Shown: in pieces, positions 1 to 64,000 of the stretch
How the letters are laid out: every line of letters begins with the position of its first letter
How positions within the stretch are numbered: the stretch's first letter is position 1
Origin: Candidatus Spongiisociaceae bacterium
GTDB lineage: Bacteria > Actinomycetota > Acidimicrobiia > Spongiisociales > Spongiisociaceae
Direction of reading: 5' to 3'
Length of the DNA stretch: 64,000 bases
Assembly: GCA_965262915.1 (NCBI GenBank)
Contig: OZ253564.1
Coordinates: 4,000,001-4,064,000 of the forward strand
Notes under the pieces: model-generated
Databases searched by the model: none
What the model saw: only the letters and a program-made list of their open reading frames with translations
What the model was told of the DNA's origin: nothing
Program-made: the position numbers and the translations under genes

Positions 1-26
1 GAGCCAGTGTACTCCCAGCCGTCGGT

Positions 27-146
27 CTCCCTCAAGCGGGCGCCTCTGTCGCTGGGAGCCGGGAAAGGAACCCGGGAATCGTCCCGCTCCCTCAAGCGGG
101 CGCCTCTGTCGCTGGGAGCCGGGAAAGGAACCCGGGAATCGTCCCG
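27..146. repeat. Perfect 60-bp tandem duplication (2 copies)
   Basis: CTCCCTCAAGCGGG...GAATCGTCCCG at 27-86 is repeated exactly at 87-146. Confidence 0.95.
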
Positions 147-251
147 ACGAGCATGCGTAGCGGGTCACCGCTAATCGGGTTCGACACTACTTGGAAGCTG
201 ACGGCCTTTCCAACTTAGTAAGCTGCCAACACACTCACATTCCGATGCAAG

Positions 252-503
252 GTGCAGGGCGAGGAGAGCGTCATCGGCGAGGTCCCATCCACCGCTGAGA
301 ACGTCGAGCGTCGCTTCTTTCGGCGGTTCGAGGGACCCGGGGTTGAAGCGGCGCATGACATGCTGCGCCACGAGCCGATTGATGCGATTCTCTTCGGTAC
401 GCCGTCCGGGGAGCAATGGTTGCCGCCATCGCGGACCGTACCGATGCCTTCTGCCCTGACGCAGTCGTCATACCACTGCACGTTGCGATCGTGCCGGTCG
501 TAG
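252..503 (+). pseudogene. Possible remnant of an Asp/Glu racemase / maleate isomerase family gene
   Basis: EAAHDMLRHEPIDAILFGTPSG loosely resembles the AAxxL...DAIxFGCTSG segment, but the catalytic Cys is absent and the ORF is short. Confidence 0.25.
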
Positions 504-555
504 TGACCCGGCTCGCGCTCGACTCTGGTTCGAGCCTGAAGGCCGGAGGCGGCCG

Positions 556-1311
556 ATGACCCCGATACCTGGCACCACCATCGTCAGCGGGGGTTCATCA
601 GGTATCGGCAAAGCGGTGGTCGAGGGACTGCTGGACCGTGGACGGCCTGTAGCAATCCTCGACATCGAACGCCCACCTGACGAGATGCTTGCCGGCGACC
701 AGGTCCTGTTCGTGGAATGCGACGTGGCAGACCCGGCCGGCGTTCATGATGCTGTTGCCGAGATAGCGAGTCGGGTGACGCGGATCGACGGTCTCGCCGC
801 CTGCGCAGGCATCGGCGGTGAGGCAGGGAGGCAAGCGATCGGCAGCGTAGGGTGGGACAGGGTCAGGGCCCTGGTCAACGTGAACCTCCTGGGTCAGTAC
901 TGGCTGCTGGAATCCTGTGCCGCCGCCATGACCGACGGCGCCGGCGGCTCGATCGTCCTCGTAGGTTCCGTGGTCTCGCGAAAGGGCATCGCCGGCATGG
1001 CGGCCTATAGCGCAGCCAAGGGGGGCGTCGAGAGCTTGACGAGGTCGGCCGCAGTGGAGTTGGCTGATCGCGGTATTCGCGTCAACTGCGTGCTTCCGGG
1101 CCCGATCTTGACGCCGATGTCACGAAGCGGGTTCGAGGCAGATGGGCTTTCGGTGGAGCAAGGAATCGAGCGGCTGGCAGCCGGGGTGCCGCTGAATAGG
1201 ATGGGGCAGCCGCAAGAAGTGGCTTCGGTGGTGTTGTTCCTTCTCGATAGCGCGTCGAGCTACATGACGGGAGCATCTGTCCCGGTAGACGGTGGTGCGA
1301 ACGCCGAATGA
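556..1311 (+). CDS. Short-chain dehydrogenase/reductase (SDR)
   Basis: SGGSSGIG Rossmann motif, YSAAK catalytic motif, IRVNCVLPG, C-terminal VDGG; GGAGG RBS upstream. Confidence 0.92.
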   Translation: MTPIPGTTIVSGGSSGIGKAVVEGLLDRGRPVAILDIERPPDEMLAGDQVLFVECDVADPAGVHDAVAEIASRVTRIDGLAACAGIGGEAGRQAIGSVGWDRVRALVNVNLLGQYWLLESCAAAMTDGAGGSIVLVGSVVSRKGIAGMAAYSAAKGGVESLTRSAAVELADRGIRVNCVLPGPILTPMSRSGFEADGLSVEQGIERLAAGVPLNRMGQPQEVASVVLFLLDSASSYMTGASVPVDGGANAE

Positions 1312-1370
1312 CACGATCGGTGGAGAGCGGATTGGCCGGAGCAGGCCTTCGTCGACGTTAGGAGCACAGA

Positions 1371-2201
1371 ATGAGAGTCATCGACTTCCGTATTCGACCC
1401 AACACGATCGAATACATGAAGCTCTATACGGGCCCGGGCTACGCCTTGCTGTGGCGCCGATTCGGCCTACCGGAGCCGGCACCCGTGCCTCTCGACTACT
1501 TCTCGAACGAGGCGCGTCAGCAGAGCGTAGAACTCGGTGTTTTCACGGGACGCAACAGCAGTTGGGCCCGCCTCAGCAACGACTACGTAAGGGAAACGGC
1601 AGCGGGGACCGGGGGGCTCCTGTTCACTGCCTACGGCATCGACCCACACTCTGCGGAGCGAGAGACGGAACTCGGCGCAGCAGCAAAGGATGCGAGGAAC
1701 ATCGGCATCGCTCTCGATCCTCCGGGCGACCCGATCGCCACCGAGCCGCTGGGGTGGGACGACGACGACGTCATGTTCCCGATATACGAGTTCGCAGCCG
1801 CCAACCGCCTCGTCGCCATCCTCACGGTCGGACCGTTTGTGGGACAGTTCTACGGAGACCCGGGACCATTCGAGCGGATCGCGCGGACCTTCCCTGATCT
1901 GCGCCTGGTCATCGCCCATGGCTGCTGGCCTCGCTCGGAGGAGTTAGTGGCTACCGCCTACCGGAACGACAACGTGTATCTCGAAGCGTCGATCTACGCT
2001 TTCCATCCCGGCGCCCACGTGTTCCGGGAAGCCGCAGGAACCCTGATCGCCGACAAGGTGGTCTACGCCAGCGCGTTTCCGTTCCAGCCACTCGACGCTT
2101 GGACGAGGTATGTGGGTCTCGGATGGCCCGAAGACTCGCTCCAGAAGATCCTGTCTGGCAATGCCCGGCGCCTGATCGAATACGCAGGCGGGCTCGCCTA
2201 A
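1371..2201 (+). CDS. Amidohydrolase family 2 (TIM-barrel metal hydrolase) protein
   Basis: VIDFRIRP N-terminus, FPDLRLVIAHGCWP, NVYLEAS, VVYASAFP, ILSGNARRL; AGGAG RBS. Confidence 0.85.
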   Translation: MRVIDFRIRPNTIEYMKLYTGPGYALLWRRFGLPEPAPVPLDYFSNEARQQSVELGVFTGRNSSWARLSNDYVRETAAGTGGLLFTAYGIDPHSAERETELGAAAKDARNIGIALDPPGDPIATEPLGWDDDDVMFPIYEFAAANRLVAILTVGPFVGQFYGDPGPFERIARTFPDLRLVIAHGCWPRSEELVATAYRNDNVYLEASIYAFHPGAHVFREAAGTLIADKVVYASAFPFQPLDAWTRYVGLGWPEDSLQKILSGNARRLIEYAGGLA

Positions 2202-2205
2202 GAAC

Positions 2206-2985
2206 GTGCGTGTCGAGGGTGCCGACACCGCATCGGTCCACCCCAAGGCTCCACGAGTCGTCATAGTCACCGGCGCTCTCGGCGGCGTGGGCAGAGCCAT
2301 CTGCGATGCGTTGGAGGCGACCGGCTGGACGGTTGCCGGTCTGGATCGGCCCGACGTGATCGAATCCCGGACCGACCATGCTTTTCCGGGGTTGCTGCTG
2401 GGGACGGACATCACCTCGATGCCCGATCTCGAGTCTGCATTCACTGCGGTTGCTCGGATGGCAGGCACGCCGACGGCCCTGGTCAACTGCGCCGGCGTAT
2501 CGATGGATGAGCAGCTTGTCGACATGTCATTCGAGCATTTGCGCAAAACGATCGAGGTGAACCTCGTTGCTGCAATAGCCGCTATGAGCCTGTTCGCAAG
2601 ACATTGGACCGCCGGCGAGAGCGAGCGACCGGTCGGCGACACAGGCGCAATCGTCAACCTTGCCAGCTTGTCGGCGTACGGAACCAACGCCGGTCAGGCA
2701 GCGTATGCATCATCGAAGGCGGGGCTGGTTGCCGCCACACGCGTCGCTGCGAACGAACTCGGGCCGCTGGGAGTGAGAGTCAACGCCATCCTTCCGTCCT
2801 TTGTCTCGACACCGCTCACCGCGGGGGCCACCGACGAAGCCCGCACCAGTCTGCTTTCTCGCACCCCCCTCGGGAGATTCCCACAGGTCGAGGAGGTGGC
2901 TGCCACTGTGCGATGGCTCCTGTCGCCGGATTCGAGCTATGTATCGGGGGCCGAGCTCAGGGTGTCCGGCGGTCGGCTGTTCTGA
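2206..2985 (+). CDS. SDR family oxidoreductase (FabG-like)
   Basis: TGALGGVG, LVNCAG, YASSK, VRVNAILP, TPLGR motifs. Confidence 0.9.
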   Translation: MRVEGADTASVHPKAPRVVIVTGALGGVGRAICDALEATGWTVAGLDRPDVIESRTDHAFPGLLLGTDITSMPDLESAFTAVARMAGTPTALVNCAGVSMDEQLVDMSFEHLRKTIEVNLVAAIAAMSLFARHWTAGESERPVGDTGAIVNLASLSAYGTNAGQAAYASSKAGLVAATRVAANELGPLGVRVNAILPSFVSTPLTAGATDEARTSLLSRTPLGRFPQVEEVAATVRWLLSPDSSYVSGAELRVSGGRLF

Positions 2986-3038
2986 GTGCTCGGCGTCGGG
3001 GTCGTGTCCGATCGCGACGAACGCGGCGGAGGCCTCGG

Positions 3039-4061
3039 CTAACGGGCCGGCTCGGCCTTCCAACACCGCACCGATCTTCCGCCTGTGGTAACGAGATCCT
3101 GGGGTCCCGAGCATCGCGCTTCGGCGAGCGGGCAACGGGGAGCGAGACGGCAACCGGTCGGGACGACAGATGCATCCCGGACGTCGACTGCGAGTTCGAG
3201 CGGCTCGGCTGGATCCGGCAAGCTGCTCGCCGTCAGCAGCGCCCGCGTGTAGGGATGCGCGGGCCGCGCCACGATGTCAAGGGCACTCCCTTCCTCGACG
3301 ATCTGGCCGAGGTAGATCACCAGGATTCGGTCGGCGACATACGAGATGACATCGAGGTCATGGCTCACCAGGATCATCGAAAGCCCCATCGACTCGCGAA
3401 GCCCGGTGAGCAGGTTGAGAATCTCGCCTCTAACCGAGACGTCGAGCGACGAGGTCGGCTCATCGAGGAAGACGATGTCCGGTCGGGTGATGAGCGCTCG
3501 TCCGATGGAGAGTCGCTGAAGCTGACCACCGCTGAGCTCGTGTGGATATCGGTCCAAGTGTTGGGCGCCGAGACCCACTGACATCACCGCCCTTTCCAGA
3601 GCGTCACTTACCGGCTCCCCTGTTACCTCCTTGGCGAGCCGGGCGTTGTAGCGCAGCGCGGCGCCGACACGTCGCGCCGGGTTGAAGGCGCCTCGCGGAC
3701 TCTGGTAAACGAATTGCACCTGGCGTCGTTGGTCAGGCGTTCGCGTGCCGTGAGCGAGGTCCAGTGGTTGACCGCCTACCTCGGCGCGTCCGACGTCAGT
3801 TGTCTCCACACCTGCAATGACCTTGCCAAGCGTAGATTTGCCGCACCCGCTCTCGCCGACGACACCGAGTACCTCCCTGGCTCGGAGGCCGAACGAGAGG
3901 TCTGAAAGCGCTTGATAGCCCTTGCTCGATCCGATGAGCCGTTTGGAGGTGTAGGTCTTGGACAACCCCCCGACGCTCAAGACGAGCCGTTCGGATACGC
4001 CTCCCGCATCCGTGTCGCGAGGATCGTCGTACGACCCGGTCGGAGCCTTACGATGAGTCAC
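3039..4061 (-). CDS. Peptide/opine/nickel ABC transporter ATP-binding subunit (DppF/OppF-like)
   Basis: Walker [31 protein letters not shown] and C-terminal Cys cluster. Confidence 0.93.
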   Translation of the reverse strand: MTHRKAPTGSYDDPRDTDAGGVSERLVLSVGGLSKTYTSKRLIGSSKGYQALSDLSFGLRAREVLGVVGESGCGKSTLGKVIAGVETTDVGRAEVGGQPLDLAHGTRTPDQRRQVQFVYQSPRGAFNPARRVGAALRYNARLAKEVTGEPVSDALERAVMSVGLGAQHLDRYPHELSGGQLQRLSIGRALITRPDIVFLDEPTSSLDVSVRGEILNLLTGLRESMGLSMILVSHDLDVISYVADRILVIYLGQIVEEGSALDIVARPAHPYTRALLTASSLPDPAEPLELAVDVRDASVVPTGCRLAPRCPLAEARCSGPQDLVTTGGRSVRCWKAEPAR

Positions 4062-5041
4062 GCTGACCCCATGTCAGCCGCGTCGGACATCTGCGTCAAA
4101 GGGAACAAGCACCGGACGAAACCGTCCGCAGAGGGCTCCTGAGTCAGAACGGTATCCGAGCATGCCGCCTGCGCCTCACTACACCGGGGACAGTAGGGGC
4201 AGGTTTGGATGACCTCCGCGATGGAGGGAAGTGTGCCGGGGATCGAGTAGGCGGCTTCGCGTCGAGTTAGCACGCTGCTGCGCACGAGATCCCGAGAGTA
4301 TGGGTGCGTCGGCTCGCTCAGGATATCGGCGATCAGTCCGTGCTCGACCGATTGGCCGGCGTACATCACGGTCACGCTATCAGCCAGCCGTTTCACCACC
4401 CCCAGATCGTGAGAGATGAGGATCAGGCTCGCACCGGAGCTATCGAGATACTCCTCGATCAGGTTGAGAACCTGGACCTCGGTGGTGACGTCCAGCGATG
4501 TCGTCGGCTCGTCGGCGATGAGCAGATCCGGTTTGGGCGCCAGAGCCATCGCGATGGCGACACGCTGGCACATCCCGCCGCTCAACTGATGCGGGTACTT
4601 TCGGGCGACTTCTTGGGGCACTGGGATGTGCAGCGAGCCAAGCAATTCAACTGCAGTGCGCCTCCGGTCGGCCTTGGCGACGCCGGCACCGGCTAACGCT
4701 CTCCCGATTTGTATCCCGATTCGTGCCATGGGGTCCAGAACAGAAACGGGGTCCTGGAAGATCATGGCGACACGCCCGCCACGGACATCGTCCGGGAATA
4801 CTTCGCCGAGGTCGAACTCGCCCAGCAGCGTAGCGGATCCTCGATCTAGCACCGCGTTGCGAGGTAGTAGCCCGGTGAGCAACCTTGCGGTCAGGCTCTT
4901 CCCGCAGCCCGACTCACCCACGAGTGCTGTTCGATCGCCGGTGCCGACCGACAGATCCACGTTCTGAACCGGATAGAGGGGAGGTAGGCCTTTTCGATCG
5001 ATCCGGATCCCGGCCCCGGACAGCGAGACGACGTCACACAT
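4058..5041 (-). CDS. Peptide/opine/nickel ABC transporter ATP-binding subunit (DppD/OppD-like)
   Basis: [29 protein letters not shown]; 4-bp overlap with the next gene. Confidence 0.93.
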
Positions 5042-5089
5042 CCTCAGGCTCTGTCCCGATGGCTTCGGATTGTCATAGAGGCCCTCCTT

Positions 5090-5983
5090 CTATGTGATGC
5101 CGCGAGTCTCGGCATCGAAGAACCGCGAGAGGCTGTGGAGGCTGATCACGACGAGCACGACCGCGACGCCCGGGAAGGTAGACACCCACCATGCACCCTG
5201 GAGCAGGAAGGGTGCGCCGGTGTTGATCATGGATCCCCACTCGGGGAAGGGCGGCTTGACGCCCAGACCGATGAAGGCGAGGGCAGCGATGACCTGAATC
5301 GCCAGGGCGGTGCTGAGAGCGAAAAGGCCGAGCACTTGGCTCGTTGCGTTGGGAAGGAGTTCCATGACAACGATGCGGGGGCCGCTTGCGCCGGCGTTTT
5401 GCAGTGCTTTGACGAACTCCGCTTCTCGAAGGGGGGCGATCACGCTTCGCACGACGCGGGCGTACCAGGGCAGGCTGATGGATGCCATAACTACGACGAG
5501 ATTGAAAGTGTTGTCGCCAAGTGCTGCGAACAGGGCCAATGCGAACAGAAAGAGCGGGAACGACTGGAGCACTTCGATGCCCTTCTGGACGACTGCATCG
5601 AGCCACCCGCCGGTGTATGCGACGGTGGCGCCGAGGATGGAGCCGCCGACGGCGCCGACCGTAACCCCAGCAACGGCGACACCAACGTCGAGGCGAGTAG
5701 CCGTGATCACGCGAGAGAACACGTCCATGCCGAAACCGTCTGTCCCGAACCAATGGCTACGTGACGGGGCCTCGAGAACGTTGGCCGGGGTGGGCTGTAG
5801 CGGATCGTGCGGGACGATCGCCGGGCCGATCAGTATCAGCAGGAGGGTGATGCCTAACATGATGGTCGGCAGCCGAGGCAGCTTCTTCATCCAGACAGCG
5901 GCCTTCGCAAGCCTGCTACGAAGCGGATGCGTATCCCGTCGGTCAGCCGTCATTCGCGTGCTCATCGCTATGGAAAGTGGCAC
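5090..5983 (-). CDS. Peptide ABC transporter permease (DppC-like)
   Basis: HWFGTDGFGMDVFSR, EAA-like loop, PEWGSMI, multiple TM segments. Confidence 0.92.
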   Translation of the reverse strand: MPLSIAMSTRMTADRRDTHPLRSRLAKAAVWMKKLPRLPTIMLGITLLLILIGPAIVPHDPLQPTPANVLEAPSRSHWFGTDGFGMDVFSRVITATRLDVGVAVAGVTVGAVGGSILGATVAYTGGWLDAVVQKGIEVLQSFPLFLFALALFAALGDNTFNLVVVMASISLPWYARVVRSVIAPLREAEFVKALQNAGASGPRIVVMELLPNATSQVLGLFALSTALAIQVIAALAFIGLGVKPPFPEWGSMINTGAPFLLQGAWWVSTFPGVAVVLVVISLHSLSRFFDAETRGIT

Positions 5984-6028
5984 CAGATGCTCTCACCGGA
6001 GCACACTGAGCCGTAGCTGTGCTTCGCA

Positions 6029-7129
6029 TCACCGGGAGATCCGCAGACGCGGATCCATGGCGAAGGTGACCAGGTCGGCGATCTGGTACACGAGCACGTA
6101 CGCAACCGCGGCGAGGAGCACGACGCCCATCACGGGGTTGTAATCGGCGCTGTCCATCGCGGCCACCGCATACGACCCGATGCCGGGCCAGGAGAAGACG
6201 ACCTCGACGAGCACCGCGCCGCCTATCAGGAAGCCGATGGTGATCGCCAAAATGTTGATGACCGGCGCGGCAATGTTGGGGAGAAGCAGCCTCCTTTCCA
6301 CCACCCGCCTCGAGACCCCGAACGACAACGCAGCTTCGTAGTAGGCGGAATTTACGACACTGACCGTGGCGTTGCGCGTCACGTTGAGGATCGGCGGCAT
6401 CACCCCCGACGCCAGAGTGACGGCCGGTAACAGAAGATACCGGATGGAGTCGAGTGCCGCCGCCCAGTCGGCCGCGAGTACGGCATCGACGGTGACGATA
6501 CCGGTGACCGGTTCGGCTGCAAGGGCCGCCGGCCCGCGCCCTGTGGGTGCGGGGAACCAGTCGAGCCAGTAGAAGCCCAAGTAAATGAGCATCAGGCCCA
6601 GCCAGAAGTTTGGTATCGCTGCGCCAAGCTGCGCGAAGGGCCCGACAAGGCGATCGAGCCAGCCGTCGGGTCGCAATCCGACCCGGATGCCCGAAGGGAT
6701 CGCCACAAGCAATGACAACAACAAGGCAGCACCCGCCAACTCGACCGTCGCCGGAAGCCGTGCCAGGATCTCTCCGCCGACGGGCGCGAAGGTCCGTCTC
6801 GAGATCCCCATGTCGCCGGTTACGAGATCCGCCATGTATGACGCCCACTGGCGATACATCGGTTGATCGAGACCCATCTCGGCGCGCCGAGCGGCGATGA
6901 TCTCTTCGGTCGCGTCCTGGCCCACCATCAGGAAGGAAGGGTCTGCTGTAGCCCGACTCACGACGAAGGTGAGCGTTGCGACGAGCAGCAACACCACGAC
7001 GAGACCTGCCAGCTTCCTGGTGACGTATAGCAGCACGCCGGCGCGGGTGCTCGGTGTCGGTTCGCCCGTACCCGACGGAGGGGTGGCCGAGCCGTCCCCG
7101 TCGAACTCCGTCGCTGTCGACCCGGCCAC
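6029..7129 (-). CDS. Peptide ABC transporter permease (DppB-like)
   Basis: GLDQP, GDMGIS, RLPATVELA, PNFWLG, EVVFSWPGIG, DYNPVMG. Confidence 0.92.
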   Translation of the reverse strand: MAGSTATEFDGDGSATPPSGTGEPTPSTRAGVLLYVTRKLAGLVVVLLLVATLTFVVSRATADPSFLMVGQDATEEIIAARRAEMGLDQPMYRQWASYMADLVTGDMGISRRTFAPVGGEILARLPATVELAGAALLLSLLVAIPSGIRVGLRPDGWLDRLVGPFAQLGAAIPNFWLGLMLIYLGFYWLDWFPAPTGRGPAALAAEPVTGIVTVDAVLAADWAAALDSIRYLLLPAVTLASGVMPPILNVTRNATVSVVNSAYYEAALSFGVSRRVVERRLLLPNIAAPVINILAITIGFLIGGAVLVEVVFSWPGIGSYAVAAMDSADYNPVMGVVLLAAVAYVLVYQIADLVTFAMDPRLRISR

Positions 7130-7213
7130 CCGCTGACCTCCCTGTCGTTGGCTACCTGCTCGAGATCCGTCCTTGCCGAACTCTTCGGAACCTCTACGCC
7201 GTCACGATGGCCC

Positions 7214-8983
7214 CTACCCGTCAGCCCTGTAGAGCGCTCCCCATATCGGCAGCTCGTCTGGTTCGTGCACGTAGCCTAGGAGACCCTTCGCCAAAGCGAC
7301 TTGGGTTGCGCCACCTGCGATCCACACCTCCGGAGCATCGTTGATGATGATCTCCATCGCCTCTCGGGCGAGAGGCTCCTGGACGGCCCTATCGGTCTCA
7401 GCTTTGAGCTGCGCGACGATCTCATCGATACGAGGGTTGGTGTATTGCGTCCAGTTGATGACCGACTTGGTCCTCCACCAGAGATTGAAGTGGAAGAACG
7501 GCTCATCGACGAAGTCGTTGAGCCAGCCACGCAGATACGCATCCCCGGTCGCCTTACCCATGGCTTCGGCGAGTACGGCGCCTGTCGCCCGCTCGATGTC
7601 CATGGTGACACCGATCTTCTGGTACTCGGACCGCAGGAATGTGGCGATCTCATCGACCAAAGTGTTTCCCTGCGGGATCATGAGGGTGAACTCGAACCCG
7701 TCGGCAAGACCTGCTTCTGCGAGCAATGCCTTCGCTTTGTCGAGATCGTAGGAGTACTTCTGCAGAGCGCCGAAGTTGAAGTCCTGGTAGTAGTTCGAGT
7801 TCGGTGACACCGGGCTCCCCAGATGCACACCTGTGCCCTGCAGGATGTCGTTGAGGATCGTCTCGTGCGGAACGGCGTAGTTGAGCGCCTGCCTCACCAT
7901 CCGGTTGTCGAAGGGCGGAACCTCGTTGTTCAAAATGAGCCGCAGGGTCCGCCGGCCCGGGATCTTGAGGACGTTGGCGGTGCCTGATTCATCGAGGCGT
8001 GCCAGCTGGCGTTCGTCGAGGTCCATCGCTATGTCAACCTCGCCGCGTTCGAGTAGCAGAACGCGGTTGCTGGCATCAGGAATGACCAGGAGCTCGACCC
8101 GGTCGAAGTAGGGATCGTCCCACGCCCATGCCGGGTTGGCCTCGAATACGATCCGCTGCCCGCGATCCCACTCAGCAAGCCGGTAGACGCCGTGGCCCGC
8201 GTAGTTCTGAGCGATCCATTCGTTCCCGCAGGGATCCTCCTCGGTGATGTGCGGCTTGATCGCCTCGGAGTCGAGTATCACTGCGACCTGCGCCCGGAGC
8301 TGGTTTTCGATGATGGGCGACGGTACCTCGAGCGTGACCCTGATCGTGTAGTCGTCGATCTTCTCCACCTGGTCGGTTGACAGCACGCCGTACGAGTTCG
8401 AGTTGAACATGGTGCTCGCCTTGGCACAGAACGCCCGCTCGTAGAACCACAGGAAGTCGTCGGCCGTCATCTCGTTACCGGTTGAGGGGAAGATGGTCCC
8501 CTGCCGGATGTGCATGGTCACCACTCGACCGCCATCCGAGTACTCCATTCGCTCCACAGCCCGGCCGATCCGGGTCGCGGTGTTGGCCATGGCGAACTCG
8601 CCCACCTCTCCGGCGGGTGGCTCGTAGAAGAGGAACTGGGCGTAGATGTTCTTCAACGTCATGTTCGTGAGCGTGTTCTGCCCGAAGATGGGGTCGATCG
8701 ACGGAAGATCGCCCGAGACTGCGATGCGCAGCGTCCGGACTTCGTCATCACCACCGGCCGCGGTGGTGGCTTCCTCCGTGGCGCTCGTTGTTTCCGGTGC
8801 GGCGCTCGTTGTTTCCGGTGCGGCACTCGTCGTTTCCGGCGCGGCACTCGTCGTTTCCGGCGCAGCGCTCGTTGTCGCGGGAGCGTCGTCCGCGGTGTCG
8901 GAGCCGCATGCACTGAACACGAGTGCTAGGGCCACCGCCGCCGCTGCACCTGTGATCAGCCTCGCTCGCCTTGATCTCTCCAT
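7214..8983 (-). CDS. Family 5 ABC substrate-binding lipoprotein
   Basis: Lipobox FSAC, Thr/Ala/Pro linker, PFDNRMVRQALNYA, YDLDKAKALLAEAG; GGAGGAGA RBS. Confidence 0.92.
   Translation of the reverse strand: MERSRRARLITGAAAAVALALVFSACGSDTADDAPATTSAAPETTSAAPETTSAAPETTSAAPETTSATEEATTAAGGDDEVRTLRIAVSGDLPSIDPIFGQNTLTNMTLKNIYAQFLFYEPPAGEVGEFAMANTATRIGRAVERMEYSDGGRVVTMHIRQGTIFPSTGNEMTADDFLWFYERAFCAKASTMFNSNSYGVLSTDQVEKIDDYTIRVTLEVPSPIIENQLRAQVAVILDSEAIKPHITEEDPCGNEWIAQNYAGHGVYRLAEWDRGQRIVFEANPAWAWDDPYFDRVELLVIPDASNRVLLLERGEVDIAMDLDERQLARLDESGTANVLKIPGRRTLRLILNNEVPPFDNRMVRQALNYAVPHETILNDILQGTGVHLGSPVSPNSNYYQDFNFGALQKYSYDLDKAKALLAEAGLADGFEFTLMIPQGNTLVDEIATFLRSEYQKIGVTMDIERATGAVLAEAMGKATGDAYLRGWLNDFVDEPFFHFNLWWRTKSVINWTQYTNPRIDEIVAQLKAETDRAVQEPLAREAMEIIINDAPEVWIAGGATQVALAKGLLGYVHEPDELPIWGALYRADG
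8781..8880. repeat. 21-bp coding tandem repeat (TTSAAPE linker, ~4.5 copies)
   Basis: GCGCTCGTTGTTTCCGGTGCG-like units in the SBP N-terminal linker. Confidence 0.9.
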
Positions 8984-9024
8984 GGTCTCTCTCCTCCAGC
9001 GTTGGACTCTTGGTCTGACGTTTC

Positions 9025-9219
9025 TCAGTGCCTACGACGCGTACTGACACTCGCGGTTAGGACCGCGGTTTCGGGTGACCGGTCGGCGGGTCCCCCCAAA
9101 CCGCTGACGAGGTCCTCGGAAATGGAGAGAACCCCCGAAAGGGTGAAGGGCTTGCCGGGGGATTGCGCAACCGGTTCGATGAAGGTTCCGCCGATGTCGA
9201 TCGCAACTCTGTGACGCAC
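9025..9219 (-). pseudogene. N-terminal remnant of a hydantoinase A / 5-oxoprolinase family gene
   Basis: MRHRVAIDIGGTF matches the family N-terminal IDIGGTFTD motif; VLSISEDLVSG resembles the following KVxSTPxD segment; only 64 aa. Confidence 0.55.
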
Positions 9220-9562
9220 GGGGGATCTCCAAGCGCTTTACAGAACCATATACGGGGGTTCACCCGGTGTCAAAAAGCGCACAGTGATACGGAGAGCGCA
9301 CAACTGGGTGGAGTTCAATGACACCGGGCAAATGTGGTGGATAGTTGCACGTGGTAACCCGACTCCGACTTCACGATGTCTCTCATCAACCGAGAAGCGA
9401 CGTACGTTCTTCAACTGGGGGCATGGACCTGATACGAGTTGCGACCCTCCGTCTAGCCTCTACGACCGGAGCGGGGGGTAGACCCCGGCTAAGGGGGAGA
9501 GAAGAGTTAAGGTGTCTCCGGTGTACGGGACAACACGGGAGAGTCTGGATTGAGTCGCGGTG

Positions 9563-9950
9563 CTAGGGAGAACCGTGCCGGCTTGAGTGGGGGGGGCGGA
9601 TGGCCCCTTCGTCGTTGGGAACCGGCCGGGAGAACAACCGCTCGCCGCCAGTGGTCAGCGCACACACGAAATGTTTGCCCTTGGCTACATCTATACCGAC
9701 GACAACGTCAGCAGCGAACTGCGAGCGATCCTGCATTTGCAGATTCCTTTCTCAGAATTGTACGAAACGCTGCTCACAGGCACCGGCGCCTCAACCACTT
9801 TACGAACCAGCCTCACAACTTCGGTGCATGTCCCCCTCAGAGATCACAGGCACCCAACCACGGCGGGTGACATCACCCCCCAGGCCACCGGCTGCAGAAG
9901 GGCGAGATCAGTCCCTGGTCGGCAGGAGTCGACGTATCGATGAAGCTCTC
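9563..9950 (-). mobile_element. Truncated IS110-family element: non-coding left end plus first ~47 transposase codons
   Basis: Short ORF 9736->9563 absent from the ORF track (MQDRSQFAADVVVGIDVAKGKHFVCALTTGGERLFSRPVPNDEGAIR...) with AGAAAGGA RBS; GIDVAKxxH is the IS110 DEDD N-terminus; ~210 bp of non-coding sequence upstream. Outer boundary approximate. Confidence 0.8.
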
Positions 9951-9967
9951 TGACCTCTGACCACCGG

Positions 9968-10024
9968 TTAGCAATCGTAGCCGGAGGCTGCTAACGTCTG
10001 GCACTCGTAAGGTACGAGTGCCAA
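9968..10024 (+). promoter_or_regulatory. Two tandem CIRCE (HrcA operator) elements upstream of groES
   Basis: TTAGCAATC-N9-GGCTGCTAA (9968-9994) and CTGGCACTC-N9-GAGTGCCAA (9998-10024) versus consensus TTAGCACTC-N9-GAGTGCTAA. Confidence 0.9.
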
Positions 10025-10118
10025 TCCAGGTGCCGTGGGAGACTACTGGTTTCTGGTGATGCCCGATCGGGCGGTTGGCGCTTTGTACGCATAGTCACCT
10101 GTTTAAGGAGGACTTCGG

Positions 10119-10409
10119 ATGAATCTGAAGCCACTCGGCGGCCGTGTGATCGTCAGGCCCAACGAGGATGACGAGCAGCGCACGTCGTCGGGACTGGTAA
10201 TCCCCGACACGGCCAAGGAAAAACCACAGACCGGAACGATTATGGCTGTGGGGCCTGGTGATCTGAGTGATGACGGAGAGCGGATCCCCCTCGATGTATC
10301 CGAGGGTGATGTGGTCGTCTACTCCAAGTTCGGAGGCACCGAATTGAAACATGAAGGCGATGAGTATCTGATCCTCTCGTCCCGCGACCTGTTGGCGATC
10401 GTCGGTTGA
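10119..10409 (+). CDS. groES: Co-chaperonin GroES
   Basis: [34 protein letters not shown]; AAGGAGG RBS. Confidence 0.98.
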
Positions 10410-10432
10410 CGGTTGCTGTAGGACAGGATTAG

Positions 10433-12091
<1,659 letters not shown>

Positions 12092-12119
12092 CCCCCCAGA
12101 CCACCACATCTACCAGCAC

Positions 12120-12148
12120 GAGCGGCCCGCCCAACCGGCGGGCCGCTC
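12120..12148 (+). terminator. GC-rich hairpin after groEL (likely terminator)
   Basis: 12-bp perfect stem GAGCGGCCCGCC / GGCGGGCCGCTC, 5-nt loop, 28 bp after the stop; no U tract. Confidence 0.7.
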
Positions 12149-12978
12149 CACGTCGAAGGCGCCCCGCCGGTTGACGAGCCTCTCGTCGTTGACGCCCTCG
12201 TCGAGATCTCGTCCGCTCTCTACGACGCTCAACATGTCGGGAGGGCCACAGCCAGCCGGGGGGACCTCTACGTGATGGATCAGGTGCTTGCGGCTGTCAG
12301 AACAATCAGCGATACGCTGGCCGTGCATGGGCCTTGTGGGCGAAGAAGACCGGCAACGCCAGAATATGGGATCGTCAGCTCCGATACGAGAGTCCCGCCG
12401 CAGCGTCTCGGGTTGTGGTCGACTCGCTCGAAAGCGCCGACGAGCTCATCGGCCACACCACGTTCGTGGAGGTCGCCCACAATCTGGAAGGCACCGGCAT
12501 CGAACGGGTCGACTTTTCCTGGCGGTGCGTGCTCGAAGCCGAGTGCAGTGCCCTTCGGGGAGAACGAGACGCGACCAGCTACCCGTGTGCGCTCGGAACC
12601 GAAAGCTCCGTCTGGCTCACAACACCGGTACCAACATCCCAGAGCGAACACGTCACCACACTCGACGCCCCGCCCCCGGAACCCGGATGGTTCCTCTACC
12701 GCTGACCCAAGCCCGACACGCCGCCGCGGCGGCGTCCTTCCCAACGGTAGGGCGGATCTCGAGGGGGTATCGGCTCTTGTGCTGTGGCAAACACTTCCGC
12801 CACGGACTTGGTCCGTTCCGGAGTTGACATGGTTCGCGTAGCCGACTTAGCGGATCATAGCCGGCTGAGCACGATACGGCTGTCGGGGTAGACGTTTCCT
12901 GGTGGCCTGGCCTAGCCTGCAAAGGGCGCCTCGGATGCCAAGACACCCAGAGCAGGGAGTGGATTCCTGAGTACGCGT

Positions 12979-13677
12979 GTGTTGTTCCTCGACGATTCGG
13001 GTAAACCCGACCTGAGCCACCCATCTCTAGGGTTGGTGATCGGCGGGTTCTCGGTGCCGTCCACTCAGGTACCAACCCTCAGCCGCAGGGTCGCGGGGGC
13101 TAAGGCAAGGTTCTATCCGGCCCGTGGGGATCCAGCCTCATGGGAGTTGAAGTCCTCCTACATCGTCAAGCCCAACCCGTGGAAGCGCCGCAAGAATCGT
13201 GACTTCGTGGATGAGACTATTCGGATCGTCGAACAGGCGGGGGGTACGGTCTACACGGTGAGCATCGACAAGCGCCGGATGCATCACCCGATGACCCTCA
13301 ACACAACGATGCCGCTACAGCTCCAAGCGCTTGTGGAGCACTTCGCTGTTGAGTGCGCCGAACACCGGGAAACGGGTCTGATCGTCTCCGACTGGTCTAG
13401 CCACCACCACGACGCGCACGCGAGTAAGTGCGTGGGCAGTTTCATAACCTCACGGCGCCTCCCGCTGCATCCAAGTGTGTACTACGCGAACTCGCTAACG
13501 ACGCCGACGATTCAGGTCGCTGATCTGATAGCAGGTGTTAGACGGCGGGTGGTCGAGGGGGACGGCCGTCTGGTTACGCTCAACCGCAGGATGGCGGCCA
13601 CGCGGACTCTGCCGCACAGCCCGGGGCTGATCACGGACCGGGGGCGTAGGTACACGAATCAGATCGAGTTGTTTTGA
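12979..13677 (+). CDS. DUF3800 domain-containing protein
   Basis: N-terminal LFLDDSG and C-terminal IQVADLIAG motifs typical of DUF3800 (RNase H-like acidic residues). Confidence 0.85.
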   Translation: MLFLDDSGKPDLSHPSLGLVIGGFSVPSTQVPTLSRRVAGAKARFYPARGDPASWELKSSYIVKPNPWKRRKNRDFVDETIRIVEQAGGTVYTVSIDKRRMHHPMTLNTTMPLQLQALVEHFAVECAEHRETGLIVSDWSSHHHDAHASKCVGSFITSRRLPLHPSVYYANSLTTPTIQVADLIAGVRRRVVEGDGRLVTLNRRMAATRTLPHSPGLITDRGRRYTNQIELF

Positions 13678-13766
13678 GTAACCGGGTGGGCGTATCCAGT
13701 CTGCTGGTTCGGAGGGGAACAGGTGACACACAGGCCGCACGGCATGCCTGCCGCGGTTGGTGCCGG

Positions 13767-13795
13767 TTGCCAATCGCTCAGCGGGCTCCTACACT
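13767..13795 (+). promoter_or_regulatory. Sigma70-type promoter
   Basis: -35 TTGCCA (13767-13772), 17-bp spacer, -10 TACACT (13790-13795). Confidence 0.7.
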
Positions 13796-13800
13796 GATAT

Positions 13801-13889
13801 GTGCCTGTCCGCTCGGTTAGTAGGCGCAAGCTGAATGTAACCGAAGTGCGGCGGCGATGGGGCCCCGGAACGCACGGGGCCCTTTTTCT
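13801..13889 (+). ncRNA. Candidate structured small RNA downstream of the DUF3800 gene
   Basis: Begins at the predicted TSS; stem CCGC-TCGGTTA / TAACCGA-GCGG encloses AGTA...GAA and a GGC-GCAA-GCT GNRA hairpin; ends in an intrinsic terminator. Confidence 0.55.
13860..13889 (+). terminator. Rho-independent terminator
   Basis: GGGCCCCG-gaacgca-CGGGGCCC followed by TTTTTCT. Confidence 0.85.
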
Positions 13890-13964
13890 AGTTGGGTGTG
13901 TCCAACGCCTACCACAGTTCGCCTGCTTGCTTAGAGACACAGGACGACAGAGAACCATTCAGTC

Positions 13965-15674
13965 ATGAGCCGCACACGCAAACCGAGGAGCCGTCGCCCG
14001 AAACACAGCCGGGGCGCTAGAACGACCGGCGGTCGACGACCGCGGCCGAGTCGCTCGGAGTCGAGTAGCAGCGGTACCGTTGTGACCAAGGGGACGAAGC
14101 TGACCCCTCGATCCCTAGTGTTCGTCGGACCCGAAGAGGTGGTCACCACGTTCGAGGTCGAACACCCTTCGACGCTTGGGAACAGAACCGGCGGTCGGGC
14201 CCCACAGGATGCCACGATCATCAAAGGCTGCCCGAGCCTATATGCGTTGGAGACGTGCGAGACGCTGCAAATGGGCACCCTTCCCTACTACCGCAAGCAA
14301 GGCGATTCGCTCATCTGGGATCTGGGAGAGGGTGTCATCGCGGGCGACGAGCGAACCGAACGCCGCCGCGACGACCCAGCAGACCTCGACGCATACAAGC
14401 AAACAGACATCGAACTATCTGTAAGCCATCCGCTCGGGCGAGCAACCGAGCACAAGACCACCAAGCGCCTCAACGTGAACGAGACCTCCCAGGCCAGCCT
14501 CTTGCTCGGGGGCAATTGCCTCATCTGGTGCGCTTCGCTTGAGCCACAGACTGCCAAGAAATGGTCCTTGTGGTGGGACTCGCTGGAACCCGACTATGAC
14601 CATCCCACGTTTCTTGGCGAGCCTGCCCCGTTTGCGCGAGCGCTCGCTTTGATGGCCTCATCGCAACGGGATCTACTTCGTAGCTATCTCGACCTCCGAC
14701 ATCGGGAGACTGGTCACGTCGAGCAGTGCAGCAACTTGGCTGTGTTCTACGGTCCCGTCGTTTACTTGGACGATCCACGCGACTACATTTTGGAGCCTGG
14801 CGACGAACTTGAGATGATCGTCCGCCGTATCTTCACCAAGACGACGGAGCACCGACATCAACGCGAGTACAGGTTCGCGATACTCTCCCGACAGGGCCTG
14901 GACTGCGCAACTGTGCACCTGCAGGTTCCGCCCTCGATGAGACAGGCGTTGAACGCTGGCAGCGGCAGCAGAGCCAGAGGACTTCACCTGCCTGAAGGCG
15001 GACCTGCGTTCTGCATGCCTTCGCCTCGGCTTCTCCAGTGCTTTGCAGATGAAGTTGCTCCGGATTCTGCTGATTACCGTCACGGGTTGTCTCTCACCAC
15101 TGGTATGCGGGTGAGATTGTATATCAGCGGAACTCACCATAAGTCATCGAACACACTAAGCACTGCGGTGAGTGAGGTGGCAACACCAGACTATGAAGCC
15201 ATTGACGCGGCTATCAGGGCGGAACCACGAGTGCCCAATGACTCTCGCATCGCCAAGGTCACAATTGACGGGGGACCCGGCACAATCACCCGGATCTACT
15301 GCCTAGAGGGGATCTGGGGCATAATCCAATACAAGTCCGTGTCAGGTAGGGCATCTCTAAGATTTCGTGGATCGCATCCCAGCGACACAGCTCTCATCCT
15401 TTGCTGCAACGCCGACTTTGATGGGCAGTTCCGACTCGGCCACAGCGCCCAGCAACTCATCCTGGATGTCGTGCCCATGAACCCGGCGGCGACGGTTGAG
15501 ATAGATCACCCTAACCGCAACCCGGATCTGCCCCAGAACCACATCACGCTGTCTCTGACAGAGGACACCTGTGTCACTGTGACAGCGACATCTGAGGACG
15601 GCACCCAAGCTTCGAGCTTCGAGATCGTCATCGAAAGAGCACTCTGCCCAACCAACCAGAGCGAAACTGCATGA
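13965..15674 (+). CDS. Hypothetical protein with C-terminal cadherin-like beta-sandwich
   Basis: 569-aa ORF; C-terminal VTVTATSEDGT...FEIVIER pattern; internal FTK...QREYRF motif; true start uncertain. Confidence 0.6.
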   Translation: MSRTRKPRSRRPKHSRGARTTGGRRPRPSRSESSSSGTVVTKGTKLTPRSLVFVGPEEVVTTFEVEHPSTLGNRTGGRAPQDATIIKGCPSLYALETCETLQMGTLPYYRKQGDSLIWDLGEGVIAGDERTERRRDDPADLDAYKQTDIELSVSHPLGRATEHKTTKRLNVNETSQASLLLGGNCLIWCASLEPQTAKKWSLWWDSLEPDYDHPTFLGEPAPFARALALMASSQRDLLRSYLDLRHRETGHVEQCSNLAVFYGPVVYLDDPRDYILEPGDELEMIVRRIFTKTTEHRHQREYRFAILSRQGLDCATVHLQVPPSMRQALNAGSGSRARGLHLPEGGPAFCMPSPRLLQCFADEVAPDSADYRHGLSLTTGMRVRLYISGTHHKSSNTLSTAVSEVATPDYEAIDAAIRAEPRVPNDSRIAKVTIDGGPGTITRIYCLEGIWGIIQYKSVSGRASLRFRGSHPSDTALILCCNADFDGQFRLGHSAQQLILDVVPMNPAATVEIDHPNRNPDLPQNHITLSLTEDTCVTVTATSEDGTQASSFEIVIERALCPTNQSETA

Positions 15675-16098
15675 AGCACCCTGACCGTTCGGGCCCGTAC
15701 GCTGTGATGAGACCGGCTCGGGCGCTGCCATGCAAGAAGGCTCTCGCCTGAGCCGAGAGTGGCCCGAAACTGTTCGAGGCGCAAGCTGATCTGGGCTGGC
15801 GATCCCTACTTCCTACCCATTCGCGAAGAGCCCGCAAACAGGCATGGTTCCGACCTGGGCTACGCGTCAAGCGGGTACGCGGTGCAACGGGCCTCTACGA
15901 GATGACCTGGGCACCCGACGGACGCGCAACATTCTCATGGGGCCAACCCCTCACAATCGGGACACGACACGTCTTGTAGTACCGCTGCAGCGACCACAGC
16001 ATCCTCCCATAACCAAACCGGGCACTCACGGGCAGCCGTACCGGCCTCACGGAGGCCTACCAACCCACCTGAACCTGACCCGTATCCGGCCTTCGGGG

Positions 16099-16126
16099 AT
16101 GTCCCGTAATAATGGTTATGTAAAGT
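16099..16126 (+). other. dif-like XerCD recombination site
   Basis: ATGTCCCGTAA-TAATGG-TTATGTAAAGT: 11-6-11 layout with a XerD-type arm (E. coli TTATGTTAAAT). Confidence 0.65.
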
Positions 16127-16199
16127 AGCGGACTCTTAGGGCGGGTAGGGGCCAAGCTTGGGAAGCGCCAAGCCTTTTGCTTCGGCGTAGGATGAGGGA

Positions 16200-17984
16200 G
16201 TGAGGGGTTCGTATTCTACACCGGCGTTGCTGTTCCTGTTGCTGTTGGGTCTTGCCGTTGTGGTTCTGTTGCATGCGTGTGGTGGTGACGAGGTCTCACC
16301 CACGACGGCCGTCGCCCCGTCAGCGACCACCCAATCTCCTGCCACGATGATCACGGTCCCGTCTACGCCTACCCCACCTACGTCCCTCCAGATGTCAACA
16401 TCTGCCGTGCCGGGGACAGTGGCGGTGTCGGCGAACACTATCGAACGGTTGTCACCTGACGAAGTGTATTTGCGGGTTGCGCCGTCGGTGCCATTCGTCG
16501 AAACCGCTACGGGTACGGGCAGCGGGGTCCTGATCGAAGGCGGTTACGTCGTCACCAACTACCACGTGGTCTGGCCGTATGATGCCGTTTGGGTGGTGTT
16601 CCCCGACGGTACCGAACTGCAGGACGTACCGGTCGTAGGTTGGGATCCCCTGGCGGATCTAGCAGTGCTGGGGCCGGTCAATGTATCAGCACGGCCGTTG
16701 GAATTGGTGGATGGGGAGAGTTTGGCGCCGGGTAGCGAGCTGTTTCTGGTGGGCTACCCGGCTGAAGTGGACCTGTTTCCACAGGCTTCTATCACCCGGG
16801 GTATCTTGTCACGCTTTCGAGAATGGGATCGTCTCGGCATGACATATCTACAGACCGATGCGGCTATCGCGGGAGGGCAGAGTGGTGGTGCGTTGGTCAA
16901 CTCGAACGGTGAGGTGGTAGGTATTTCCACATTCTCGTTCAGCGAAGCCGGGTTCGGGCTGGCGACATCCGCGGCTGATGACGCGCCCATCGTGAAGAAG
17001 CTCATCGAGGGCTGGAATGCGTCCGGTTGGAACGAACGGCGACTGCCGTCCGGCGCTGGTGCCTTCGAATTCGATATAGAGTTGGTCAACCAGTGGGACA
17101 CTCGGACCTTCGTCCTGGACCCAGCCGCCGGATCTATGCATGAGTTCTGGATAGACGGTCCAGAAGATGGATTGCTCCGACTGTTTGACCCATTCGGGCT
17201 GATCTTAGAAGTGGACGAAACCTACACAGGTCTCGAGTCCGGGACTGTGGAAGTTCAAACCGAAGGGATCCACTTCCTCCAAGTGGAGATGCTAGCGAAT
17301 GGTCCATCCGCGTTTACAGTGGGCAGTACGATCAAGATGACGCCTTTGAATGACCCGGATGATGGTCGGACTATCTCTGTGGGTGATACTGTCGTCGGAA
17401 GCCTCGACTATTTTTCTGAGTGGGACTGGTTCTTGATACACCTGAACGAGGGAGAGACGGTGAGGATCTATGCTGACTCTGTCGGTGTGGATACTCTGAT
17501 ATACGTTGACTTTCCTGGCTCATCCAGCCATCAAGTTGTCTATGACGACGACAGCGGTGGTGGATTGTCCGGGACAAACTCTCAACTAGTCTATAGGGCG
17601 CCATCCAACGGTAACTACTATATCGCCGTTACCGGCGCTTTAGACGATGATGTTGGTGGCTACTTCCTGTCGGTCGAGCCAGCACAGGACGGTAGCGAAA
17701 CGGTTAATGTGCCAGCCAGTCGCAACGAAGACACCTTTGATATCCTCATAAGCTCTGATCCAGTACTCGGTGAATATGAGCCTAGCACTTTGAGGGAGTT
17801 CGCTGGAGTAGTATGTGAAGCCATCGATAGCGGTTTACCGTTTGATGAGATCCTGTTGGGTATCTACACAGAGTCGCCTGCCGACTGGGATACAGACACG
17901 GCTGCCATATTCTTGGGATCAGCGGTCTACGGACTGTGTCCAGAGCACGCCGATGCTATGGACACATGGATAGAGAAGCTCTGA
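16200..17984 (+). CDS. Trypsin-like serine protease lipoprotein with PPC-like and DUF732-like domains
   Basis: Lipobox LHAC; triad motifs TNYHVV, DLAVL, GQSGG; YDDDSGGG...YYIAV PPC-like module; C-terminal VCEAIDSG...AVYGLCPEH. Confidence 0.82.
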   Translation: MRGSYSTPALLFLLLLGLAVVVLLHACGGDEVSPTTAVAPSATTQSPATMITVPSTPTPPTSLQMSTSAVPGTVAVSANTIERLSPDEVYLRVAPSVPFVETATGTGSGVLIEGGYVVTNYHVVWPYDAVWVVFPDGTELQDVPVVGWDPLADLAVLGPVNVSARPLELVDGESLAPGSELFLVGYPAEVDLFPQASITRGILSRFREWDRLGMTYLQTDAAIAGGQSGGALVNSNGEVVGISTFSFSEAGFGLATSAADDAPIVKKLIEGWNASGWNERRLPSGAGAFEFDIELVNQWDTRTFVLDPAAGSMHEFWIDGPEDGLLRLFDPFGLILEVDETYTGLESGTVEVQTEGIHFLQVEMLANGPSAFTVGSTIKMTPLNDPDDGRTISVGDTVVGSLDYFSEWDWFLIHLNEGETVRIYADSVGVDTLIYVDFPGSSSHQVVYDDDSGGGLSGTNSQLVYRAPSNGNYYIAVTGALDDDVGGYFLSVEPAQDGSETVNVPASRNEDTFDILISSDPVLGEYEPSTLREFAGVVCEAIDSGLPFDEILLGIYTESPADWDTDTAAIFLGSAVYGLCPEHADAMDTWIEKL

Positions 17985-17998
17985 ATCCATAGCGCCCA

Positions 17999-18175
17999 CT
18001 GCGCAGCTTGACCCTCGCTGCGGCGTTGTATCTCCCGTCGTACCAGGGTGAGTCCTTGGGTGAACCAGCGTACGACGTGAAAGCGGTCGAGCACATGGCG
18101 AGCGTCGGGCAGGTATTGCGCGATGGCTGCTTGATATCAGCGGGATCCGTCGCTCACGACTATCTCCACTTGGCG
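17999..18175 (-). pseudogene. ISL3-family transposase fragment
   Basis: Minus strand reads VEIVVSDGSR*YQAAIAQYLPDARHVLDRFHVVRWF; DRFHVV is characteristic of ISL3; in-frame stop. Confidence 0.75.
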
Positions 18176-18230
18176 GCAGCAGCCGCATCGCCTCCTCGAG
18201 GGCTTTGCTGGTGGTGAGCCGGCGGATGTT

Positions 18231-18470
18231 CTACTGGTAGCCGGGGCGGAGTTTCCCGAGATCGGCGTGGAGGCGGTTGGCCCCGGCGGTGCGGTCATGG
18301 ACCAGCTCACGGCGGTTTGAGACCAGCACACGCAGATCTTCGGTGTCCTCCCAGTATGTTGGCGGGGCCAACGTGTCGTCTCGGAGAGCGATCCGGGCGA
18401 TCACCAACGCGTCCACCTGATCGGTGTTTGTGGGCCCTGCGCGGTTTCGTGGGGTAGGGCGTTTCTGTTG
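18231..18470 (-). pseudogene. IS110-family transposase internal fragment
   Basis: TDQVDALVIARIAL...DLRVLVSNRRELVHDRT...NRLHADL...PGY; frameshifted and truncated. Confidence 0.75.
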
Positions 18471-18490
18471 TCGGTGTGGGGGTCATAATG

Positions 18491-18710
18491 CTCCTAATGG
18501 GGGTCCACCACTTCTTCTGGTGTTTCTGGGAGGGTGTGGTGGTTGAGCTGCCGGCCGGTGAGTACCGAATGCTCCTGGAACGCTGATTCCTGAACATAGA
18601 TCGTACCCCGGCCGGTTGGTGAGGCCGCTTGTAGCGCTCATGGGGTAGCGTGCCACAGAGCACTGATCCATTAGGTCGCCGCCAGGCGTTTCCTCCACAA
18701 CTCAGCAAGA
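18491..18710 (-). mobile_element. Probable right end of an IS110/IS1111-like element (transposase tail plus downstream non-coding region)
   Basis: AELWRKRLAAT* tail cut by the IS3 end, then ~190 bp non-coding ending in TGGTGGACCCCCATTAGGAG, a 20-mer recurring (19/20) at 39758-39777. Family assignment is from recalled resemblance. Confidence 0.45.
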
Positions 18711-19940
18711 TGGAGTTCCCCCCATGTGCTGGACACTTGGTTTATGCGGCCGTGTGATGGTAGTAGTTGTCCTCCCATTCGTTTGGTGGCTGTTGTCCGA
18801 TGGTGGAGTGGAGCCGGCGGGGGTTGTACCAGGCTTGGATCCAGTACCGGATTGATAGGCGGGCGTGGTGGCGGCTTCGGTAGTCGGCTCGGTTGACGAG
18901 TTCGGTCTTGAGGGTGCCGAGAAACGATTCGGCGGCTGCGTTGTCCCAACACGCCCCGGTCCGTCCCACCGACTGTGCGATGCCATATGCCCGGCAGAGC
19001 TGGGCGGTGGCCCTCGAGGTGTATTGACCAGGTTCAAGGGGTCCACCACACCCCGCATCTGGCCGCCCCGGGTTGCGATCGCTTCGCGCAGCGCGTCCGT
19101 TGCCAGCGAAGTCTTGGAGGTGTGGTGCCACGGAGACACCGACAACTCGGCGGATGCCAGGTCCAAGACGAACGCCAGGTAGAGGAACCCTTGACGGGTT
19201 CGGATGTGGGTGATGTCGCCTACCCAGGCTTCATCCGGTGCCGAAGTGGTGAACTCACCCCTGAGTAGATCAGGGATCCGATGAGCGGTGTCCGCTGTGG
19301 TGGTGACACGCCGCTTGCGGGGAACGAAACCCGCCATACGGTGGCACTTCATCAGCCGCACCCTCCCGCTTGTGATTCACCACCCGGCCACGCCGACGCA
19401 GCGCGGCGCACACCCGACGCGAACCATAGGTCCCATCCGAGTCCGCCTAGATGGCCCCGATCTCGTCCACCAGAGCGGCCTCTGCCATCTGCACAGGACC
19501 AGACCGGGGTCGCTGCTTGTAGGCGTAATACGCAGACGGTGACACCCCCACCACCGAACACACCATCCTCACCGGGAAGCCTTCGGCCCTCTGAGCATCG
19601 ACGAAGCGACACAACATCACCCCTTCGACTCCCGCACCCGGCTCCCGCAGCCGCTCCCGCTCCCCAGACCTAAGCCCCTCCCGCTCACCCCGGTTGATCC
19701 CATCCTGACGAACCCAGTCACCGCAACGTCGAGTCATAAATACCCAACTCGGTGGCGACCTGCCGTATCGGCCTGCCCGAGCTGCGAACAATCTCCACCG
19801 CATCCACGTTTGAACTCATCCGAGAACTTCCGTCTCGGTCTCTTCCCTCCCAACAGGACTCCTTCCCCACACGCTGCATCCCATTCTCGGACATCAAACG
19901 CGCTCTTTGCGGAAGTGTCCGGCCACCGGGGGGAACTCCA
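18711..19940 (-). mobile_element. IS3-family insertion sequence, degenerate (1230 bp)
   Basis: 26-bp imperfect terminal IRs TGGAGTTCCCCCC-N7-GGACAC at both ends; orfA RRKFSDEFK; orfB WVGDITHIRT and WDNAAAESFLGTLKTE split by frameshifts; no target duplication visible. Confidence 0.92.
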
Positions 19941-19974
19941 GTTTTCCAACCAGCGAACCCCGCAAGATTCGTTT

Positions 19975-20200
19975 TTCAGCACCCGCCTACACCATCGCCC
20001 CCGGCACCGTGCGCGCCCAGACGTCCTATCGGCCGCCGCAATCCCCGGGAGGCGAGGAGGCAATGACGGCGCATCTCGCAATGGATGAGTGGGTTCCACC
20101 TCGAGAGATTGCCCACCTCATCGCGTTCCTTGCCACAAGCAACTGCCGGCAGCGGACGGAAGCCACGCCGGCCGTGAACGGCGCCGGCCATATGCGCTGG
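19975..20200 (+). pseudogene. C-terminal remnant of an SDR gene truncated by IS3
   Basis: AYTIAPG...EWVPPREIAHLIAFLAT...VNGA resembles an SDR C-terminus; no N-terminus. Confidence 0.6.
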
Positions 20201-20388
20201 GGCGCCCTGCGCTGCAAAGCCACCATCCGGCTGCGCGCGGTCGATGTTTCGTATACTGGACATCAGTGCGACAACCAAACGATGGCGTCATAGTGGGACC
20301 AGTCAGTCGATGAACGCGACCCGGCAGATCAGCCATCGGGCGGTAATCGCTGGTTGAGGGTTGTCGTTGCGATGGGAAAGGAAGAGTA

Positions 20389-22065
20389 GTGTCGGCAGCC
20401 CCCGAAGCCATGCCCGACGGAGCTGGTAGATACTCGGACCTGATCGCGCTCTTCGAAGAGTTCCTGGAGTGGCAGGATCAGGTGGGCAGCACGCTGCGTG
20501 AGGAGACCGCCGGCCGGTATATGGACCGGCTGCCGGATTACGGCTCAGCGGCCGTCTCGGCACGCAAGGAGGAGCTGGCAGAGTTCCAGGAGCGCCTGCA
20601 GACAATGGGTGTTGCGACGTGGAGCTTGAGCCACCAGGTGGACGCAGCTGCAGTCCGGAGTCGCTTCGACCAGGAAGAATTCCTGTTGTACATCAGCCGG
20701 CCGTGGGCACGTGACCCCGGGTTCTACATCGACAGGATGCTTCGAGTCGCCTTCGCCGATCCGTCGCCCGGACGATCCGACGTGGACCGTCTCCTAGCCG
20801 GCCTGCGGAACATCCCCGCTCTTGTCGATCAGGCCGTGAAGAACTTGCGCAACGTCCCGGCCGAGTTGGCCGATCTGGCGATCGTCAAACTGACGGCAGC
20901 AGATGGAGTGGACCACGGATCCCCGTACCGCACGAAGCCGCCGGCTGGTGTGCTCGGTTGGTACGACGAGCTCGTCATGCGAACCGATCGACATCCGCAC
21001 GTGCGTGCCGCTGTCTCGGCGGCTCGCGACTCGGTCAGACGATTCTTGCAGTGGCTCACGGCCGGACGTCCAACGATGACCGCGGAAGCGGGCGTCGGCA
21101 AGGACGCCTTCAACTGGTACCTCAGAAACTGCGAAGTCATTCCGTACTCTTCTGACGATCTCGTCACGCTGGGTCGACGCGAGCTGCAGCGCCTGGGGAC
21201 GCTCTACACGCTGGAACGTCACAAGAATCGTGAGCTGCCGGAGCTGGCCCCGGCGACATCGGCTGCCGACTACCGGAAGCGCCTCGCCGAGACGGACGCA
21301 CACATCCGCAGCTTCCTTGTCGAGAAGGAGTTTGTCTCGATCCCCGACTACGTGGGCGAACTCGGCACAACCGTGCCGTGGGCTGACCGGCCGGGTGGTC
21401 GGAACTTCTGGGAGGAGATCCAGTTCCGTGACCCGCACCCGGACCACCTCCACGCCGTCATTCCCGGTCACCGGTTCGATGCCCTCGTGGCAGCCAACAA
21501 CCGGCATCGGATTCGCAGCCGCATCACGAGCCCCTCGCGCGTCGAAGGATGGGCCACCTACCTGGAGGAGGCGGCGCTGGCCGCAGGCATCCTTGATTCG
21601 CGTCCCAGGGTGCGCGAGCTGGTCTTCATCTTCGGGATGTTCCGTGCCGCCAGGGTACCCGCCGATGTGTGGCTGCACTCGAGAGAGTTGTCCGTGCAGG
21701 AGGTGGTGGATTACTGGCGGGCGCGCGTGCCATTCCTGGACGAGGGCGCTGCTCTTGTCGATGCCGGGATATACCTGAGGCATCTTCCCGGATACGGTAT
21801 GGGCTACACGGTCGGAGCGCTTCAGTTCCAGCATCTGCTCGCAGATCGCAGGCGCCAGCTCGGAAATGCGTTCGTGTTGAAGGACTTCCATGATGCGGTG
21901 CTGGGAGCGGGCCGTCTTCCGGTTGCCCTGATCCGATGGGAAATGACGGGAGTCGACGATGAGGCCAACCGCTGGTGGAGACGCATTCCCGTGTCGATGT
22001 TGGCTGAACGAATGACCTCTGACAAACCCTCTGACCACGCTGTCCAGCCCTCCCAGCCCCGATAA
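20389..22065 (+). CDS. DUF885 family protein
   Basis: HAVIPGH, EGWATYLEE, GYTVG, FVLKDFHDAVL motifs. Confidence 0.85.
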   Translation: MSAAPEAMPDGAGRYSDLIALFEEFLEWQDQVGSTLREETAGRYMDRLPDYGSAAVSARKEELAEFQERLQTMGVATWSLSHQVDAAAVRSRFDQEEFLLYISRPWARDPGFYIDRMLRVAFADPSPGRSDVDRLLAGLRNIPALVDQAVKNLRNVPAELADLAIVKLTAADGVDHGSPYRTKPPAGVLGWYDELVMRTDRHPHVRAAVSAARDSVRRFLQWLTAGRPTMTAEAGVGKDAFNWYLRNCEVIPYSSDDLVTLGRRELQRLGTLYTLERHKNRELPELAPATSAADYRKRLAETDAHIRSFLVEKEFVSIPDYVGELGTTVPWADRPGGRNFWEEIQFRDPHPDHLHAVIPGHRFDALVAANNRHRIRSRITSPSRVEGWATYLEEAALAAGILDSRPRVRELVFIFGMFRAARVPADVWLHSRELSVQEVVDYWRARVPFLDEGAALVDAGIYLRHLPGYGMGYTVGALQFQHLLADRRRQLGNAFVLKDFHDAVLGAGRLPVALIRWEMTGVDDEANRWWRRIPVSMLAERMTSDKPSDHAVQPSQPR

Positions 22066-22322
22066 TCACTATCCACTTCCTTCTCCCAGCCATCGGTGGC
22101 CGGGCTTCTGGTGATGAGTCCGTGTGGCCGAGCGGACCGAGTGGTGGCTTAACAACGCGGCCAGGCTTGCCGGACGACTCGCTACGGCGGCGTGACACGA
22201 GCACCGGGCAGCCGGGACCGCGGCTGCGGGCCGGCGACCTCGTCCTTGAGCCTGCTCGCCGGCTTCACCACCCACGGGAACGGAGAGCGTGAGAGTGGAA
22301 CTTTCGGTGTTCCCCCATGTGC

Positions 22323-23549
22323 TCAGAGCCCGGCGGCGAACTCCAGGGCTTCGTCGAAGCTTGCTTGCCCGAGCACCAGCCTTCGCATCTTCATCAGGGG
22401 CCCCACCCGGTCGATTGCAAAGGCGCCTCCGAATCGATCTCCACGGCGATAGAGCGCCATGAGCGACACTTCGTCGGGTGAGTCGTGGACGAACACGACC
22501 TCGTCCCGGGAGGCCAGTCCTACCAGTTGGAGGCGGTGCCCGTACTGGTCGGACCAGAAATAGGGGATGCCCGAGTAGGCGACCGGGTCGTCGCCTCCGA
22601 AGGAGTTGAGGATGTTGCGGGCCACGGTGGTGGACTGCTCGACGGTGTTGGTCCAGTGCTCGACCCGCATCCGTTGCCGGAGCAAGGGGTTGTACCAGGA
22701 GGCGAGATCGCCCAGTGCGTAGACACCGGGCAGTGAGGTGCGCAAGTACCGATCACAGACCACCGCCCGGTCCAGGTCGATACCGGAACCTTCCAGCCAC
22801 TCGATGTTGGGAATCACGCCGATCCCCACCACCACCACGTCGCACGGGATCTCGGCGCCGTCCGAGAGCCCTACGGACAGGCCATCAGGGGTCTCCTCCA
22901 CGCCCACCACGCCGACCCCGCAGCGGAGTTCGACGCCATAGAGACCGTGGAGCGCAGCGCACCGCTCCCCCACTTCGGCGCCGACGGCCATCGCCAGCGG
23001 CTGGTCGGCGGCTTCGATGATCGTCACGTCGACACCCCGGCTCCGGGCGCTCGCCGCCACTTCGCTTCCGATGAAGCCGGCCCCGACCACCAGCAGATGG
23101 CGGGCGGTATCGAACGAGGATCGGATGGCTGCAGAGTCGTCGAGGGTTCTCATCACGTAGACCGCCGGAATGTCGGCGACACCAGGGAGTCTGCGGGCGC
23201 GGGCACCCGTGGCGATGACCGCGGCGTCGTATTGCAGTGCTTCCCCGGTCCCGAGCGTGATCGTGCGGGCGTCGGCGTCGAGACCCACCGCCGGAGACCC
23301 GAGCCGCAGGTCGATCCCTTGCTCCTCGAAGAACCCCACGGGTCGGAGCGTGGCGTCGGCCGGCTGTTTCTCCCCGGCCAAGACCTCCTTGGAGAGCGGA
23401 GGGCGGTCATACGGCAGGTGCGGCTCGTCGCCCACCAGCGTGATTCGACCCTCGAACTTGAGCCTGCGCAGCCCGGTTGCCGTACGTAGACCACCCAGGG
23501 ACGCCCCCACGATGACTACGGATGGGAGCCCGGGAGCGGGGATGGTCAC
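22323..23549 (-). CDS. FAD-dependent ferredoxin reductase (glutathione-reductase type)
   Basis: GASLGG, PYDRPPLSK, GAGFIGSEVA, YALGD, PYFWSDQY; GTG start at 23549 overlaps the upstream stop (GTGA). Confidence 0.9.
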   Translation of the reverse strand: MTIPAPGLPSVVIVGASLGGLRTATGLRRLKFEGRITLVGDEPHLPYDRPPLSKEVLAGEKQPADATLRPVGFFEEQGIDLRLGSPAVGLDADARTITLGTGEALQYDAAVIATGARARRLPGVADIPAVYVMRTLDDSAAIRSSFDTARHLLVVGAGFIGSEVAASARSRGVDVTIIEAADQPLAMAVGAEVGERCAALHGLYGVELRCGVGVVGVEETPDGLSVGLSDGAEIPCDVVVVGIGVIPNIEWLEGSGIDLDRAVVCDRYLRTSLPGVYALGDLASWYNPLLRQRMRVEHWTNTVEQSTTVARNILNSFGGDDPVAYSGIPYFWSDQYGHRLQLVGLASRDEVVFVHDSPDEVSLMALYRRGDRFGGAFAIDRVGPLMKMRRLVLGQASFDEALEFAAGL

Positions 23550-24592
23550 CCGGTGGGGGCCAGCTCGAACCTGCCGTCGGCGAACTCCATGAGCCACCGC
23601 CGGTAGAGAACCGTACCGAGGTCGGCAGCCTTGACATGCATCTCGGCGCTCAACTCCACGGGAAGCTCCTCGGGACGTTGGGACTCGACCACCGGCTTGT
23701 CCTGGGCGAGAATGAGCCGCTGCATCCGGTCGAACTCCTCGTCCTGATCGAAACCGTAGTTCCGCGCTACGAACGTGAAGCACCGGGTTCGCTTGCGGCT
23801 CACCGGAGCCACGGCGACGAAGAGGATGAAGTTCTCGTCGGGACCGGCCGAGCTGTCGAGCCACATGGCGTTGGGCATGAACACCCGGTATCGCTTCCAG
23901 GCCTCGTAGGTCTCGCCCTCGCCGGCGACCGTGGCGTTCTTGGGGTTGTCCGTGTACTCAAGGAACGGGCCGGCCGTGATACGGAGCTCGCCCCCATCGC
24001 GCCAGGCCTCGTAGTCGGCGATCACGGCATTGTCACGATCACCGAGGATTCCGTGGTGGACATGGGCGAAGTGGGAGAAGTCGAAGTAGTTCTCGAGCCG
24101 GCGGCCCACAGAGCAGTTCCATTCGTAGGGTTCCCAGCGCATGATCCGGTAGGCGGGATCGTCGAGTTCGGGGAGGACGGCGGCCGGGAACACGGGTGGC
24201 TCGTCGGCCAGGCAGGTCCACACCAGGCCTGCCGACTCGACCGCCGGGTAGACGGGAAGCTGGGCTACCAGCTTCCCGTTGAGTTCGGGGCGGGCCGGGA
24301 TGTCCACGACGGTGCCCTCCTTGTCGTACGCCCATCCGTGGTAAGCGCACCGGAGCCAGCAGCCGTCGATGCGGCCCAGGGAGAGGGCCGAACCCCGGTG
24401 TCGGCAGATGTCGTCGAAAACATGCGGCTTCCCGTCGAGACGGGCCACCGCCAGTCGGGTCTCGAACAAGGTGACCTGGTGGGGTTTGTCAACCAGATCC
24501 TCGGAGAACGCCACCGGATGCCAAAAGCGGCGGAGCTGCTCGTAGAGGAGCGCCTCGCCGGCCACGTCGAGTTGGGTGGTTCCCTGCTTCAC
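23546..24592 (-). CDS. Rieske non-heme iron oxygenase, NdmA/VanA-like (paralog 1)
   Basis: CRH...CAYH Rieske ligands; ENYFDFSHFAHVH; QDKPVVESQRP. Confidence 0.92.
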   Translation of the reverse strand: MKQGTTQLDVAGEALLYEQLRRFWHPVAFSEDLVDKPHQVTLFETRLAVARLDGKPHVFDDICRHRGSALSLGRIDGCWLRCAYHGWAYDKEGTVVDIPARPELNGKLVAQLPVYPAVESAGLVWTCLADEPPVFPAAVLPELDDPAYRIMRWEPYEWNCSVGRRLENYFDFSHFAHVHHGILGDRDNAVIADYEAWRDGGELRITAGPFLEYTDNPKNATVAGEGETYEAWKRYRVFMPNAMWLDSSAGPDENFILFVAVAPVSRKRTRCFTFVARNYGFDQDEEFDRMQRLILAQDKPVVESQRPEELPVELSAEMHVKAADLGTVLYRRWLMEFADGRFELAPTG

Positions 24593-24651
24593 AACCGCCT
24601 CCTCGTTGGGTGTCGCTTACCGGTTCGTGTCGCGCTGCTCGGAAGTCGGTT

Positions 24652-24852
24652 CTAGCCCGTATGAACGGTTATCGCCTCCACCGGACAGCAGACTTCGGCG
24701 CTGAGAGCATCGTCGACCAGTTCGGCGGGAACATTCGGTTGGAGCACGATGATCTCGCTGTCGTCATCGGCAACCTGGAACAGATCCGGCGCCACCGACG
24801 CGCACATCCCGGAAACGATGCATGTCGCATGGTCGAGTTCTATTGTCGCCAC
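24652..24852 (-). CDS. Ferredoxin, [3Fe-4S]-type
   Basis: CIVSGMC...APDLF...CCPVEAI; GGAGGAG RBS. Confidence 0.88.
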   Translation of the reverse strand: MATIELDHATCIVSGMCASVAPDLFQVADDDSEIIVLQPNVPAELVDDALSAEVCCPVEAITVHTG

Positions 24853-24936
24853 GCCGACTCCTCCGCTCGTTCAAGAACTACTGCCATCAGAATTATAGCT
24901 GACACCAAATGCCGCCTAGGGGAAAACCGACCGGAA

Positions 24937-24953
24937 TATTGATTGGATCAATG
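24937..24953. promoter_or_regulatory. Candidate operator TATTG-N7-CAATG
   Basis: Palindrome upstream of ferredoxin-Rieske-reductase genes; weaker copy at 24894-24910. Confidence 0.6.
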
Positions 24954-25038
24954 CTTAGCGGTTGTGCCAACCGAGTCCCAGGCTGTCCGGCATGGTCTCG
25001 CCGCACCCGCTGATCGGCGGTCGGTTAGTAGCCGATAA

Positions 25039-26103
25039 TCAAGCAGGCGCCAGTTCGACCTTTCCGTTGGCGATGTCGAGCAGCCAGCGCCGGTATTCGA
25101 GGGTCCCGAGGTCAGCGCCTTTGACGTGCAGTTCGGCGGCGAGGTCGGCGGGCAGTTCCTCGGGACGTTGCGATTCTACGATGGGTCGGTCCTGATCGGT
25201 GACCATCTGGGCGAAGGCCCTGAAATCCTCATCACTCCCCGGGTAGTTGCGGCCCACGTAGGTGAATGCCCGGGTCCGCTTGCGGTTCACGGGCGCCGCG
25301 GCCACCCACAGCACGTAGTCCTCCACCGGCCCGGCCGCGCTGTTGAGCTTCATGGCGTTGGGCAGGAAGACCCGGTAGCGCTTCATGGCCTCGTAGGTCT
25401 CGCCCGAACCGGACTCGGGGTTGTTCTTCACGTTGTCGGTGAACTCGACGAACGGCCCGGCGATGAACTGGAGCGCTCCCCCGACCCGGTGCACGTCGTA
25501 GTCCTCGATGCGGGGATGGTTGCTGTCTCCGAGGATGCCGTCGTGAACCCAGGCGAAATGGGAGAAGTCGAAGTAGTTCTCCAACCGGCGGGGCAGCGAG
25601 CAGTTCCACTCGTAGATGTCCAGATGGACGAAGGTGTAGCTCGGGTCGTCGAACTCGGGGATGGCGGGCACCGGGAACTTGGGATCGCCCAGCGTGGTGT
25701 AGATGAGCCCCGAGACCTCCACCGTGGGGAACGACGGCACCCGGACATTGCGGAATGCGGGAGAGAGTTCCTCCCGGGCCGGTACTCGGGTGACCCTGCC
25801 CTCGGCGTCGTACGTCCAACCGTGATAGGCGCAGCGGAGCTCGCAACCGTCGATCACCTTTCCGAGCGAAAGCGCCGAGCCCCGATGCCTGCACAGGTCC
25901 TCGAACACGCGGGGGGCACCGGCCAGGCGCACTACGACCAACTGCTCCTCGAACAGGGTGAACGCCTGGGGTTCGTCCTTGAGTTCGTCGGAGTAAGCGA
26001 CCGGGAACCAGAAGTTCTCCCGCATCTGGTCGTAGAGCCGGTCCTCGGCCGCTACGTCGAGGAAGTCGCTGGTCGCGTGACGGGTCGCCATCCGTCCGCT
26101 CAC
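25039..26103 (-). CDS. Rieske non-heme iron oxygenase, NdmA/VanA-like (paralog 2)
   Basis: CRH...CAYH; RRLENYFDFSHFAWVH; QDRPIVESQRP. Confidence 0.92.
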   Translation of the reverse strand: MSGRMATRHATSDFLDVAAEDRLYDQMRENFWFPVAYSDELKDEPQAFTLFEEQLVVVRLAGAPRVFEDLCRHRGSALSLGKVIDGCELRCAYHGWTYDAEGRVTRVPAREELSPAFRNVRVPSFPTVEVSGLIYTTLGDPKFPVPAIPEFDDPSYTFVHLDIYEWNCSLPRRLENYFDFSHFAWVHDGILGDSNHPRIEDYDVHRVGGALQFIAGPFVEFTDNVKNNPESGSGETYEAMKRYRVFLPNAMKLNSAAGPVEDYVLWVAAAPVNRKRTRAFTYVGRNYPGSDEDFRAFAQMVTDQDRPIVESQRPEELPADLAAELHVKGADLGTLEYRRWLLDIANGKVELAPA

Positions 26104-26224
26104 AGAATCCTGCGGGGAGTCGACCGGCTCTTCGTGATCGAGTGGGGAGTGGTGGATCCACCAGACGTGTAGTGGTCCGGCCCCATTTCAGCCATGAGAC
26201 GTTCTGCCCTTACCTTGTGTCGCT

Positions 26225-26488
26225 TCATCGGTATACCTTGTCCCGCCTCCCGATTCTTACCACCAAAACACGCACCGCGTCATCTTGGAGGTCGCAGACA
26301 ACCCGATGACTGCCCACCCGATAGCGCCACAGTTTCCCGAGCGGGCCGGTCAGCGCTTGGCCGACGCGGCGCGGGTCCGCGGCCGCAACCCGCTCGTCCA
26401 TATAGTTCATGATACGGCGCGCCGTGTTTCTGTCGAGCTTTCCCAGCTGGGTCTTGGCAGTGTCGGTGTACTCAATCGTCCAAGCCAA
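26225..26488 (-). CDS. RelE/StbE family toxin
   Basis: From TTG at 26488: AWTIEYTDTAKTQLGKLD...LWRYRVG...IGRRDKVYR; overlaps the antitoxin end. Confidence 0.9.
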   Translation of the reverse strand: MAWTIEYTDTAKTQLGKLDRNTARRIMNYMDERVAAADPRRVGQALTGPLGKLWRYRVGSHRVVCDLQDDAVRVLVVRIGRRDKVYR

Positions 26489-26699
26489 GATCTTTCCTGA
26501 CGTCCGCGGCGGCATGAACGTGTTCCTGGCCTTTGCGGATGCGTTCGAGAACGTCTGCGGCCAGGTAGTAATCCTCGATATCCTCGAGCCCGCGGTCGAT
26601 GATCTCACGGAGGTAGAAGGCCTTCGTACGCCCGGTCTGGGTTGCCAGGAAGCGGAGCCGCTCCTCGGTTTCGGGTGACAGCCGCAGCGACGTGGGCAT
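26472..26699 (-). CDS. RHH-type antitoxin (RelB/StbD-like)
   Basis: TSLRLSPETEERLRFLATQTGRTKAFYLRE...LEDIEDYYLA. Confidence 0.88.
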   Translation of the reverse strand: MPTSLRLSPETEERLRFLATQTGRTKAFYLREIIDRGLEDIEDYYLAADVLERIRKGQEHVHAAADVRKDLGLDD

Positions 26700-26886
26700 G
26701 TGGTACTTCCTCCGCTTGTAGTGTGTGTATTCACTGTATCACACCGTGTCGTTTCGAGGATCGGGAACGGCTACGCGAGTCTTGTTCGGGGACATCTCCT
26801 GCCTCCGCGTGGAATGACGACGGCCAACGTGTAGCCCTCTCGATGCTCACCGAATACCCTGGTCAGGGGTAGTGGCGAACATACCC

Positions 26887-27387
26887 CTATGTTGCCTTGC
26901 GGCGCTCCACTCCCCACACCGAGCACACCGCCTTGACGATGTTCTGGTAGCCGGTGCAGCGGCACAGGTTTCCGGAGAGGAGATCGACCACCTGCTCCGG
27001 TTCCCGGTAGTCGTCGGGGTCGACGCTCTCCAGCGTCATCAGGAATCCGGCCGTGCAGAAACCGCACTGCATGGCGTGGTTCTCGTGGAAGGCCTGCTGC
27101 ATCGGCGTGAGTTCCCCGTCTGTTGCCAGGTCCTCGACGGTCCTGATCGTGCATCCGTCGACTTGGACGGCCAGTGTCGAGCAGGACCGGATGGCGTCGC
27201 CGTCGACGATCACGGTGCAAGCCCCGCAGTAGCCGTGCTCGCATCCGACGTGGGTACCTGTGAGGCCCACCACGTCCCGGATGAAGTCGGAGAGCAGCAG
27301 CCGGGCGGGCACCCGGTACGTCACCTTCATCCCGTTGATCGTGACCGACACGTCGGCCTCTCGAGTGCCCGGGTTGGAAGCCATCAC
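26887..27387 (-). CDS. Xanthine/CO dehydrogenase family [2Fe-2S] small subunit (CoxS-like)
   Basis: GCEHGYCGAC, QCGFCTAG, NLCRCTGY. Confidence 0.93.
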   Translation of the reverse strand: MMASNPGTREADVSVTINGMKVTYRVPARLLLSDFIRDVVGLTGTHVGCEHGYCGACTVIVDGDAIRSCSTLAVQVDGCTIRTVEDLATDGELTPMQQAFHENHAMQCGFCTAGFLMTLESVDPDDYREPEQVVDLLSGNLCRCTGYQNIVKAVCSVWGVERRKAT

Positions 27388-28259
27388 ACCCCCGTCCTAT
27401 CTCCGTTGGATGTCACCACCGACCGGGCGGTCCTGATCAGGAGGGCGCCGAGCGCCTCACGCCGGTACTCGCCCGTAGCATGGACGTCGTCGACTGCATC
27501 GGCAGCATCCTCGTAGGCCGCTGTGTACAGATCCGATCCGTCGTCGCCCGCTGAGAATCCTCGGATCGATTCCTCGGCGGCTGCCATCCGCTGCGCTACT
27601 CCGCTCACCCCGAAGCTGACCAGCCGTGCCCCGCTTATCGCGTCCCCCTCCATGTCGAAGGCGGCCGCCACACCGGCGATGGCGAAGTCACCCGACCTCC
27701 GGGCGATCTCTTCGAGAACGGTCACAGTCCCGGAAGGCTCGGCCGGGAAGCGAACCGCGGTGATGATCTCCCCGTGGGAGAGGTCGGTCCAGAAAGGCCC
27801 GAGGAAGAAGTCACGGGCCGCCACGCTCCTCGCCCCCGCCGGCCCCTCTACGAGTAGCGTCGCGCCGGACGCAATGGCCATCGCCGGTAGTTCAGCGGCG
27901 GGATCGGCATGAGCCAGACTGCCGCACACCGTGCCCCGGTTCCTGATCTGCAGGTGCCCGACGAAGCGCAACGCCCGGCGCAGCCCGGGAACCACGGCCG
28001 CTACCCGGTCTGAGCCCATGACCCGGCTCTGGGTTACGCAGGCCCCTATCGTCACTTCTTCCCGACCGACCTCCAGGCTGTCGAAGCCTTCCACATGGCG
28101 GATGTCCACCAGTAGGTCGGGTACGGCCAGGCGGAAGTTCATCGTAGGAATGAGGCTCTGGCCGCCCGCAAGTACCTTCGCCGCGTCCGCAGAGCCAAGG
28201 GCCTCTATCGCATCTTCGACGGTATCCGGCCGGTAGTAGTCGAAGACGGCGGGCTTCAT
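27384..28259 (-). CDS. Xanthine/CO dehydrogenase family FAD subunit (CoxM-like)
   Basis: MKPAVFDY, LAGGQSL, IRNRGTVCGSLAHADPAAE. Confidence 0.93.
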   Translation of the reverse strand: MKPAVFDYYRPDTVEDAIEALGSADAAKVLAGGQSLIPTMNFRLAVPDLLVDIRHVEGFDSLEVGREEVTIGACVTQSRVMGSDRVAAVVPGLRRALRFVGHLQIRNRGTVCGSLAHADPAAELPAMAIASGATLLVEGPAGARSVAARDFFLGPFWTDLSHGEIITAVRFPAEPSGTVTVLEEIARRSGDFAIAGVAAAFDMEGDAISGARLVSFGVSGVAQRMAAAEESIRGFSAGDDGSDLYTAAYEDAADAVDDVHATGEYRREALGALLIRTARSVVTSNGDRTGV

Positions 28260-30682
28260 GATCCGCCCCCCGGACCGGACGCTTCCCGTATGGCTTGGCG
28301 GATGGCGGAGGGTGTCACCGGGGTGGCCTTGATCTCCACACCCAGGTCGGCGAGGGCCTCAGACACCGCCCCTACTACCACCGCCGCCGGGCCGATGGTT
28401 CCCCCTTCCCCGCAACCCTTGACACCGAGGGGCTGCTCGGGAGCCGGCGTCTCGAAGTGTTCGACGGTCATCTCCGGTACCTCGGAGCAAGTGGGGTACA
28501 GGTACTCCATGAAGGAGGCGAACAGGGGCCGGGCCGTCTCCGGGTCGTACTGGAAGTGCTCGTACATCGCTCCGGCGATCCCCTGCGCCACTCCCCCGTG
28601 GACCTGCCCGTCGATGATCATCGGGTTGATCATCGTGCCGCAGTCGTGGACCACCACGTAGTCCTCGATCTTGATCTCCCCGGTGCTGACCCGCACGCTG
28701 ACCACACCGGCGTGGGCACCGTTCGACCAGCTAGCCGCCGCATTGACCTTGCCGTCGAGGCCGGGTAGGTGCTCAAGTTCAGGCGGCTCGAAGTAGCCCG
28801 ACATCTCCAGGCCGGGCTCCATGCCCCGCGGCAAGTCGACGGTACGAACCCAGGCTGCGGTCGCTACCTGGGACCAGCTAACCGTCGGCGTGTCACTGCC
28901 CGCCACATGGAACCGGCTCTCGGTCAGCACGACATCATCGGCCGCCGCCTCCAGCATGTGGGCGGCGATCTCCTGCGCCTTGGCCAGCACCCGATCGGCG
29001 GCCATCAGGATCGACCCGCTCATCACTATCGCCGAGCGGCTGCCCCACGCCCCCAGCCCGTATGGTGCACGGTCTGTGTCACCCATGATGACCGTCACAT
29101 CGTCGGGATCCACGCCCAGCGCCTCGGCGGCCAGCTGGGCGGCGGTCGTCTCGGTGCCCTGGCCCAGGGCCGTTGTGCCCAGACCCACCCTGACCGCGCC
29201 GTCAGGATCGACCCTCATGGTGGCCGAGTCGTACCCGGCCCAGTGCCCGGTGGTGAGGTGGTAGGTGGGTGTGGTGGGCTCCACGTAGTTGGTGTACCCC
29301 ACCCCCACCCGTACGTCGGGATCGTCGGCGTACCTGGCCCGCACCCGCTCGACCGACGGAACAATCAACTCCAGCGCTCGCTCGAAACCTTTGGCGTGGG
29401 AACCCGAATCGATCCTCCCCCCGCCGTGCATCTGGTAGGGCATCTGGTCTTCCTGGAGCATCATCCGGCGACGGATCTCGACCCGGTCGGTCCCTGTGAG
29501 GCGGGCCACCCGGTCGATGATGCTCTCCATGACGAACATGCCCTCGGGCGTGCCAAACCCCCGATAGGCTCCGCTCGGAGTCTTGTTGGTGACCACACAG
29601 AAGTGATGCACCTCCATATTCTGAAAGTCATAGGCCCCCGTCAAGACTCCCCCGGTGACGAAGACGGTGGCAGTGCCGGGCATGAAGATCTCCCCCGATC
29701 CGACGTCGCAGTAGGCCTTGCAGCGGACGGCCCGGATGGTGCCGTCGTCGTCGTAGGCCACGTCCACATCGTGGCGCTGGTCCCTGGCGTGCACCCCGGA
29801 GACCAGATTCTCGAAGCGGTCCTCCAGCCAGCGCACCGGGCGTCCCAGCTTGCGAGCTATCCATGGTACGACCACATCCTCGGGATAGACGTGGGTCTTC
29901 GTGCCGAAACCTCCTCCCACGGCCGGGTTGATTACCCTGATCCTCGGCTCGGGAATACCGGTCATCTCGGCGATCGTGGTACGGACGATATGGGGGCTCT
30001 GCGTAGACGACCACACCGTGAGGTGACCGTCGACCTCATCCGCGAGGACCCCTCGGCACTCCAGAGGTAGCCCGGTCTGGCGCTGGCTGACGTAGGTGTC
30101 CGAGAAGGTATGGTCGGCTTCTTCGAAGGCCTCCCGCACCTCGGGTTTGTCGGCCGGGAAGTTGACCAGGAAGTTGTCGGACCAGCCGTCGTAGAGCTTA
30201 GGGGCGTCCGGGGCGAGCGCCTGATCCAGGTCGGCCACCGTGGGGAGCAGGTCGAACTCGGTGTGGGCGGCCACCAGGGCGGCGGCGTCCTCGGCCACGT
30301 ACCGGTCGGTGGCCACCACTGCCGCGTAGGGCGACCCGACGTAGCGCACCCGGTCCTCGGCGAGGGGGCGCTGGCCGACCGGCTGGATGTAGAGGATCTT
30401 GTGGGGAAAGGAGCCCACATCCGCCAGGTCGCCGCCTGTGAAGACGGCCGCCACCCCTGGTAGGGCGAGGGCCGGTCCGGTGTCGATGCTGCGGATGAGG
30501 GCGTGGGCCTCGGTACTGCGCACGAAGGCCACCTCGAGCATGCCGGGAAGTCTCAGATCGGCGATGTAGCGCTGGCGGCCCATCAACGGAGATCGGTCCT
30601 CCCGTCGGGGCACGGCTCTGCCGATGTGGCCGGCCCGATGACGGATCATCGGGTTGATGCGGGTGGGACTATCTATCGTCAT
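28256..30682 (-). CDS. Xanthine dehydrogenase family molybdopterin-binding subunit
   Basis: VGGGFGTK, AYRGFG, GQGTET, DGQVHGG, KGCGE; lacks the form I CODH AYRCSFR motif. Confidence 0.93.
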   Translation of the reverse strand: MTIDSPTRINPMIRHRAGHIGRAVPRREDRSPLMGRQRYIADLRLPGMLEVAFVRSTEAHALIRSIDTGPALALPGVAAVFTGGDLADVGSFPHKILYIQPVGQRPLAEDRVRYVGSPYAAVVATDRYVAEDAAALVAAHTEFDLLPTVADLDQALAPDAPKLYDGWSDNFLVNFPADKPEVREAFEEADHTFSDTYVSQRQTGLPLECRGVLADEVDGHLTVWSSTQSPHIVRTTIAEMTGIPEPRIRVINPAVGGGFGTKTHVYPEDVVVPWIARKLGRPVRWLEDRFENLVSGVHARDQRHDVDVAYDDDGTIRAVRCKAYCDVGSGEIFMPGTATVFVTGGVLTGAYDFQNMEVHHFCVVTNKTPSGAYRGFGTPEGMFVMESIIDRVARLTGTDRVEIRRRMMLQEDQMPYQMHGGGRIDSGSHAKGFERALELIVPSVERVRARYADDPDVRVGVGYTNYVEPTTPTYHLTTGHWAGYDSATMRVDPDGAVRVGLGTTALGQGTETTAAQLAAEALGVDPDDVTVIMGDTDRAPYGLGAWGSRSAIVMSGSILMAADRVLAKAQEIAAHMLEAAADDVVLTESRFHVAGSDTPTVSWSQVATAAWVRTVDLPRGMEPGLEMSGYFEPPELEHLPGLDGKVNAAASWSNGAHAGVVSVRVSTGEIKIEDYVVVHDCGTMINPMIIDGQVHGGVAQGIAGAMYEHFQYDPETARPLFASFMEYLYPTCSEVPEMTVEHFETPAPEQPLGVKGCGEGGTIGPAAVVVGAVSEALADLGVEIKATPVTPSAIRQAIREASGPGGGS

Positions 30683-30748
30683 ATGCCTCCCCGATGTCCA
30701 AAACCCAATGGCGTCGAAGGCAACAATGCCGGCGCCAGGAGACGGTTT

Positions 30749-30765
30749 TATTGATGCAGATTATA
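30749..30765. promoter_or_regulatory. Degenerate operator TATTG-N7-TTATA overlapping a minus-strand TATAAT
   Basis: AT-rich patch between the permease and the Mo-subunit gene. Confidence 0.45.
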
Positions 30766-30772
30766 GAGCGGG

Positions 30773-31663
30773 CTATCGCTCGCCGCGGTGGTAGGGGATG
30801 GTCAACGACAGCGGCACCCCGGAACGGCTGCGGTTGAACACCAGAGCCACGATTGTCAGCACGAACGGCAACGCCAGCAGCAGCTGGTAGGGCAGTTCGA
30901 CATCGCTGGCCTGCAGGGACAATTGCGTTGCCTCCAGGAACCCGAACAGCAACGAGCCGACCAGTACCCAGGTCGCCCTCCAGTTCCCGAATATCACTAT
31001 CGCCAGCGCGATCCATCCCCGGCCGGAGATGATGTCCGGGAAAAAGAGACCGGTCGAGCCGAGTGAGAGGAAGGACCCGCCAAGGCCCGCCATGACACCC
31101 CCGAATAACACTGCTACGTACTGGCGGGAGATGATGCCCACCCCCCGCATGTCGCATGCCTCGGGGTTGTGGCCGATACTGCGAAGCTCCAACCCGTACT
31201 TGGTTCGATACAGGAAGACCCAGATCACCGGGACCATCACGAAGGCGAAGTAGGTCAGCCAGGGCTGGCTCAAGGTCTCGACCGTCGGGATTTCGATGCT
31301 GCCCCCGGCCGCGTACACCGAGCGGTACCAGAAGAACGCCAGACCGATGCCGAGGATATTGAGGGCGAGGCCGGCCACCACCTGGTTCACCTTGGCGGTA
31401 ACGGTCATCAGCGCCATCAGTAGGGCCAGGGAGGCGCCGCCGATGCCTGCTGCCACCAAACCCGCCAACAGGCTTCCGGTCTCGTTGGCGACGTAGAAAC
31501 CGGCGAAGGCGCCCATCGTCATCGTCCCTTCCAGGCTGAGGTTCAGGATTCCGCTGCTCTCGCACACCAGTTCCCCCAGGGCGGTCAGGAGGAGGGGGGT
31601 GGCGATCCGCAACGTGGCCAGCAGGATCCCGAAGATGACCGCGCTGGTGAAGAAATCATCCAT
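30773..31663 (-). CDS. Nucleoside/purine (BMP-type) ABC transporter permease
   Basis: ATPLLLTALGE, GILNLSLEG, GRGWIALAIV, ALPF. Confidence 0.9.
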   Translation of the reverse strand: MDDFFTSAVIFGILLATLRIATPLLLTALGELVCESSGILNLSLEGTMTMGAFAGFYVANETGSLLAGLVAAGIGGASLALLMALMTVTAKVNQVVAGLALNILGIGLAFFWYRSVYAAGGSIEIPTVETLSQPWLTYFAFVMVPVIWVFLYRTKYGLELRSIGHNPEACDMRGVGIISRQYVAVLFGGVMAGLGGSFLSLGSTGLFFPDIISGRGWIALAIVIFGNWRATWVLVGSLLFGFLEATQLSLQASDVELPYQLLLALPFVLTIVALVFNRSRSGVPLSLTIPYHRGER

Positions 31664-32801
31664 GCCGCTTGACCCTCCGGATCCGGTAGCGGGAGACCAC
31701 GGCGGCGATCAGCACCAAGGCCAGGGCGGTTCCCTCGATGACGAACACCAGGGCCTTCGGTATGCCGGTCTCGACCTGCATGGCGGTGGACCCGTTCACC
31801 AGCGCTCCGAACGCGATAGCGGCGACGATCACTCCCAGTGGATGGAGGCGGGCGACCAGCGCGATGATGATCCCCGTGAACCCGATGCCTTCCGCGATGT
31901 CCAACTGCAGGCGGTGGTGGAGGCCCAGCAACTCCCCCGCGCCGGCGAGACCGGCCAGCGCACCCGATATGGCCATCACCGCCAGGGTCACCGTACCGAC
32001 CTTGATGCCCTTGTAGCGGGCGGCGACAACATTGGTGCCCACTCCCCGGATCTCGTATCCGAGGGTGGTCCGCCGGATCAGGAAGCGAACCGCCACCGCA
32101 GCCAGCAGAGCGATCGCGAACCCCCAGTGGAGACGGCTGTCGGAGAAGAACCGCGGCAGGAAGGTGTTGGCGGCCATCCTTTCGGTCTGGTAGTAGGGGG
32201 TTGTGGGAGACTGCCAGGGCCCAGCCAGCAGGTAGGACAGTACCTTCAAAATCACGAAGTTCAGCATGACCGTGGTAAGGATCTCGTTGGTTCCATAGCG
32301 GACCAGGAGGCCGCCGGCGACGGACGCCCAAGCGGCCCCGACCAACGCTGCTGCGACCAACATGGCCACGAAGAGAAGGGGCGCCGGGAGCCCTCCCCAC
32401 ATGTCGTACACCCACCAGGTGCCGATGGTGCCTGCGAAGAACTGCCCCTCGCCGCCGATGTTCCAGACCCCTGCCCGGAAGGCGATCGCCGCCGCGAGCC
32501 CGGTGAGGATAAGGGGCGTCGCCTGCACCAGGGTCTCCAATGCCGACTCCCGGCTTCCGAAGGCACCGTTGTACAAAGCCACGAAGGACTCCCCGGGGCT
32601 CTTTCCGACGACCAGAACCAGGCCCGCGATGATCGCCACTGCAACCACGAGGGCGGCCAGGAGCGCGGCTAACTCGTGCCACGGTCGGGTGACGAGCCGC
32701 TTCTCGAGCCGCCACGCCTCTGACTGGAAGAGCAGCGACATCGGGTCCCGCCGGGACCCTTCTGCGCGGGGTCCCGATTCGGGCGGGGCCCGATCTGTCA
32801 C
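31656..32801 (-). CDS. Nucleoside/purine (BMP-type) ABC transporter permease
   Basis: WNIGGEGQF, NEILTTVMLNF, GFTGIIIAL. Confidence 0.9.
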   Translation of the reverse strand: MTDRAPPESGPRAEGSRRDPMSLLFQSEAWRLEKRLVTRPWHELAALLAALVVAVAIIAGLVLVVGKSPGESFVALYNGAFGSRESALETLVQATPLILTGLAAAIAFRAGVWNIGGEGQFFAGTIGTWWVYDMWGGLPAPLLFVAMLVAAALVGAAWASVAGGLLVRYGTNEILTTVMLNFVILKVLSYLLAGPWQSPTTPYYQTERMAANTFLPRFFSDSRLHWGFAIALLAAVAVRFLIRRTTLGYEIRGVGTNVVAARYKGIKVGTVTLAVMAISGALAGLAGAGELLGLHHRLQLDIAEGIGFTGIIIALVARLHPLGVIVAAIAFGALVNGSTAMQVETGIPKALVFVIEGTALALVLIAAVVSRYRIRRVKRHG

Positions 32802-34333
32802 GATGGCGACCCGACCGGTCGGGCATCGTCGGCATCGGCACCGGCCATGCTCAGCCCGATGCTCTCCAGGTCGGTCATCTCCGGGGTGGTGACGGTGACG
32901 ATCCGGCCGTCGTAGATGACCGCAATGCGGTCCGACAGCTGGAATATCTCGTCGAGGTCCTCGGACATCAGCAGCACCCCGGCTCCCCGGTCCCGTTCCT
33001 CGACCAAGCGGCGGCGGACGTACTCGCTGGCAGAGATGTCCAGCCCGCGGGTGGGCTGGTGAGCCACCAGCAGCTTCGGCTTCCCCGACAACTCCCTAGC
33101 CATGATGATCTTCTGCAGGTTGCCGCCGGAAAGGGTGCGGGTGGTGTGGGATGCCGAGGGGGTCCTTATGTCGAAACCCTCGATGGACTCGGCGGCGAAG
33201 GCATCGATGGATCTGCGGTTGAGGAGCCCCCCGCGCGAGAAGGGAGGGCCACGGTGGCGGCCCAGCACCAGGTTCTCCTTGACCCGGAAATCCATCAGCA
33301 GGCCCTGGGCGATCCGGTCGGCGGGGACGCTGGCCACACCCAGCTGCGCTATCCGGTTGGCAGACAGGTCGGTGGTCTCCACGCCGACGATCCGGATAGC
33401 CCCGCTGGAGGGCTTGTCGACCCCTACCAGAGCATCGAAGAGGGCGTTCTGACCGTTGCCCGAGACGCCGGCGAGGCCGACGATCTCCCCGGCGTGCACC
33501 GCGAGCGAGAGACCCTTGAGGGATCCCCGACCGGTGACGCTCTCCAGATGTATCCCGTCGACCTCCACGATGGGCTCTCCGGATTCGGACCGGTCCTTGT
33601 CGACCTGGAAGAGCACGTCGCGGCCCACCATCATCCGGGCCAGCACCCGCATGTCGATATCAGCGGTGTCGACGGTTCCCACCACCGCGCCGCGCCGGAG
33701 CACCGTCACGCGGTCGGACAGCTCCATGACCTCTTTGAGCTTGTGGGTAATGAGGATGATGGTCAGGCCCTCGTCGCGCATCCGGCGCAGGATCCGGAAG
33801 AGCTGCCGCACACCCTGGGGGGTGAGCACCGCGGTGGGCTCGTCGAGGATGAGAACCTGGACACCGAAGTAGAGGGTCTTGAATATCTCGACCCACTGCT
33901 GCTCACCGACCGACAGCCTTCCCACTTCCGCGTCAGGGTCGATCTCCACGTCGTAGTTCTCGAAGAACCGCCCCAGCCTTCTCCTGACCTCGGAGAGGTC
34001 GAGCCACTGACGGGCCGGGGTCCCGATCACCACGTTCTCCACCACCGACATCGGCGAAACCAACTCGAAGTGCTGGTGCACCATCCCGATGCCCGCCTCG
34101 ATGGCATCCCGGGGCGTGTTGAGCTCGAGCAACTCCCCGTTGAACCGGACAGTTCCCTCGTCCGGTCGATAGACCCCGTAGAGCACGTCGGCGAGGGTGG
34201 TCTTGCCTGCCCCGTTCTCGCCGAGCAGGCAATGGATCTCACCGCGCCGTATGTCAACGCTGACGGCGTCGTTGGCGACCACCCCAGGGAAGCGCTTCGT
34301 GATCCGATCCACGGAGAGGATCGTTTCGCTCAC
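32798..34333 (-). CDS. Tandem-domain ABC ATPase (nucleoside/sugar type)
   Basis: FPGVVAND, GENGAGKTT, LDEPTAVL, LSGGNLQK, QPTRGLD. Confidence 0.93.
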   Translation of the reverse strand: MSETILSVDRITKRFPGVVANDAVSVDIRRGEIHCLLGENGAGKTTLADVLYGVYRPDEGTVRFNGELLELNTPRDAIEAGIGMVHQHFELVSPMSVVENVVIGTPARQWLDLSEVRRRLGRFFENYDVEIDPDAEVGRLSVGEQQWVEIFKTLYFGVQVLILDEPTAVLTPQGVRQLFRILRRMRDEGLTIILITHKLKEVMELSDRVTVLRRGAVVGTVDTADIDMRVLARMMVGRDVLFQVDKDRSESGEPIVEVDGIHLESVTGRGSLKGLSLAVHAGEIVGLAGVSGNGQNALFDALVGVDKPSSGAIRIVGVETTDLSANRIAQLGVASVPADRIAQGLLMDFRVKENLVLGRHRGPPFSRGGLLNRRSIDAFAAESIEGFDIRTPSASHTTRTLSGGNLQKIIMARELSGKPKLLVAHQPTRGLDISASEYVRRRLVEERDRGAGVLLMSEDLDEIFQLSDRIAVIYDGRIVTVTTPEMTDLESIGLSMAGADADDARPVGSPS

Positions 34334-34378
34334 CCTCGAAGGCCTCCCTGAGACGGTCTGCTCTCTAGGCCTCCGGTC

Positions 34379-35470
34379 CTACTCAATCGGTTCGGTAACG
34401 AGAGGGATCTTCAGTTCACCGCTCAGGATGGCAGCCTGGGCCTCTTCGACCGCAGCGACCACCTCAGCGGCGAGGTTGGGATTGAGCTCGCCGAGACTTG
34501 ACCCGCCGTCCAGCATGGACTGGTAAACGATCCGCTCCATGGGAGCGTCGTAGGGCACGCCTTCGGTTACGTGGGCGTACCAGGCGTCGATCAGGTCGAG
34601 GAATGCGGTATCCCAGCGAGCCACCGCGCTGGTGAGCACCACATCCGACATCCCCAACTGGTCGGTGAAGTGTCCGAAGCCCCACACACCGTCCGCCTCT
34701 TCGACGGCGGCGAAGGGCCCGAACCGCTCCGCGTAGACCATGTCGGAACCGGCCGCGATCTGTGCCGCCGCGGCTTCCTGGGCGGTGGCCGGGTCGAACC
34801 AGCTCTCGATGTAGGCCACTTCGGCGGTGATGTCCGGGTTGACCGACTGCGCCCCGTCGATGAACGCGTGGAGCGGAGCGTTGACGTTGGGGAACGGGAA
34901 GGCCGCCACGCCGCTGATCTTGTTGGTCTCGCTCATCATCCCGGCGATGATCCCGGCCAGGTAGGCGGGCTCGTGGATGAAGACGTCGATCCAGTATCCG
35001 TTGCCGCCCATCCCGTCGTTACCGGACCCGGAGTAGGCGAACAGGGTGTCCGGATAGTCGTCCCTGACCGCGGCCACCGCGTCGGAGTAGGTGCTGTGGG
35101 CGATAATGATCTCGTACTCACCCGTTTGGGCCAGGTCACGGATGACCCGTTCGCCATCCGCGTATGCGATCTCCTCGATCTCCTCCAGGGTGATCGTAAG
35201 GTCGTACGGGTTGTCATCCGCCAACCGGCCGATGCTGTCGATCATGGTGGCGTACCAACCCTCTTCCTTGGTGCCCAGCATGATCATGGCGACGTTCAAC
35301 TCGGTCGGCGCCATCATCTCGGCTTCGGTGGTGGTCGGTGCGGCGGTGGTGGTAGGCGCTGCTGTGGTCGTGGCAGGCTCTTCGTCGCCGCCGCACGCCC
35401 CGGCGATCATGGCCAGAGCCATGATGATCGCCGCAAAGGCGAACGTCTGACAGTCTCTGAACTTGCTCAT
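34379..35470 (-). CDS. BMP family substrate-binding lipoprotein
   Basis: ATG at 35470 with AGAGGAG RBS, lipobox AGAC, TTTAAP linker, EPAYLAGIIAG, WFDPA. Confidence 0.88.
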   Translation of the reverse strand: MSKFRDCQTFAFAAIIMALAMIAGACGGDEEPATTTAAPTTTAAPTTTEAEMMAPTELNVAMIMLGTKEEGWYATMIDSIGRLADDNPYDLTITLEEIEEIAYADGERVIRDLAQTGEYEIIIAHSTYSDAVAAVRDDYPDTLFAYSGSGNDGMGGNGYWIDVFIHEPAYLAGIIAGMMSETNKISGVAAFPFPNVNAPLHAFIDGAQSVNPDITAEVAYIESWFDPATAQEAAAAQIAAGSDMVYAERFGPFAAVEEADGVWGFGHFTDQLGMSDVVLTSAVARWDTAFLDLIDAWYAHVTEGVPYDAPMERIVYQSMLDGGSSLGELNPNLAAEVVAAVEEAQAAILSGELKIPLVTEPIE

Positions 35471-35649
35471 AGGACTTTCTCCTCTGTTGGTAGCTTCACT
35501 CTCTTGGGAATGCGATATCGCCCCGCCCGGAACCTCACTCGCTATGACATCTCTAGTCGAATCGTGACCTCGCGAGCGTGAAGACGCGTGGTTGTTACGC
35601 ACCCGGTGAACAATAGCGAGCCGCGCCCCGATCCTCACAACGAAACCCG

Positions 35650-35719
35650 GTGGTCTGCCTGCCAAGTGATTCGCCGTGTCCTGCTTGCATGCCACACCGC
35701 CACTTCACAGACAGACCAC
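35650..35719. repeat. MITE-like element, internally deleted copy (70 bp)
   Basis: TIRs GTGGTCTGCCTG / CAGACAGACCAC; both arms align with 49299-49460. Confidence 0.7.
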
Positions 35720-37335
35720 TACCGGCTCGACAGGACCGGCTTGCCGATGATCCGGTAGGGGGGCCACCAACGTTGCAGACCGAGATCCTCGACGATGACA
35801 TTGGCGGCGTTGTATCCGGGACCGAAGTGGATCGAACCGCCGGGGTGGCACGCCGATCCGCACATGTACAGACCATCGATGGGGGTTCGGTAGCCGCTGG
35901 CCTCGGGGAAGGGTCGGTTGATCCCCCACTGGTCGTTGGTGTAGGCGCCCTGCCGGCAACCCCCGCCCACCATGTTGATGATCCGGTTCCGGATGTCGTC
36001 GGGGGTGTAGGCGTAGGTGGCCACCATGTTGTCCCTGGTCAGGTTGGGCGCGTACTCCGCCCACCGGGAACGCATCCGCTCCAGTAGATCGTCCTTGATG
36101 TCGTCGTAGGTCTTGGCGCCGTTCTCGAGCTTGTCCGCGGGGGGGCCGAACTGCCAGAACAGCAGGGTGTGCTTGCCTTCCGGTGCATAGGAGGGATCGA
36201 TCACCGTGTGGCAGCAGGCATCGCCGCCCAGAGCCGACGGGATGTGCCCGTTGCCGATCTCCTCCCAGTGCCGGTCGAGTTCCTCGAGGGTGTTGACCCC
36301 GAAGAAAATGGCCAGGCCCTTGTTGGCCTCCTCCGAGTACTTGGCCGAGTAGTCGGGCGCCACCTCGGAGGCGGCATGGAAACCGAACAGCGCGGTGTGG
36401 AACTCGATCTCCCACTCCCGGCATCGCTGGGCGATCTCGGGAGAGAGGTGCTCCTCCCCCACCATCTGCAGGAAGGTCGCCGGCGGGTCGACCGCCGAGG
36501 CCACGAACTTCTCGGCGCGGAAGGTCTTACCTTCCGAAGTGCGGACACCGACTGCCCGTCCGCCTTCGATGATGATCTTCTCCACATGCTCCCCGGTGAG
36601 GATGATCCCTCCGTTCGCATGGAAGAAGGCGGCCAGCGACTGGGCGATCTGGTGGGTACCGCCCCGCACGATGCTGAGGCGGGGCGAGGCAGCGTAGCGC
36701 ATGAAGAAGTCGCCCACTCCGGTGGCGAAGTCGGGCATGCCCCGCACGCAGGCGTTCATGGCGATCCAGGTCTTCAGGCGGTCGCTCTCGTAGAGGTAGT
36801 CGAGCACCTCCCGGCCGCTCATGTCGCACATCTTCTGGTACTCGGCCCGGTCCTCGTCCCCGAGCCCCACGCCTCGCTCCGAGGTGGGTTTGGGGGGAGC
36901 GTAGAACTCCTCCTCCACCTTGGTGAGGAACCGGTGGTAGAGGTCCTCCATCGTGTCAAGGTCGGCCTTGGGGATGACATCTTTGAACTGGGCGTAGGTG
37001 CGCTGCGGGTCGTCGGTGTAGGTGAGCAACTCCGCACCGTCCTCGAACAGGTAGGCCCGCTCGACCTCGCCCCGCATCAGCTCGAGTCCGTAACGGTGCA
37101 ACTCGAAGTCCTGATGGGGAGGCCCGTAGGACCAGATGAAGTTGGCGTGCAGGTTGTGGTAGAAGCCGGGCTTGGTGACCTCCTCGGTAATGGTCGCCCC
37201 GCCGTATGCCATCCTCCGCTCGAGGACCAGCACACGTAGTCCCTGGCGGGCCATGTAACCACCCAGCGTCAGACCGTTGTAGCCACCACCGACGATGATC
37301 CCGTCAAAGGTTCCGTCAAGCACCCGCTCCTCCAT
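35719..37335 (-). CDS. Phytoene-dehydrogenase-like FAD oxidoreductase (COG1233 type)
   Basis: GGGYNGL, LERR...GG, YRTPIDGLYMCGSACHPGG...GYNAA. Confidence 0.88.
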   Translation of the reverse strand: MEERVLDGTFDGIIVGGGYNGLTLGGYMARQGLRVLVLERRMAYGGATITEEVTKPGFYHNLHANFIWSYGPPHQDFELHRYGLELMRGEVERAYLFEDGAELLTYTDDPQRTYAQFKDVIPKADLDTMEDLYHRFLTKVEEEFYAPPKPTSERGVGLGDEDRAEYQKMCDMSGREVLDYLYESDRLKTWIAMNACVRGMPDFATGVGDFFMRYAASPRLSIVRGGTHQIAQSLAAFFHANGGIILTGEHVEKIIIEGGRAVGVRTSEGKTFRAEKFVASAVDPPATFLQMVGEEHLSPEIAQRCREWEIEFHTALFGFHAASEVAPDYSAKYSEEANKGLAIFFGVNTLEELDRHWEEIGNGHIPSALGGDACCHTVIDPSYAPEGKHTLLFWQFGPPADKLENGAKTYDDIKDDLLERMRSRWAEYAPNLTRDNMVATYAYTPDDIRNRIINMVGGGCRQGAYTNDQWGINRPFPEASGYRTPIDGLYMCGSACHPGGSIHFGPGYNAANVIVEDLGLQRWWPPYRIIGKPVLSSR

Positions 37336-37355
37336 TCCCCAATCGAGTACCCGAA

Positions 37356-37385
37356 TATTGGTAAAATCTATATTGCTCTGTCAAG
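37356..37385 (-). promoter_or_regulatory. Operator-like TATTG-N7-CTATA next to a minus-strand TTGACA
   Basis: AT-rich region directly upstream of the oxidoreductase-BMP-Mo enzyme operon. Confidence 0.5.
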
Positions 37386-37424
37386 TAGTCCTGCTATCTT
37401 CGATTACCAGACCGACAGGAAATC

Positions 37425-39078
37425 ATGAATCGAGGCTGTAGTTCCAGCGGAGTGCCAGTCCCACCAGCTTCGACCCGACTCGTAACGCTTGTGATCGGAC
37501 TTGCGGTCATAGTGGCAGTGTTGGCGGTCCCACGGTCGGCGCGAGCCTGCACGTTTCCTGTCAGGCCCCTTGAGGAATATGCCGACGAAGTAGACGTCGC
37601 ATTCGTAGGAAGCGAGATCGACCGGCGGGAGCGCGGAGAACGAGCGGTTCTCACTTTCGAGGTACACCGCGTCTACAAGGGCGAGGTAGGGCCTCGCATC
37701 AGGTTCGATGTTCCTAGCCGCGAAACGCCCTGTGGTGCGTATTTCGACCTAGATGAGTAGTTCCAAGGGGTGCGGGGTGTAAATCCACTGCTTAGGGGTT
37801 GGGGGTGTCCAGAATCCGGGGTACGAATCTTCCCCGATCCGAAAGGACCTGGAATGGGCCCGGACCTAGACACCCTTGCCACTGCATTGTACGTGACCAC
37901 AGATGATCTGTTGATCTAGTATCCCGGGTGGGCACCGGAGCGTCCCGTGGTCGGGATCGCTCCGAAGCTGTCGGATGCCGAGTTGGTCACCCTGGCGGTG
38001 ATACAGGCTCTGTTGGGTTACACATCCGAGGCCCGTTTCCTGCGGTACGCCGACACGCATCTACAGACCCTGGTTCCCCTACCTGCCCACCCGAGCGGCC
38101 TACAACAAGCGGCTGCGCCGCAGTAGCCTGATGATGCAACACATCATCAACTACCTCAGCCGGGTCTGTGCATCGTTCCACGACGATCTGTGGCTGGTCG
38201 ACTCAACCCCGGTCGAGTGCGGCCGCAGCCGCGAGACCACCCGCCGCTCAGAGTTGGCGGGATGGGCAGAATACGGCTACTGCGCGTCGCATTCCCGCCA
38301 CTTTTGGGGGTTGCGTCTCCACCTTTTGGCTACCGCATCGGGTCTGCCGATCCTGTGGGCGCTTGCTCCGGCCAAAGAAGACGAACGCGACATCGCCCTG
38401 GAGATGTTGGCCCGCAGCGGCCTCGCCCGCCCCGGCCAGACCATCATCGCGGACAAGGGCTATCGGCGGGCCAGCTTCCACAAAACCCTCAACGGGGCCG
38501 GTATCACCCTTATCCGTCCCGCGACCAAAACCGAGAAACCGCGACCCGGGCGGCGGTTCCTCCGCCCGTTCCGCCAGATCATCGAGTCGATCAACAACAC
38601 CCTCAAAACCCAGCTTGATCTCCAACGGCACGGCGGACGTACCAAAGCCGGTGTGATAGCACGTATCCTGCAACGTCTCCTAGCACTCACCGCCACGATC
38701 TGGCACAACCAAACCACCAACCAGCCAGGACCAGCCCGCTCCCTCATCGCCTACGACCACTAACCACCCCTTGGAACTAACCGTCTAGGAAGTGGAACGA
38801 CCGTTGTGGTAGCCCAGTTGGTGGAAGAAGATGCATATGGGTTCAAGGCTGGAGACCTATACTTCATGGAGGAATCCGCCTTCGTCTCAGAAGCAGATCT
38901 CGAAGAGGTGTTCGGCGACGGGTATCCGCCGGACCCCACAATCCAGATCTCCGAACCCCAGACCTCCGAGCCGTCGGGCAACGTCCCAAGGATCAGAGCC
39001 CTGGCCGTCGGCGCTCTGGTCGTTCTCGCGGTGGTTCTGATAAAGATACGGTCGGCGGGCCACGGCCGTAATAGGTAG
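37425..39078 (+). pseudogene. Secreted/membrane-anchored protein gene split by an IS982-family insertion
   Basis: Removing the IS (keeping one CTAG) rejoins ...CGAYFDL|GSGTTVVVAQ... in frame; signal peptide, ACTFP...VYKG pattern, C-terminal TM. Confidence 0.8.
37750..38787 (+). mobile_element. IS982-family insertion sequence (transposase pseudogenised)
   Basis: 23-bp IRs TAGATGAGTAGTTCCAAGGGGTG / CACCCCTTGGAACTAACCGTCTA (20/23), CTAG at both junctions; transposase from 37854 has a stop and a frameshift, then DSTP, ADKGY, RQIIESINNTLK. Confidence 0.88.
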
Positions 39079-39358
39079 TTGGTAGTTGGCGGCTGGGCAG
39101 GCAAGAGTTCACGGGGCGTTCCGGCCGCCGATCGCCTTGGAGTTGCGGGTTGCCGGTGGGCGGCCGGAGTGGCACCAGAGCTCACGTCGGACGCCTACCG
39201 GCACCCTCGCCCGGCTGGTTCCCGGGGAACCGAGCTACCGCAATCGAGGGTCTTGATCTTCACTGCCCGAGCGGATACGTTGACCGCATGAATACGATGC
39301 GACGCTCATCCGCACCTTCCGGATCATGCCGGACGAGCCAGGAGGCAAGGATCCGCCT

Positions 39359-39754
39359 ATGACCGTCATACAAGAGACCATCGTCGCGGAGCGCGCTGCG
39401 CAGGCGTTGGAGTTCCTAGCCCAGTCGGAGGCCGAGTTCGCGGCGGGCGATACCCGCCAGGGCGCCGAGAAGCTTTACGGCGCCGCCGTCCAGGCCGTCA
39501 TCGCCGCCTCCCGCCAACGCGGCTGGGACTACCGCTCGCATCGCGCCAACAAGAACGCCGCCACCCGACTGGCCGACGAGTATGGCGACCGGTTCCTGTC
39601 CGCCGGGTTCATAGCCGCCGAGAGGTTCCACATCCATTTCCATCACGGCGACATGGAGGACTACCAGATAGCCGCCGATCTCCCTACCGTCCGTGAATAC
39701 GTGGAGCGCATGGTGACGCTGATCAAGGAGTACAACGCGAACCGAATGGGCTAG
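39359..39754 (+). CDS. PaREP1 family (HEPN-like) protein
   Basis: GDTRQGAEKLYGAA...RGW..RSH...AERFHIHFHH pattern. Confidence 0.78.
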   Translation: MTVIQETIVAERAAQALEFLAQSEAEFAAGDTRQGAEKLYGAAVQAVIAASRQRGWDYRSHRANKNAATRLADEYGDRFLSAGFIAAERFHIHFHHGDMEDYQIAADLPTVREYVERMVTLIKEYNANRMG

Positions 39755-39879
39755 AGCTGGTGAACCCCCATTAGGAGGAGCTCCACCGCGCTTATCGGTC
39801 CTTGAGCGATCCCAAGTCTGACCCGGTGGATTCCCACATCAGAAGCAAGTCCCGGCTGCGCTGGCTCGTCCCACCGATA

Positions 39880-40262
39880 CGTCCGTCGGCGGGCTGGTCG
39901 AAACGTTCGTGGTCAACGAGGTGGCCAAACAACTCACCTGGAACCAACCCGAAGCGCGTCTCTACCACTTTCGCGATCACCGGGGACCGGAGGTCGACCT
40001 GATACTCGAAGCGCCCGATGGACTCGTCGTCGCCATCGAGGTCAAGGCCGCCATCTCTCCCGGCCCCGGAACAGCCCGGTGGCTCGCCTGGCTCCGTGAC
40101 CGCCTCGATCAGGTCGGGAACGACTTCCTGCACGGCTTCGTATTCCACACCGGACCCAACCGCCTGAGCCTCGGTGACCGGCTTACGCTGCTCCCTATCG
40201 AAGCGCTATGGACCCCTCCCTACCGGCCCGCCGGCGTCTCGAACCGAGCCGACACCGGATGA
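39880..40262 (+). pseudogene. C-terminal DUF4143 fragment of an AAA+ ATPase gene
   Basis: ETFVVNE...LYHFRD...EVDLILE...AIEVK; ATPase domain missing. Confidence 0.75.
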
Positions 40263-40282
40263 AACTCCTCCCGACCTCCGGG

Positions 40283-41363
40283 CTATTCGGGCGGGGCGTC
40301 GTTGAGTTCTACCACCAGTTCGCCGGACAGGATCTGGTCGCGCGCCTCGAGGACTCTGTCGCGGACGTCTGCGGGAACGAGGGCCTCGTTGAGCGGGGCG
40401 ATGTCACCGCCGCCTTGCGGCATGTGGAACATGATCCGTTCCATCGGCGCGTTCATCTGAACACCGTTGACCATGTGGTCCCACCAAGCGTCGATCGTCA
40501 CCTCTATGGCCTGGTCCCACTTGGCCACGGTGCTGGTGAGCACCACGTCGGGCGCCAACGCCTGCACGTCGACGAGGTCCCCGACTCCGTAGACGCCTGC
40601 CTCTTCGGCAGCTTCGAACACCCCGAAGACGATCGCGTAGAGCACATCGGCGCCGGCCACGATCTGAGCGGTCGCCGCTTCCTTTGGCGGTGGCCGGATC
40701 CCACCAGCTCTCGATGTAGGTGACCTCCCACTCGACATCCGGGTTGACGGACTTCGCGCCGGCGATGTACCCGTTGACGGGGGCGTTGACGTTCGGGAAC
40801 GGGAAGTTGGCGACGACCCCGATCTTGTCGGTCTCGGTCATGAGACCGGCGGCCACTCCGGTCAGATAGGCGGGCTCGTGGACGAAGGTGTCGACCCAGA
40901 AGGCGTTGCCACCCAGTGGATCGTTGCCGGACCCTGCATAGACGAAAAGGATGTCCGGGTAATCGCCCATCACCGCGGAGATCGCGTCGCTGTAGGTGCT
41001 ACTGCCGAAGATCATCTCGTACTTGCCGCTGGCGGCCAGATCGCGGACTATCCGCTCGCTGTCACCGTAGGCGATGTTCTCGAACCACTCGGTTGTGACC
41101 TCCAGGCCGTAGGGTCGCTTCTCCGCGAGACGGTCCAGCGAGTCCAGCATCGCCTGGTACCAAGGGTCGTCGATGGGGTTCGGTGCTATGAAGCCCACCC
41201 GGAGAACGGTAGGTTCTTCCACGGCCGGCGGGGCGGTCGTGGTGGGCGCCGCCGTTGTGGTGGGTGCCGCCGTAGTGGTCGGAGCGGCCTCTTCCCCGCA
41301 TGCCGCTGCCACGAAGGCAAGGACAACGACCAGGCAGAGTAGAGGGGTTCGCAAGAATCTCAT
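40283..41363 (-). pseudogene. Second BMP family lipoprotein with a single frameshift near 40684
   Basis: Paralog of 34379-35470; N- and C-terminal halves lie in different frames; an extra A in GCC AAAG GAA breaks DPATAKEAA. Confidence 0.82.
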
Positions 41364-41445
41364 GATCGGTCACTCCCTCGTGTGGAACACTGCCGGCTCG
41401 GAGTTCGGCGACCGGATGGCACCCGCCCCGTTTGTCCGTTAGGAA

Positions 41446-41462
41446 TATCACTGTCAGCAATA
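41446..41462. promoter_or_regulatory. Degenerate operator TATCA-N7-CAATA
   Basis: Divergent intergenic region between BMP paralog 2 and an amidohydrolase. Confidence 0.45.
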
Positions 41463-41517
41463 TGTCCGGCAGTAGCAATACACTCGGATGCGGACGCGCG
41501 GGGAGTGAGGGCACGAT

Positions 41518-42927
41518 ATGAACACCGAGCAGGACACGGTTTGCGATCTGTTGCTCACCAACGGATCGGTGATCACGGTGGATGACGAGCGGCATGTCCA
41601 CGAACCGGGATCGGTGGCAATCGGCGGCGACCGGATCCTTGCCGTAGGTACGCCAGAAGATCTTGATCGGTACCGCGCTACCAGAGTGATCGATTGCACC
41701 GGTAAGGCAGTCCTCCCCGGCTTCGTCGACACCCATACTCACATGTTCCAAAGCCTTGGGCGGGGCCTGGGCGAGGGGATGCCGCTTTATCCGTGGTTGA
41801 GCGACTTCATGTGGCCCTACGCGCGGGTGATCAGCAGGCACGAGGCGTGGGCCGGGGTCAGGCTGACGGCCCTTGAGGCTGCCAGGGCCGGCACGACCGC
41901 CGTGGTCGACGATCACTATGCCCCCACGGACATCGAGACGACGGTCGGGGTGGCCCGGACCATCGAGGAGGTGGGTCTGCGTGGTGCGGTGGCGCGGGGC
42001 ATCTTCGGCGCCCCGGCCGAGGTAACGCGGCACTACGACATCCCCGATTATCTTTTCGAGCGGTCGCCGGAAGAGGAACTGGAGATCACGAGGGCCGCCA
42101 TCGAAGCTACCTCGGGCAAGCAGGTGGCAGTGTGGCCGGCGCCCGACGGGAACTTCATCCACCGGGATCTCATCATCGATTCGGTGAAGCTGGCGCATGA
42201 ACTGGACACTCGGTGGCATATCCATTGCTCAGCGCCCCAAACCGATCCTGCTGCCTACGTGTCCTGCTACGGCGAGCGTCCCGTCGAGTGGATGCACCGG
42301 GCGGGAATCCTCGACGAGAGAGCGGCAATCGCCCACGGAGTGTGGTTCGACGACGACGAGGTGGCGTTCATAGGCGAGGCCGGCGCCGGGGTCGCCCACT
42401 GCCCCACATCGAACTGCTACATGGCGGACGGCGCCATCCGCATGAACGACCTCAGGTCGGCGGGAGCAGTCGTGTCGCTGGGTACCGACGGATCGGCCTG
42501 TGACCACCGCCAGGACATGTTCGAGCAGATGAAACAGGCCATATTCGTGCAGAGACTGCACACCCTCGACCCCGTGGCGCTGCGATCCGAGGATGCCTTG
42601 GAACTGGCCACGCGGGAAGGCGCCCGTTACCTGGGAATCGACGCGGGGATCCTCGCTCCGGGCAAGCTCGCCGACATCGCGGTGGTGGACCTCGAGCGGG
42701 TCCATCTACAGCCGCTCAACCGGACACTCTCGACCCTGGTCTACGCGGCCCGCGGCTCCGATGTCGTCATGACGATCGTGGGCGGGGATGTGATCTACGA
42801 GAACGGCGCCTCCACGAAGGTGAACGACGCGGAGGTGATCGCCGAGGCCCGGGTACGGTCGGCGGAACTGATAGAAAGAGCAGGGCTGCAAGGCTTGCTC
42901 GCCCCGTGGAGAGCGGGCTCGGACTGA
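41518..42927 (+). CDS. Amidohydrolase, COG0402 (purine/MTA-SAH deaminase-like) paralog 1
   Basis: PGFVDTHTH, AGTT, IAHGV, HCPTSN, LGTDG, GKLAD. Confidence 0.9.
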   Translation: MNTEQDTVCDLLLTNGSVITVDDERHVHEPGSVAIGGDRILAVGTPEDLDRYRATRVIDCTGKAVLPGFVDTHTHMFQSLGRGLGEGMPLYPWLSDFMWPYARVISRHEAWAGVRLTALEAARAGTTAVVDDHYAPTDIETTVGVARTIEEVGLRGAVARGIFGAPAEVTRHYDIPDYLFERSPEEELEITRAAIEATSGKQVAVWPAPDGNFIHRDLIIDSVKLAHELDTRWHIHCSAPQTDPAAYVSCYGERPVEWMHRAGILDERAAIAHGVWFDDDEVAFIGEAGAGVAHCPTSNCYMADGAIRMNDLRSAGAVVSLGTDGSACDHRQDMFEQMKQAIFVQRLHTLDPVALRSEDALELATREGARYLGIDAGILAPGKLADIAVVDLERVHLQPLNRTLSTLVYAARGSDVVMTIVGGDVIYENGASTKVNDAEVIAEARVRSAELIERAGLQGLLAPWRAGSD

Positions 42928-43122
42928 GCCCGGATGCACCGATCGGCTTCGAGCCGGTCTGTCGGGGTGGGATCGGCGGGTGGTGTGGGGGTGGTTCAGG
43001 GCACGGCGATGACCGGCCACGCGGTCGGGTGCTCGACGATGAGAATCCCCTCGACCTGGATCATGTGACGCACTCGGCGCAGATTGTCGGTGAACGCTGC
43101 GACCACACCCTGAACCTTTGCG

Positions 43123-44895
43123 TCACCAGCCCCGGCCATCGAGAAGTTTCTTGAGGTTGCGCTTGCGGGGGTGTTCCGTGCGTACCCGCTCGAGCAGATC
43201 GGAGAAGCGGTCCGGCTCACCCGCGGCGTCGGCGAGGCGGCGGATGCGGTCCATCAGCTCGACCGCGGTTTCGTAGGCGCGGGTCTTCGTCCGGTCTATT
43301 TGCGAGAGGACCTCCGGCTCGTAGATGGCGATGGCGTCAAGAGGATGTGTCTGCTCCCGCGCCCTGGCCAGCGTCAGCCACATCTGCCTATCGCAACCGA
43401 ACTCGGTCGCCGCCATCCAAGCCTCATCTGTACAGCCTTCATACAGCAGGATATCCAGTAGCGCCTTCGCAGCGGAGGCGAAGATTCTCCGTTCCCTCCA
43501 GTCCGTTTCGGCCACCGGCTCGGCGAGACGGGCGCGCAACTCCCTCAGACAGCGCTGCGACCATCGACTATCTACAACGGGATCCTCGCCGGCCTCTCGA
43601 AGGAGGCGCCGGTAGGTCTCCAGCGACGGATCCGCCGAGAAGGCGTCCCAGTACAATTGGACCGCTCCGCTCGAGTCACCCCGTTCGTGCAGAGCACCCG
43701 CCAGGTATTCACGCAGTTCGGACGTGTAGTGATAGGGCCCGCGGTTTTCACTGAGACCGCGCCTCGCCCATTCCAAGGCCTCATCCGCACGGTCAGCCGC
43801 GCCTAGCGCGCCGACGATCTCCATCGCTGCCGCGGGATGGAGGCGCTCACGGCTGTGCACCTCGATGAGGATGTCAGGGTCACCTGTCGCGACAGCCCAA
43901 CTCACCATTGCCTGATGGATCCGCCCGAGCGCGCTCTCCTGCCGCGAACCTTCATTGCGGCGACCCTCGGCCTGTGTCCGACGCTGTTCGAGACATTCGC
44001 GGTAGGCGCCCAAGCCTGCTTCGCCGAGCATCTCAGCGTAGGCCTCGGCAGATCTATAAAAGCCCTCCAGATCCGAGTCCAACTCCAGACTCACCAAGCG
44101 AGCGGCGAGGTCCGACGGAGCCGGGCGACCTTGGGCGCAAGCCCGATGGTGGAGGTCGAACAAACGCAACGAGATGTCGGACACCCAACCGCCTGAATAG
44201 TCGACATAGTCGACGGCTTCATAGGCTCGACGATGGGCGTACTCTGCCAGCAGCGCTGCGGTGTCCGGATGGCCCAAGTCACTCATCTCTTCGAGACCGT
44301 CGATCACCTCGCCGACACCACCGGCCCAATCTCCGGCCTCCCGGTACGAAACGTAGCGGTCACGAGGTGCGAACGCGTTGTCGATATGTCGCTGCCACGA
44401 TTCGACGTCGGGCCCATCTCCCCGGCCGGCTCGGGCCTCGGCCAGGAGGCGCTCCCGCAACCGCCAGTCCGACATGGCCTGTTGCAGGACGATCTCGACC
44501 AGCCGGGCCTTCGCTAGCTGCCCGACGAAGTCGGGAAGTTCGTGATCAGGTCTCGGCGACGGCGACGATTCCACTGCCGGCACAAGCGACACCGCGGCCG
44601 ACCGGCTTGCATCCGGATCCAGCGTGAGCGCCACGGCCACACAGTGCTTGCAGAACGATCCGTCCTCCGCAGCGGGGCACGTGCAGGACCAACCCGGCTT
44701 GCCCTCGTCCACCCATAACCTCACCGCATACGGCATGGTGCCCCGCACCGTTGCTTGGAGGCCCGGCCCGCTTCCGCCCGCCGGTTCGACCCTCCCCTCG
44801 CTGTGGTACGACAGCCCACGTAGGTAGGAACGGGATCCGGCCAGTTCCTTGACGGTGGGTACCGTGAACACCTCCATCAACTGACTCACAATCAC
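43123..44895 (-). CDS. SWIM zinc-finger protein with helical repeat C-terminus
   Basis: RGLSY, CTCP...FCKHCVA, C-terminal HPRKRNL. Confidence 0.85.
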   Translation of the reverse strand: MIVSQLMEVFTVPTVKELAGSRSYLRGLSYHSEGRVEPAGGSGPGLQATVRGTMPYAVRLWVDEGKPGWSCTCPAAEDGSFCKHCVAVALTLDPDASRSAAVSLVPAVESSPSPRPDHELPDFVGQLAKARLVEIVLQQAMSDWRLRERLLAEARAGRGDGPDVESWQRHIDNAFAPRDRYVSYREAGDWAGGVGEVIDGLEEMSDLGHPDTAALLAEYAHRRAYEAVDYVDYSGGWVSDISLRLFDLHHRACAQGRPAPSDLAARLVSLELDSDLEGFYRSAEAYAEMLGEAGLGAYRECLEQRRTQAEGRRNEGSRQESALGRIHQAMVSWAVATGDPDILIEVHSRERLHPAAAMEIVGALGAADRADEALEWARRGLSENRGPYHYTSELREYLAGALHERGDSSGAVQLYWDAFSADPSLETYRRLLREAGEDPVVDSRWSQRCLRELRARLAEPVAETDWRERRIFASAAKALLDILLYEGCTDEAWMAATEFGCDRQMWLTLARAREQTHPLDAIAIYEPEVLSQIDRTKTRAYETAVELMDRIRRLADAAGEPDRFSDLLERVRTEHPRKRNLKKLLDGRGW

Positions 44896-45067
44896 TCAAC
44901 AATATTCATAGCTGGATATTGATACTCCATCATGGATGGTATCGGACCGCCGTCGCACTCGCTGTCGAAGCCCTTGTCAGACACCGAGTCACCCGTCCGT
45001 TACTCGCCAGCCGGAACCAGACGATAGATACGGACACCCGCTGAGCAGTCCCTCAACCAAGCCCTGC

Positions 45068-45820
45068 TCAGTGGAAGCCGGAGCCTCCGTTGACCCAGAT
45101 GTTCTGACCGGTCACGAAATCGGACCATGGGCTGACCAGGTAGAGGAGGGTGCCGACCATGTCGTCGGGTACCTGGGTGCGCTTGAAGGCGCGCCGGGCG
45201 GTGATCAGGCCGTCGATGTGCGGCTGTTTGGACGCGTAGGCCTCGTCATGGGGTATGTAGTCGGGGGTAAGGGTGTTGACGGAGATACCGTCGTCGCCCA
45301 GTTCACGAGCCATGGACCGGGTCAGGCCCCAGATCGCCGCCTTCGACGACACGTAGTGAAGGAACCCCGGTGTGCCGTCGTTGACGGTCATCGAGGCGAT
45401 GTTGACGATCTTGCCGCTCTTCTGTGCCCTCATAGTCGGTGCCACGGCCCGGGCACATAGCCAGGATCCCTTGACGTTCACCGCGAAGCACAGGTCCCAC
45501 TCCTCAGGTGAGATCTCCTCCATGGGACCCTGGGTCACCGACAGGTAGAAGGCAGCGTTGTTGACCAGAGCGTCGATCCTCCCGAAGGCATCCACGGCGG
45601 CCGCCGCCATCGCTTCGGTCGAGGCAACGTCCCTGACATCCACTTCGACCGGGATGGCCCGGGCGCCCAACTCCTCGGCCTCGGCCACCACCTTGGAGGG
45701 GTCCACCAGGTCGGCCACGACCAGAGAGGCCCCCTCGGCGGCAAGGCCGCGGCAGTAGGCGCTTCCGATTCCACCAGCGCCTCCGGTGACTATGACTACG
45801 TGACCGTCGAGCATCCCCAT
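45068..45820 (-). CDS. SDR family oxidoreductase
   Basis: TGGAGGIG, LVNNAA, YVSSK, VTGQNIWVNGG. Confidence 0.92.
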   Translation of the reverse strand: MGMLDGHVVIVTGGAGGIGSAYCRGLAAEGASLVVADLVDPSKVVAEAEELGARAIPVEVDVRDVASTEAMAAAAVDAFGRIDALVNNAAFYLSVTQGPMEEISPEEWDLCFAVNVKGSWLCARAVAPTMRAQKSGKIVNIASMTVNDGTPGFLHYVSSKAAIWGLTRSMARELGDDGISVNTLTPDYIPHDEAYASKQPHIDGLITARRAFKRTQVPDDMVGTLLYLVSPWSDFVTGQNIWVNGGSGFH

Positions 45821-45883
45821 GGGCTACTCCCCTCTCTCTGCGGGGTGCCAAAGGGGCCCTGCTCCACTCCGCACCCGATCGGA

Positions 45884-46936
45884 CTATTGCTTCACGAACT
45901 CGGCTGCCAACTCGAACAGCCACGAGCGGTAGGCGAGGGTGACGTCGTCGGCCACCTTGATGTACATCTCGGCGCTGAGCAGATCCGGTAGGTGCTCGGG
46001 CCATTGGGACTCCACAACCGGCTGGTCCTGGTCCAGCACCATCAGCTCGAAGTCGATCAGGAACGCCAAGTCCTCATCGGTCTGCGCGAAATCTGACCCG
46101 ATGTGCCAGAAGTTCCGGCAGGTTGCAGGTCCGGTGGGGGAACTGACCATGTAGAGCCCATAACGCTTCCCGTTGGGGAAAACCCGCAGCAGATAGATAG
46201 TGCCGGGAAGCGTGAGGTAGTAGCGGTTCAGAACGGTCACCATATCGTCGGATATCTCCAGGATCTCCTTCATTCGCTCGTCGTTGGGTTCCACGACGTA
46301 GCGATCGAAGCGGAGCATCTGTCCTTCGCGCCACACCTTGTGGTCCTCGATCTCGGCCTTGTCCCTCGTGCCGAGAATGTTCTCGTGTACGAAGGGAAAG
46401 TGCGAGAAGTCGACGAAGTTCTCCAGTCTCCTCGGCGCGCTGGTAGCCCAGTCGTAGTAGGGCGGAGACTGCCAGTGCATATCCGGATCGGTCCATTCGG
46501 CCAGGCCGGGCGGATCGCCCCACGGCTCGTCCACCAGGGACACCCAGATCATTCCCGCACTCTCCCGGCACCGGTAGCGGATCAGGTTGACCTTCAGGAT
46601 CCCGTTCAGTTCCGGGCGGGAGGGGATGTTGACCAGGGTGCCCTCCATGTCGTAGGTCCAGCCGTGGTACGGGCAGTTGATGCAACCGTTCTCGATCCAC
46701 CCGAGGGAAGGAGCTGCTCCCTTGTGGCGGCAAACGTCCATGAACGCCCGCGCCGTCTCGTCGTGCCGGACGATCAGTACCCGTTCGCCGAGCAACCTCC
46801 CCTGCATCATCTCGTCCTCGCCCACGTCGGTGCTGTAGGCCACCGGATGCCAGAAGTGGCGCATGGCCCGGTACCACTTGGAATCCCGTTCGGGGACGAA
46901 CGGGTCAGCGAGGTCTTGCATGGTGGGCTTGGCCAC
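45884..46936 (-). CDS. Rieske non-heme iron oxygenase, NdmA-like (paralog 3)
   Basis: MRHFWHPV, CRH...CPYH, RRLENFVDFSHFPFVH, QDQPVVESQWP, YRSWL. Confidence 0.92.
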   Translation of the reverse strand: MAKPTMQDLADPFVPERDSKWYRAMRHFWHPVAYSTDVGEDEMMQGRLLGERVLIVRHDETARAFMDVCRHKGAAPSLGWIENGCINCPYHGWTYDMEGTLVNIPSRPELNGILKVNLIRYRCRESAGMIWVSLVDEPWGDPPGLAEWTDPDMHWQSPPYYDWATSAPRRLENFVDFSHFPFVHENILGTRDKAEIEDHKVWREGQMLRFDRYVVEPNDERMKEILEISDDMVTVLNRYYLTLPGTIYLLRVFPNGKRYGLYMVSSPTGPATCRNFWHIGSDFAQTDEDLAFLIDFELMVLDQDQPVVESQWPEHLPDLLSAEMYIKVADDVTLAYRSWLFELAAEFVKQ

Positions 46937-46973
46937 GCTTACCGCCTTTCTTTGCTATACGGGGCCTTCATGC

Positions 46974-47723
46974 TCAGACGAAGTACGCGCCACCGTTGAC
47001 CAGCAGGCTCTGGCCGGTCACGAAATCGGAAGCCGGGGAACTCAGGTAGACGATGGTGCCGACCATGTCGTCAGCCACTTGGGTCCGCTTCAAGGCCCGC
47101 CCGGCTACCACGAAGGGGTCGCTGGTGGCGTCGGTAGGCCGGAGGTCCGGGTTGGGGATCAGGTCGGGCGACACGATATTCACCGTAATGCCTTCCGGAC
47201 CGAGTTCGTTGGCCAGGCACCGGGTCAAGCCGAGCAGCGCGGATTTGCTGGCCACGTAGTGGGGAAAGCCCATCGTCCCCTTGAAGCACGTGTTGGATGC
47301 GATGTTTACGATCTTGCCGGAACCTTGGGCGGCCATGTGGGTATGCACGGCCTTGATGCACAGCCACACCCCGCGGACGTTGACCTCGAAGGTCCGGTCC
47401 CACTCCGCTATGGATACATCGGTGAAGGGCCCCCGGGTGGTCTCGGAGAACATCGCCGCGTTGTTGATCAGCACATCGATTCGACCGAACCGTTCCATAG
47501 CGGCATCCGCCATTGCGACGGTGGATGCCTCGTCGCTCACATCGGCGGTGACCGCGATGGCCTGCCCACCTCTTGCGGCCAGTTCTTCGACCACCGGTGA
47601 GCCATCGAGCAAATCGGCGATGACGACACCGGCCCCTTCCCGGGAAACACCAAGGGCATAGGCACGGCCTAGGCCACGAGCCCCACCGGTGATGATGACC
47701 ACCTTGCCGTCAAGCACACCCAT
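46974..47723 (-). CDS. SDR family oxidoreductase (close paralog of 45068-45820)
   Basis: TGGARGLG, INNAA, HYVASK, VTGQSLLVNGG. Confidence 0.92.
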   Translation of the reverse strand: MGVLDGKVVIITGGARGLGRAYALGVSREGAGVVIADLLDGSPVVEELAARGGQAIAVTADVSDEASTVAMADAAMERFGRIDVLINNAAMFSETTRGPFTDVSIAEWDRTFEVNVRGVWLCIKAVHTHMAAQGSGKIVNIASNTCFKGTMGFPHYVASKSALLGLTRCLANELGPEGITVNIVSPDLIPNPDLRPTDATSDPFVVAGRALKRTQVADDMVGTIVYLSSPASDFVTGQSLLVNGGAYFV

Positions 47724-47770
47724 GCCAAACCTCCCCGATCTCGGCCTTCGCTCAAAGACTAGCGGCCGGA

Positions 47771-47848
47771 TATTGCTGGTGCCAATAATTCAGGACTACC
47801 GGTGATTCCAAAGTGGCCGCCGCGCCGGCAACATAGATATCATCAATG
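47771..47848. promoter_or_regulatory. Two operator copies in a divergent promoter region
   Basis: TATTG-N7-CAATA (47771-47787) and CATAG-N7-CAATG (47832-47848). Confidence 0.6.
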
Positions 47849-47856
47849 ACTACCAG

Positions 47857-49299
47857 ATGACCGAGCACCCCACCTCAACACCGCCAGACCAATCCGCAGC
47901 CGGCCCGGCGCCGGAGTGCGATCTGCTCGTCGAGGGCGGAATCCTCGTCACGCTCGATGACAGGCGCCGGGTGATCGAAGACGGATCGGTGGCCATCGCC
48001 GGCGAACGCATCGTAGCCTTGGGAGAGCGCAGGGACCTTCTCCACTACCGGACCAACGCCGGCAGGGTCGTCGACTGCACCGGCAAGCTGGTGATACCGG
48101 GGCTGACCGATGGGCACACCCACCTGTTCCAGTCCCTGGGGCGGGGACTCGGTGACGGGATGAGCCTCGTTCCCTGGCTGCGACACTTCATGCTCCCGTA
48201 CTCGCTCAACATGAACCGTGAGATCGCCGTGGCAGCCGTCAAGCTCGGCGCCCTGCAGGCTGCCCTGTCAGGTACCACCATGGTGGTCGACAACCACTAC
48301 GCCCCGACCGACACCGAGACGACACTGGCCGTCGCCGCGGCGGTCGAGGAGGTGGGAATCAGGGGCGCCATCGCTCGCGGGATCTTCGGGGAGATGAACC
48401 CCGGCGCCGAAATCATGGGGGTACCACCCGACTTCTTCGCGTGGACCGACGCCCAGGATCTCTCGATCACCGAGGAGTGCATGGCCGAGCGGCCGGGCGG
48501 GTCCCTGGTCGAGGTGTGGCCCTGTCCCGAGAACATCGTCTACGTCACACCCGACATCATCGAGGGTTCTGCCCAGCTCGCCGAGGCCGGAGGGGTCCGC
48601 TGGCACATGCACTGCTCGGAGGCTCACGACGAGGTCGGCTTCTTCGAGACCGTGCATTCCGATCGGCCCGTGTCCTGGCTGGCCAAACGTGGTGTCCTTA
48701 CCCATCGGACGACTCTGGCCCACGCCATATGGCTCGACCCGGACGAGGTAGCCGCCATGGGAGCGGCCGGAGCCACCGCGGTGCACAACCCGGTGTCGAA
48801 CCAGTATCTCGCATCCGGCGTCCTCCATCTGGAGCCTTTGCTCTCGGCCGGGGCCAATGTGGCCCTCGGGAGCGACGGTGTCGCGGTAGCCGGACAGGAC
48901 ATGTTCGAAGCGATGAAGGCCGGAACACTCATGCACCGCGTGGCCCACCTTGACTCGACCGCCACCACGGTCGAGCAGTTCCTCGATCTGGCTGCCCTGG
49001 GCGGCGCGACTATGACAGGCGTGGACGGTGGTGTGATCGATGTGGGCCGGGTGGCCGATCTGGTGGTTCTCGACGTGGACAAGGTGCGTCACACTCCATG
49101 GAACAGACCGGTGGCCTCGATGGTGCACTCGGGCAGGTCGGGCGACGTGGATACGGTCATCGTGGCCGGAGAGGTCATCGTGGAGAACGGCCGCTCCACC
49201 AAGGTGGACGAAGCGGAAGTGCGGGCGGCCGCAAGCGAGGCTACCAAACAGTTGTTCGGAGACGCACGGCTCACCGGTCTGACCAGGGATTGGCAGTAG
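47857..49299 (+). CDS. Amidohydrolase, COG0402 paralog 2
   Basis: PGLTDGHTH, HCSE, LAHAI, HNPVSN, LGSDG. Confidence 0.9.
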   Translation: MTEHPTSTPPDQSAAGPAPECDLLVEGGILVTLDDRRRVIEDGSVAIAGERIVALGERRDLLHYRTNAGRVVDCTGKLVIPGLTDGHTHLFQSLGRGLGDGMSLVPWLRHFMLPYSLNMNREIAVAAVKLGALQAALSGTTMVVDNHYAPTDTETTLAVAAAVEEVGIRGAIARGIFGEMNPGAEIMGVPPDFFAWTDAQDLSITEECMAERPGGSLVEVWPCPENIVYVTPDIIEGSAQLAEAGGVRWHMHCSEAHDEVGFFETVHSDRPVSWLAKRGVLTHRTTLAHAIWLDPDEVAAMGAAGATAVHNPVSNQYLASGVLHLEPLLSAGANVALGSDGVAVAGQDMFEAMKAGTLMHRVAHLDSTATTVEQFLDLAALGGATMTGVDGGVIDVGRVADLVVLDVDKVRHTPWNRPVASMVHSGRSGDVDTVIVAGEVIVENGRSTKVDEAEVRAAASEATKQLFGDARLTGLTRDWQ

Positions 49300-49460
49300 T
49301 GGTCTGTCTGCAAAACAACTTGTCGTGCCCTGCTTGCCAGCGACACTCCTCGCTACGTTCCGCCTCCTCGACGTACCCTGCGGGTACGCCTTCGTCAGCG
49401 GGCCTCGCGAGGAACACCGCTGCCGGCGCATGCCACAACGCCATTTCACAGACAAACCAC
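49299..49460. mobile_element. MITE-like element (162 bp)
   Basis: TIRs GTGGTCTGTCTG / CAGACAAACCAC, internal hairpin CGTACCC-tgc-GGGTACG; abuts a TAG stop codon. Confidence 0.65.
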
Positions 49461-49510
49461 CAGCAACCGTCGAACTGACCGACGGCGTTCGAGACAAGGA
49501 GACGAGACCG

Positions 49511-50314
49511 GTGCAGACACCCAGCGTTCGACATGGCTACACGACCGGGGCGCAAGGCAACCGCCTCCACTACCTGGACTACGGCGGCGAGGGGACGACC
49601 CTCATATGTATGCACGGCGTGATCGGCAACGCCTGGAACTGGTATGCCGTGGCATCGAGCATAAGCGATCGGCGAAGGGTGCTGGCCCTCGACTATCGCG
49701 GCTACGGCGAGAGTCAGTGGTCGCCATCTCATGACTACCGGACCTCCGACCACGTCGCCGACCTCGGTGCACTCATCGAATCACTTGGTGAGAACACCGT
49801 GGATCTGATGGGCTCCTCATGGGGCGCCCTGGTAGCCATCCAGTACGCGGCGGAGAATCCCGACCGGGTAGGACGGATCGTGGTGGTGGACGTGGAGGCG
49901 TCGTTCTCTCAAAGCGAGACCGACCTGTTCCCCCGACCCACCAGCCACGCCGACCACGCAGAGGCACGAACCGGACTCGGGTTCGCCTTCCCCAACGCCT
50001 CCGAGGAGATGCTCCAACTGACTGCGGTCACCAGCTTCGCGCCGGTCGACGGTGGACGCCTGGCTCCCAAGCACGACCCCTTCTTCTTCGAACGCTGGCC
50101 CTTCCGCTCCGACGACCACTGGGACCGGCTGGAAGGAATGGAGACCACCGCTCTGCTGGTGCACGCAGCCGACAGCTTCGTGAACGGTGACGTTATGGCG
50201 GAGATGGCCCGCCGCATGGGCAACGCCACGCTGGTCCAGGTAAGCGACACCACCCACGTAATACCGGTCGACAACCCCGATGGCCTGGTAGAGGTACTCC
50301 TACCGTTCTTGTAG
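49511..50314 (+). CDS. Alpha/beta fold hydrolase
   Basis: MHG, DYRGYGES, nucleophile elbow GSSWG, C-terminal His; AAGGAG RBS before GTG 49511. Confidence 0.88.
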   Translation: MQTPSVRHGYTTGAQGNRLHYLDYGGEGTTLICMHGVIGNAWNWYAVASSISDRRRVLALDYRGYGESQWSPSHDYRTSDHVADLGALIESLGENTVDLMGSSWGALVAIQYAAENPDRVGRIVVVDVEASFSQSETDLFPRPTSHADHAEARTGLGFAFPNASEEMLQLTAVTSFAPVDGGRLAPKHDPFFFERWPFRSDDHWDRLEGMETTALLVHAADSFVNGDVMAEMARRMGNATLVQVSDTTHVIPVDNPDGLVEVLLPFL

Positions 50315-50339
50315 TTGTTAGTTGAGATCTACCCACTGG

Positions 50340-51140
50340 CATTCTGAACAAAGAGCCCGAATCTCTGTATCGACTGGCCACCCGAACCAAGGCTGCTGCT
50401 GACATCGCCGCGAAGATCGGCGAGGCGCTGAGGCTTCGCACCTCTGCACTGCGTGTGGACATCCCTCGCCGTGGCAAGCACGAAGACGGCATCGAACTCG
50501 ACGCTCACCGCATGCGCACTCGCTTCGCGGTGGCTTTGGCGATCAGACGCTCGACGAGGGCCGTCAAGCCCGGGTAGGCGCCGTGTCGGTCGCCTTCAAC
50601 TCGCCGTTCTGGCCGTTCGTATTGGCCTCGACTTCGGTCGGTCAGGAGGGGCTGGACTTCCACCTGTGGTGCCGTGCGGTGGTGCATTGGAACCTTCCTG
50701 CCAATCCCGTTGACCTCGAGCAGCGCGAAGGTCGAGTCCATCGATACAAGTGTCACGCGGTTCGCCGTAACATCGCTGAGAAACTCGGGCCCGATCTGTT
50801 GCGAGAAGGGATCCCGGAGGGTGACCCGTGGCAGACGCTCTTCGGGCGAGCAGCATCCGAAAGGGGGCCCGACGACGGGGAGATGGTGCCGTACTGGGTG
50901 TTCCATCAGGGCCGGGCGAAGATCGATCGTCTCGTTCCTGTGCTGCCGTTCAGCATGGAGTCGGCGAGACTTCCGCAGCTGCGGAGGTCCCTGGCCGTCT
51001 ATCGCCTCGCCTTCGGCCAGCCACGCCAGGAGGAACTAGTCAAATTCTTGGGTGATCGCATCAACCCTGACCACTTGCCGCATTGGCTCTCGCAACTCCG
51101 CATCGACCTGTCTCCCCCGCTACCGGGTAAGCCTGTGTAA
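50340..51140 (+). pseudogene. C-terminal fragment of an SF2 helicase, frameshifted
   Basis: AFNSPFWPFVLASTSVGQEGLDFH and EQREGRVHR (motifs V/VI); N-terminal ATPase domain absent; frameshift near 50535. Confidence 0.8.
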
Positions 51141-51200
51141 GGAGGACCTTCGAGCAACCAACACCTGGCCTAGTCTCTGGTGTCTGGTCTTATTATATCT

Positions 51201-51239
51201 TACCAACTACCAACTACCAACTACCAACTACCAACTACC
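51201..51239. repeat. Heptamer tandem repeat (TACCAAC)x5.5
   Basis: Directly visible; a 2-copy version lies on the opposite strand at ~39074-39089. Confidence 0.92.
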
Positions 51240-51255
51240 TGCGGCAGGTCACCGA

Positions 51256-52011
51256 CTACGGGGATCGACCTTTCCGCCTCGTAGGGGACCTCGGAATGGG
51301 TAAAGATATAGGCGCGACGTCGCCGGTCTGGTAGGTCCTGGCTGGGCGCCCCCCTCCCGCGCTCGGATCGGTGCGGTCACCGGTTGAGCGTAGGTATCCG
51401 GGAGTCCTCGTGACTTTACGGTGGAAGTTGGCCGGTTCCAGACGAGCGTTCCACACCGCCTCGTAGACCCTCCGCAACTGGCTTATGGTGAACTCCGGCG
51501 GGCAGAACTGTGCCGCAAGCGTGGTGTACTCGAGCTTGGAGCGCACTCGTTCGACCGCTTCCGCGATGATCTTGTCGTGGTCGAAGGCAATCTTGAGAGC
51601 GTCGGCCTCGACCATCACCACCGGGAAGAGATCGGCGTCGGCCGCGTCCCCTCCCCCGCGCGGTTTGGGTAGGTTGGCGAGGATGGCCCAGTAGGCCACG
51701 GTGACCACCCGTATCCTGGGATCGCGCTCCGGCGTTCCATACGTACCCAGTTGTTCGAGGTACACCTGAGTGGCCTCGACTCCGGTCTCCTCTTCCAGTT
51801 CTCGCCGGGCCGCTGCGTCGAGATCTTCGTCGGGGAGCACGAAGCCGCCGGGTAGCGCCCAGTATCCCCGGTAGGGGCGTTGACCCCGCCGGACCAGGAG
51901 AACTTGGAGTTGGTCGTCGACGATGGTGAAGGTGACCACGTCGACGGTGACCGCTACCGGCGGGTACGCCCGAGGCTCGTAGTCCTTCGGAGGCCTCGTG
52001 TCACTACCCAT
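51256..52011 (-). CDS. NrtR-like Nudix / winged-helix transcriptional regulator
   Basis: WALPGGFV...AARRELEEETG Nudix box, RDPR, AFDH, FTISQLRRVYE, NFHRKV, GGRPA. Confidence 0.88.
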   Translation of the reverse strand: MGSDTRPPKDYEPRAYPPVAVTVDVVTFTIVDDQLQVLLVRRGQRPYRGYWALPGGFVLPDEDLDAAARRELEEETGVEATQVYLEQLGTYGTPERDPRIRVVTVAYWAILANLPKPRGGGDAADADLFPVVMVEADALKIAFDHDKIIAEAVERVRSKLEYTTLAAQFCPPEFTISQLRRVYEAVWNARLEPANFHRKVTRTPGYLRSTGDRTDPSAGGGRPARTYQTGDVAPISLPIPRSPTRRKGRSP

Positions 52012-52019
52012 CTTTACAA

Positions 52020-52079
52020 TGTTATCAGTTTATGTTGACAGGACAAGAACTAGACGTTATTGTCATGATGGAATAAACT
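52020..52079 (+). promoter_or_regulatory. Sigma70 promoter with overlapping palindromes (candidate NrtR boxes)
   Basis: TTGACA (52035-40), 17 bp, TATTGT (52058-63); imperfect palindromes TGTTATCA-N5-TGTTGACA and TTATTGTCATGATGGAATAA. Confidence 0.62.
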
Positions 52080-52151
52080 GGCACGGCTCGGCGTCGTAGT
52101 AGATGCGGAGCCGTGTGCGCACCCGAAACACCCCTAACCAAAGGAGAGACA

Positions 52152-53762
52152 TTGACTGACGCGACCGTTACCGAGCCGACCAAGCTCTGGTTCCTTCTAG
52201 ACCGTTCAGGATCGATGAGCAGCCTCACCGAGGATGTGATCGGAGGATTCAACGCGTTCATCGCGGAACAGGCGCAGGAACCCGGAAGCGTGCATCTCAC
52301 CCTCGTACAGTTCGACAGCCAGGCCCCGTTCGAAATCATCCACAATGCAGCGCGAATCGAAGAGGTTCCGCAACTCACCACCGACGTCTACCGCCCACGA
52401 GGGGGCACACCTCTACTGGACGCCATCGGTGACATCATCGAACACGCCGACCGCCGTATCGAAACCCGATCCCGGGACCATCGACCGGCGGAGGACCAGT
52501 TGGTGGTGATCTTCAGCGACGGGTTGGAGAACGCCTCCCGCCGCTTCGACCGGGCAAGGGTGGCGGAGTTGATCAGCAAGCGCCAGGAAGCCGGTTGGGA
52601 GTTCGTGTTCATGGGCGCCAACCAGGACAGCTACCTCGAAGCGGGAAAGATCGGAGTCTCCGAGGAGAGCATCTCCAACTTCGGCGCCACCGCAACGGGC
52701 ACTGCCGCGGCGTTCCAGTCGATCTCGCGAGCCACCAGGGAGTATCGCGGAAAGACCAGGATCGAACGGACGAGAGATTCCGGACGGTTCTATGGCGGAA
52801 CTCGCGAGGCGGAGGCCGAGATGGGCAAGCGAGGAGGACGAGCCAGGGTCCCGAAGCAGCGCCAGGGTATCCCCAACCTGGAGCGGGCGGCGGCTGGCCG
52901 ACCCATTACCCGTCTGGGGATCTCCCTGTTCCCTGTCTACCTACCTGGGAACGACCTCCCGGAGATCGCTACTGGACGGGGCTCGGGCCTGGTCATCGAG
53001 GAACTACCTGCTTCGACGGTTCCGTTCCTCGGGGTGACGAACGCAACCACCCGGGCGGTTCTGATCCCGGAGGGAGAACAACTCATCGGGGGTCTCCAGG
53101 ACCGGGTGCTGAACACAACCGTCCTGGTGGCTCCTTCCACCCACTTGGACATACCCGTGTCCTGTCTCGAGCAGGGACGATGGGGCAATCGCCGTGCTTT
53201 CGAGCATGGCCGCGCTTACGCGCCGAGACGAACCCGGCGGGCGAAGAACGCGTCGGTATCCGATGCGGTCCGTAGGGACGGATCCCGTCGGAGCGACCAA
53301 GCGGCTGTCTGGAACAGCATCGACCGGGAACTGGCCCGAAGAGGGGTCAACTCCCCGACCCGAGCCGTACGGGACGCCGATCAGTTCCTGCGCCATGACC
53401 GGAGACGGGCCGATACGATCGAACGTCTGGTGAGTCGAGGTCCGCTGCCCGGCCAGTCCGGCGTGGTGGTCACGCACGGTAGGCGGGTGGTGGCGGTCGA
53501 CGTGTTCGGCAACCACGACCTGCTGGTCCCCCACTGGGAAGGTTTGATCCGCTCCTATCTCGCGGAGCGACCGACCTCGAACGGATATCCCTCTGCTACC
53601 CGGGCGTTGAGCGTGATCAGCCGCCTCGGTAAGGCACCGGCGGTCGAGAATCCGGGGCTCGGACTCGGCGTCGACGTCCACGTGAACGAGGGACGAATTG
53701 TGGGTCAAGCACTGACGCTCGGTGCAGCTGTCGTTCACGCATCAGCCTTCATGGTTGGTTAG
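52152..53762 (+). CDS. vWA domain fused to an ARPP-1 (DUF6569)-like domain
   Basis: MIDAS DRSGSM, TPLLDAIG, SDGLENAS, FMGANQD; C-terminal GEQLIGGLQDRVLN...PVSCLEQGRW...SDQAAVW; AAGGAG RBS before TTG 52152. Confidence 0.82.
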   Translation: MTDATVTEPTKLWFLLDRSGSMSSLTEDVIGGFNAFIAEQAQEPGSVHLTLVQFDSQAPFEIIHNAARIEEVPQLTTDVYRPRGGTPLLDAIGDIIEHADRRIETRSRDHRPAEDQLVVIFSDGLENASRRFDRARVAELISKRQEAGWEFVFMGANQDSYLEAGKIGVSEESISNFGATATGTAAAFQSISRATREYRGKTRIERTRDSGRFYGGTREAEAEMGKRGGRARVPKQRQGIPNLERAAAGRPITRLGISLFPVYLPGNDLPEIATGRGSGLVIEELPASTVPFLGVTNATTRAVLIPEGEQLIGGLQDRVLNTTVLVAPSTHLDIPVSCLEQGRWGNRRAFEHGRAYAPRRTRRAKNASVSDAVRRDGSRRSDQAAVWNSIDRELARRGVNSPTRAVRDADQFLRHDRRRADTIERLVSRGPLPGQSGVVVTHGRRVVAVDVFGNHDLLVPHWEGLIRSYLAERPTSNGYPSATRALSVISRLGKAPAVENPGLGLGVDVHVNEGRIVGQALTLGAAVVHASAFMVG

Positions 53763-53812
53763 GAAGACACGACGACCGCACATCGATCGGTCTCGGCTCC
53801 GGCCGGGGCCGA

Positions 53813-54409
53813 TCAGAAGGAAGGCGGGGAGGTGACCACGAGGAACCTGCACCCGGCCCGACCGGTCGCCCTCATGGTGTGGGGGATCGTGGCCGGGTAG
53901 GCGTATACGTCCCCACGGGCCAACTCCACAGGATCTGAGCCTTCCAGTTCCACCCGGAGACGGCCCTCCAAGATGTAGATGACCTCCTCGCCTTCGTGGC
54001 CGGCGTTGACCGTACCGGCGCCCGGGACGAAGGTGACCTCGTTCGGTTCCATGAGGTGGGCGTCGCCACGAGTGAGGAACCGCACCGATCCGCCCTCGGT
54101 CAGCTCGTAGGAGTCGCCCTCGCTGTCCCGCACGAGGCTGACCTCCAGCCTCTCCCGGGGTTGGAGCAGGCTGTGGGCAGTGGTCTCGAGAGCCTGGGCG
54201 ACGTTGTGGAGAGCCATCAGGCTCGGCATGGCCTTGCCGTTCTCGAGCTGGCTCAGGAACGGCTGCGACAGGCCACAGCGCTTGGCCAACTGCTGCAACG
54301 TCAGACCCTGTGCCTTGCGGAGTCTCCTGAGCGCTGCCCCCAGAGTCGCCGCCACCGCCTCCCCGTCAACCGATCGGGTTTCCTTACCGGCCTGGGCGCC
54401 ATCAGTCAT
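53813..54409 (-). CDS. XRE-family HTH plus cupin transcriptional regulator
   Basis: LTLQQLA...LSQLENG; HEGEE...PH cupin. Confidence 0.9.
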   Translation of the reverse strand: MTDGAQAGKETRSVDGEAVAATLGAALRRLRKAQGLTLQQLAKRCGLSQPFLSQLENGKAMPSLMALHNVAQALETTAHSLLQPRERLEVSLVRDSEGDSYELTEGGSVRFLTRGDAHLMEPNEVTFVPGAGTVNAGHEGEEVIYILEGRLRVELEGSDPVELARGDVYAYPATIPHTMRATGRAGCRFLVVTSPPSF

Positions 54410-54533
54410 GGCGTGATGGTACCGCCCGCCCGCCCGGCCGGTCGGGAGTCCAACGGGATCGACCGGCTCCGGCTGATCGAGACGTCTCCTACCGCCGTTC
54501 CTCTAGCGGGTTCGACCGTCGCTCACCTGCTTG

Positions 54534-55919
54534 CTAGGCGAGCCCGATCCGTGCGATGAGTCCCCGGGCGCGGCCTCGAGCCTCGGAGATCACCTCGTCC
54601 TGATCGACCTGTGTACACTGTCCCTCCTCGACGATGACCTGCCCGCCGACGATGTTCATGGTCACATCGCTTCCCCGGGCCGCGTAGACCAAGGCGGTGC
54701 GGGGATCGTGAACGGGGGTCAGATGGGCACGGCTCGTGTCCAGCACGATCACGTCTGCCAGCGCCCCGGGAGCCAAGCGACCGGCATCGATACCGAGAGC
54801 CGCCGCTCCACCCGTGGTGGCGATGCGTAGCGCCTCCGCGGCGGACGACGCCCCCGGGTCGAGTTCCGCCAAGCGGTGCATGAGAACCAGCATCTTCATG
54901 TTCTCGAAGAGATCCTGGCGGTGCCCGCAGGTAGAGCCGTCGGTGCCGAGCGCCACCGTCGCTCCGGCGTCGAGCAGCCGGCGCATCGGCATGACCCCGT
55001 ATGGCACGTACTGGTTGGACATCGGACAGTGCACCACCGCGGTGCGAGTGGAGCCGATGGCCTCGATCTCCTCGTCGTTCACCCAAGTGGCGTGGGCCAG
55101 CACCGCGTCGGGACCCAGCAGCCCTTCTCGGTGCAGCCACATGCCCGGACGGAGCCCGTAGGTCTCCCGATACACGTCGGGATCGCTCTTGGGTGCGCTG
55201 AGGTGGGTGTGCCAACCCGTCCCGTGCGACCGCGCCAAGCTCACGGCGGATGCCAGGAGGTTCTGGTCGGTGTAGACGGTATTGATCGGACCGGGCCACA
55301 CCGCTACTCGAGACCCGGGTGGCCGAGCCTTGATGCAAGCCTCGGTGATGCCCAACTCTTCGTCGTCGGTGAGCGGAAAAGCCTTTCTCGGCAATCCCTG
55401 GCGCTCGGCCAGCGCGGTGTAGCCACCGGCCACACCCCGAGCCACCACCCCCCTCAGCCCCACCTCCTCGATCGCGCTCGCCACCGCCAGCGTGGTGTCG
55501 TAGTCCGTGCGACCGTAGTGATGATCGAGCAGGCTGGTGGTCCCCGCCAACGCTGCCTCGACCGCACCCAGGTATACGGCGGCCTTCGTTTCCTCTGGTG
55601 TGATCTCCGCTGCGTAAGGCCACATGAACCTGCTCAGCCACTCCCAACCAGGCAAGCCTTCGCCGAGTGTGCGACCCAGCGCTTGGAAAAGGTGGTTGTG
55701 GCAATCGACCAGCCCCGGCATCACCAACCGACCACGGTACGAGATCACCCGCTCGGCCTGGTACCCGGAAATCTCGTACCCTTCTCCGACGGCCACGATC
55801 CGGTCCCCCACGATCGCCACGAACCCGCCCTCGACAACCGGCCGTTCCGGATCAAGGGTGACAACAGTACCCCCCTCGAGAATAAGGTCGCACCCAACCG
55901 GTTGCTCGTCGGCCGTCAT
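54534..55919 (-). CDS. Amidohydrolase, COG0402 paralog 3
   Basis: PGLVDCHNH, LAHAT, HCPMSN, LGTDG; AAGGAG RBS before ATG 55919. Confidence 0.9.
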   Translation of the reverse strand: MTADEQPVGCDLILEGGTVVTLDPERPVVEGGFVAIVGDRIVAVGEGYEISGYQAERVISYRGRLVMPGLVDCHNHLFQALGRTLGEGLPGWEWLSRFMWPYAAEITPEETKAAVYLGAVEAALAGTTSLLDHHYGRTDYDTTLAVASAIEEVGLRGVVARGVAGGYTALAERQGLPRKAFPLTDDEELGITEACIKARPPGSRVAVWPGPINTVYTDQNLLASAVSLARSHGTGWHTHLSAPKSDPDVYRETYGLRPGMWLHREGLLGPDAVLAHATWVNDEEIEAIGSTRTAVVHCPMSNQYVPYGVMPMRRLLDAGATVALGTDGSTCGHRQDLFENMKMLVLMHRLAELDPGASSAAEALRIATTGGAAALGIDAGRLAPGALADVIVLDTSRAHLTPVHDPRTALVYAARGSDVTMNIVGGQVIVEEGQCTQVDQDEVISEARGRARGLIARIGLA

Positions 55920-55993
55920 GCAGGCTCCTTCGCTCATCCGCATTCCTAGGGGGGAACAATCGTAAAGAGAGCCGTAGCTCACCCGTTCCGGTA

Positions 55994-56986
55994 TTAAAGG
56001 AGAGATCTCCCGAGGCGGTCTTCGATATGCCCGACGCTCCACCGGATGTCATCCGCGGCCAGCACGTCCGGGTCGAACCGTCCAGCGGTGTAGGTAGCGA
56101 CCGAACAAGCGATACGGGCCATGTCCCGAACCACCTCCCGGGTGGGCTGAACATACCGTGCTCCCGTCCGGTACCGGGACTGTTCGTGCCACGTGCTTAT
56201 GGCGGCGGCGCCCAGCGGATCCAGCAGTTGAGGTACCACGCTGCGGTGGGGTTCCACCAGCTGCTCGCACAGCCTGGCGATGTCGTGTCCCCATGCCGAG
56301 CCTCGGGGAGCGGAATCGAGATGTATCAGAGACTTCAATGAAGCTTCTACCGTCCTGTGAGCCTCTCCGCACGCTCGCCGGAGCCTGACCTCGGACAGGT
56401 TGAACGCCCGGTCCGCGTTGCCCGCACGCAGTTCCAATCGTTCCAGCGAGGAAGGCTCGAGGTGACCGAGCAAAGTCACCAACGCTTCGTTCGTTTCGGC
56501 CAGTCGCTCAACGGCTTCCGCGTGATCGCTGGTGGGCACCACCATCTCCTTACCCCAGTTCACGTCTGCGGCAGCCCTCCGGTCAACCAGAACCACCCCG
56601 TTCCTAGCCGCCCGACTCTCGACCGACGTTGTTACCTGCTCGGTCCGGATCTTCCACTCGGGCCTGTCGGTGACGATCACATCGACTGGGTGGCCGGCCG
56701 CCGCCCTCGCCAGCGCCGACAACTCGTCCTGCGATTGGTCACGTCTTCGGTAGTCCAGATCGTCGTAGATCGCCACCAAGTCGATATCGCTACAGATGGT
56801 AGCCTTACCGCGCGCAACCGAACCGAACAATACCACCCGACCCACGCCGGCATCAGCTAACGCTGCTGCCGCCCTCTCGGCATCAGCCCGGCACGGAACC
56901 GATGCCACCACCTCAGCTCTCACCTCCGCCACAACCAGCACTTCCCACTCAGGTGTCCGCCCCATACCTACCCGCGTACTCCCCAC
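55994..56986 (-). CDS. Fused minimal nucleotidyltransferase (MNT) - HEPN protein
   Basis: LFGSVARG...SDIDL; C-terminal EASLKSLI...GHDIARL...SRY; true start probably ~56930. Confidence 0.82.
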   Translation of the reverse strand: MGSTRVGMGRTPEWEVLVVAEVRAEVVASVPCRADAERAAAALADAGVGRVVLFGSVARGKATICSDIDLVAIYDDLDYRRRDQSQDELSALARAAAGHPVDVIVTDRPEWKIRTEQVTTSVESRAARNGVVLVDRRAAADVNWGKEMVVPTSDHAEAVERLAETNEALVTLLGHLEPSSLERLELRAGNADRAFNLSEVRLRRACGEAHRTVEASLKSLIHLDSAPRGSAWGHDIARLCEQLVEPHRSVVPQLLDPLGAAAISTWHEQSRYRTGARYVQPTREVVRDMARIACSVATYTAGRFDPDVLAADDIRWSVGHIEDRLGRSLL

Positions 56987-57189
56987 AATGCCACGGCAAT
57001 CCCCACCGCCGTATGTCCGAGCATCATACGTTTGGCGTCAGACTATCCGCTACCGCGACCGCCCGCGGAGGGTTCTGACCGACGCTCGTTTCGGGAGACG
57101 CCCCGACCGCAGACCTGACCGATGATCGTAGACACCGGTTCCGGGCTAAGAAAGGAGGGGGTATGTGAGGCAAAAGGTTCTTGTCAATC

Positions 57190-57198
57190 TGATACAAT
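57190..57198 (+). promoter_or_regulatory. Extended -10 promoter (TGnTACAAT), probably leaderless transcript
   Basis: TGATACAAT ends 6 nt before ATG 57205. Confidence 0.5.
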
Positions 57199-57204
57199 AA
57201 GAGG

Positions 57205-58537
57205 ATGACCGAACCCTCACCGCCCCCATCCGATGTCCCGACCCGCACCCTGACACGTATGGGCAAGACGGGAATCACACAACTCAGGACCGGAGCTTCG
57301 AAACTCGCGCGGGTACCGCAAGGAACTACGGAACTCGTAGTCGAATCAAGCCGTGTCGTCTATGGCCACACCAGCCGAACGGTCAAGGACCTGAAAGAAG
57401 CTGATCTGAGGTTCCACCGCCGACCGATCGAACTGACACAAGCCATTACCGTTTCCGCGCAGGCCCGGTTAGGAGATACCGCCGAAACGGCAAACAACTC
57501 AGATCGGCAAAGCCACAACCACAGCCGCCACCAAGGTCGGAGACCTCACAGGAACCGCAGCATCCGAAATCGGCAAAGCCACAACCACAGCCGCCACCAA
57601 GGTCGGAGACCTCACAGGAACCGCAGCATCCGAAATCGGCAAAGCCATAGGCATAAGCGCAGCGAGGCTTGCGGAACACAGCCGGGCCTTCCACCAGAGC
57701 TGCAGGGAGTCCTTCAAATCGCTCGACGACCGGCCCAGAAACTTAGGAGAGGATGCAGACGCGTGGGCCCAAGCCGCCGCGGCAGGAGCCTGGGGAGCGT
57801 TCCTGACGCTGCAGAAGGCGGTTCCGTCGTTCAGTGACCTTCCCCCGGCCATGAAGGCGAAGTTCGCAACGGCGGGACTTCGCGGGGCTTGGAGACCGGT
57901 CGACATTGCGGATGCCTTCTACCAGTCGAGCGTGCCGTCCCCGGTTCGAAATCTAGGGAAGGACGCAGTGCTCGCCTTCGTCGACGGAAAGCATGCTGGC
58001 CATATCGAAGCGGTCGCCAATGCTCCCGGAAGGATGATGGACGCTACCAACATCGTTTGGGAGCGCGCCCGTGACAACCTGGCTCGCGGCGCCGCCGACA
58101 TGACCCCGCTCGAATTGGCAAAGGCCAACGCCCTGAACGCGCTGCACGCCACCGGGATCGTAATGGCCGAGGCACTCCAAACTGCTGCCGTCGCCGGCTG
58201 CATAGGCATGGCGCTCGAGGGAGTGGTCAGCGTGACCGAGAACCTCATCTACGTCTACAAGGACGAGATGACTCCCCAGCAGGGAGGCAGGAGGGTCTTG
58301 AAAGACATGCTGAAGAAAGGCAAGGCGGCTGCGATCGGCGGGGCCGGCATGACGGTAGTGGTTGCCTTGGGTGCAGGCTCCGCCCTCGCGACAGCCGCTC
58401 CCGTTCTTGTAACGGTCGGAGGGGTGGTGTACATCGTGAGCGCTTACAGTCGTATCAAAACGGCATTGGATTCGGCCGAGGAGCAACCGAATCTTCTAGC
58501 TCTGGATCCGTCGTCTCACGCGATGGGCACCGCCTGA
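57205..58537 (+). pseudogene. Repeat-containing membrane protein gene with one frameshift near 57493
   Basis: Changing frame near 57493 joins ORF 57205 to the open frame ending at 58537: 22-aa repeats, His/Asn motif, hydrophobic C-terminal helices. Confidence 0.65.
57503..57647. repeat. 66-bp tandem repeat (2.2 copies)
   Basis: ATCGGCAAAGCCAC...GCATCCGAA at 57503 and 57569, partial at 57635; encodes IGKATTTAATKVGDLTGTAASE. Confidence 0.95.
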
Positions 58538-58598
58538 TCCTGACACCAGTTATCGTGGAATAGTCGGGTGTCCGCCCGCAATCCGTGGGGAGGTTTCG

Positions 58599-58817
58599 AT
58601 GCCGGTGGCGCATATCCACTTCATGTACGACCTGGTCGAAGGTGACCTGCAGGAGGCCAAGCGCAGGCTTGCCGACGAGGTGGCCGAAAGCATTGCCCGC
58701 AACGTAGTTCACCATCATCAAGGCTCACCCAAGGAACTGGTGACCGTGGTCTTCCACGACATCGGCGCGGACGATTGGGCCACCGGCGGCAAGCTATTCA
58801 GCGACCGGGCCGACTGA
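58599..58817 (+). CDS. 4-oxalocrotonate tautomerase family protein
   Basis: N-terminal Pro after Met, 72 aa, VTVVFHD...WATGG; GGAGG RBS. Confidence 0.82.
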   Translation: MPVAHIHFMYDLVEGDLQEAKRRLADEVAESIARNVVHHHQGSPKELVTVVFHDIGADDWATGGKLFSDRAD

Positions 58818-58898
58818 CACATAACGGATTCGGACCCCGAGGAGCGACAAATCGACAGCGCCTCTACACGGTATGAGCACACCGCGTTGGCAGCCGCG

Positions 58899-60125
58899 CT
58901 ATCCGGCCCGACGTAGCCTGTAGTGCGGTAGCGGCACGATCGTCCCGTTGACTTCCCCGCGTACCGGACCCCAGTCCCAGTCGACCTGCACCTGTGTCCC
59001 CGGATCAGCATGAGCCGGCACAACATGGGCGAAACCGATCAGCGACCCGGCCGTGGGGGACCAGGTAACGCTGGTGGTCCGCCCGATACGAGTTCCCTGA
59101 TGGAGGATCGGCAGCGGCAGCCGGATCACCTGCGGCGTTACCTCCGGCGGAATCCCACCGTCATCGTAGAGGGCGACGATCAGGCGATAGTCGATCTGAA
59201 TCCCTACCATCGAACGCTTGGATCCGTTCTCGAACTCACGCTTGAGAGCCTCCCTGCCCAGAAAGTCGGCCTTCTTCCCGAGGTCGACGAAGCGATGCAT
59301 GTTCAGTTCCAGCGGAGTGGTTCGGTTCTCGGCCGAGACCGGGATCGGGTCGCCGAGTCGATCTATGGCGGCCGGCGTGTAGTCGGCGCCCACTATCACC
59401 AAGCCCGCCTCGATCCGCGCCACATCCAGCGCGTGCAGCCCAGCGGCACCCAATCCGAGACGCTCCCCGGCTTCGAACAGCAGGTCCCACACCGTAGCCC
59501 CGTCGCGTGTGGCTACCCAGATTTCGTAGCCCACCTCGCCGGTGAACCCCTGGCGAGACACAATCACCTCCGCCCCTCCGATCATGGTTGTACGGAGCCG
59601 GGAGAAGCGAAGATCCGACCAAGCCTCGCCCGTCGCTGCCTCGAGCACCGCGGTCGACTTGGGTCCCTGAAGCGCCAGCAACCCGTAGTCATGCGTTACA
59701 TCCTCGATCACAACGTCGTAGCTCTCGGCGTGGTGGCGGAACCAGTTCATCATCGGATCAGCCGAGAACAGGAACCTGTCTTCTTCTACCCGTGCAACCA
59801 GACCGTCACCTACCAGGACTCCATCCTCGTTGCACCAAGGGGTGAAATAGACCTGGCCTACCTCGATTCTCGTAGCGTCACGGGTGATGAGATAGTCGAC
59901 CAACCTCATCGCGTCGCGTCCGGCAATGTAGTGCTTGGAAAGGGGCGATTGGTCCAGAGCCGCAGCCTGTTCGCGTATCGTGGCCAACTCGGCCCGCCAG
60001 TCTGTGTATTCGTCGACGATGTGATACCGATCCCAAGCATTCCACTTCTGACGCTGGTTCAACAACGAGGTACGCGGGTAGAACGCAGTCCCGCGGATCG
60101 TCAGATCGGAGGGGATGGAAGTCAT
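58899..60125 (-). CDS. Aminomethyltransferase (GcvT-like, folate-binding) family protein
   Basis: DQSPLSK, LALQGP, SRQGFTGEVGYE, RIEAG, TSVTWSP. Confidence 0.88.
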   Translation of the reverse strand: MTSIPSDLTIRGTAFYPRTSLLNQRQKWNAWDRYHIVDEYTDWRAELATIREQAAALDQSPLSKHYIAGRDAMRLVDYLITRDATRIEVGQVYFTPWCNEDGVLVGDGLVARVEEDRFLFSADPMMNWFRHHAESYDVVIEDVTHDYGLLALQGPKSTAVLEAATGEAWSDLRFSRLRTTMIGGAEVIVSRQGFTGEVGYEIWVATRDGATVWDLLFEAGERLGLGAAGLHALDVARIEAGLVIVGADYTPAAIDRLGDPIPVSAENRTTPLELNMHRFVDLGKKADFLGREALKREFENGSKRSMVGIQIDYRLIVALYDDGGIPPEVTPQVIRLPLPILHQGTRIGRTTSVTWSPTAGSLIGFAHVVPAHADPGTQVQVDWDWGPVRGEVNGTIVPLPHYRLRRAG

Positions 60126-60220
60126 TCACGTATCTCCTTTCTCAACCAGACCCCACTGTGGTCAATGTAACGCGACTGATGGAAGTTTCCTCGAGGACGG
60201 CGGCTGCCACCCTTCCAGAT

Positions 60221-60560
60221 TCAACGGCTCTCCCTGAAGTAGGCCCTAGCAAGCGCAGCCGGTGCTTGCGATCGACGCTTCTGTAGCGGAGACAACCACC
60301 ATAACCAGACGGCTACGTGCACGAACTTCACGGCGCTGGCGTTGAGCCTGACCGCGTCGGCGCTCGCCGGGTCGTGGCCAACGGCGCGCAGGTGTAGGCC
60401 GGCCCTGGTGCGAGATATGTACCACGCGGCCACCGCCACGAATACCCAGGATAGGTAGACCACGGGATCGTAGGACAGGAGAAGTGGGCCTATCCCTGGC
60501 CAGTCGCCAACAGATTCTGAGAACATCGGCTCGAAGATCCCGCCGCTGATCCTGCACCAC
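60221..60560 (-). pseudogene. Deleted remnant of a BMP-type ABC permease
   Basis: RTRAGLHLRAVGHDPASADA joined almost directly to the C-terminal APAALARAYFRESR. Confidence 0.7.
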
Positions 60561-60620
60561 CGCCGGGCTACCGGGCCGGCTGACCCGAGACCTCCCTCGT
60601 GAGCAGAGAACCGAGGCCGG

Positions 60621-60637
60621 TATTGTTGACCGCAATC
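60621..60637. promoter_or_regulatory. Candidate operator TATTG-N7-CAATC
   Basis: About 70 bp upstream of Rieske paralog 4. Confidence 0.55.
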
Positions 60638-60708
60638 GAAGAAAAGACGGGCAAGTCGGTGCGGAAACGGAGGTTTCGGGGTCCGGACCGTGCTAAGGGG
60701 AGGACAAC

Positions 60709-61776
60709 ATGACCGTCGCGGACCACTACAGCGTCACCGAAGACGAGATCCGGTTCGATCACACCGCCGAGGAGCGCCTCTACCAAGCGATGTTCGACTA
60801 TTGGCATCCGGTGGTCTACTCGTCCCATCTGAGCGACGACAAGCCGTTGGCGGCCACTCTGCTCGGTGAATCGATCGTGGTGGTCCGGCTCGATGGTGCA
60901 GTTCGTGCCTTCCGCGACCTGTGCGTCCATCGGGGTACGGCCTTGTCGCTGGGCTGGGTGGAGGACGACTCTCTCCGTTGCGCGTACCACGGCTGGAAGT
61001 ACGGACCGGACGGCATGTGCACGGAGATCCCGTCGCGGTTCGGTAGCCGGATCCCCAAGCGGGCCCGGCTGACCCGCTATACGGCGGCCGAGGCGGCCGG
61101 TCTGATTTGGGTATGCCTGTCGGGAGAGCCGAGATACCCGCTGCCCAAGTTTCCCCAACGGGAGGATCCCAGGTTCAGGATCATCGAGGTTCCGTCATAC
61201 AACTGGAACTGCTCGATGCCCCGGCGGATCGAGAACTACGTCGACTTCGCTCACTTCGCCTGGGTACACGACGGGGTGCTGGGGGACCGCAACGAACCGG
61301 AGGTCCCGGACCACGGGATAGCCCGGGTCGGCCACGAGCTGCGTTTCGACCATCCCCACATGGCCGAGCCTCCCGACTCCGGCAAGAACAAGGGCCTCGA
61401 ATCGGCAGGCGAGGCGGTCGACGTCCAGATCGACTACCGCCTGTTCATGCCCAACACGATCCTCCTCGACCAGCGGATACCCGCTCTGGATCAGCAATAC
61501 CTGCTGTTCTTCTCGGTCTGCCCGACAGGGCCCAAGACCAGCCGCTGCTTCACCTTCATGGGCCGCGACTACTCCCTTGACGAGGACACCGACCGGGACA
61601 TGCTCAAGTTCAACGAGTTGGTGATCGGCCAGGATCTCCCCATCGTGCAGTCACAGAGGCCGGAGGAACTCCCCATGGATCTCTCGGCCGAAGTGCAGAT
61701 CAAGGGTTCGGACCGGGTGGCCGTCGAGTACCGCCGCTGGCTCAAGAAGATCGCCGACGGCACGGATACGGCCTGA
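60709..61776 (+). CDS. Rieske non-heme iron oxygenase, NdmA/VanA-like (paralog 4)
   Basis: YWHPV, CVH...CAYH, RRIENYVDFAHFAWVH, QDLPIVQSQRP; GGAGG RBS. Confidence 0.92.
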   Translation: MTVADHYSVTEDEIRFDHTAEERLYQAMFDYWHPVVYSSHLSDDKPLAATLLGESIVVVRLDGAVRAFRDLCVHRGTALSLGWVEDDSLRCAYHGWKYGPDGMCTEIPSRFGSRIPKRARLTRYTAAEAAGLIWVCLSGEPRYPLPKFPQREDPRFRIIEVPSYNWNCSMPRRIENYVDFAHFAWVHDGVLGDRNEPEVPDHGIARVGHELRFDHPHMAEPPDSGKNKGLESAGEAVDVQIDYRLFMPNTILLDQRIPALDQQYLLFFSVCPTGPKTSRCFTFMGRDYSLDEDTDRDMLKFNELVIGQDLPIVQSQRPEELPMDLSAEVQIKGSDRVAVEYRRWLKKIADGTDTA

Positions 61777-61891
61777 GCCCGTAGGGAACCGAGCGATCTG
61801 TCCCCAAGACGATTCGCCGCGTCCCGCTTGCCGCCACCGCGACGACCGAGGATACGGAGCGCCCTGCCACCGGACGGCTACCGGAATCACC

Positions 61892-62809
61892 TCAACCGGC
61901 CTTGCCGACCACCCCGGAGAGGTCGCACCCATGGAGTTCCTCCAACAACCCTAGGAAGGCGAGCACGGGGACGCTGTAGTGCTGGGCGCGCCGGACCAAG
62001 ACATGGGTCGGTAGGTACACCCGGTGCTCGTCGGCCATCCCTATCGGCTTGAGCCTTCCCCGTTCGACCTCGCTCCGGATCGCGCTGCGCGGCAGGAAGG
62101 ATATGCCCAGTCCGAGAGCCACCATCCGTTTGGTGGCTTCGATGCTGTCGAGCATGGTCTCGATCTGGGGAACGATCCCCGCCTCGTGGCAGGCCTGGTT
62201 GATGAGCAGGAAATAGGTCGAGCTGGGGTCGTAGAGGATGAGTGGCTGGCGCGCCACCTCCGATATGCGGGCGTAGCCCTTCTCCGCAAAAGGGTGATCG
62301 GGATACGTCACGAGAACGATCTCCTCGTCGTACAGGTAGATCGAGTGGACGTCCGGATGGACGAGACCCCTCGACAGGCCGATGTCCACGACACCGTCGA
62401 TGATCATCGCCAGCACGTCGGTGGACCGTCCGGTGCGTATCCGGGCCGAGACCTGAGGGTGACGGCGCTGGAAACGGTCGAGGGTCGGGGGAAGCATGTA
62501 GGTCCCGATGGTGCGGGCCGACCCGATCGTGATAGTGCCCTGCTGCTCGTCAAGGGTCTGGCGGACGGCTTCTCGGCCCTTGTCGAGGAACTCGAGAACC
62601 CGCTCGGCGAAGGGAAGAAACGCCTCCCCGGCCTCGGTCAACCGGACGCCTCGTCCCAGACGGTGGAAGAGCGGGGTGCGCAACTCGCGCTCCAAGGACT
62701 TGATCCGGGCGCTGAGTGACGGCTGGCTCACAAAGGAGGCGCGAGCCGCTCCCCGGAAGCTGCCCATCCTGGCCGCGGCCAGAAAGGACTCGAGTTGCCT
62801 GAACTCCAT
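61892..62809 (-). CDS. LysR family transcriptional regulator
   Basis: GSFRGAA...[13 protein letters not shown]...LFHR...LTEAG; GLGISFLP. Confidence 0.95.
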
Positions 62810-62829
62810 TTACCCCGCTCCGCCCTAGC

Positions 62830-62846
62830 GATAGTTATAGCCTATC
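62830..62846. promoter_or_regulatory. LysR-type T-N11-A box GATAG-N7-CTATC
   Basis: Perfect inverted repeat between divergent lysR and aceA. Confidence 0.65.
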
Positions 62847-63004
62847 ACTTCGATCCAAAGAAGGGGGCGGGGTTTATCGCCCGAAAACACCTCATACTGC
62901 TTCGGTTTCGACCATGCTTCCCCGAACGGCCCCACAGCGGAACCACGGGAAGGTGCGGGGTCACTGAGTCAATCCGAGATCGGTACCCGGAAGGGGTAGG
63001 AGTC

Positions 63005-64000
63005 ATGTCGATGAATGGCCGGAGCAGGTTCCGGAGAGCTGCTGCTCTCCAAGCCCGTTGGGACCAGGAGGCAAGGTGGCAGGGCATAGAGCGCCGCTAC
63101 ACCGCCCACGACGTACTCCGTCTGCGGGGCAGCCTCAGGATCGAGCACAGCATCGCCCGGGCCGGCGCCGATCGACTCTGGCACCTCCTGCAAACCGAGC
63201 CCATCATCCGTACCTTCGGCGCCCTGACCGGAGCCCAGGCGGTCCAGATGGTGAAAGCCGGACTGAAGGCTCTCTATCTGAGCGGCTGGCAGGTCGCCGC
63301 CGATGCCAACCTTTCGGGCCAGACCTACCCGGATCAGGGCCTCTACCCGTCCAACAGCGTGCCGAGCGCTATCAAGCGGATCAACAACGCTCTGACCCGC
63401 GCCGACCAGATCGCCACCATCAACGGCGAGACTGGCAGGAACTGGTTCGCCCCGATCGTGGCCGATGCGGAAGCCGGATTCGGCGGTCCTATCCATGGTT
63501 TCGAATTGATGAAGGCGATGATCGAAGCGGGCGCGGCCGGCGTTCACTTCGAGGATCAACTCGCCTCCGAGAAGAAGTGTGGGCACATGGGCGGCAAGGT
63601 CCTGGTTCCGACCTCTCAATTCATCCGCACGCTCACCGCCGCCCGGCTCGCCGCCGACGTGATGGACGTGCCGACCATAATCATGGCGAGAACCGACGCA
63701 CGCGACGCCAGGCTCCTGATGAGCGACGCCGACGAACGTGACCATCGTTTCTTGACCGGGGAGCGAACCCCAGAGGGTTATCACGGAGTTCGGGGCGGGA
63801 TGAAGGCCGCCACGGAGCGGTCGCTGGCGTACGCTCCCTACGCCGATCTCCTATGGTTCGAGACCTCCCGGCCGGACCTCGAGGAAGCGGCGGCCTTCGC
63901 AGAAACGATCCATGCCAGGTTCCCCGGCAAGCTGCTGGCCTACAACTGCTCCCCGTCCTTCAACTGGAGGCACCACCTGAGCGACCGCCAGATCGCCAAC
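63005..64000 (+). CDS. aceA: Isocitrate lyase (3' end beyond the window)
   Basis: Open frame from ATG 63005: [41 protein letters not shown]. Confidence 0.97.

Follow-up and report, generated by a model that had tools for sequence, protein, structure and literature searches.

A conserved gene cluster with four NdmA-like Rieske oxygenases in a Candidatus Spongiisociaceae bacterium, and its probable role in catabolism of purine-like N-heterocycles

The window, a 64,000-nucleotide stretch of a Candidatus Spongiisociaceae genome, carries genes for Rieske oxygenases, their redox partners, an importer and several hydrolases and oxidoreductases. The features are given below, by position, strand and supporting match.

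22323-23540, minus strand: ferredoxin-NAD(P)+ reductase FdR (Pyr_redox_2, 2.4e-65, and Reductase_C)
23546-24592, minus strand: Rieske oxygenase RO1 (PF00355 Rieske and PF19112 VanA_C; NdmA match 8.3e-44)
24652-24852, minus strand: 66-aa single-cluster ferredoxin (Fer4_13, 1.3e-12; Fer4_15)
25039-26103, minus strand: Rieske oxygenase RO2 (PF00355, PF19112)
26225-26734, minus strand: ParE-toxin-domain ORF (ParE_toxin, 2.2e-10)
26887-30682, minus strand: three-subunit molybdenum hydroxylase (Pfam domains), comprising the next three genes
26887-27387, minus strand: small 2Fe-2S subunit, MoS (Pfam)
27384-28259, minus strand: FAD subunit (Pfam)
28256-30682, minus strand: Mo large subunit (Pfam)
30773-35695, minus strand: BMP-type ABC importer (BPD_transp_2, ABC_tran and Bmp domains), comprising the next three entries
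30773-31663 and 31656-32801, minus strand: permeases (BPD_transp_2)
32798-34333, minus strand: ATPase (ABC_tran)
34379-35695, minus strand: binding protein Bmp1 (Bmp domain)
35719-37335, minus strand: FAD-dependent oxidoreductase, amine-oxidase/phytoene-desaturase type (Amino_oxidase, DAO, NAD_binding_8)
40286-41363, minus strand: second BMP binding protein, Bmp2, frameshifted (matches an intact 366-aa gene of relative G004)
41518-42927, plus strand: TRZ/ATZ-group amidohydrolase Amh1 (Amidohydro_1, 2e-57)
45068-45820, minus strand: short-chain dehydrogenase SDR1 (Pfam)
45884-46936, minus strand: Rieske oxygenase RO3 (PF00355, PF19112)
46974-47723, minus strand: SDR2 (Pfam)
47857-49299, plus strand: amidohydrolase Amh2 (Pfam)
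49325-50314, plus strand: alpha/beta hydrolase (Pfam)
53813-54409, minus strand: HTH-cupin regulator (Pfam)
54534-56042, minus strand: amidohydrolase Amh3 (Pfam)
58899-60125, minus strand: GcvT-family folate-binding aminomethyltransferase-like protein (GCV_T, 4.5e-56)
60221-60526, minus strand: BPD_transp_2 permease remnant (1.3e-05, profile positions 122-182 only)
60709-61776, plus strand: Rieske oxygenase RO4 (PF00355, PF19112; NdmA match 2.2e-54)

An earlier note on this DNA had placed four Rieske paralogues at 23546, 25039, 45884 and 60709. All four are there, with intact open reading frames and both Pfam domains in each. RO2, RO4 and RO3 are 59%, 43% and 39% identical to RO1, respectively. 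Orthologues in relatives share 88-89% identity with RO1 and 85-91% with RO2; those of RO4 within the taxonomic family share 84-90%. The sequence motifs described as common to the four were partly so. Thus, RRxEN(Y/F)xDFxHF and YRxWL align in every copy, but FWxPV and QDxPxVESQxP align in three; RO4 is the exception, with YWHPV and ...IVQSQ... in their place. The motifs that the note gave for NdmA do occur in its chain 6ick. The four copies share with NdmA, NdmB and HpxD an invariant set of metal ligands, namely the Rieske CxH...CxxH residues, two iron-binding His and an Asp. The residue pair at the positions that distinguish NdmA from NdmB specificity varies among the copies (Q/L, A/T, E/L and N/I). 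The genome encodes nine full-length members of this oxygenase family. The grouping exceeds chance, since eight of the nine fall within 3.92-4.06 Mb of the 5.06-Mb chromosome and the four oxygenases lie near one another in relatives too.

For four oxygenases, the cluster has one ferredoxin and one reductase, with no further ferredoxin found in the cluster; RO3 and RO4 are without redox partners of their own. The small ferredoxin gene sits between RO2 and RO1, an arrangement kept in relatives. FdR is the final gene of a conserved operon. Its actual start lies near 23540, a more extended reading frame to 23864 overlapping the upstream oxygenase, and its closest NCBIfam models (HcaD and AndAa) both score under cut-off. 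The first gene of the operon encodes the FAD oxidoreductase, with orthologues of 89-93% identity at the operon head in relatives. A PDB search with this protein gave no match at 1e-10. Homologues of 74-77% identity adjoin Rieske oxygenase and amidohydrolase genes in other Actinomycetota (loci L019 and L029). The ParE-toxin ORF does not belong to the pathway. It is an insertion in the operon with no counterpart in any related locus; at the equivalent site, MoS is followed directly by RO2 in L008, and G004 has a GcvT gene.

The earlier note had also listed a xanthine-dehydrogenase-family enzyme. A three-subunit molybdenum hydroxylase is indeed present, but its type is that of quinoline 2-oxidoreductase, CoxL and Kdh. 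The large subunit matches quinoline 2-oxidoreductase (1t3q) best in the PDB (1.6e-145), followed by CoxL and Kdh, compared with 1e-42 for xanthine dehydrogenase; hence, we reject a bona fide xanthine dehydrogenase. The enzyme shares the L/M/S three-subunit architecture of that branch, but falls under cut-off in every NCBIfam equivalog.

Uptake of nucleosides had been proposed for the BMP proteins. The importer stands, whereas the nearest structures to Bmp1 bind free purine bases. These are AtzT, a binder of guanine (110 nM) and hydroxyatrazine, and 3s99, which holds adenine. The Bmp fold and the aromatic sandwich of AtzT (Tyr/Trp) are retained in Bmp1, but the matches are only about 1e-25 and four hydrogen-bonding residues that contact guanine in AtzT are replaced (Ser to His, Glu to Asn, Asn to Glu and Asn to Phe). 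Bmp1 therefore probably binds something other than plain guanine or adenine. Compared with the intact G004 gene, Bmp2 is read in frame -3 (41363-40683) and then in frame -1 (40684-40286); the frameshift is either a mutation or an assembly error. The permease fragment at 60221-60526 is a leftover of another BMP ABC importer. Relatives have this second importer intact beside RO4; in both G004 and G010, a binding protein, an ATPase and two permeases adjoin RO4.

The remaining genes named in the earlier note are also present: three TRZ/ATZ-group proteins with an Amidohydro_1 domain, the SDRs flanking RO3 and the GcvT-family gene. These amidohydrolases most resemble AtzA, 8-oxoguanine deaminase/AtzB and MTA/SAH deaminase. 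For Amh1, AtzA and 8-oxoguanine deaminase/AtzB are the best PDB matches, and every NCBIfam equivalog is under cut-off. Amh1 has an 85% orthologue in the G004 cluster and Amh2 a 75% orthologue in G010, and Amh3 probably starts later than its annotated reading frame. The SDR1-RO3-SDR2 triplet recurs in G004 (89-92%) and G010. Similarly, the alpha/beta hydrolase has orthologues in G004 (78%) and G010 (68%), and the HTH-cupin regulator and Amh3 are adjacent in G004 (81% and 77% conserved). The GcvT-family protein scores 197.8 bits against a subfamily cut-off of 300. Genes of this family occur at three differing sites in or beside the cluster (window, G004 and G010), a recurrence that fits release of a one-carbon unit. 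A LysR gene beside RO4 is absent from the conserved cluster.

The closest named relatives are metagenome-assembled genomes titled Candidatus Spongiisocius or Spongiisociaceae, class Acidimicrobiia. In G004, a genome of 2.8 Mb from the same genus, the window's cluster genes are contiguous in about 31 kb. The order is ABC#2, RO4, Amh3, HTH-cupin, alpha/beta hydrolase, SDR2-RO3-SDR1, Amh1 and Bmp2, then FAD oxidoreductase, Bmp1-ABC, MoL/M/S, GcvT, RO2, ferredoxin, RO1 and reductase. No inserted genes were detected between modules in G004; G010 has a similar order and is nearly free of insertions. Thus, the proposal that the scattered genes form one distributed system is strongly supported. Judged on gene order, the region is best explained as a single catabolic cluster whose genes lay side by side in an ancestor. 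Here it spans about 40 kb, stretched from about 31 kb by insertions of mobile-element and defence-type genes. The whole 15-kb operon is found at five of the 12 closest loci; three more match up to the point where the contig stops, three differ after RO2 and one has another context. Of 24 other genomes in the same taxonomic family, 20 carry the oxygenase family, with 1-10 copies each, and it was found in none of 16 genomes drawn from 11 further families of the order, related genomes being non-independent observations.

The paralogues had been called NdmA-like, and comparison with solved structures upholds this. NdmA and NdmB (Pseudomonas putida; PDB 6ick and 6icl) are the best matches of the oxygenases (8e-44 to 2e-54), with DdmC (about 1e-15) and KshA (1e-12 to 1e-14) weaker. 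They share the Rieske and VanA_C domain pair and identical metal ligands. In our careful tree, the window oxygenases group in a separate clade, to which NdmA/B is the moderately supported sister (79/95; bootstrap 79%) and the nearest characterised clade; a 113-row LG+G4 tree did not fix the placement of NdmA/B. We reject orthology with the Ndm enzymes, given 32-35% identity, the separate clade, and no NdmD-type reductase or NdmC/E. Like the window cluster, ndm clusters (plasmids L087 and L088) have several paralogues that differ at the specificity positions, a one-carbon-handling gene and a nucleobase-type importer nearby. Their annotated reductase bears a Rieske domain (we take it to be NdmD), whereas a small Fer4-type ferredoxin and a glutathione-reductase-type reductase are encoded here. 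Their formaldehyde dehydrogenase is glutathione-dependent and analogous in role to GcvT, whereas the window cluster has GcvT/folate. Their importer is NCS2 rather than BMP-ABC. The window cluster has no NdmC-like or GST partner, and adds amidohydrolases, a molybdenum hydroxylase, SDRs and an FAD oxidoreductase. On the P. caffeinilytica caffeine plasmid, a BMP binding-protein gene lies about 6.5 kb from ndm-like oxygenases.

Outside the taxonomic family, members of the oxygenase clade have mixed neighbourhoods. The sister of RO3 is a Streptomyces gene beside a reductase, an alpha/beta hydrolase, a Xan_ur_permease transporter and an amidohydrolase; a member in L026 adjoins an adenosine-deaminase-family gene. 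For other clade members with 15 kb or more of surrounding sequence, a BMP gene was found in 1/6, an amidohydrolase in 2/6 and GcvT in 0/6.

Because the superfamily of these oxygenases also contains ring hydroxylases (HpxD and SxtT/SxtDIOX), N-demethylation is a reaction that we only infer. The substrates could be purine-, pterin- or pyrimidine-like bases with the Rieske enzymes acting as ring or side-chain C-hydroxylases, the SDRs oxidising the hydroxylated products, and the GcvT-family proteins either serving unrelated one-carbon metabolism or being folate-dependent demethylases themselves. HpxD, annotated as the oxygenase subunit of the Klebsiella molybdenum-cofactor-independent xanthine hydroxylase HpxDE (L089) and so sharing a purine substrate, shares 33-38% identity with RO4, a level similar to that of NdmA. 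Among solved structures, SxtT and SxtDIOX rank next after NdmA/NdmB. The SDRs flanking RO3, in the window as in G004 and G010, could also act as dehydrogenases for a hydroxylated or dihydrodiol product. Furthermore, HpxD carries the N/F pair of NdmA, so the specificity positions do not separate demethylation from hydroxylation. However, HpxD falls outside the group of window clade and NdmA/B in the careful tree, and its hpx-type neighbours (hpxO, uraD and uraH) are absent from the cluster, their Pfam families being not found in the genome. The recurring GcvT-family genes fit one-carbon release, and ring hydroxylation is already covered by the separate molybdenum hydroxylase. We consider C-hydroxylation throughout unlikely, and put the chance that at least one window oxygenase is an N-demethylase at about even.

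Less probable still is degradation of pyridine- or quinoline-type N-heteroaromatics, such as N-methylpyridinium betaines or quinolines. The large subunit of the molybdenum enzyme most resembles quinoline 2-oxidoreductase and 6-hydroxypseudooxynicotine dehydrogenase, the cluster includes an alpha/beta hydrolase and SDRs, and UbiD/UbiX decarboxylases, formamidase and C-N hydrolases occur in the wider 3.90-4.08 Mb region. Such a pathway would leave three aminohydrolases of the purine/pterin/triazine deaminase group with no obvious role. The nearest characterised relatives of the oxygenases and Bmp1 act on or bind purines (for AtzT, also triazines), and a literature text search for homarine with Rieske found nothing relevant. 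Least probable, and very much so, is a collection of unrelated catabolic modules in a chromosomal region that is gene-rich and rearranging. The modules do have transposase, toxin-antitoxin and defence-type genes between them, the same module types are repeated many times over in the surrounding 180 kb, and the RO4 orthologue is distant from the remaining three in G022 and lies on a separate contig in G021. Against this stand the contiguity in G004 and near-contiguity in G010, the lack of redox partners specific to RO3 and RO4, and an RO4-like gene inside the RO2-ferredoxin-RO1 operon of L015.

Taken together, we favour as the probable role of the cluster the catabolism of purine-like N-heterocycles. 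Each step below draws on family resemblance. One or two BMP-type ABC importers would take up a flat N-heteroaromatic base. The four Rieske monooxygenases, all presumably supplied with electrons by the one small ferredoxin and the one ferredoxin reductase, may attack different positions of one compound or related compounds; oxidative N-demethylation to formaldehyde would be the most likely reaction. Tetrahydrofolate would accept the one-carbon unit through the GcvT-family protein. Exocyclic amino or alkylamino groups would be removed by two or three TRZ/ATZ-group amidohydrolases, and the quinoline-oxidoreductase-like molybdenum hydroxylase would add an oxo group beside a ring nitrogen. The FAD oxidoreductase, two SDRs and alpha/beta hydrolase may further process the oxidised ring. 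The earlier note had proposed demethylation, deamination and oxidation of methylpurines or related N-heterocycles. One system with NdmA-like oxygenases stands. A canonical purine-to-allantoin route is absent, because uricase, HIU hydrolase and OHCU decarboxylase had no Pfam match in the single-contig genome (96% complete). The note had not recognised the system as described, and our literature search likewise found no publication on it.

The names of related records indicate that the taxonomic family is probably sponge-associated. Many N-methylated adenines, guanines and isoguanines are reported from sponges in a review (PMC5793054). Methylated purines are a tentative choice of substrate class; our best single guess is that N-methylated aminopurines or close analogues may be supplied by the host.

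The genome is a single contig of 5.06 Mb. Four intact genes between 22.3 and 61.8 kb of the window (RO1 to RO4) each encode a protein in which Pfam recognises a Rieske [2Fe-2S] domain together with VanA_C, the catalytic domain. They are the four Rieske paralogues described in an earlier note and lie exactly where it placed them. The genes are listed below with their neighbours.

Oxygenases, accompanying genes and separating stretches, in window coordinates.
37335 to 22323, minus strand: operon of an FAD oxidoreductase; a BMP binding protein (Bmp1), ABC ATPase and two permeases; a three-subunit molybdenum hydroxylase (MoL, MoM, MoS); RO2, ferredoxin, RO1 and ferredoxin reductase
26225-26734, minus strand: ParE-toxin-domain ORF within the operon, flanked by MoS (the small subunit) and RO2
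25039-26103: RO2
24652-24852: ferredoxin, 66 aa, Fer4-type
23546-24592: RO1
22323-23540: ferredoxin reductase, Pyr_redox_2
37.4-40.3 kb: separator; transposase (DDE) fragment, PaREP1-family gene, DUF4143 fragment
Second group: Bmp2 and the amidohydrolase Amh1; SDR1, RO3 and SDR2; the amidohydrolase Amh2 and an alpha/beta hydrolase
40286-41363, minus strand: Bmp2, frameshifted near 40684
43.1-44.9 kb (43123-44895): separator; SWIM-domain (zinc-finger) gene
45884-46936: RO3
50.5-53.8 kb: separator; helicase C-terminal fragment, Nudix/NrtR-like regulator, VWA/ARPP-1 gene
Third group: HTH-cupin regulator and the amidohydrolase Amh3
56.0-58.5 kb (55994-58540): separator; nucleotidyltransferase and unassigned ORFs
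Fourth group: GcvT-family gene, permease remnant, RO4
60709-61776: RO4

RO2, RO3 and RO4 share 39-59% identity with RO1. The Rieske domain (PF00355), with invariant Cys/His columns in its CxH...CxxH motif, and the VanA_C domain (PF19112) are found in all four proteins. Also invariant are the two His residues of DFxHFxxVH and the Asp of (Q/E)DxP, both in the four copies and in NdmA, NdmB (the methylxanthine N-demethylases of Pseudomonas putida) and HpxD of Klebsiella. We take these residues to be the 2-His-1-carboxylate iron ligands. Judged by domains and conserved residues, RO1 to RO4 are Rieske non-haem iron oxygenases of the VanA-type alpha subunit kind. The motifs ascribed to them in the earlier note each occur in three or all four copies, and the NdmA motifs that it cited are present in the NdmA chain.

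The best solved relatives are NdmA (E values of 8e-44 for RO1 and 2e-54 for RO4) and NdmB, with SxtT and SxtDIOX next in line. Far weaker E values, 1e-12 to 1e-17, are given by DdmC, carbazole dioxygenase and KshA. Searching plasmid records for related proteins turned up ndm-type clusters in P. putida and P. caffeinilytica. It also turned up HpxD (33-38% identical to RO4), which is annotated as a subunit of a molybdenum-cofactor-independent xanthine hydroxylase. P. putida plasmid genes near-identical to NdmA and NdmB were taken as reference sequences, and SxtT and VanA/DdmC references were left out of both trees that we built. The first was a quick search of 113 rows (LG+G4). It placed RO1 to RO4 inside a clade (SH-aLRT 96) that comprises 37 rows from Actinomycetota and Chloroflexota and is separate from the NdmA/B, HpxD and NdmC groups; the backbone lacked resolution, the position of NdmA/B included. 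The second, more careful tree of 53 rows used a site-mixture model. Here, support for the window's clade was 98/93, NdmA/B was its sister at 79/95, and HpxD and NdmC fell elsewhere. Since identity to NdmA and NdmB is 32-35% and the clade is separate, sequence comparison indicates that RO1 to RO4 are not NdmA or NdmB orthologues. The label "NdmA-like" is fair in that these are the nearest characterised kin, though it does not extend to membership of the NdmA/NdmB clade.

Two sites differ between the NdmA chain 6ick and the double mutant 6icp, and we used these as specificity positions.

Residue pairs at the two specificity positions.
NdmA: Asn/Phe
NdmB: Gln/Leu
HpxD: N/F
RO1: Q/L
RO2: A/T
RO3: E/L
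RO4: N/I

The pairs are consistent with four different specificities and do not identify the chemistry.

Several other identities were considered for the oxygenases. A xanthine hydroxylase of the HpxDE type was rejected because HpxD groups elsewhere in the trees and the genome yields no member of the OHCU decarboxylase or HIU hydrolase families. The O-demethylase (VanA/DdmC) and steroid (KshA) types were rejected, since they match far less well than NdmA; the values are ~1e-15 for DdmC and 1e-12 to 1e-14 for KshA, against about 1e-44 to 1e-54. Rieske demethylases acting on betaine, carnitine or stachydrine were rejected as well; among the solved chains listed they were represented only by 3vca, the stachydrine demethylase, and 4qup, named monooxygenase/demethylase. 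Both match at ~1e-7 and through the Rieske domain alone. NCBIfam could not be used for naming, because its matches are weak and N-terminal; for example, a methylsterol monooxygenase model gives 43-67 bits against a cut-off of 600. In metagenomes the clade is plentiful (2108 proteins at E <=1e-20), and every name it has been given there is an automatic annotation.

The groups of genes in the window are split by inserted stretches and, from the window alone, one system and several are undecidable. We compared the window's proteins, by tblastn, with a 2.8-Mb single-contig genome of the same genus (G004). There, the genes lie back to back in ~31 kb at 69-92% identity, except for the GcvT gene, a paralogue at 37%. 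They run as follows: second BMP-ABC importer, RO4, Amh3, HTH-cupin, alpha/beta hydrolase, SDR2, RO3, SDR1, Amh1, Bmp2, FAD oxidoreductase, Bmp1, ATPase, two permeases, MoL, MoM, MoS, GcvT-family gene, RO2, ferredoxin, RO1 and reductase. A genome from another genus of the family (G010) has almost the same order. It has Amh2 as well; a further RO4-like gene separates RO2 from the ferredoxin gene, and a GcvT paralogue stands upstream of its second importer. The genes that split the cluster are missing from G004; in G010 a VWA/ARPP-1 homologue (64%) sits between Amh3 and the HTH-cupin gene. The ParE-domain ORF is in none of the related loci, and G004 has its GcvT-family gene at that position. Hence, on gene order in the two relatives, the window carries one ancestral cluster stretched by insertions. 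A further argument for one system is that a single ferredoxin and a single reductase serve four oxygenases. The "distributed system" of the earlier note is therefore borne out as a contiguous unit in the relatives, and the uptake genes, molybdenum enzyme, amidohydrolases, SDRs and GcvT-like protein that it listed are all real.

The second BMP-ABC importer is cut down to a 101-aa permease remnant in the window. The split frame of Bmp2, whose G004 orthologue is an intact 366-aa gene, reflects either a pseudogene or an assembly error. A LysR gene (61892-62809) was not counted in the system because no LysR gene adjoins RO4 in G004 or G010. It overlaps the start of an isocitrate lyase ORF (62795-64000, plus strand), in which ~77 residues precede the region matched by the family model; the annotated start is probably too early. 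No Rfam family matched the window at gathering score. The stretch at 13965-19361 has the look of a lateral acquisition. Its GC content is lower (0.565-0.596, against ~0.63 elsewhere), and it encodes a cadherin-like-domain protein, a trypsin-like peptidase that carries PPC and DUF732 domains, and a fragment of an integrase core (rve).

The electron chain sets the cluster apart from ndm clusters. In the latter, the reductase carries a Rieske domain or is of the PDR/VanB type, and there is a short partner that consists of VanA_C alone. Conversely, the window has the Fer4-type ferredoxin and a Pyr_redox_2 reductase of the glutathione-reductase type. Neither a VanA_C-only gene (NdmC-type) nor a GST gene (NdmE-type) was present among the window ORFs scanned. 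One-carbon units are handled by formaldehyde dehydrogenase in ndm clusters, whereas the window's cluster has a GcvT-family gene. Its product matches the GCV_T folate-binding domain at 4.5e-56, scores 197.8 against 300 with the GcvT subfamily model, and 196 against a cut-off of 1100 with a TMAO demethylase model. Across the window, G004 and G010, GcvT-family genes occupy three different positions in or beside the cluster. By analogy with formaldehyde dehydrogenase in ndm clusters, they fit a role in one-carbon capture.

The partner enzymes can be placed at the level of the group. The molybdenum large subunit matches quinoline 2-oxidoreductase at 1.6e-145 and Rhodobacter capsulatus XDH at 1e-42. 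The XdhA model gives 417.6 bits against a cut-off of 780, and every NCBIfam equivalog falls below its cut-off. The enzyme belongs to the Qor/CoxL/Kdh branch. The earlier note was right that a molybdenum hydroxylase is present; xanthine dehydrogenase proper was rejected, since XdhA is below cut-off and XDH is not the nearest structure. Amh1, Amh2 and Amh3 all fall in the TRZ/ATZ group of atrazine chlorohydrolase, 8-oxoguanine deaminase/AtzB, MTA/SAH deaminase and guanine deaminase. The Amidohydro_1 match is clear at group level, and no equivalog model reaches its cut-off for any of them (for Amh1, 8-oxoguanine deaminase 252.8 against 532 and guanine deaminase 126 against 375). The FAD oxidoreductase has no PDB match at 1e-10, and a protein atlas gives it generic names alone ("phytoene desaturase family" and "amine oxidase"). 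A vitamin B6 pathway was rejected; models for a "B6 ABC transporter" and "pyridoxal 4-dehydrogenase" match, all far below their cut-offs.

The importer's genes specify a Bmp domain protein, an ABC ATPase and a pair of BPD_transp_2 permeases. The nearest structures to Bmp1, matching at ~1e-25, are AtzT and 3s99; the latter holds adenine. According to the AtzT study, the protein binds guanine (110 nM), adenine (2.5 uM) and hydroxyatrazine (2.2 uM), and its purine-site residues are Tyr45, Ser97, Glu165, Trp194, Asn218 and Asn220 (PMC6834077). In an alignment built on this weak match, Bmp1 keeps the stacking pair Tyr45/Trp194, and Ser97, Glu165, Asn218 and Asn220 become His, Asn, Glu and Phe. Since the stacking pair is kept and the four other residues listed there are replaced, the predicted ligand is a flat heteroaromatic with a substitution pattern other than that of plain guanine.

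We gathered the 12 loci closest to the operon using RO2 as the query. The whole 15-kb operon is present in five, three agree with it and end at contig ends, three diverge downstream of RO2, and one has a different context. The MAGs that hold the closest loci are titled Acidimicrobiia, Candidatus Spongiisocius or Candidatus Spongiisociaceae, and their sponge association is taken from those names. With RO4 as query (E <=1e-40), members of the RO4 family turned up in 20 of the 24 other genomes searched in this taxonomic family, at 1-10 copies each; the 16 genomes searched from 11 further families of the order had none. Thus, among the genomes searched, the conserved 31-kb unit is limited to one taxonomic family. 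At least half of the operon's sampled words occur in 18 sequencing runs from seven studies (P1-P7), with shares of 0.86-0.99; no run recorded as RNA is listed as carrying it. Two runs that were only guessed to be RNA gave short exact-match contigs scattered over the operon, which have no bearing on expression either way.

The window's genome has nine full-length members of the oxygenase family, eight of them at 3.92-4.06 Mb. The flanks at 3.90-4.08 Mb (3,900,000-4,000,000 and 4,064,000-4,080,000; loci L001-L006) repeat the module types of the cluster. They hold four more BMP-ABC importers, more amidohydrolases, another GcvT, at least five more molybdenum hydroxylase large subunits with CoxD/E-type maturation genes, and five more Rieske paralogues (within L002 and beyond). 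UbiD/UbiX decarboxylases, formamidase, C-N hydrolases and cytidine/dCMP-type deaminases are also present. On gene content, window and flanks would form a ~180-kb zone given to C-N compound catabolism. Two contexts elsewhere differ. In other Acidimicrobiia MAGs (loci L030-L045), Rieske genes come in pairs, and one member of the pair clusters with the short NdmC-type partner of caffeine clusters, which hints that these genomes have a second system, of Ndm-like type. In an uncultured Acidimicrobiia (L017), an RO2 homologue at 69% neighbours an MttB-family methyltransferase, glutamine-synthetase-like and glutamate-synthase-like genes, homocysteine S-methyltransferase, a BMP-ABC importer and GcvT, a context of methylated-amine and one-carbon metabolism.

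What the cluster acts on can be approached from several sides. A Streptomyces sister of RO3 adjoins a reductase, an alpha/beta hydrolase, a Xan_ur_permease transporter, an amidohydrolase and a regulator of the same type. Other clade members adjoin an adenosine-deaminase-family gene, formamidase or C-N hydrolases, in low counts. These contexts point loosely the same way as the cluster's own partner proteins. Uricase, HIU hydrolase and OHCU decarboxylase have no Pfam match in the window's genome and do match in control genomes, which counts against the standard purine route. We consider a purine-like N-heterocycle the probable substrate. The chances that at least one oxygenase is a true N-demethylase seem to us about even. 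Methylated purines, as the substrate, are a tentative and rather doubtful guess. N-methylated aminopurines are proposed because the characterised relatives are all purine-biased and because, according to a review, sponges and other marine invertebrates have yielded methylated adenines, guanines and isoguanines, along with a few xanthines (PMC5793054).

From family resemblance and gene order, a route can be proposed. A flat N-heteroaromatic base would be imported, and up to four sites would be oxidised by the paralogous Rieske monooxygenases on the shared ferredoxin and reductase. N-demethylation is the most probable chemistry here, with one-carbon units captured via folate. Amino or alkylamino groups would then be lost hydrolytically, the ring would be hydroxylated by the molybdenum enzyme, and the FAD enzyme, SDRs and alpha/beta hydrolase may process the product further by a route other than the uricase pathway. 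The fullest version, which we judge unlikely, is a first catabolic route for marine alkylpurines in a sponge-symbiont lineage. Host-made, multiply N-methylated aminopurines (methyladenines, methylguanines, methylisoguanines) would be imported, and four dedicated demethylases on one redox chain would strip the methyls position by position. GcvT-like proteins would funnel one-carbon units into folate, and ring nitrogen would be harvested by deaminases and a non-canonical ring oxidation that bypasses uricase.

The building blocks are all of known kinds. What is new is their combination, the distinct oxygenase clade and the restriction to one family. The earlier note did not recognise such a system as described in actinobacteria of this kind; likewise, we found no description of the cluster or the clade in the literature searched, where coverage of subscription journals was thin. 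In the accessible part of PMC11706023, Rieske comes up solely as a domain fused to GPP34, and the paper was rejected as a prior account for that reason. Substrate aside, two results stand, namely one conserved 31-kb unit and its occurrence in one taxonomic family among the genomes searched, and the unit is a good experimental target. If our reading is right, a new clade would be added to the small NdmA/HpxD/SxtT group of purine-directed Rieske enzymes, and regiospecific purine N-demethylases are of interest as biocatalysts. It would also give a testable answer to the food source of one abundant sponge-associated actinobacterial group. The alkylpurine route, if true, would be a nutritional link from host chemistry to symbiont.
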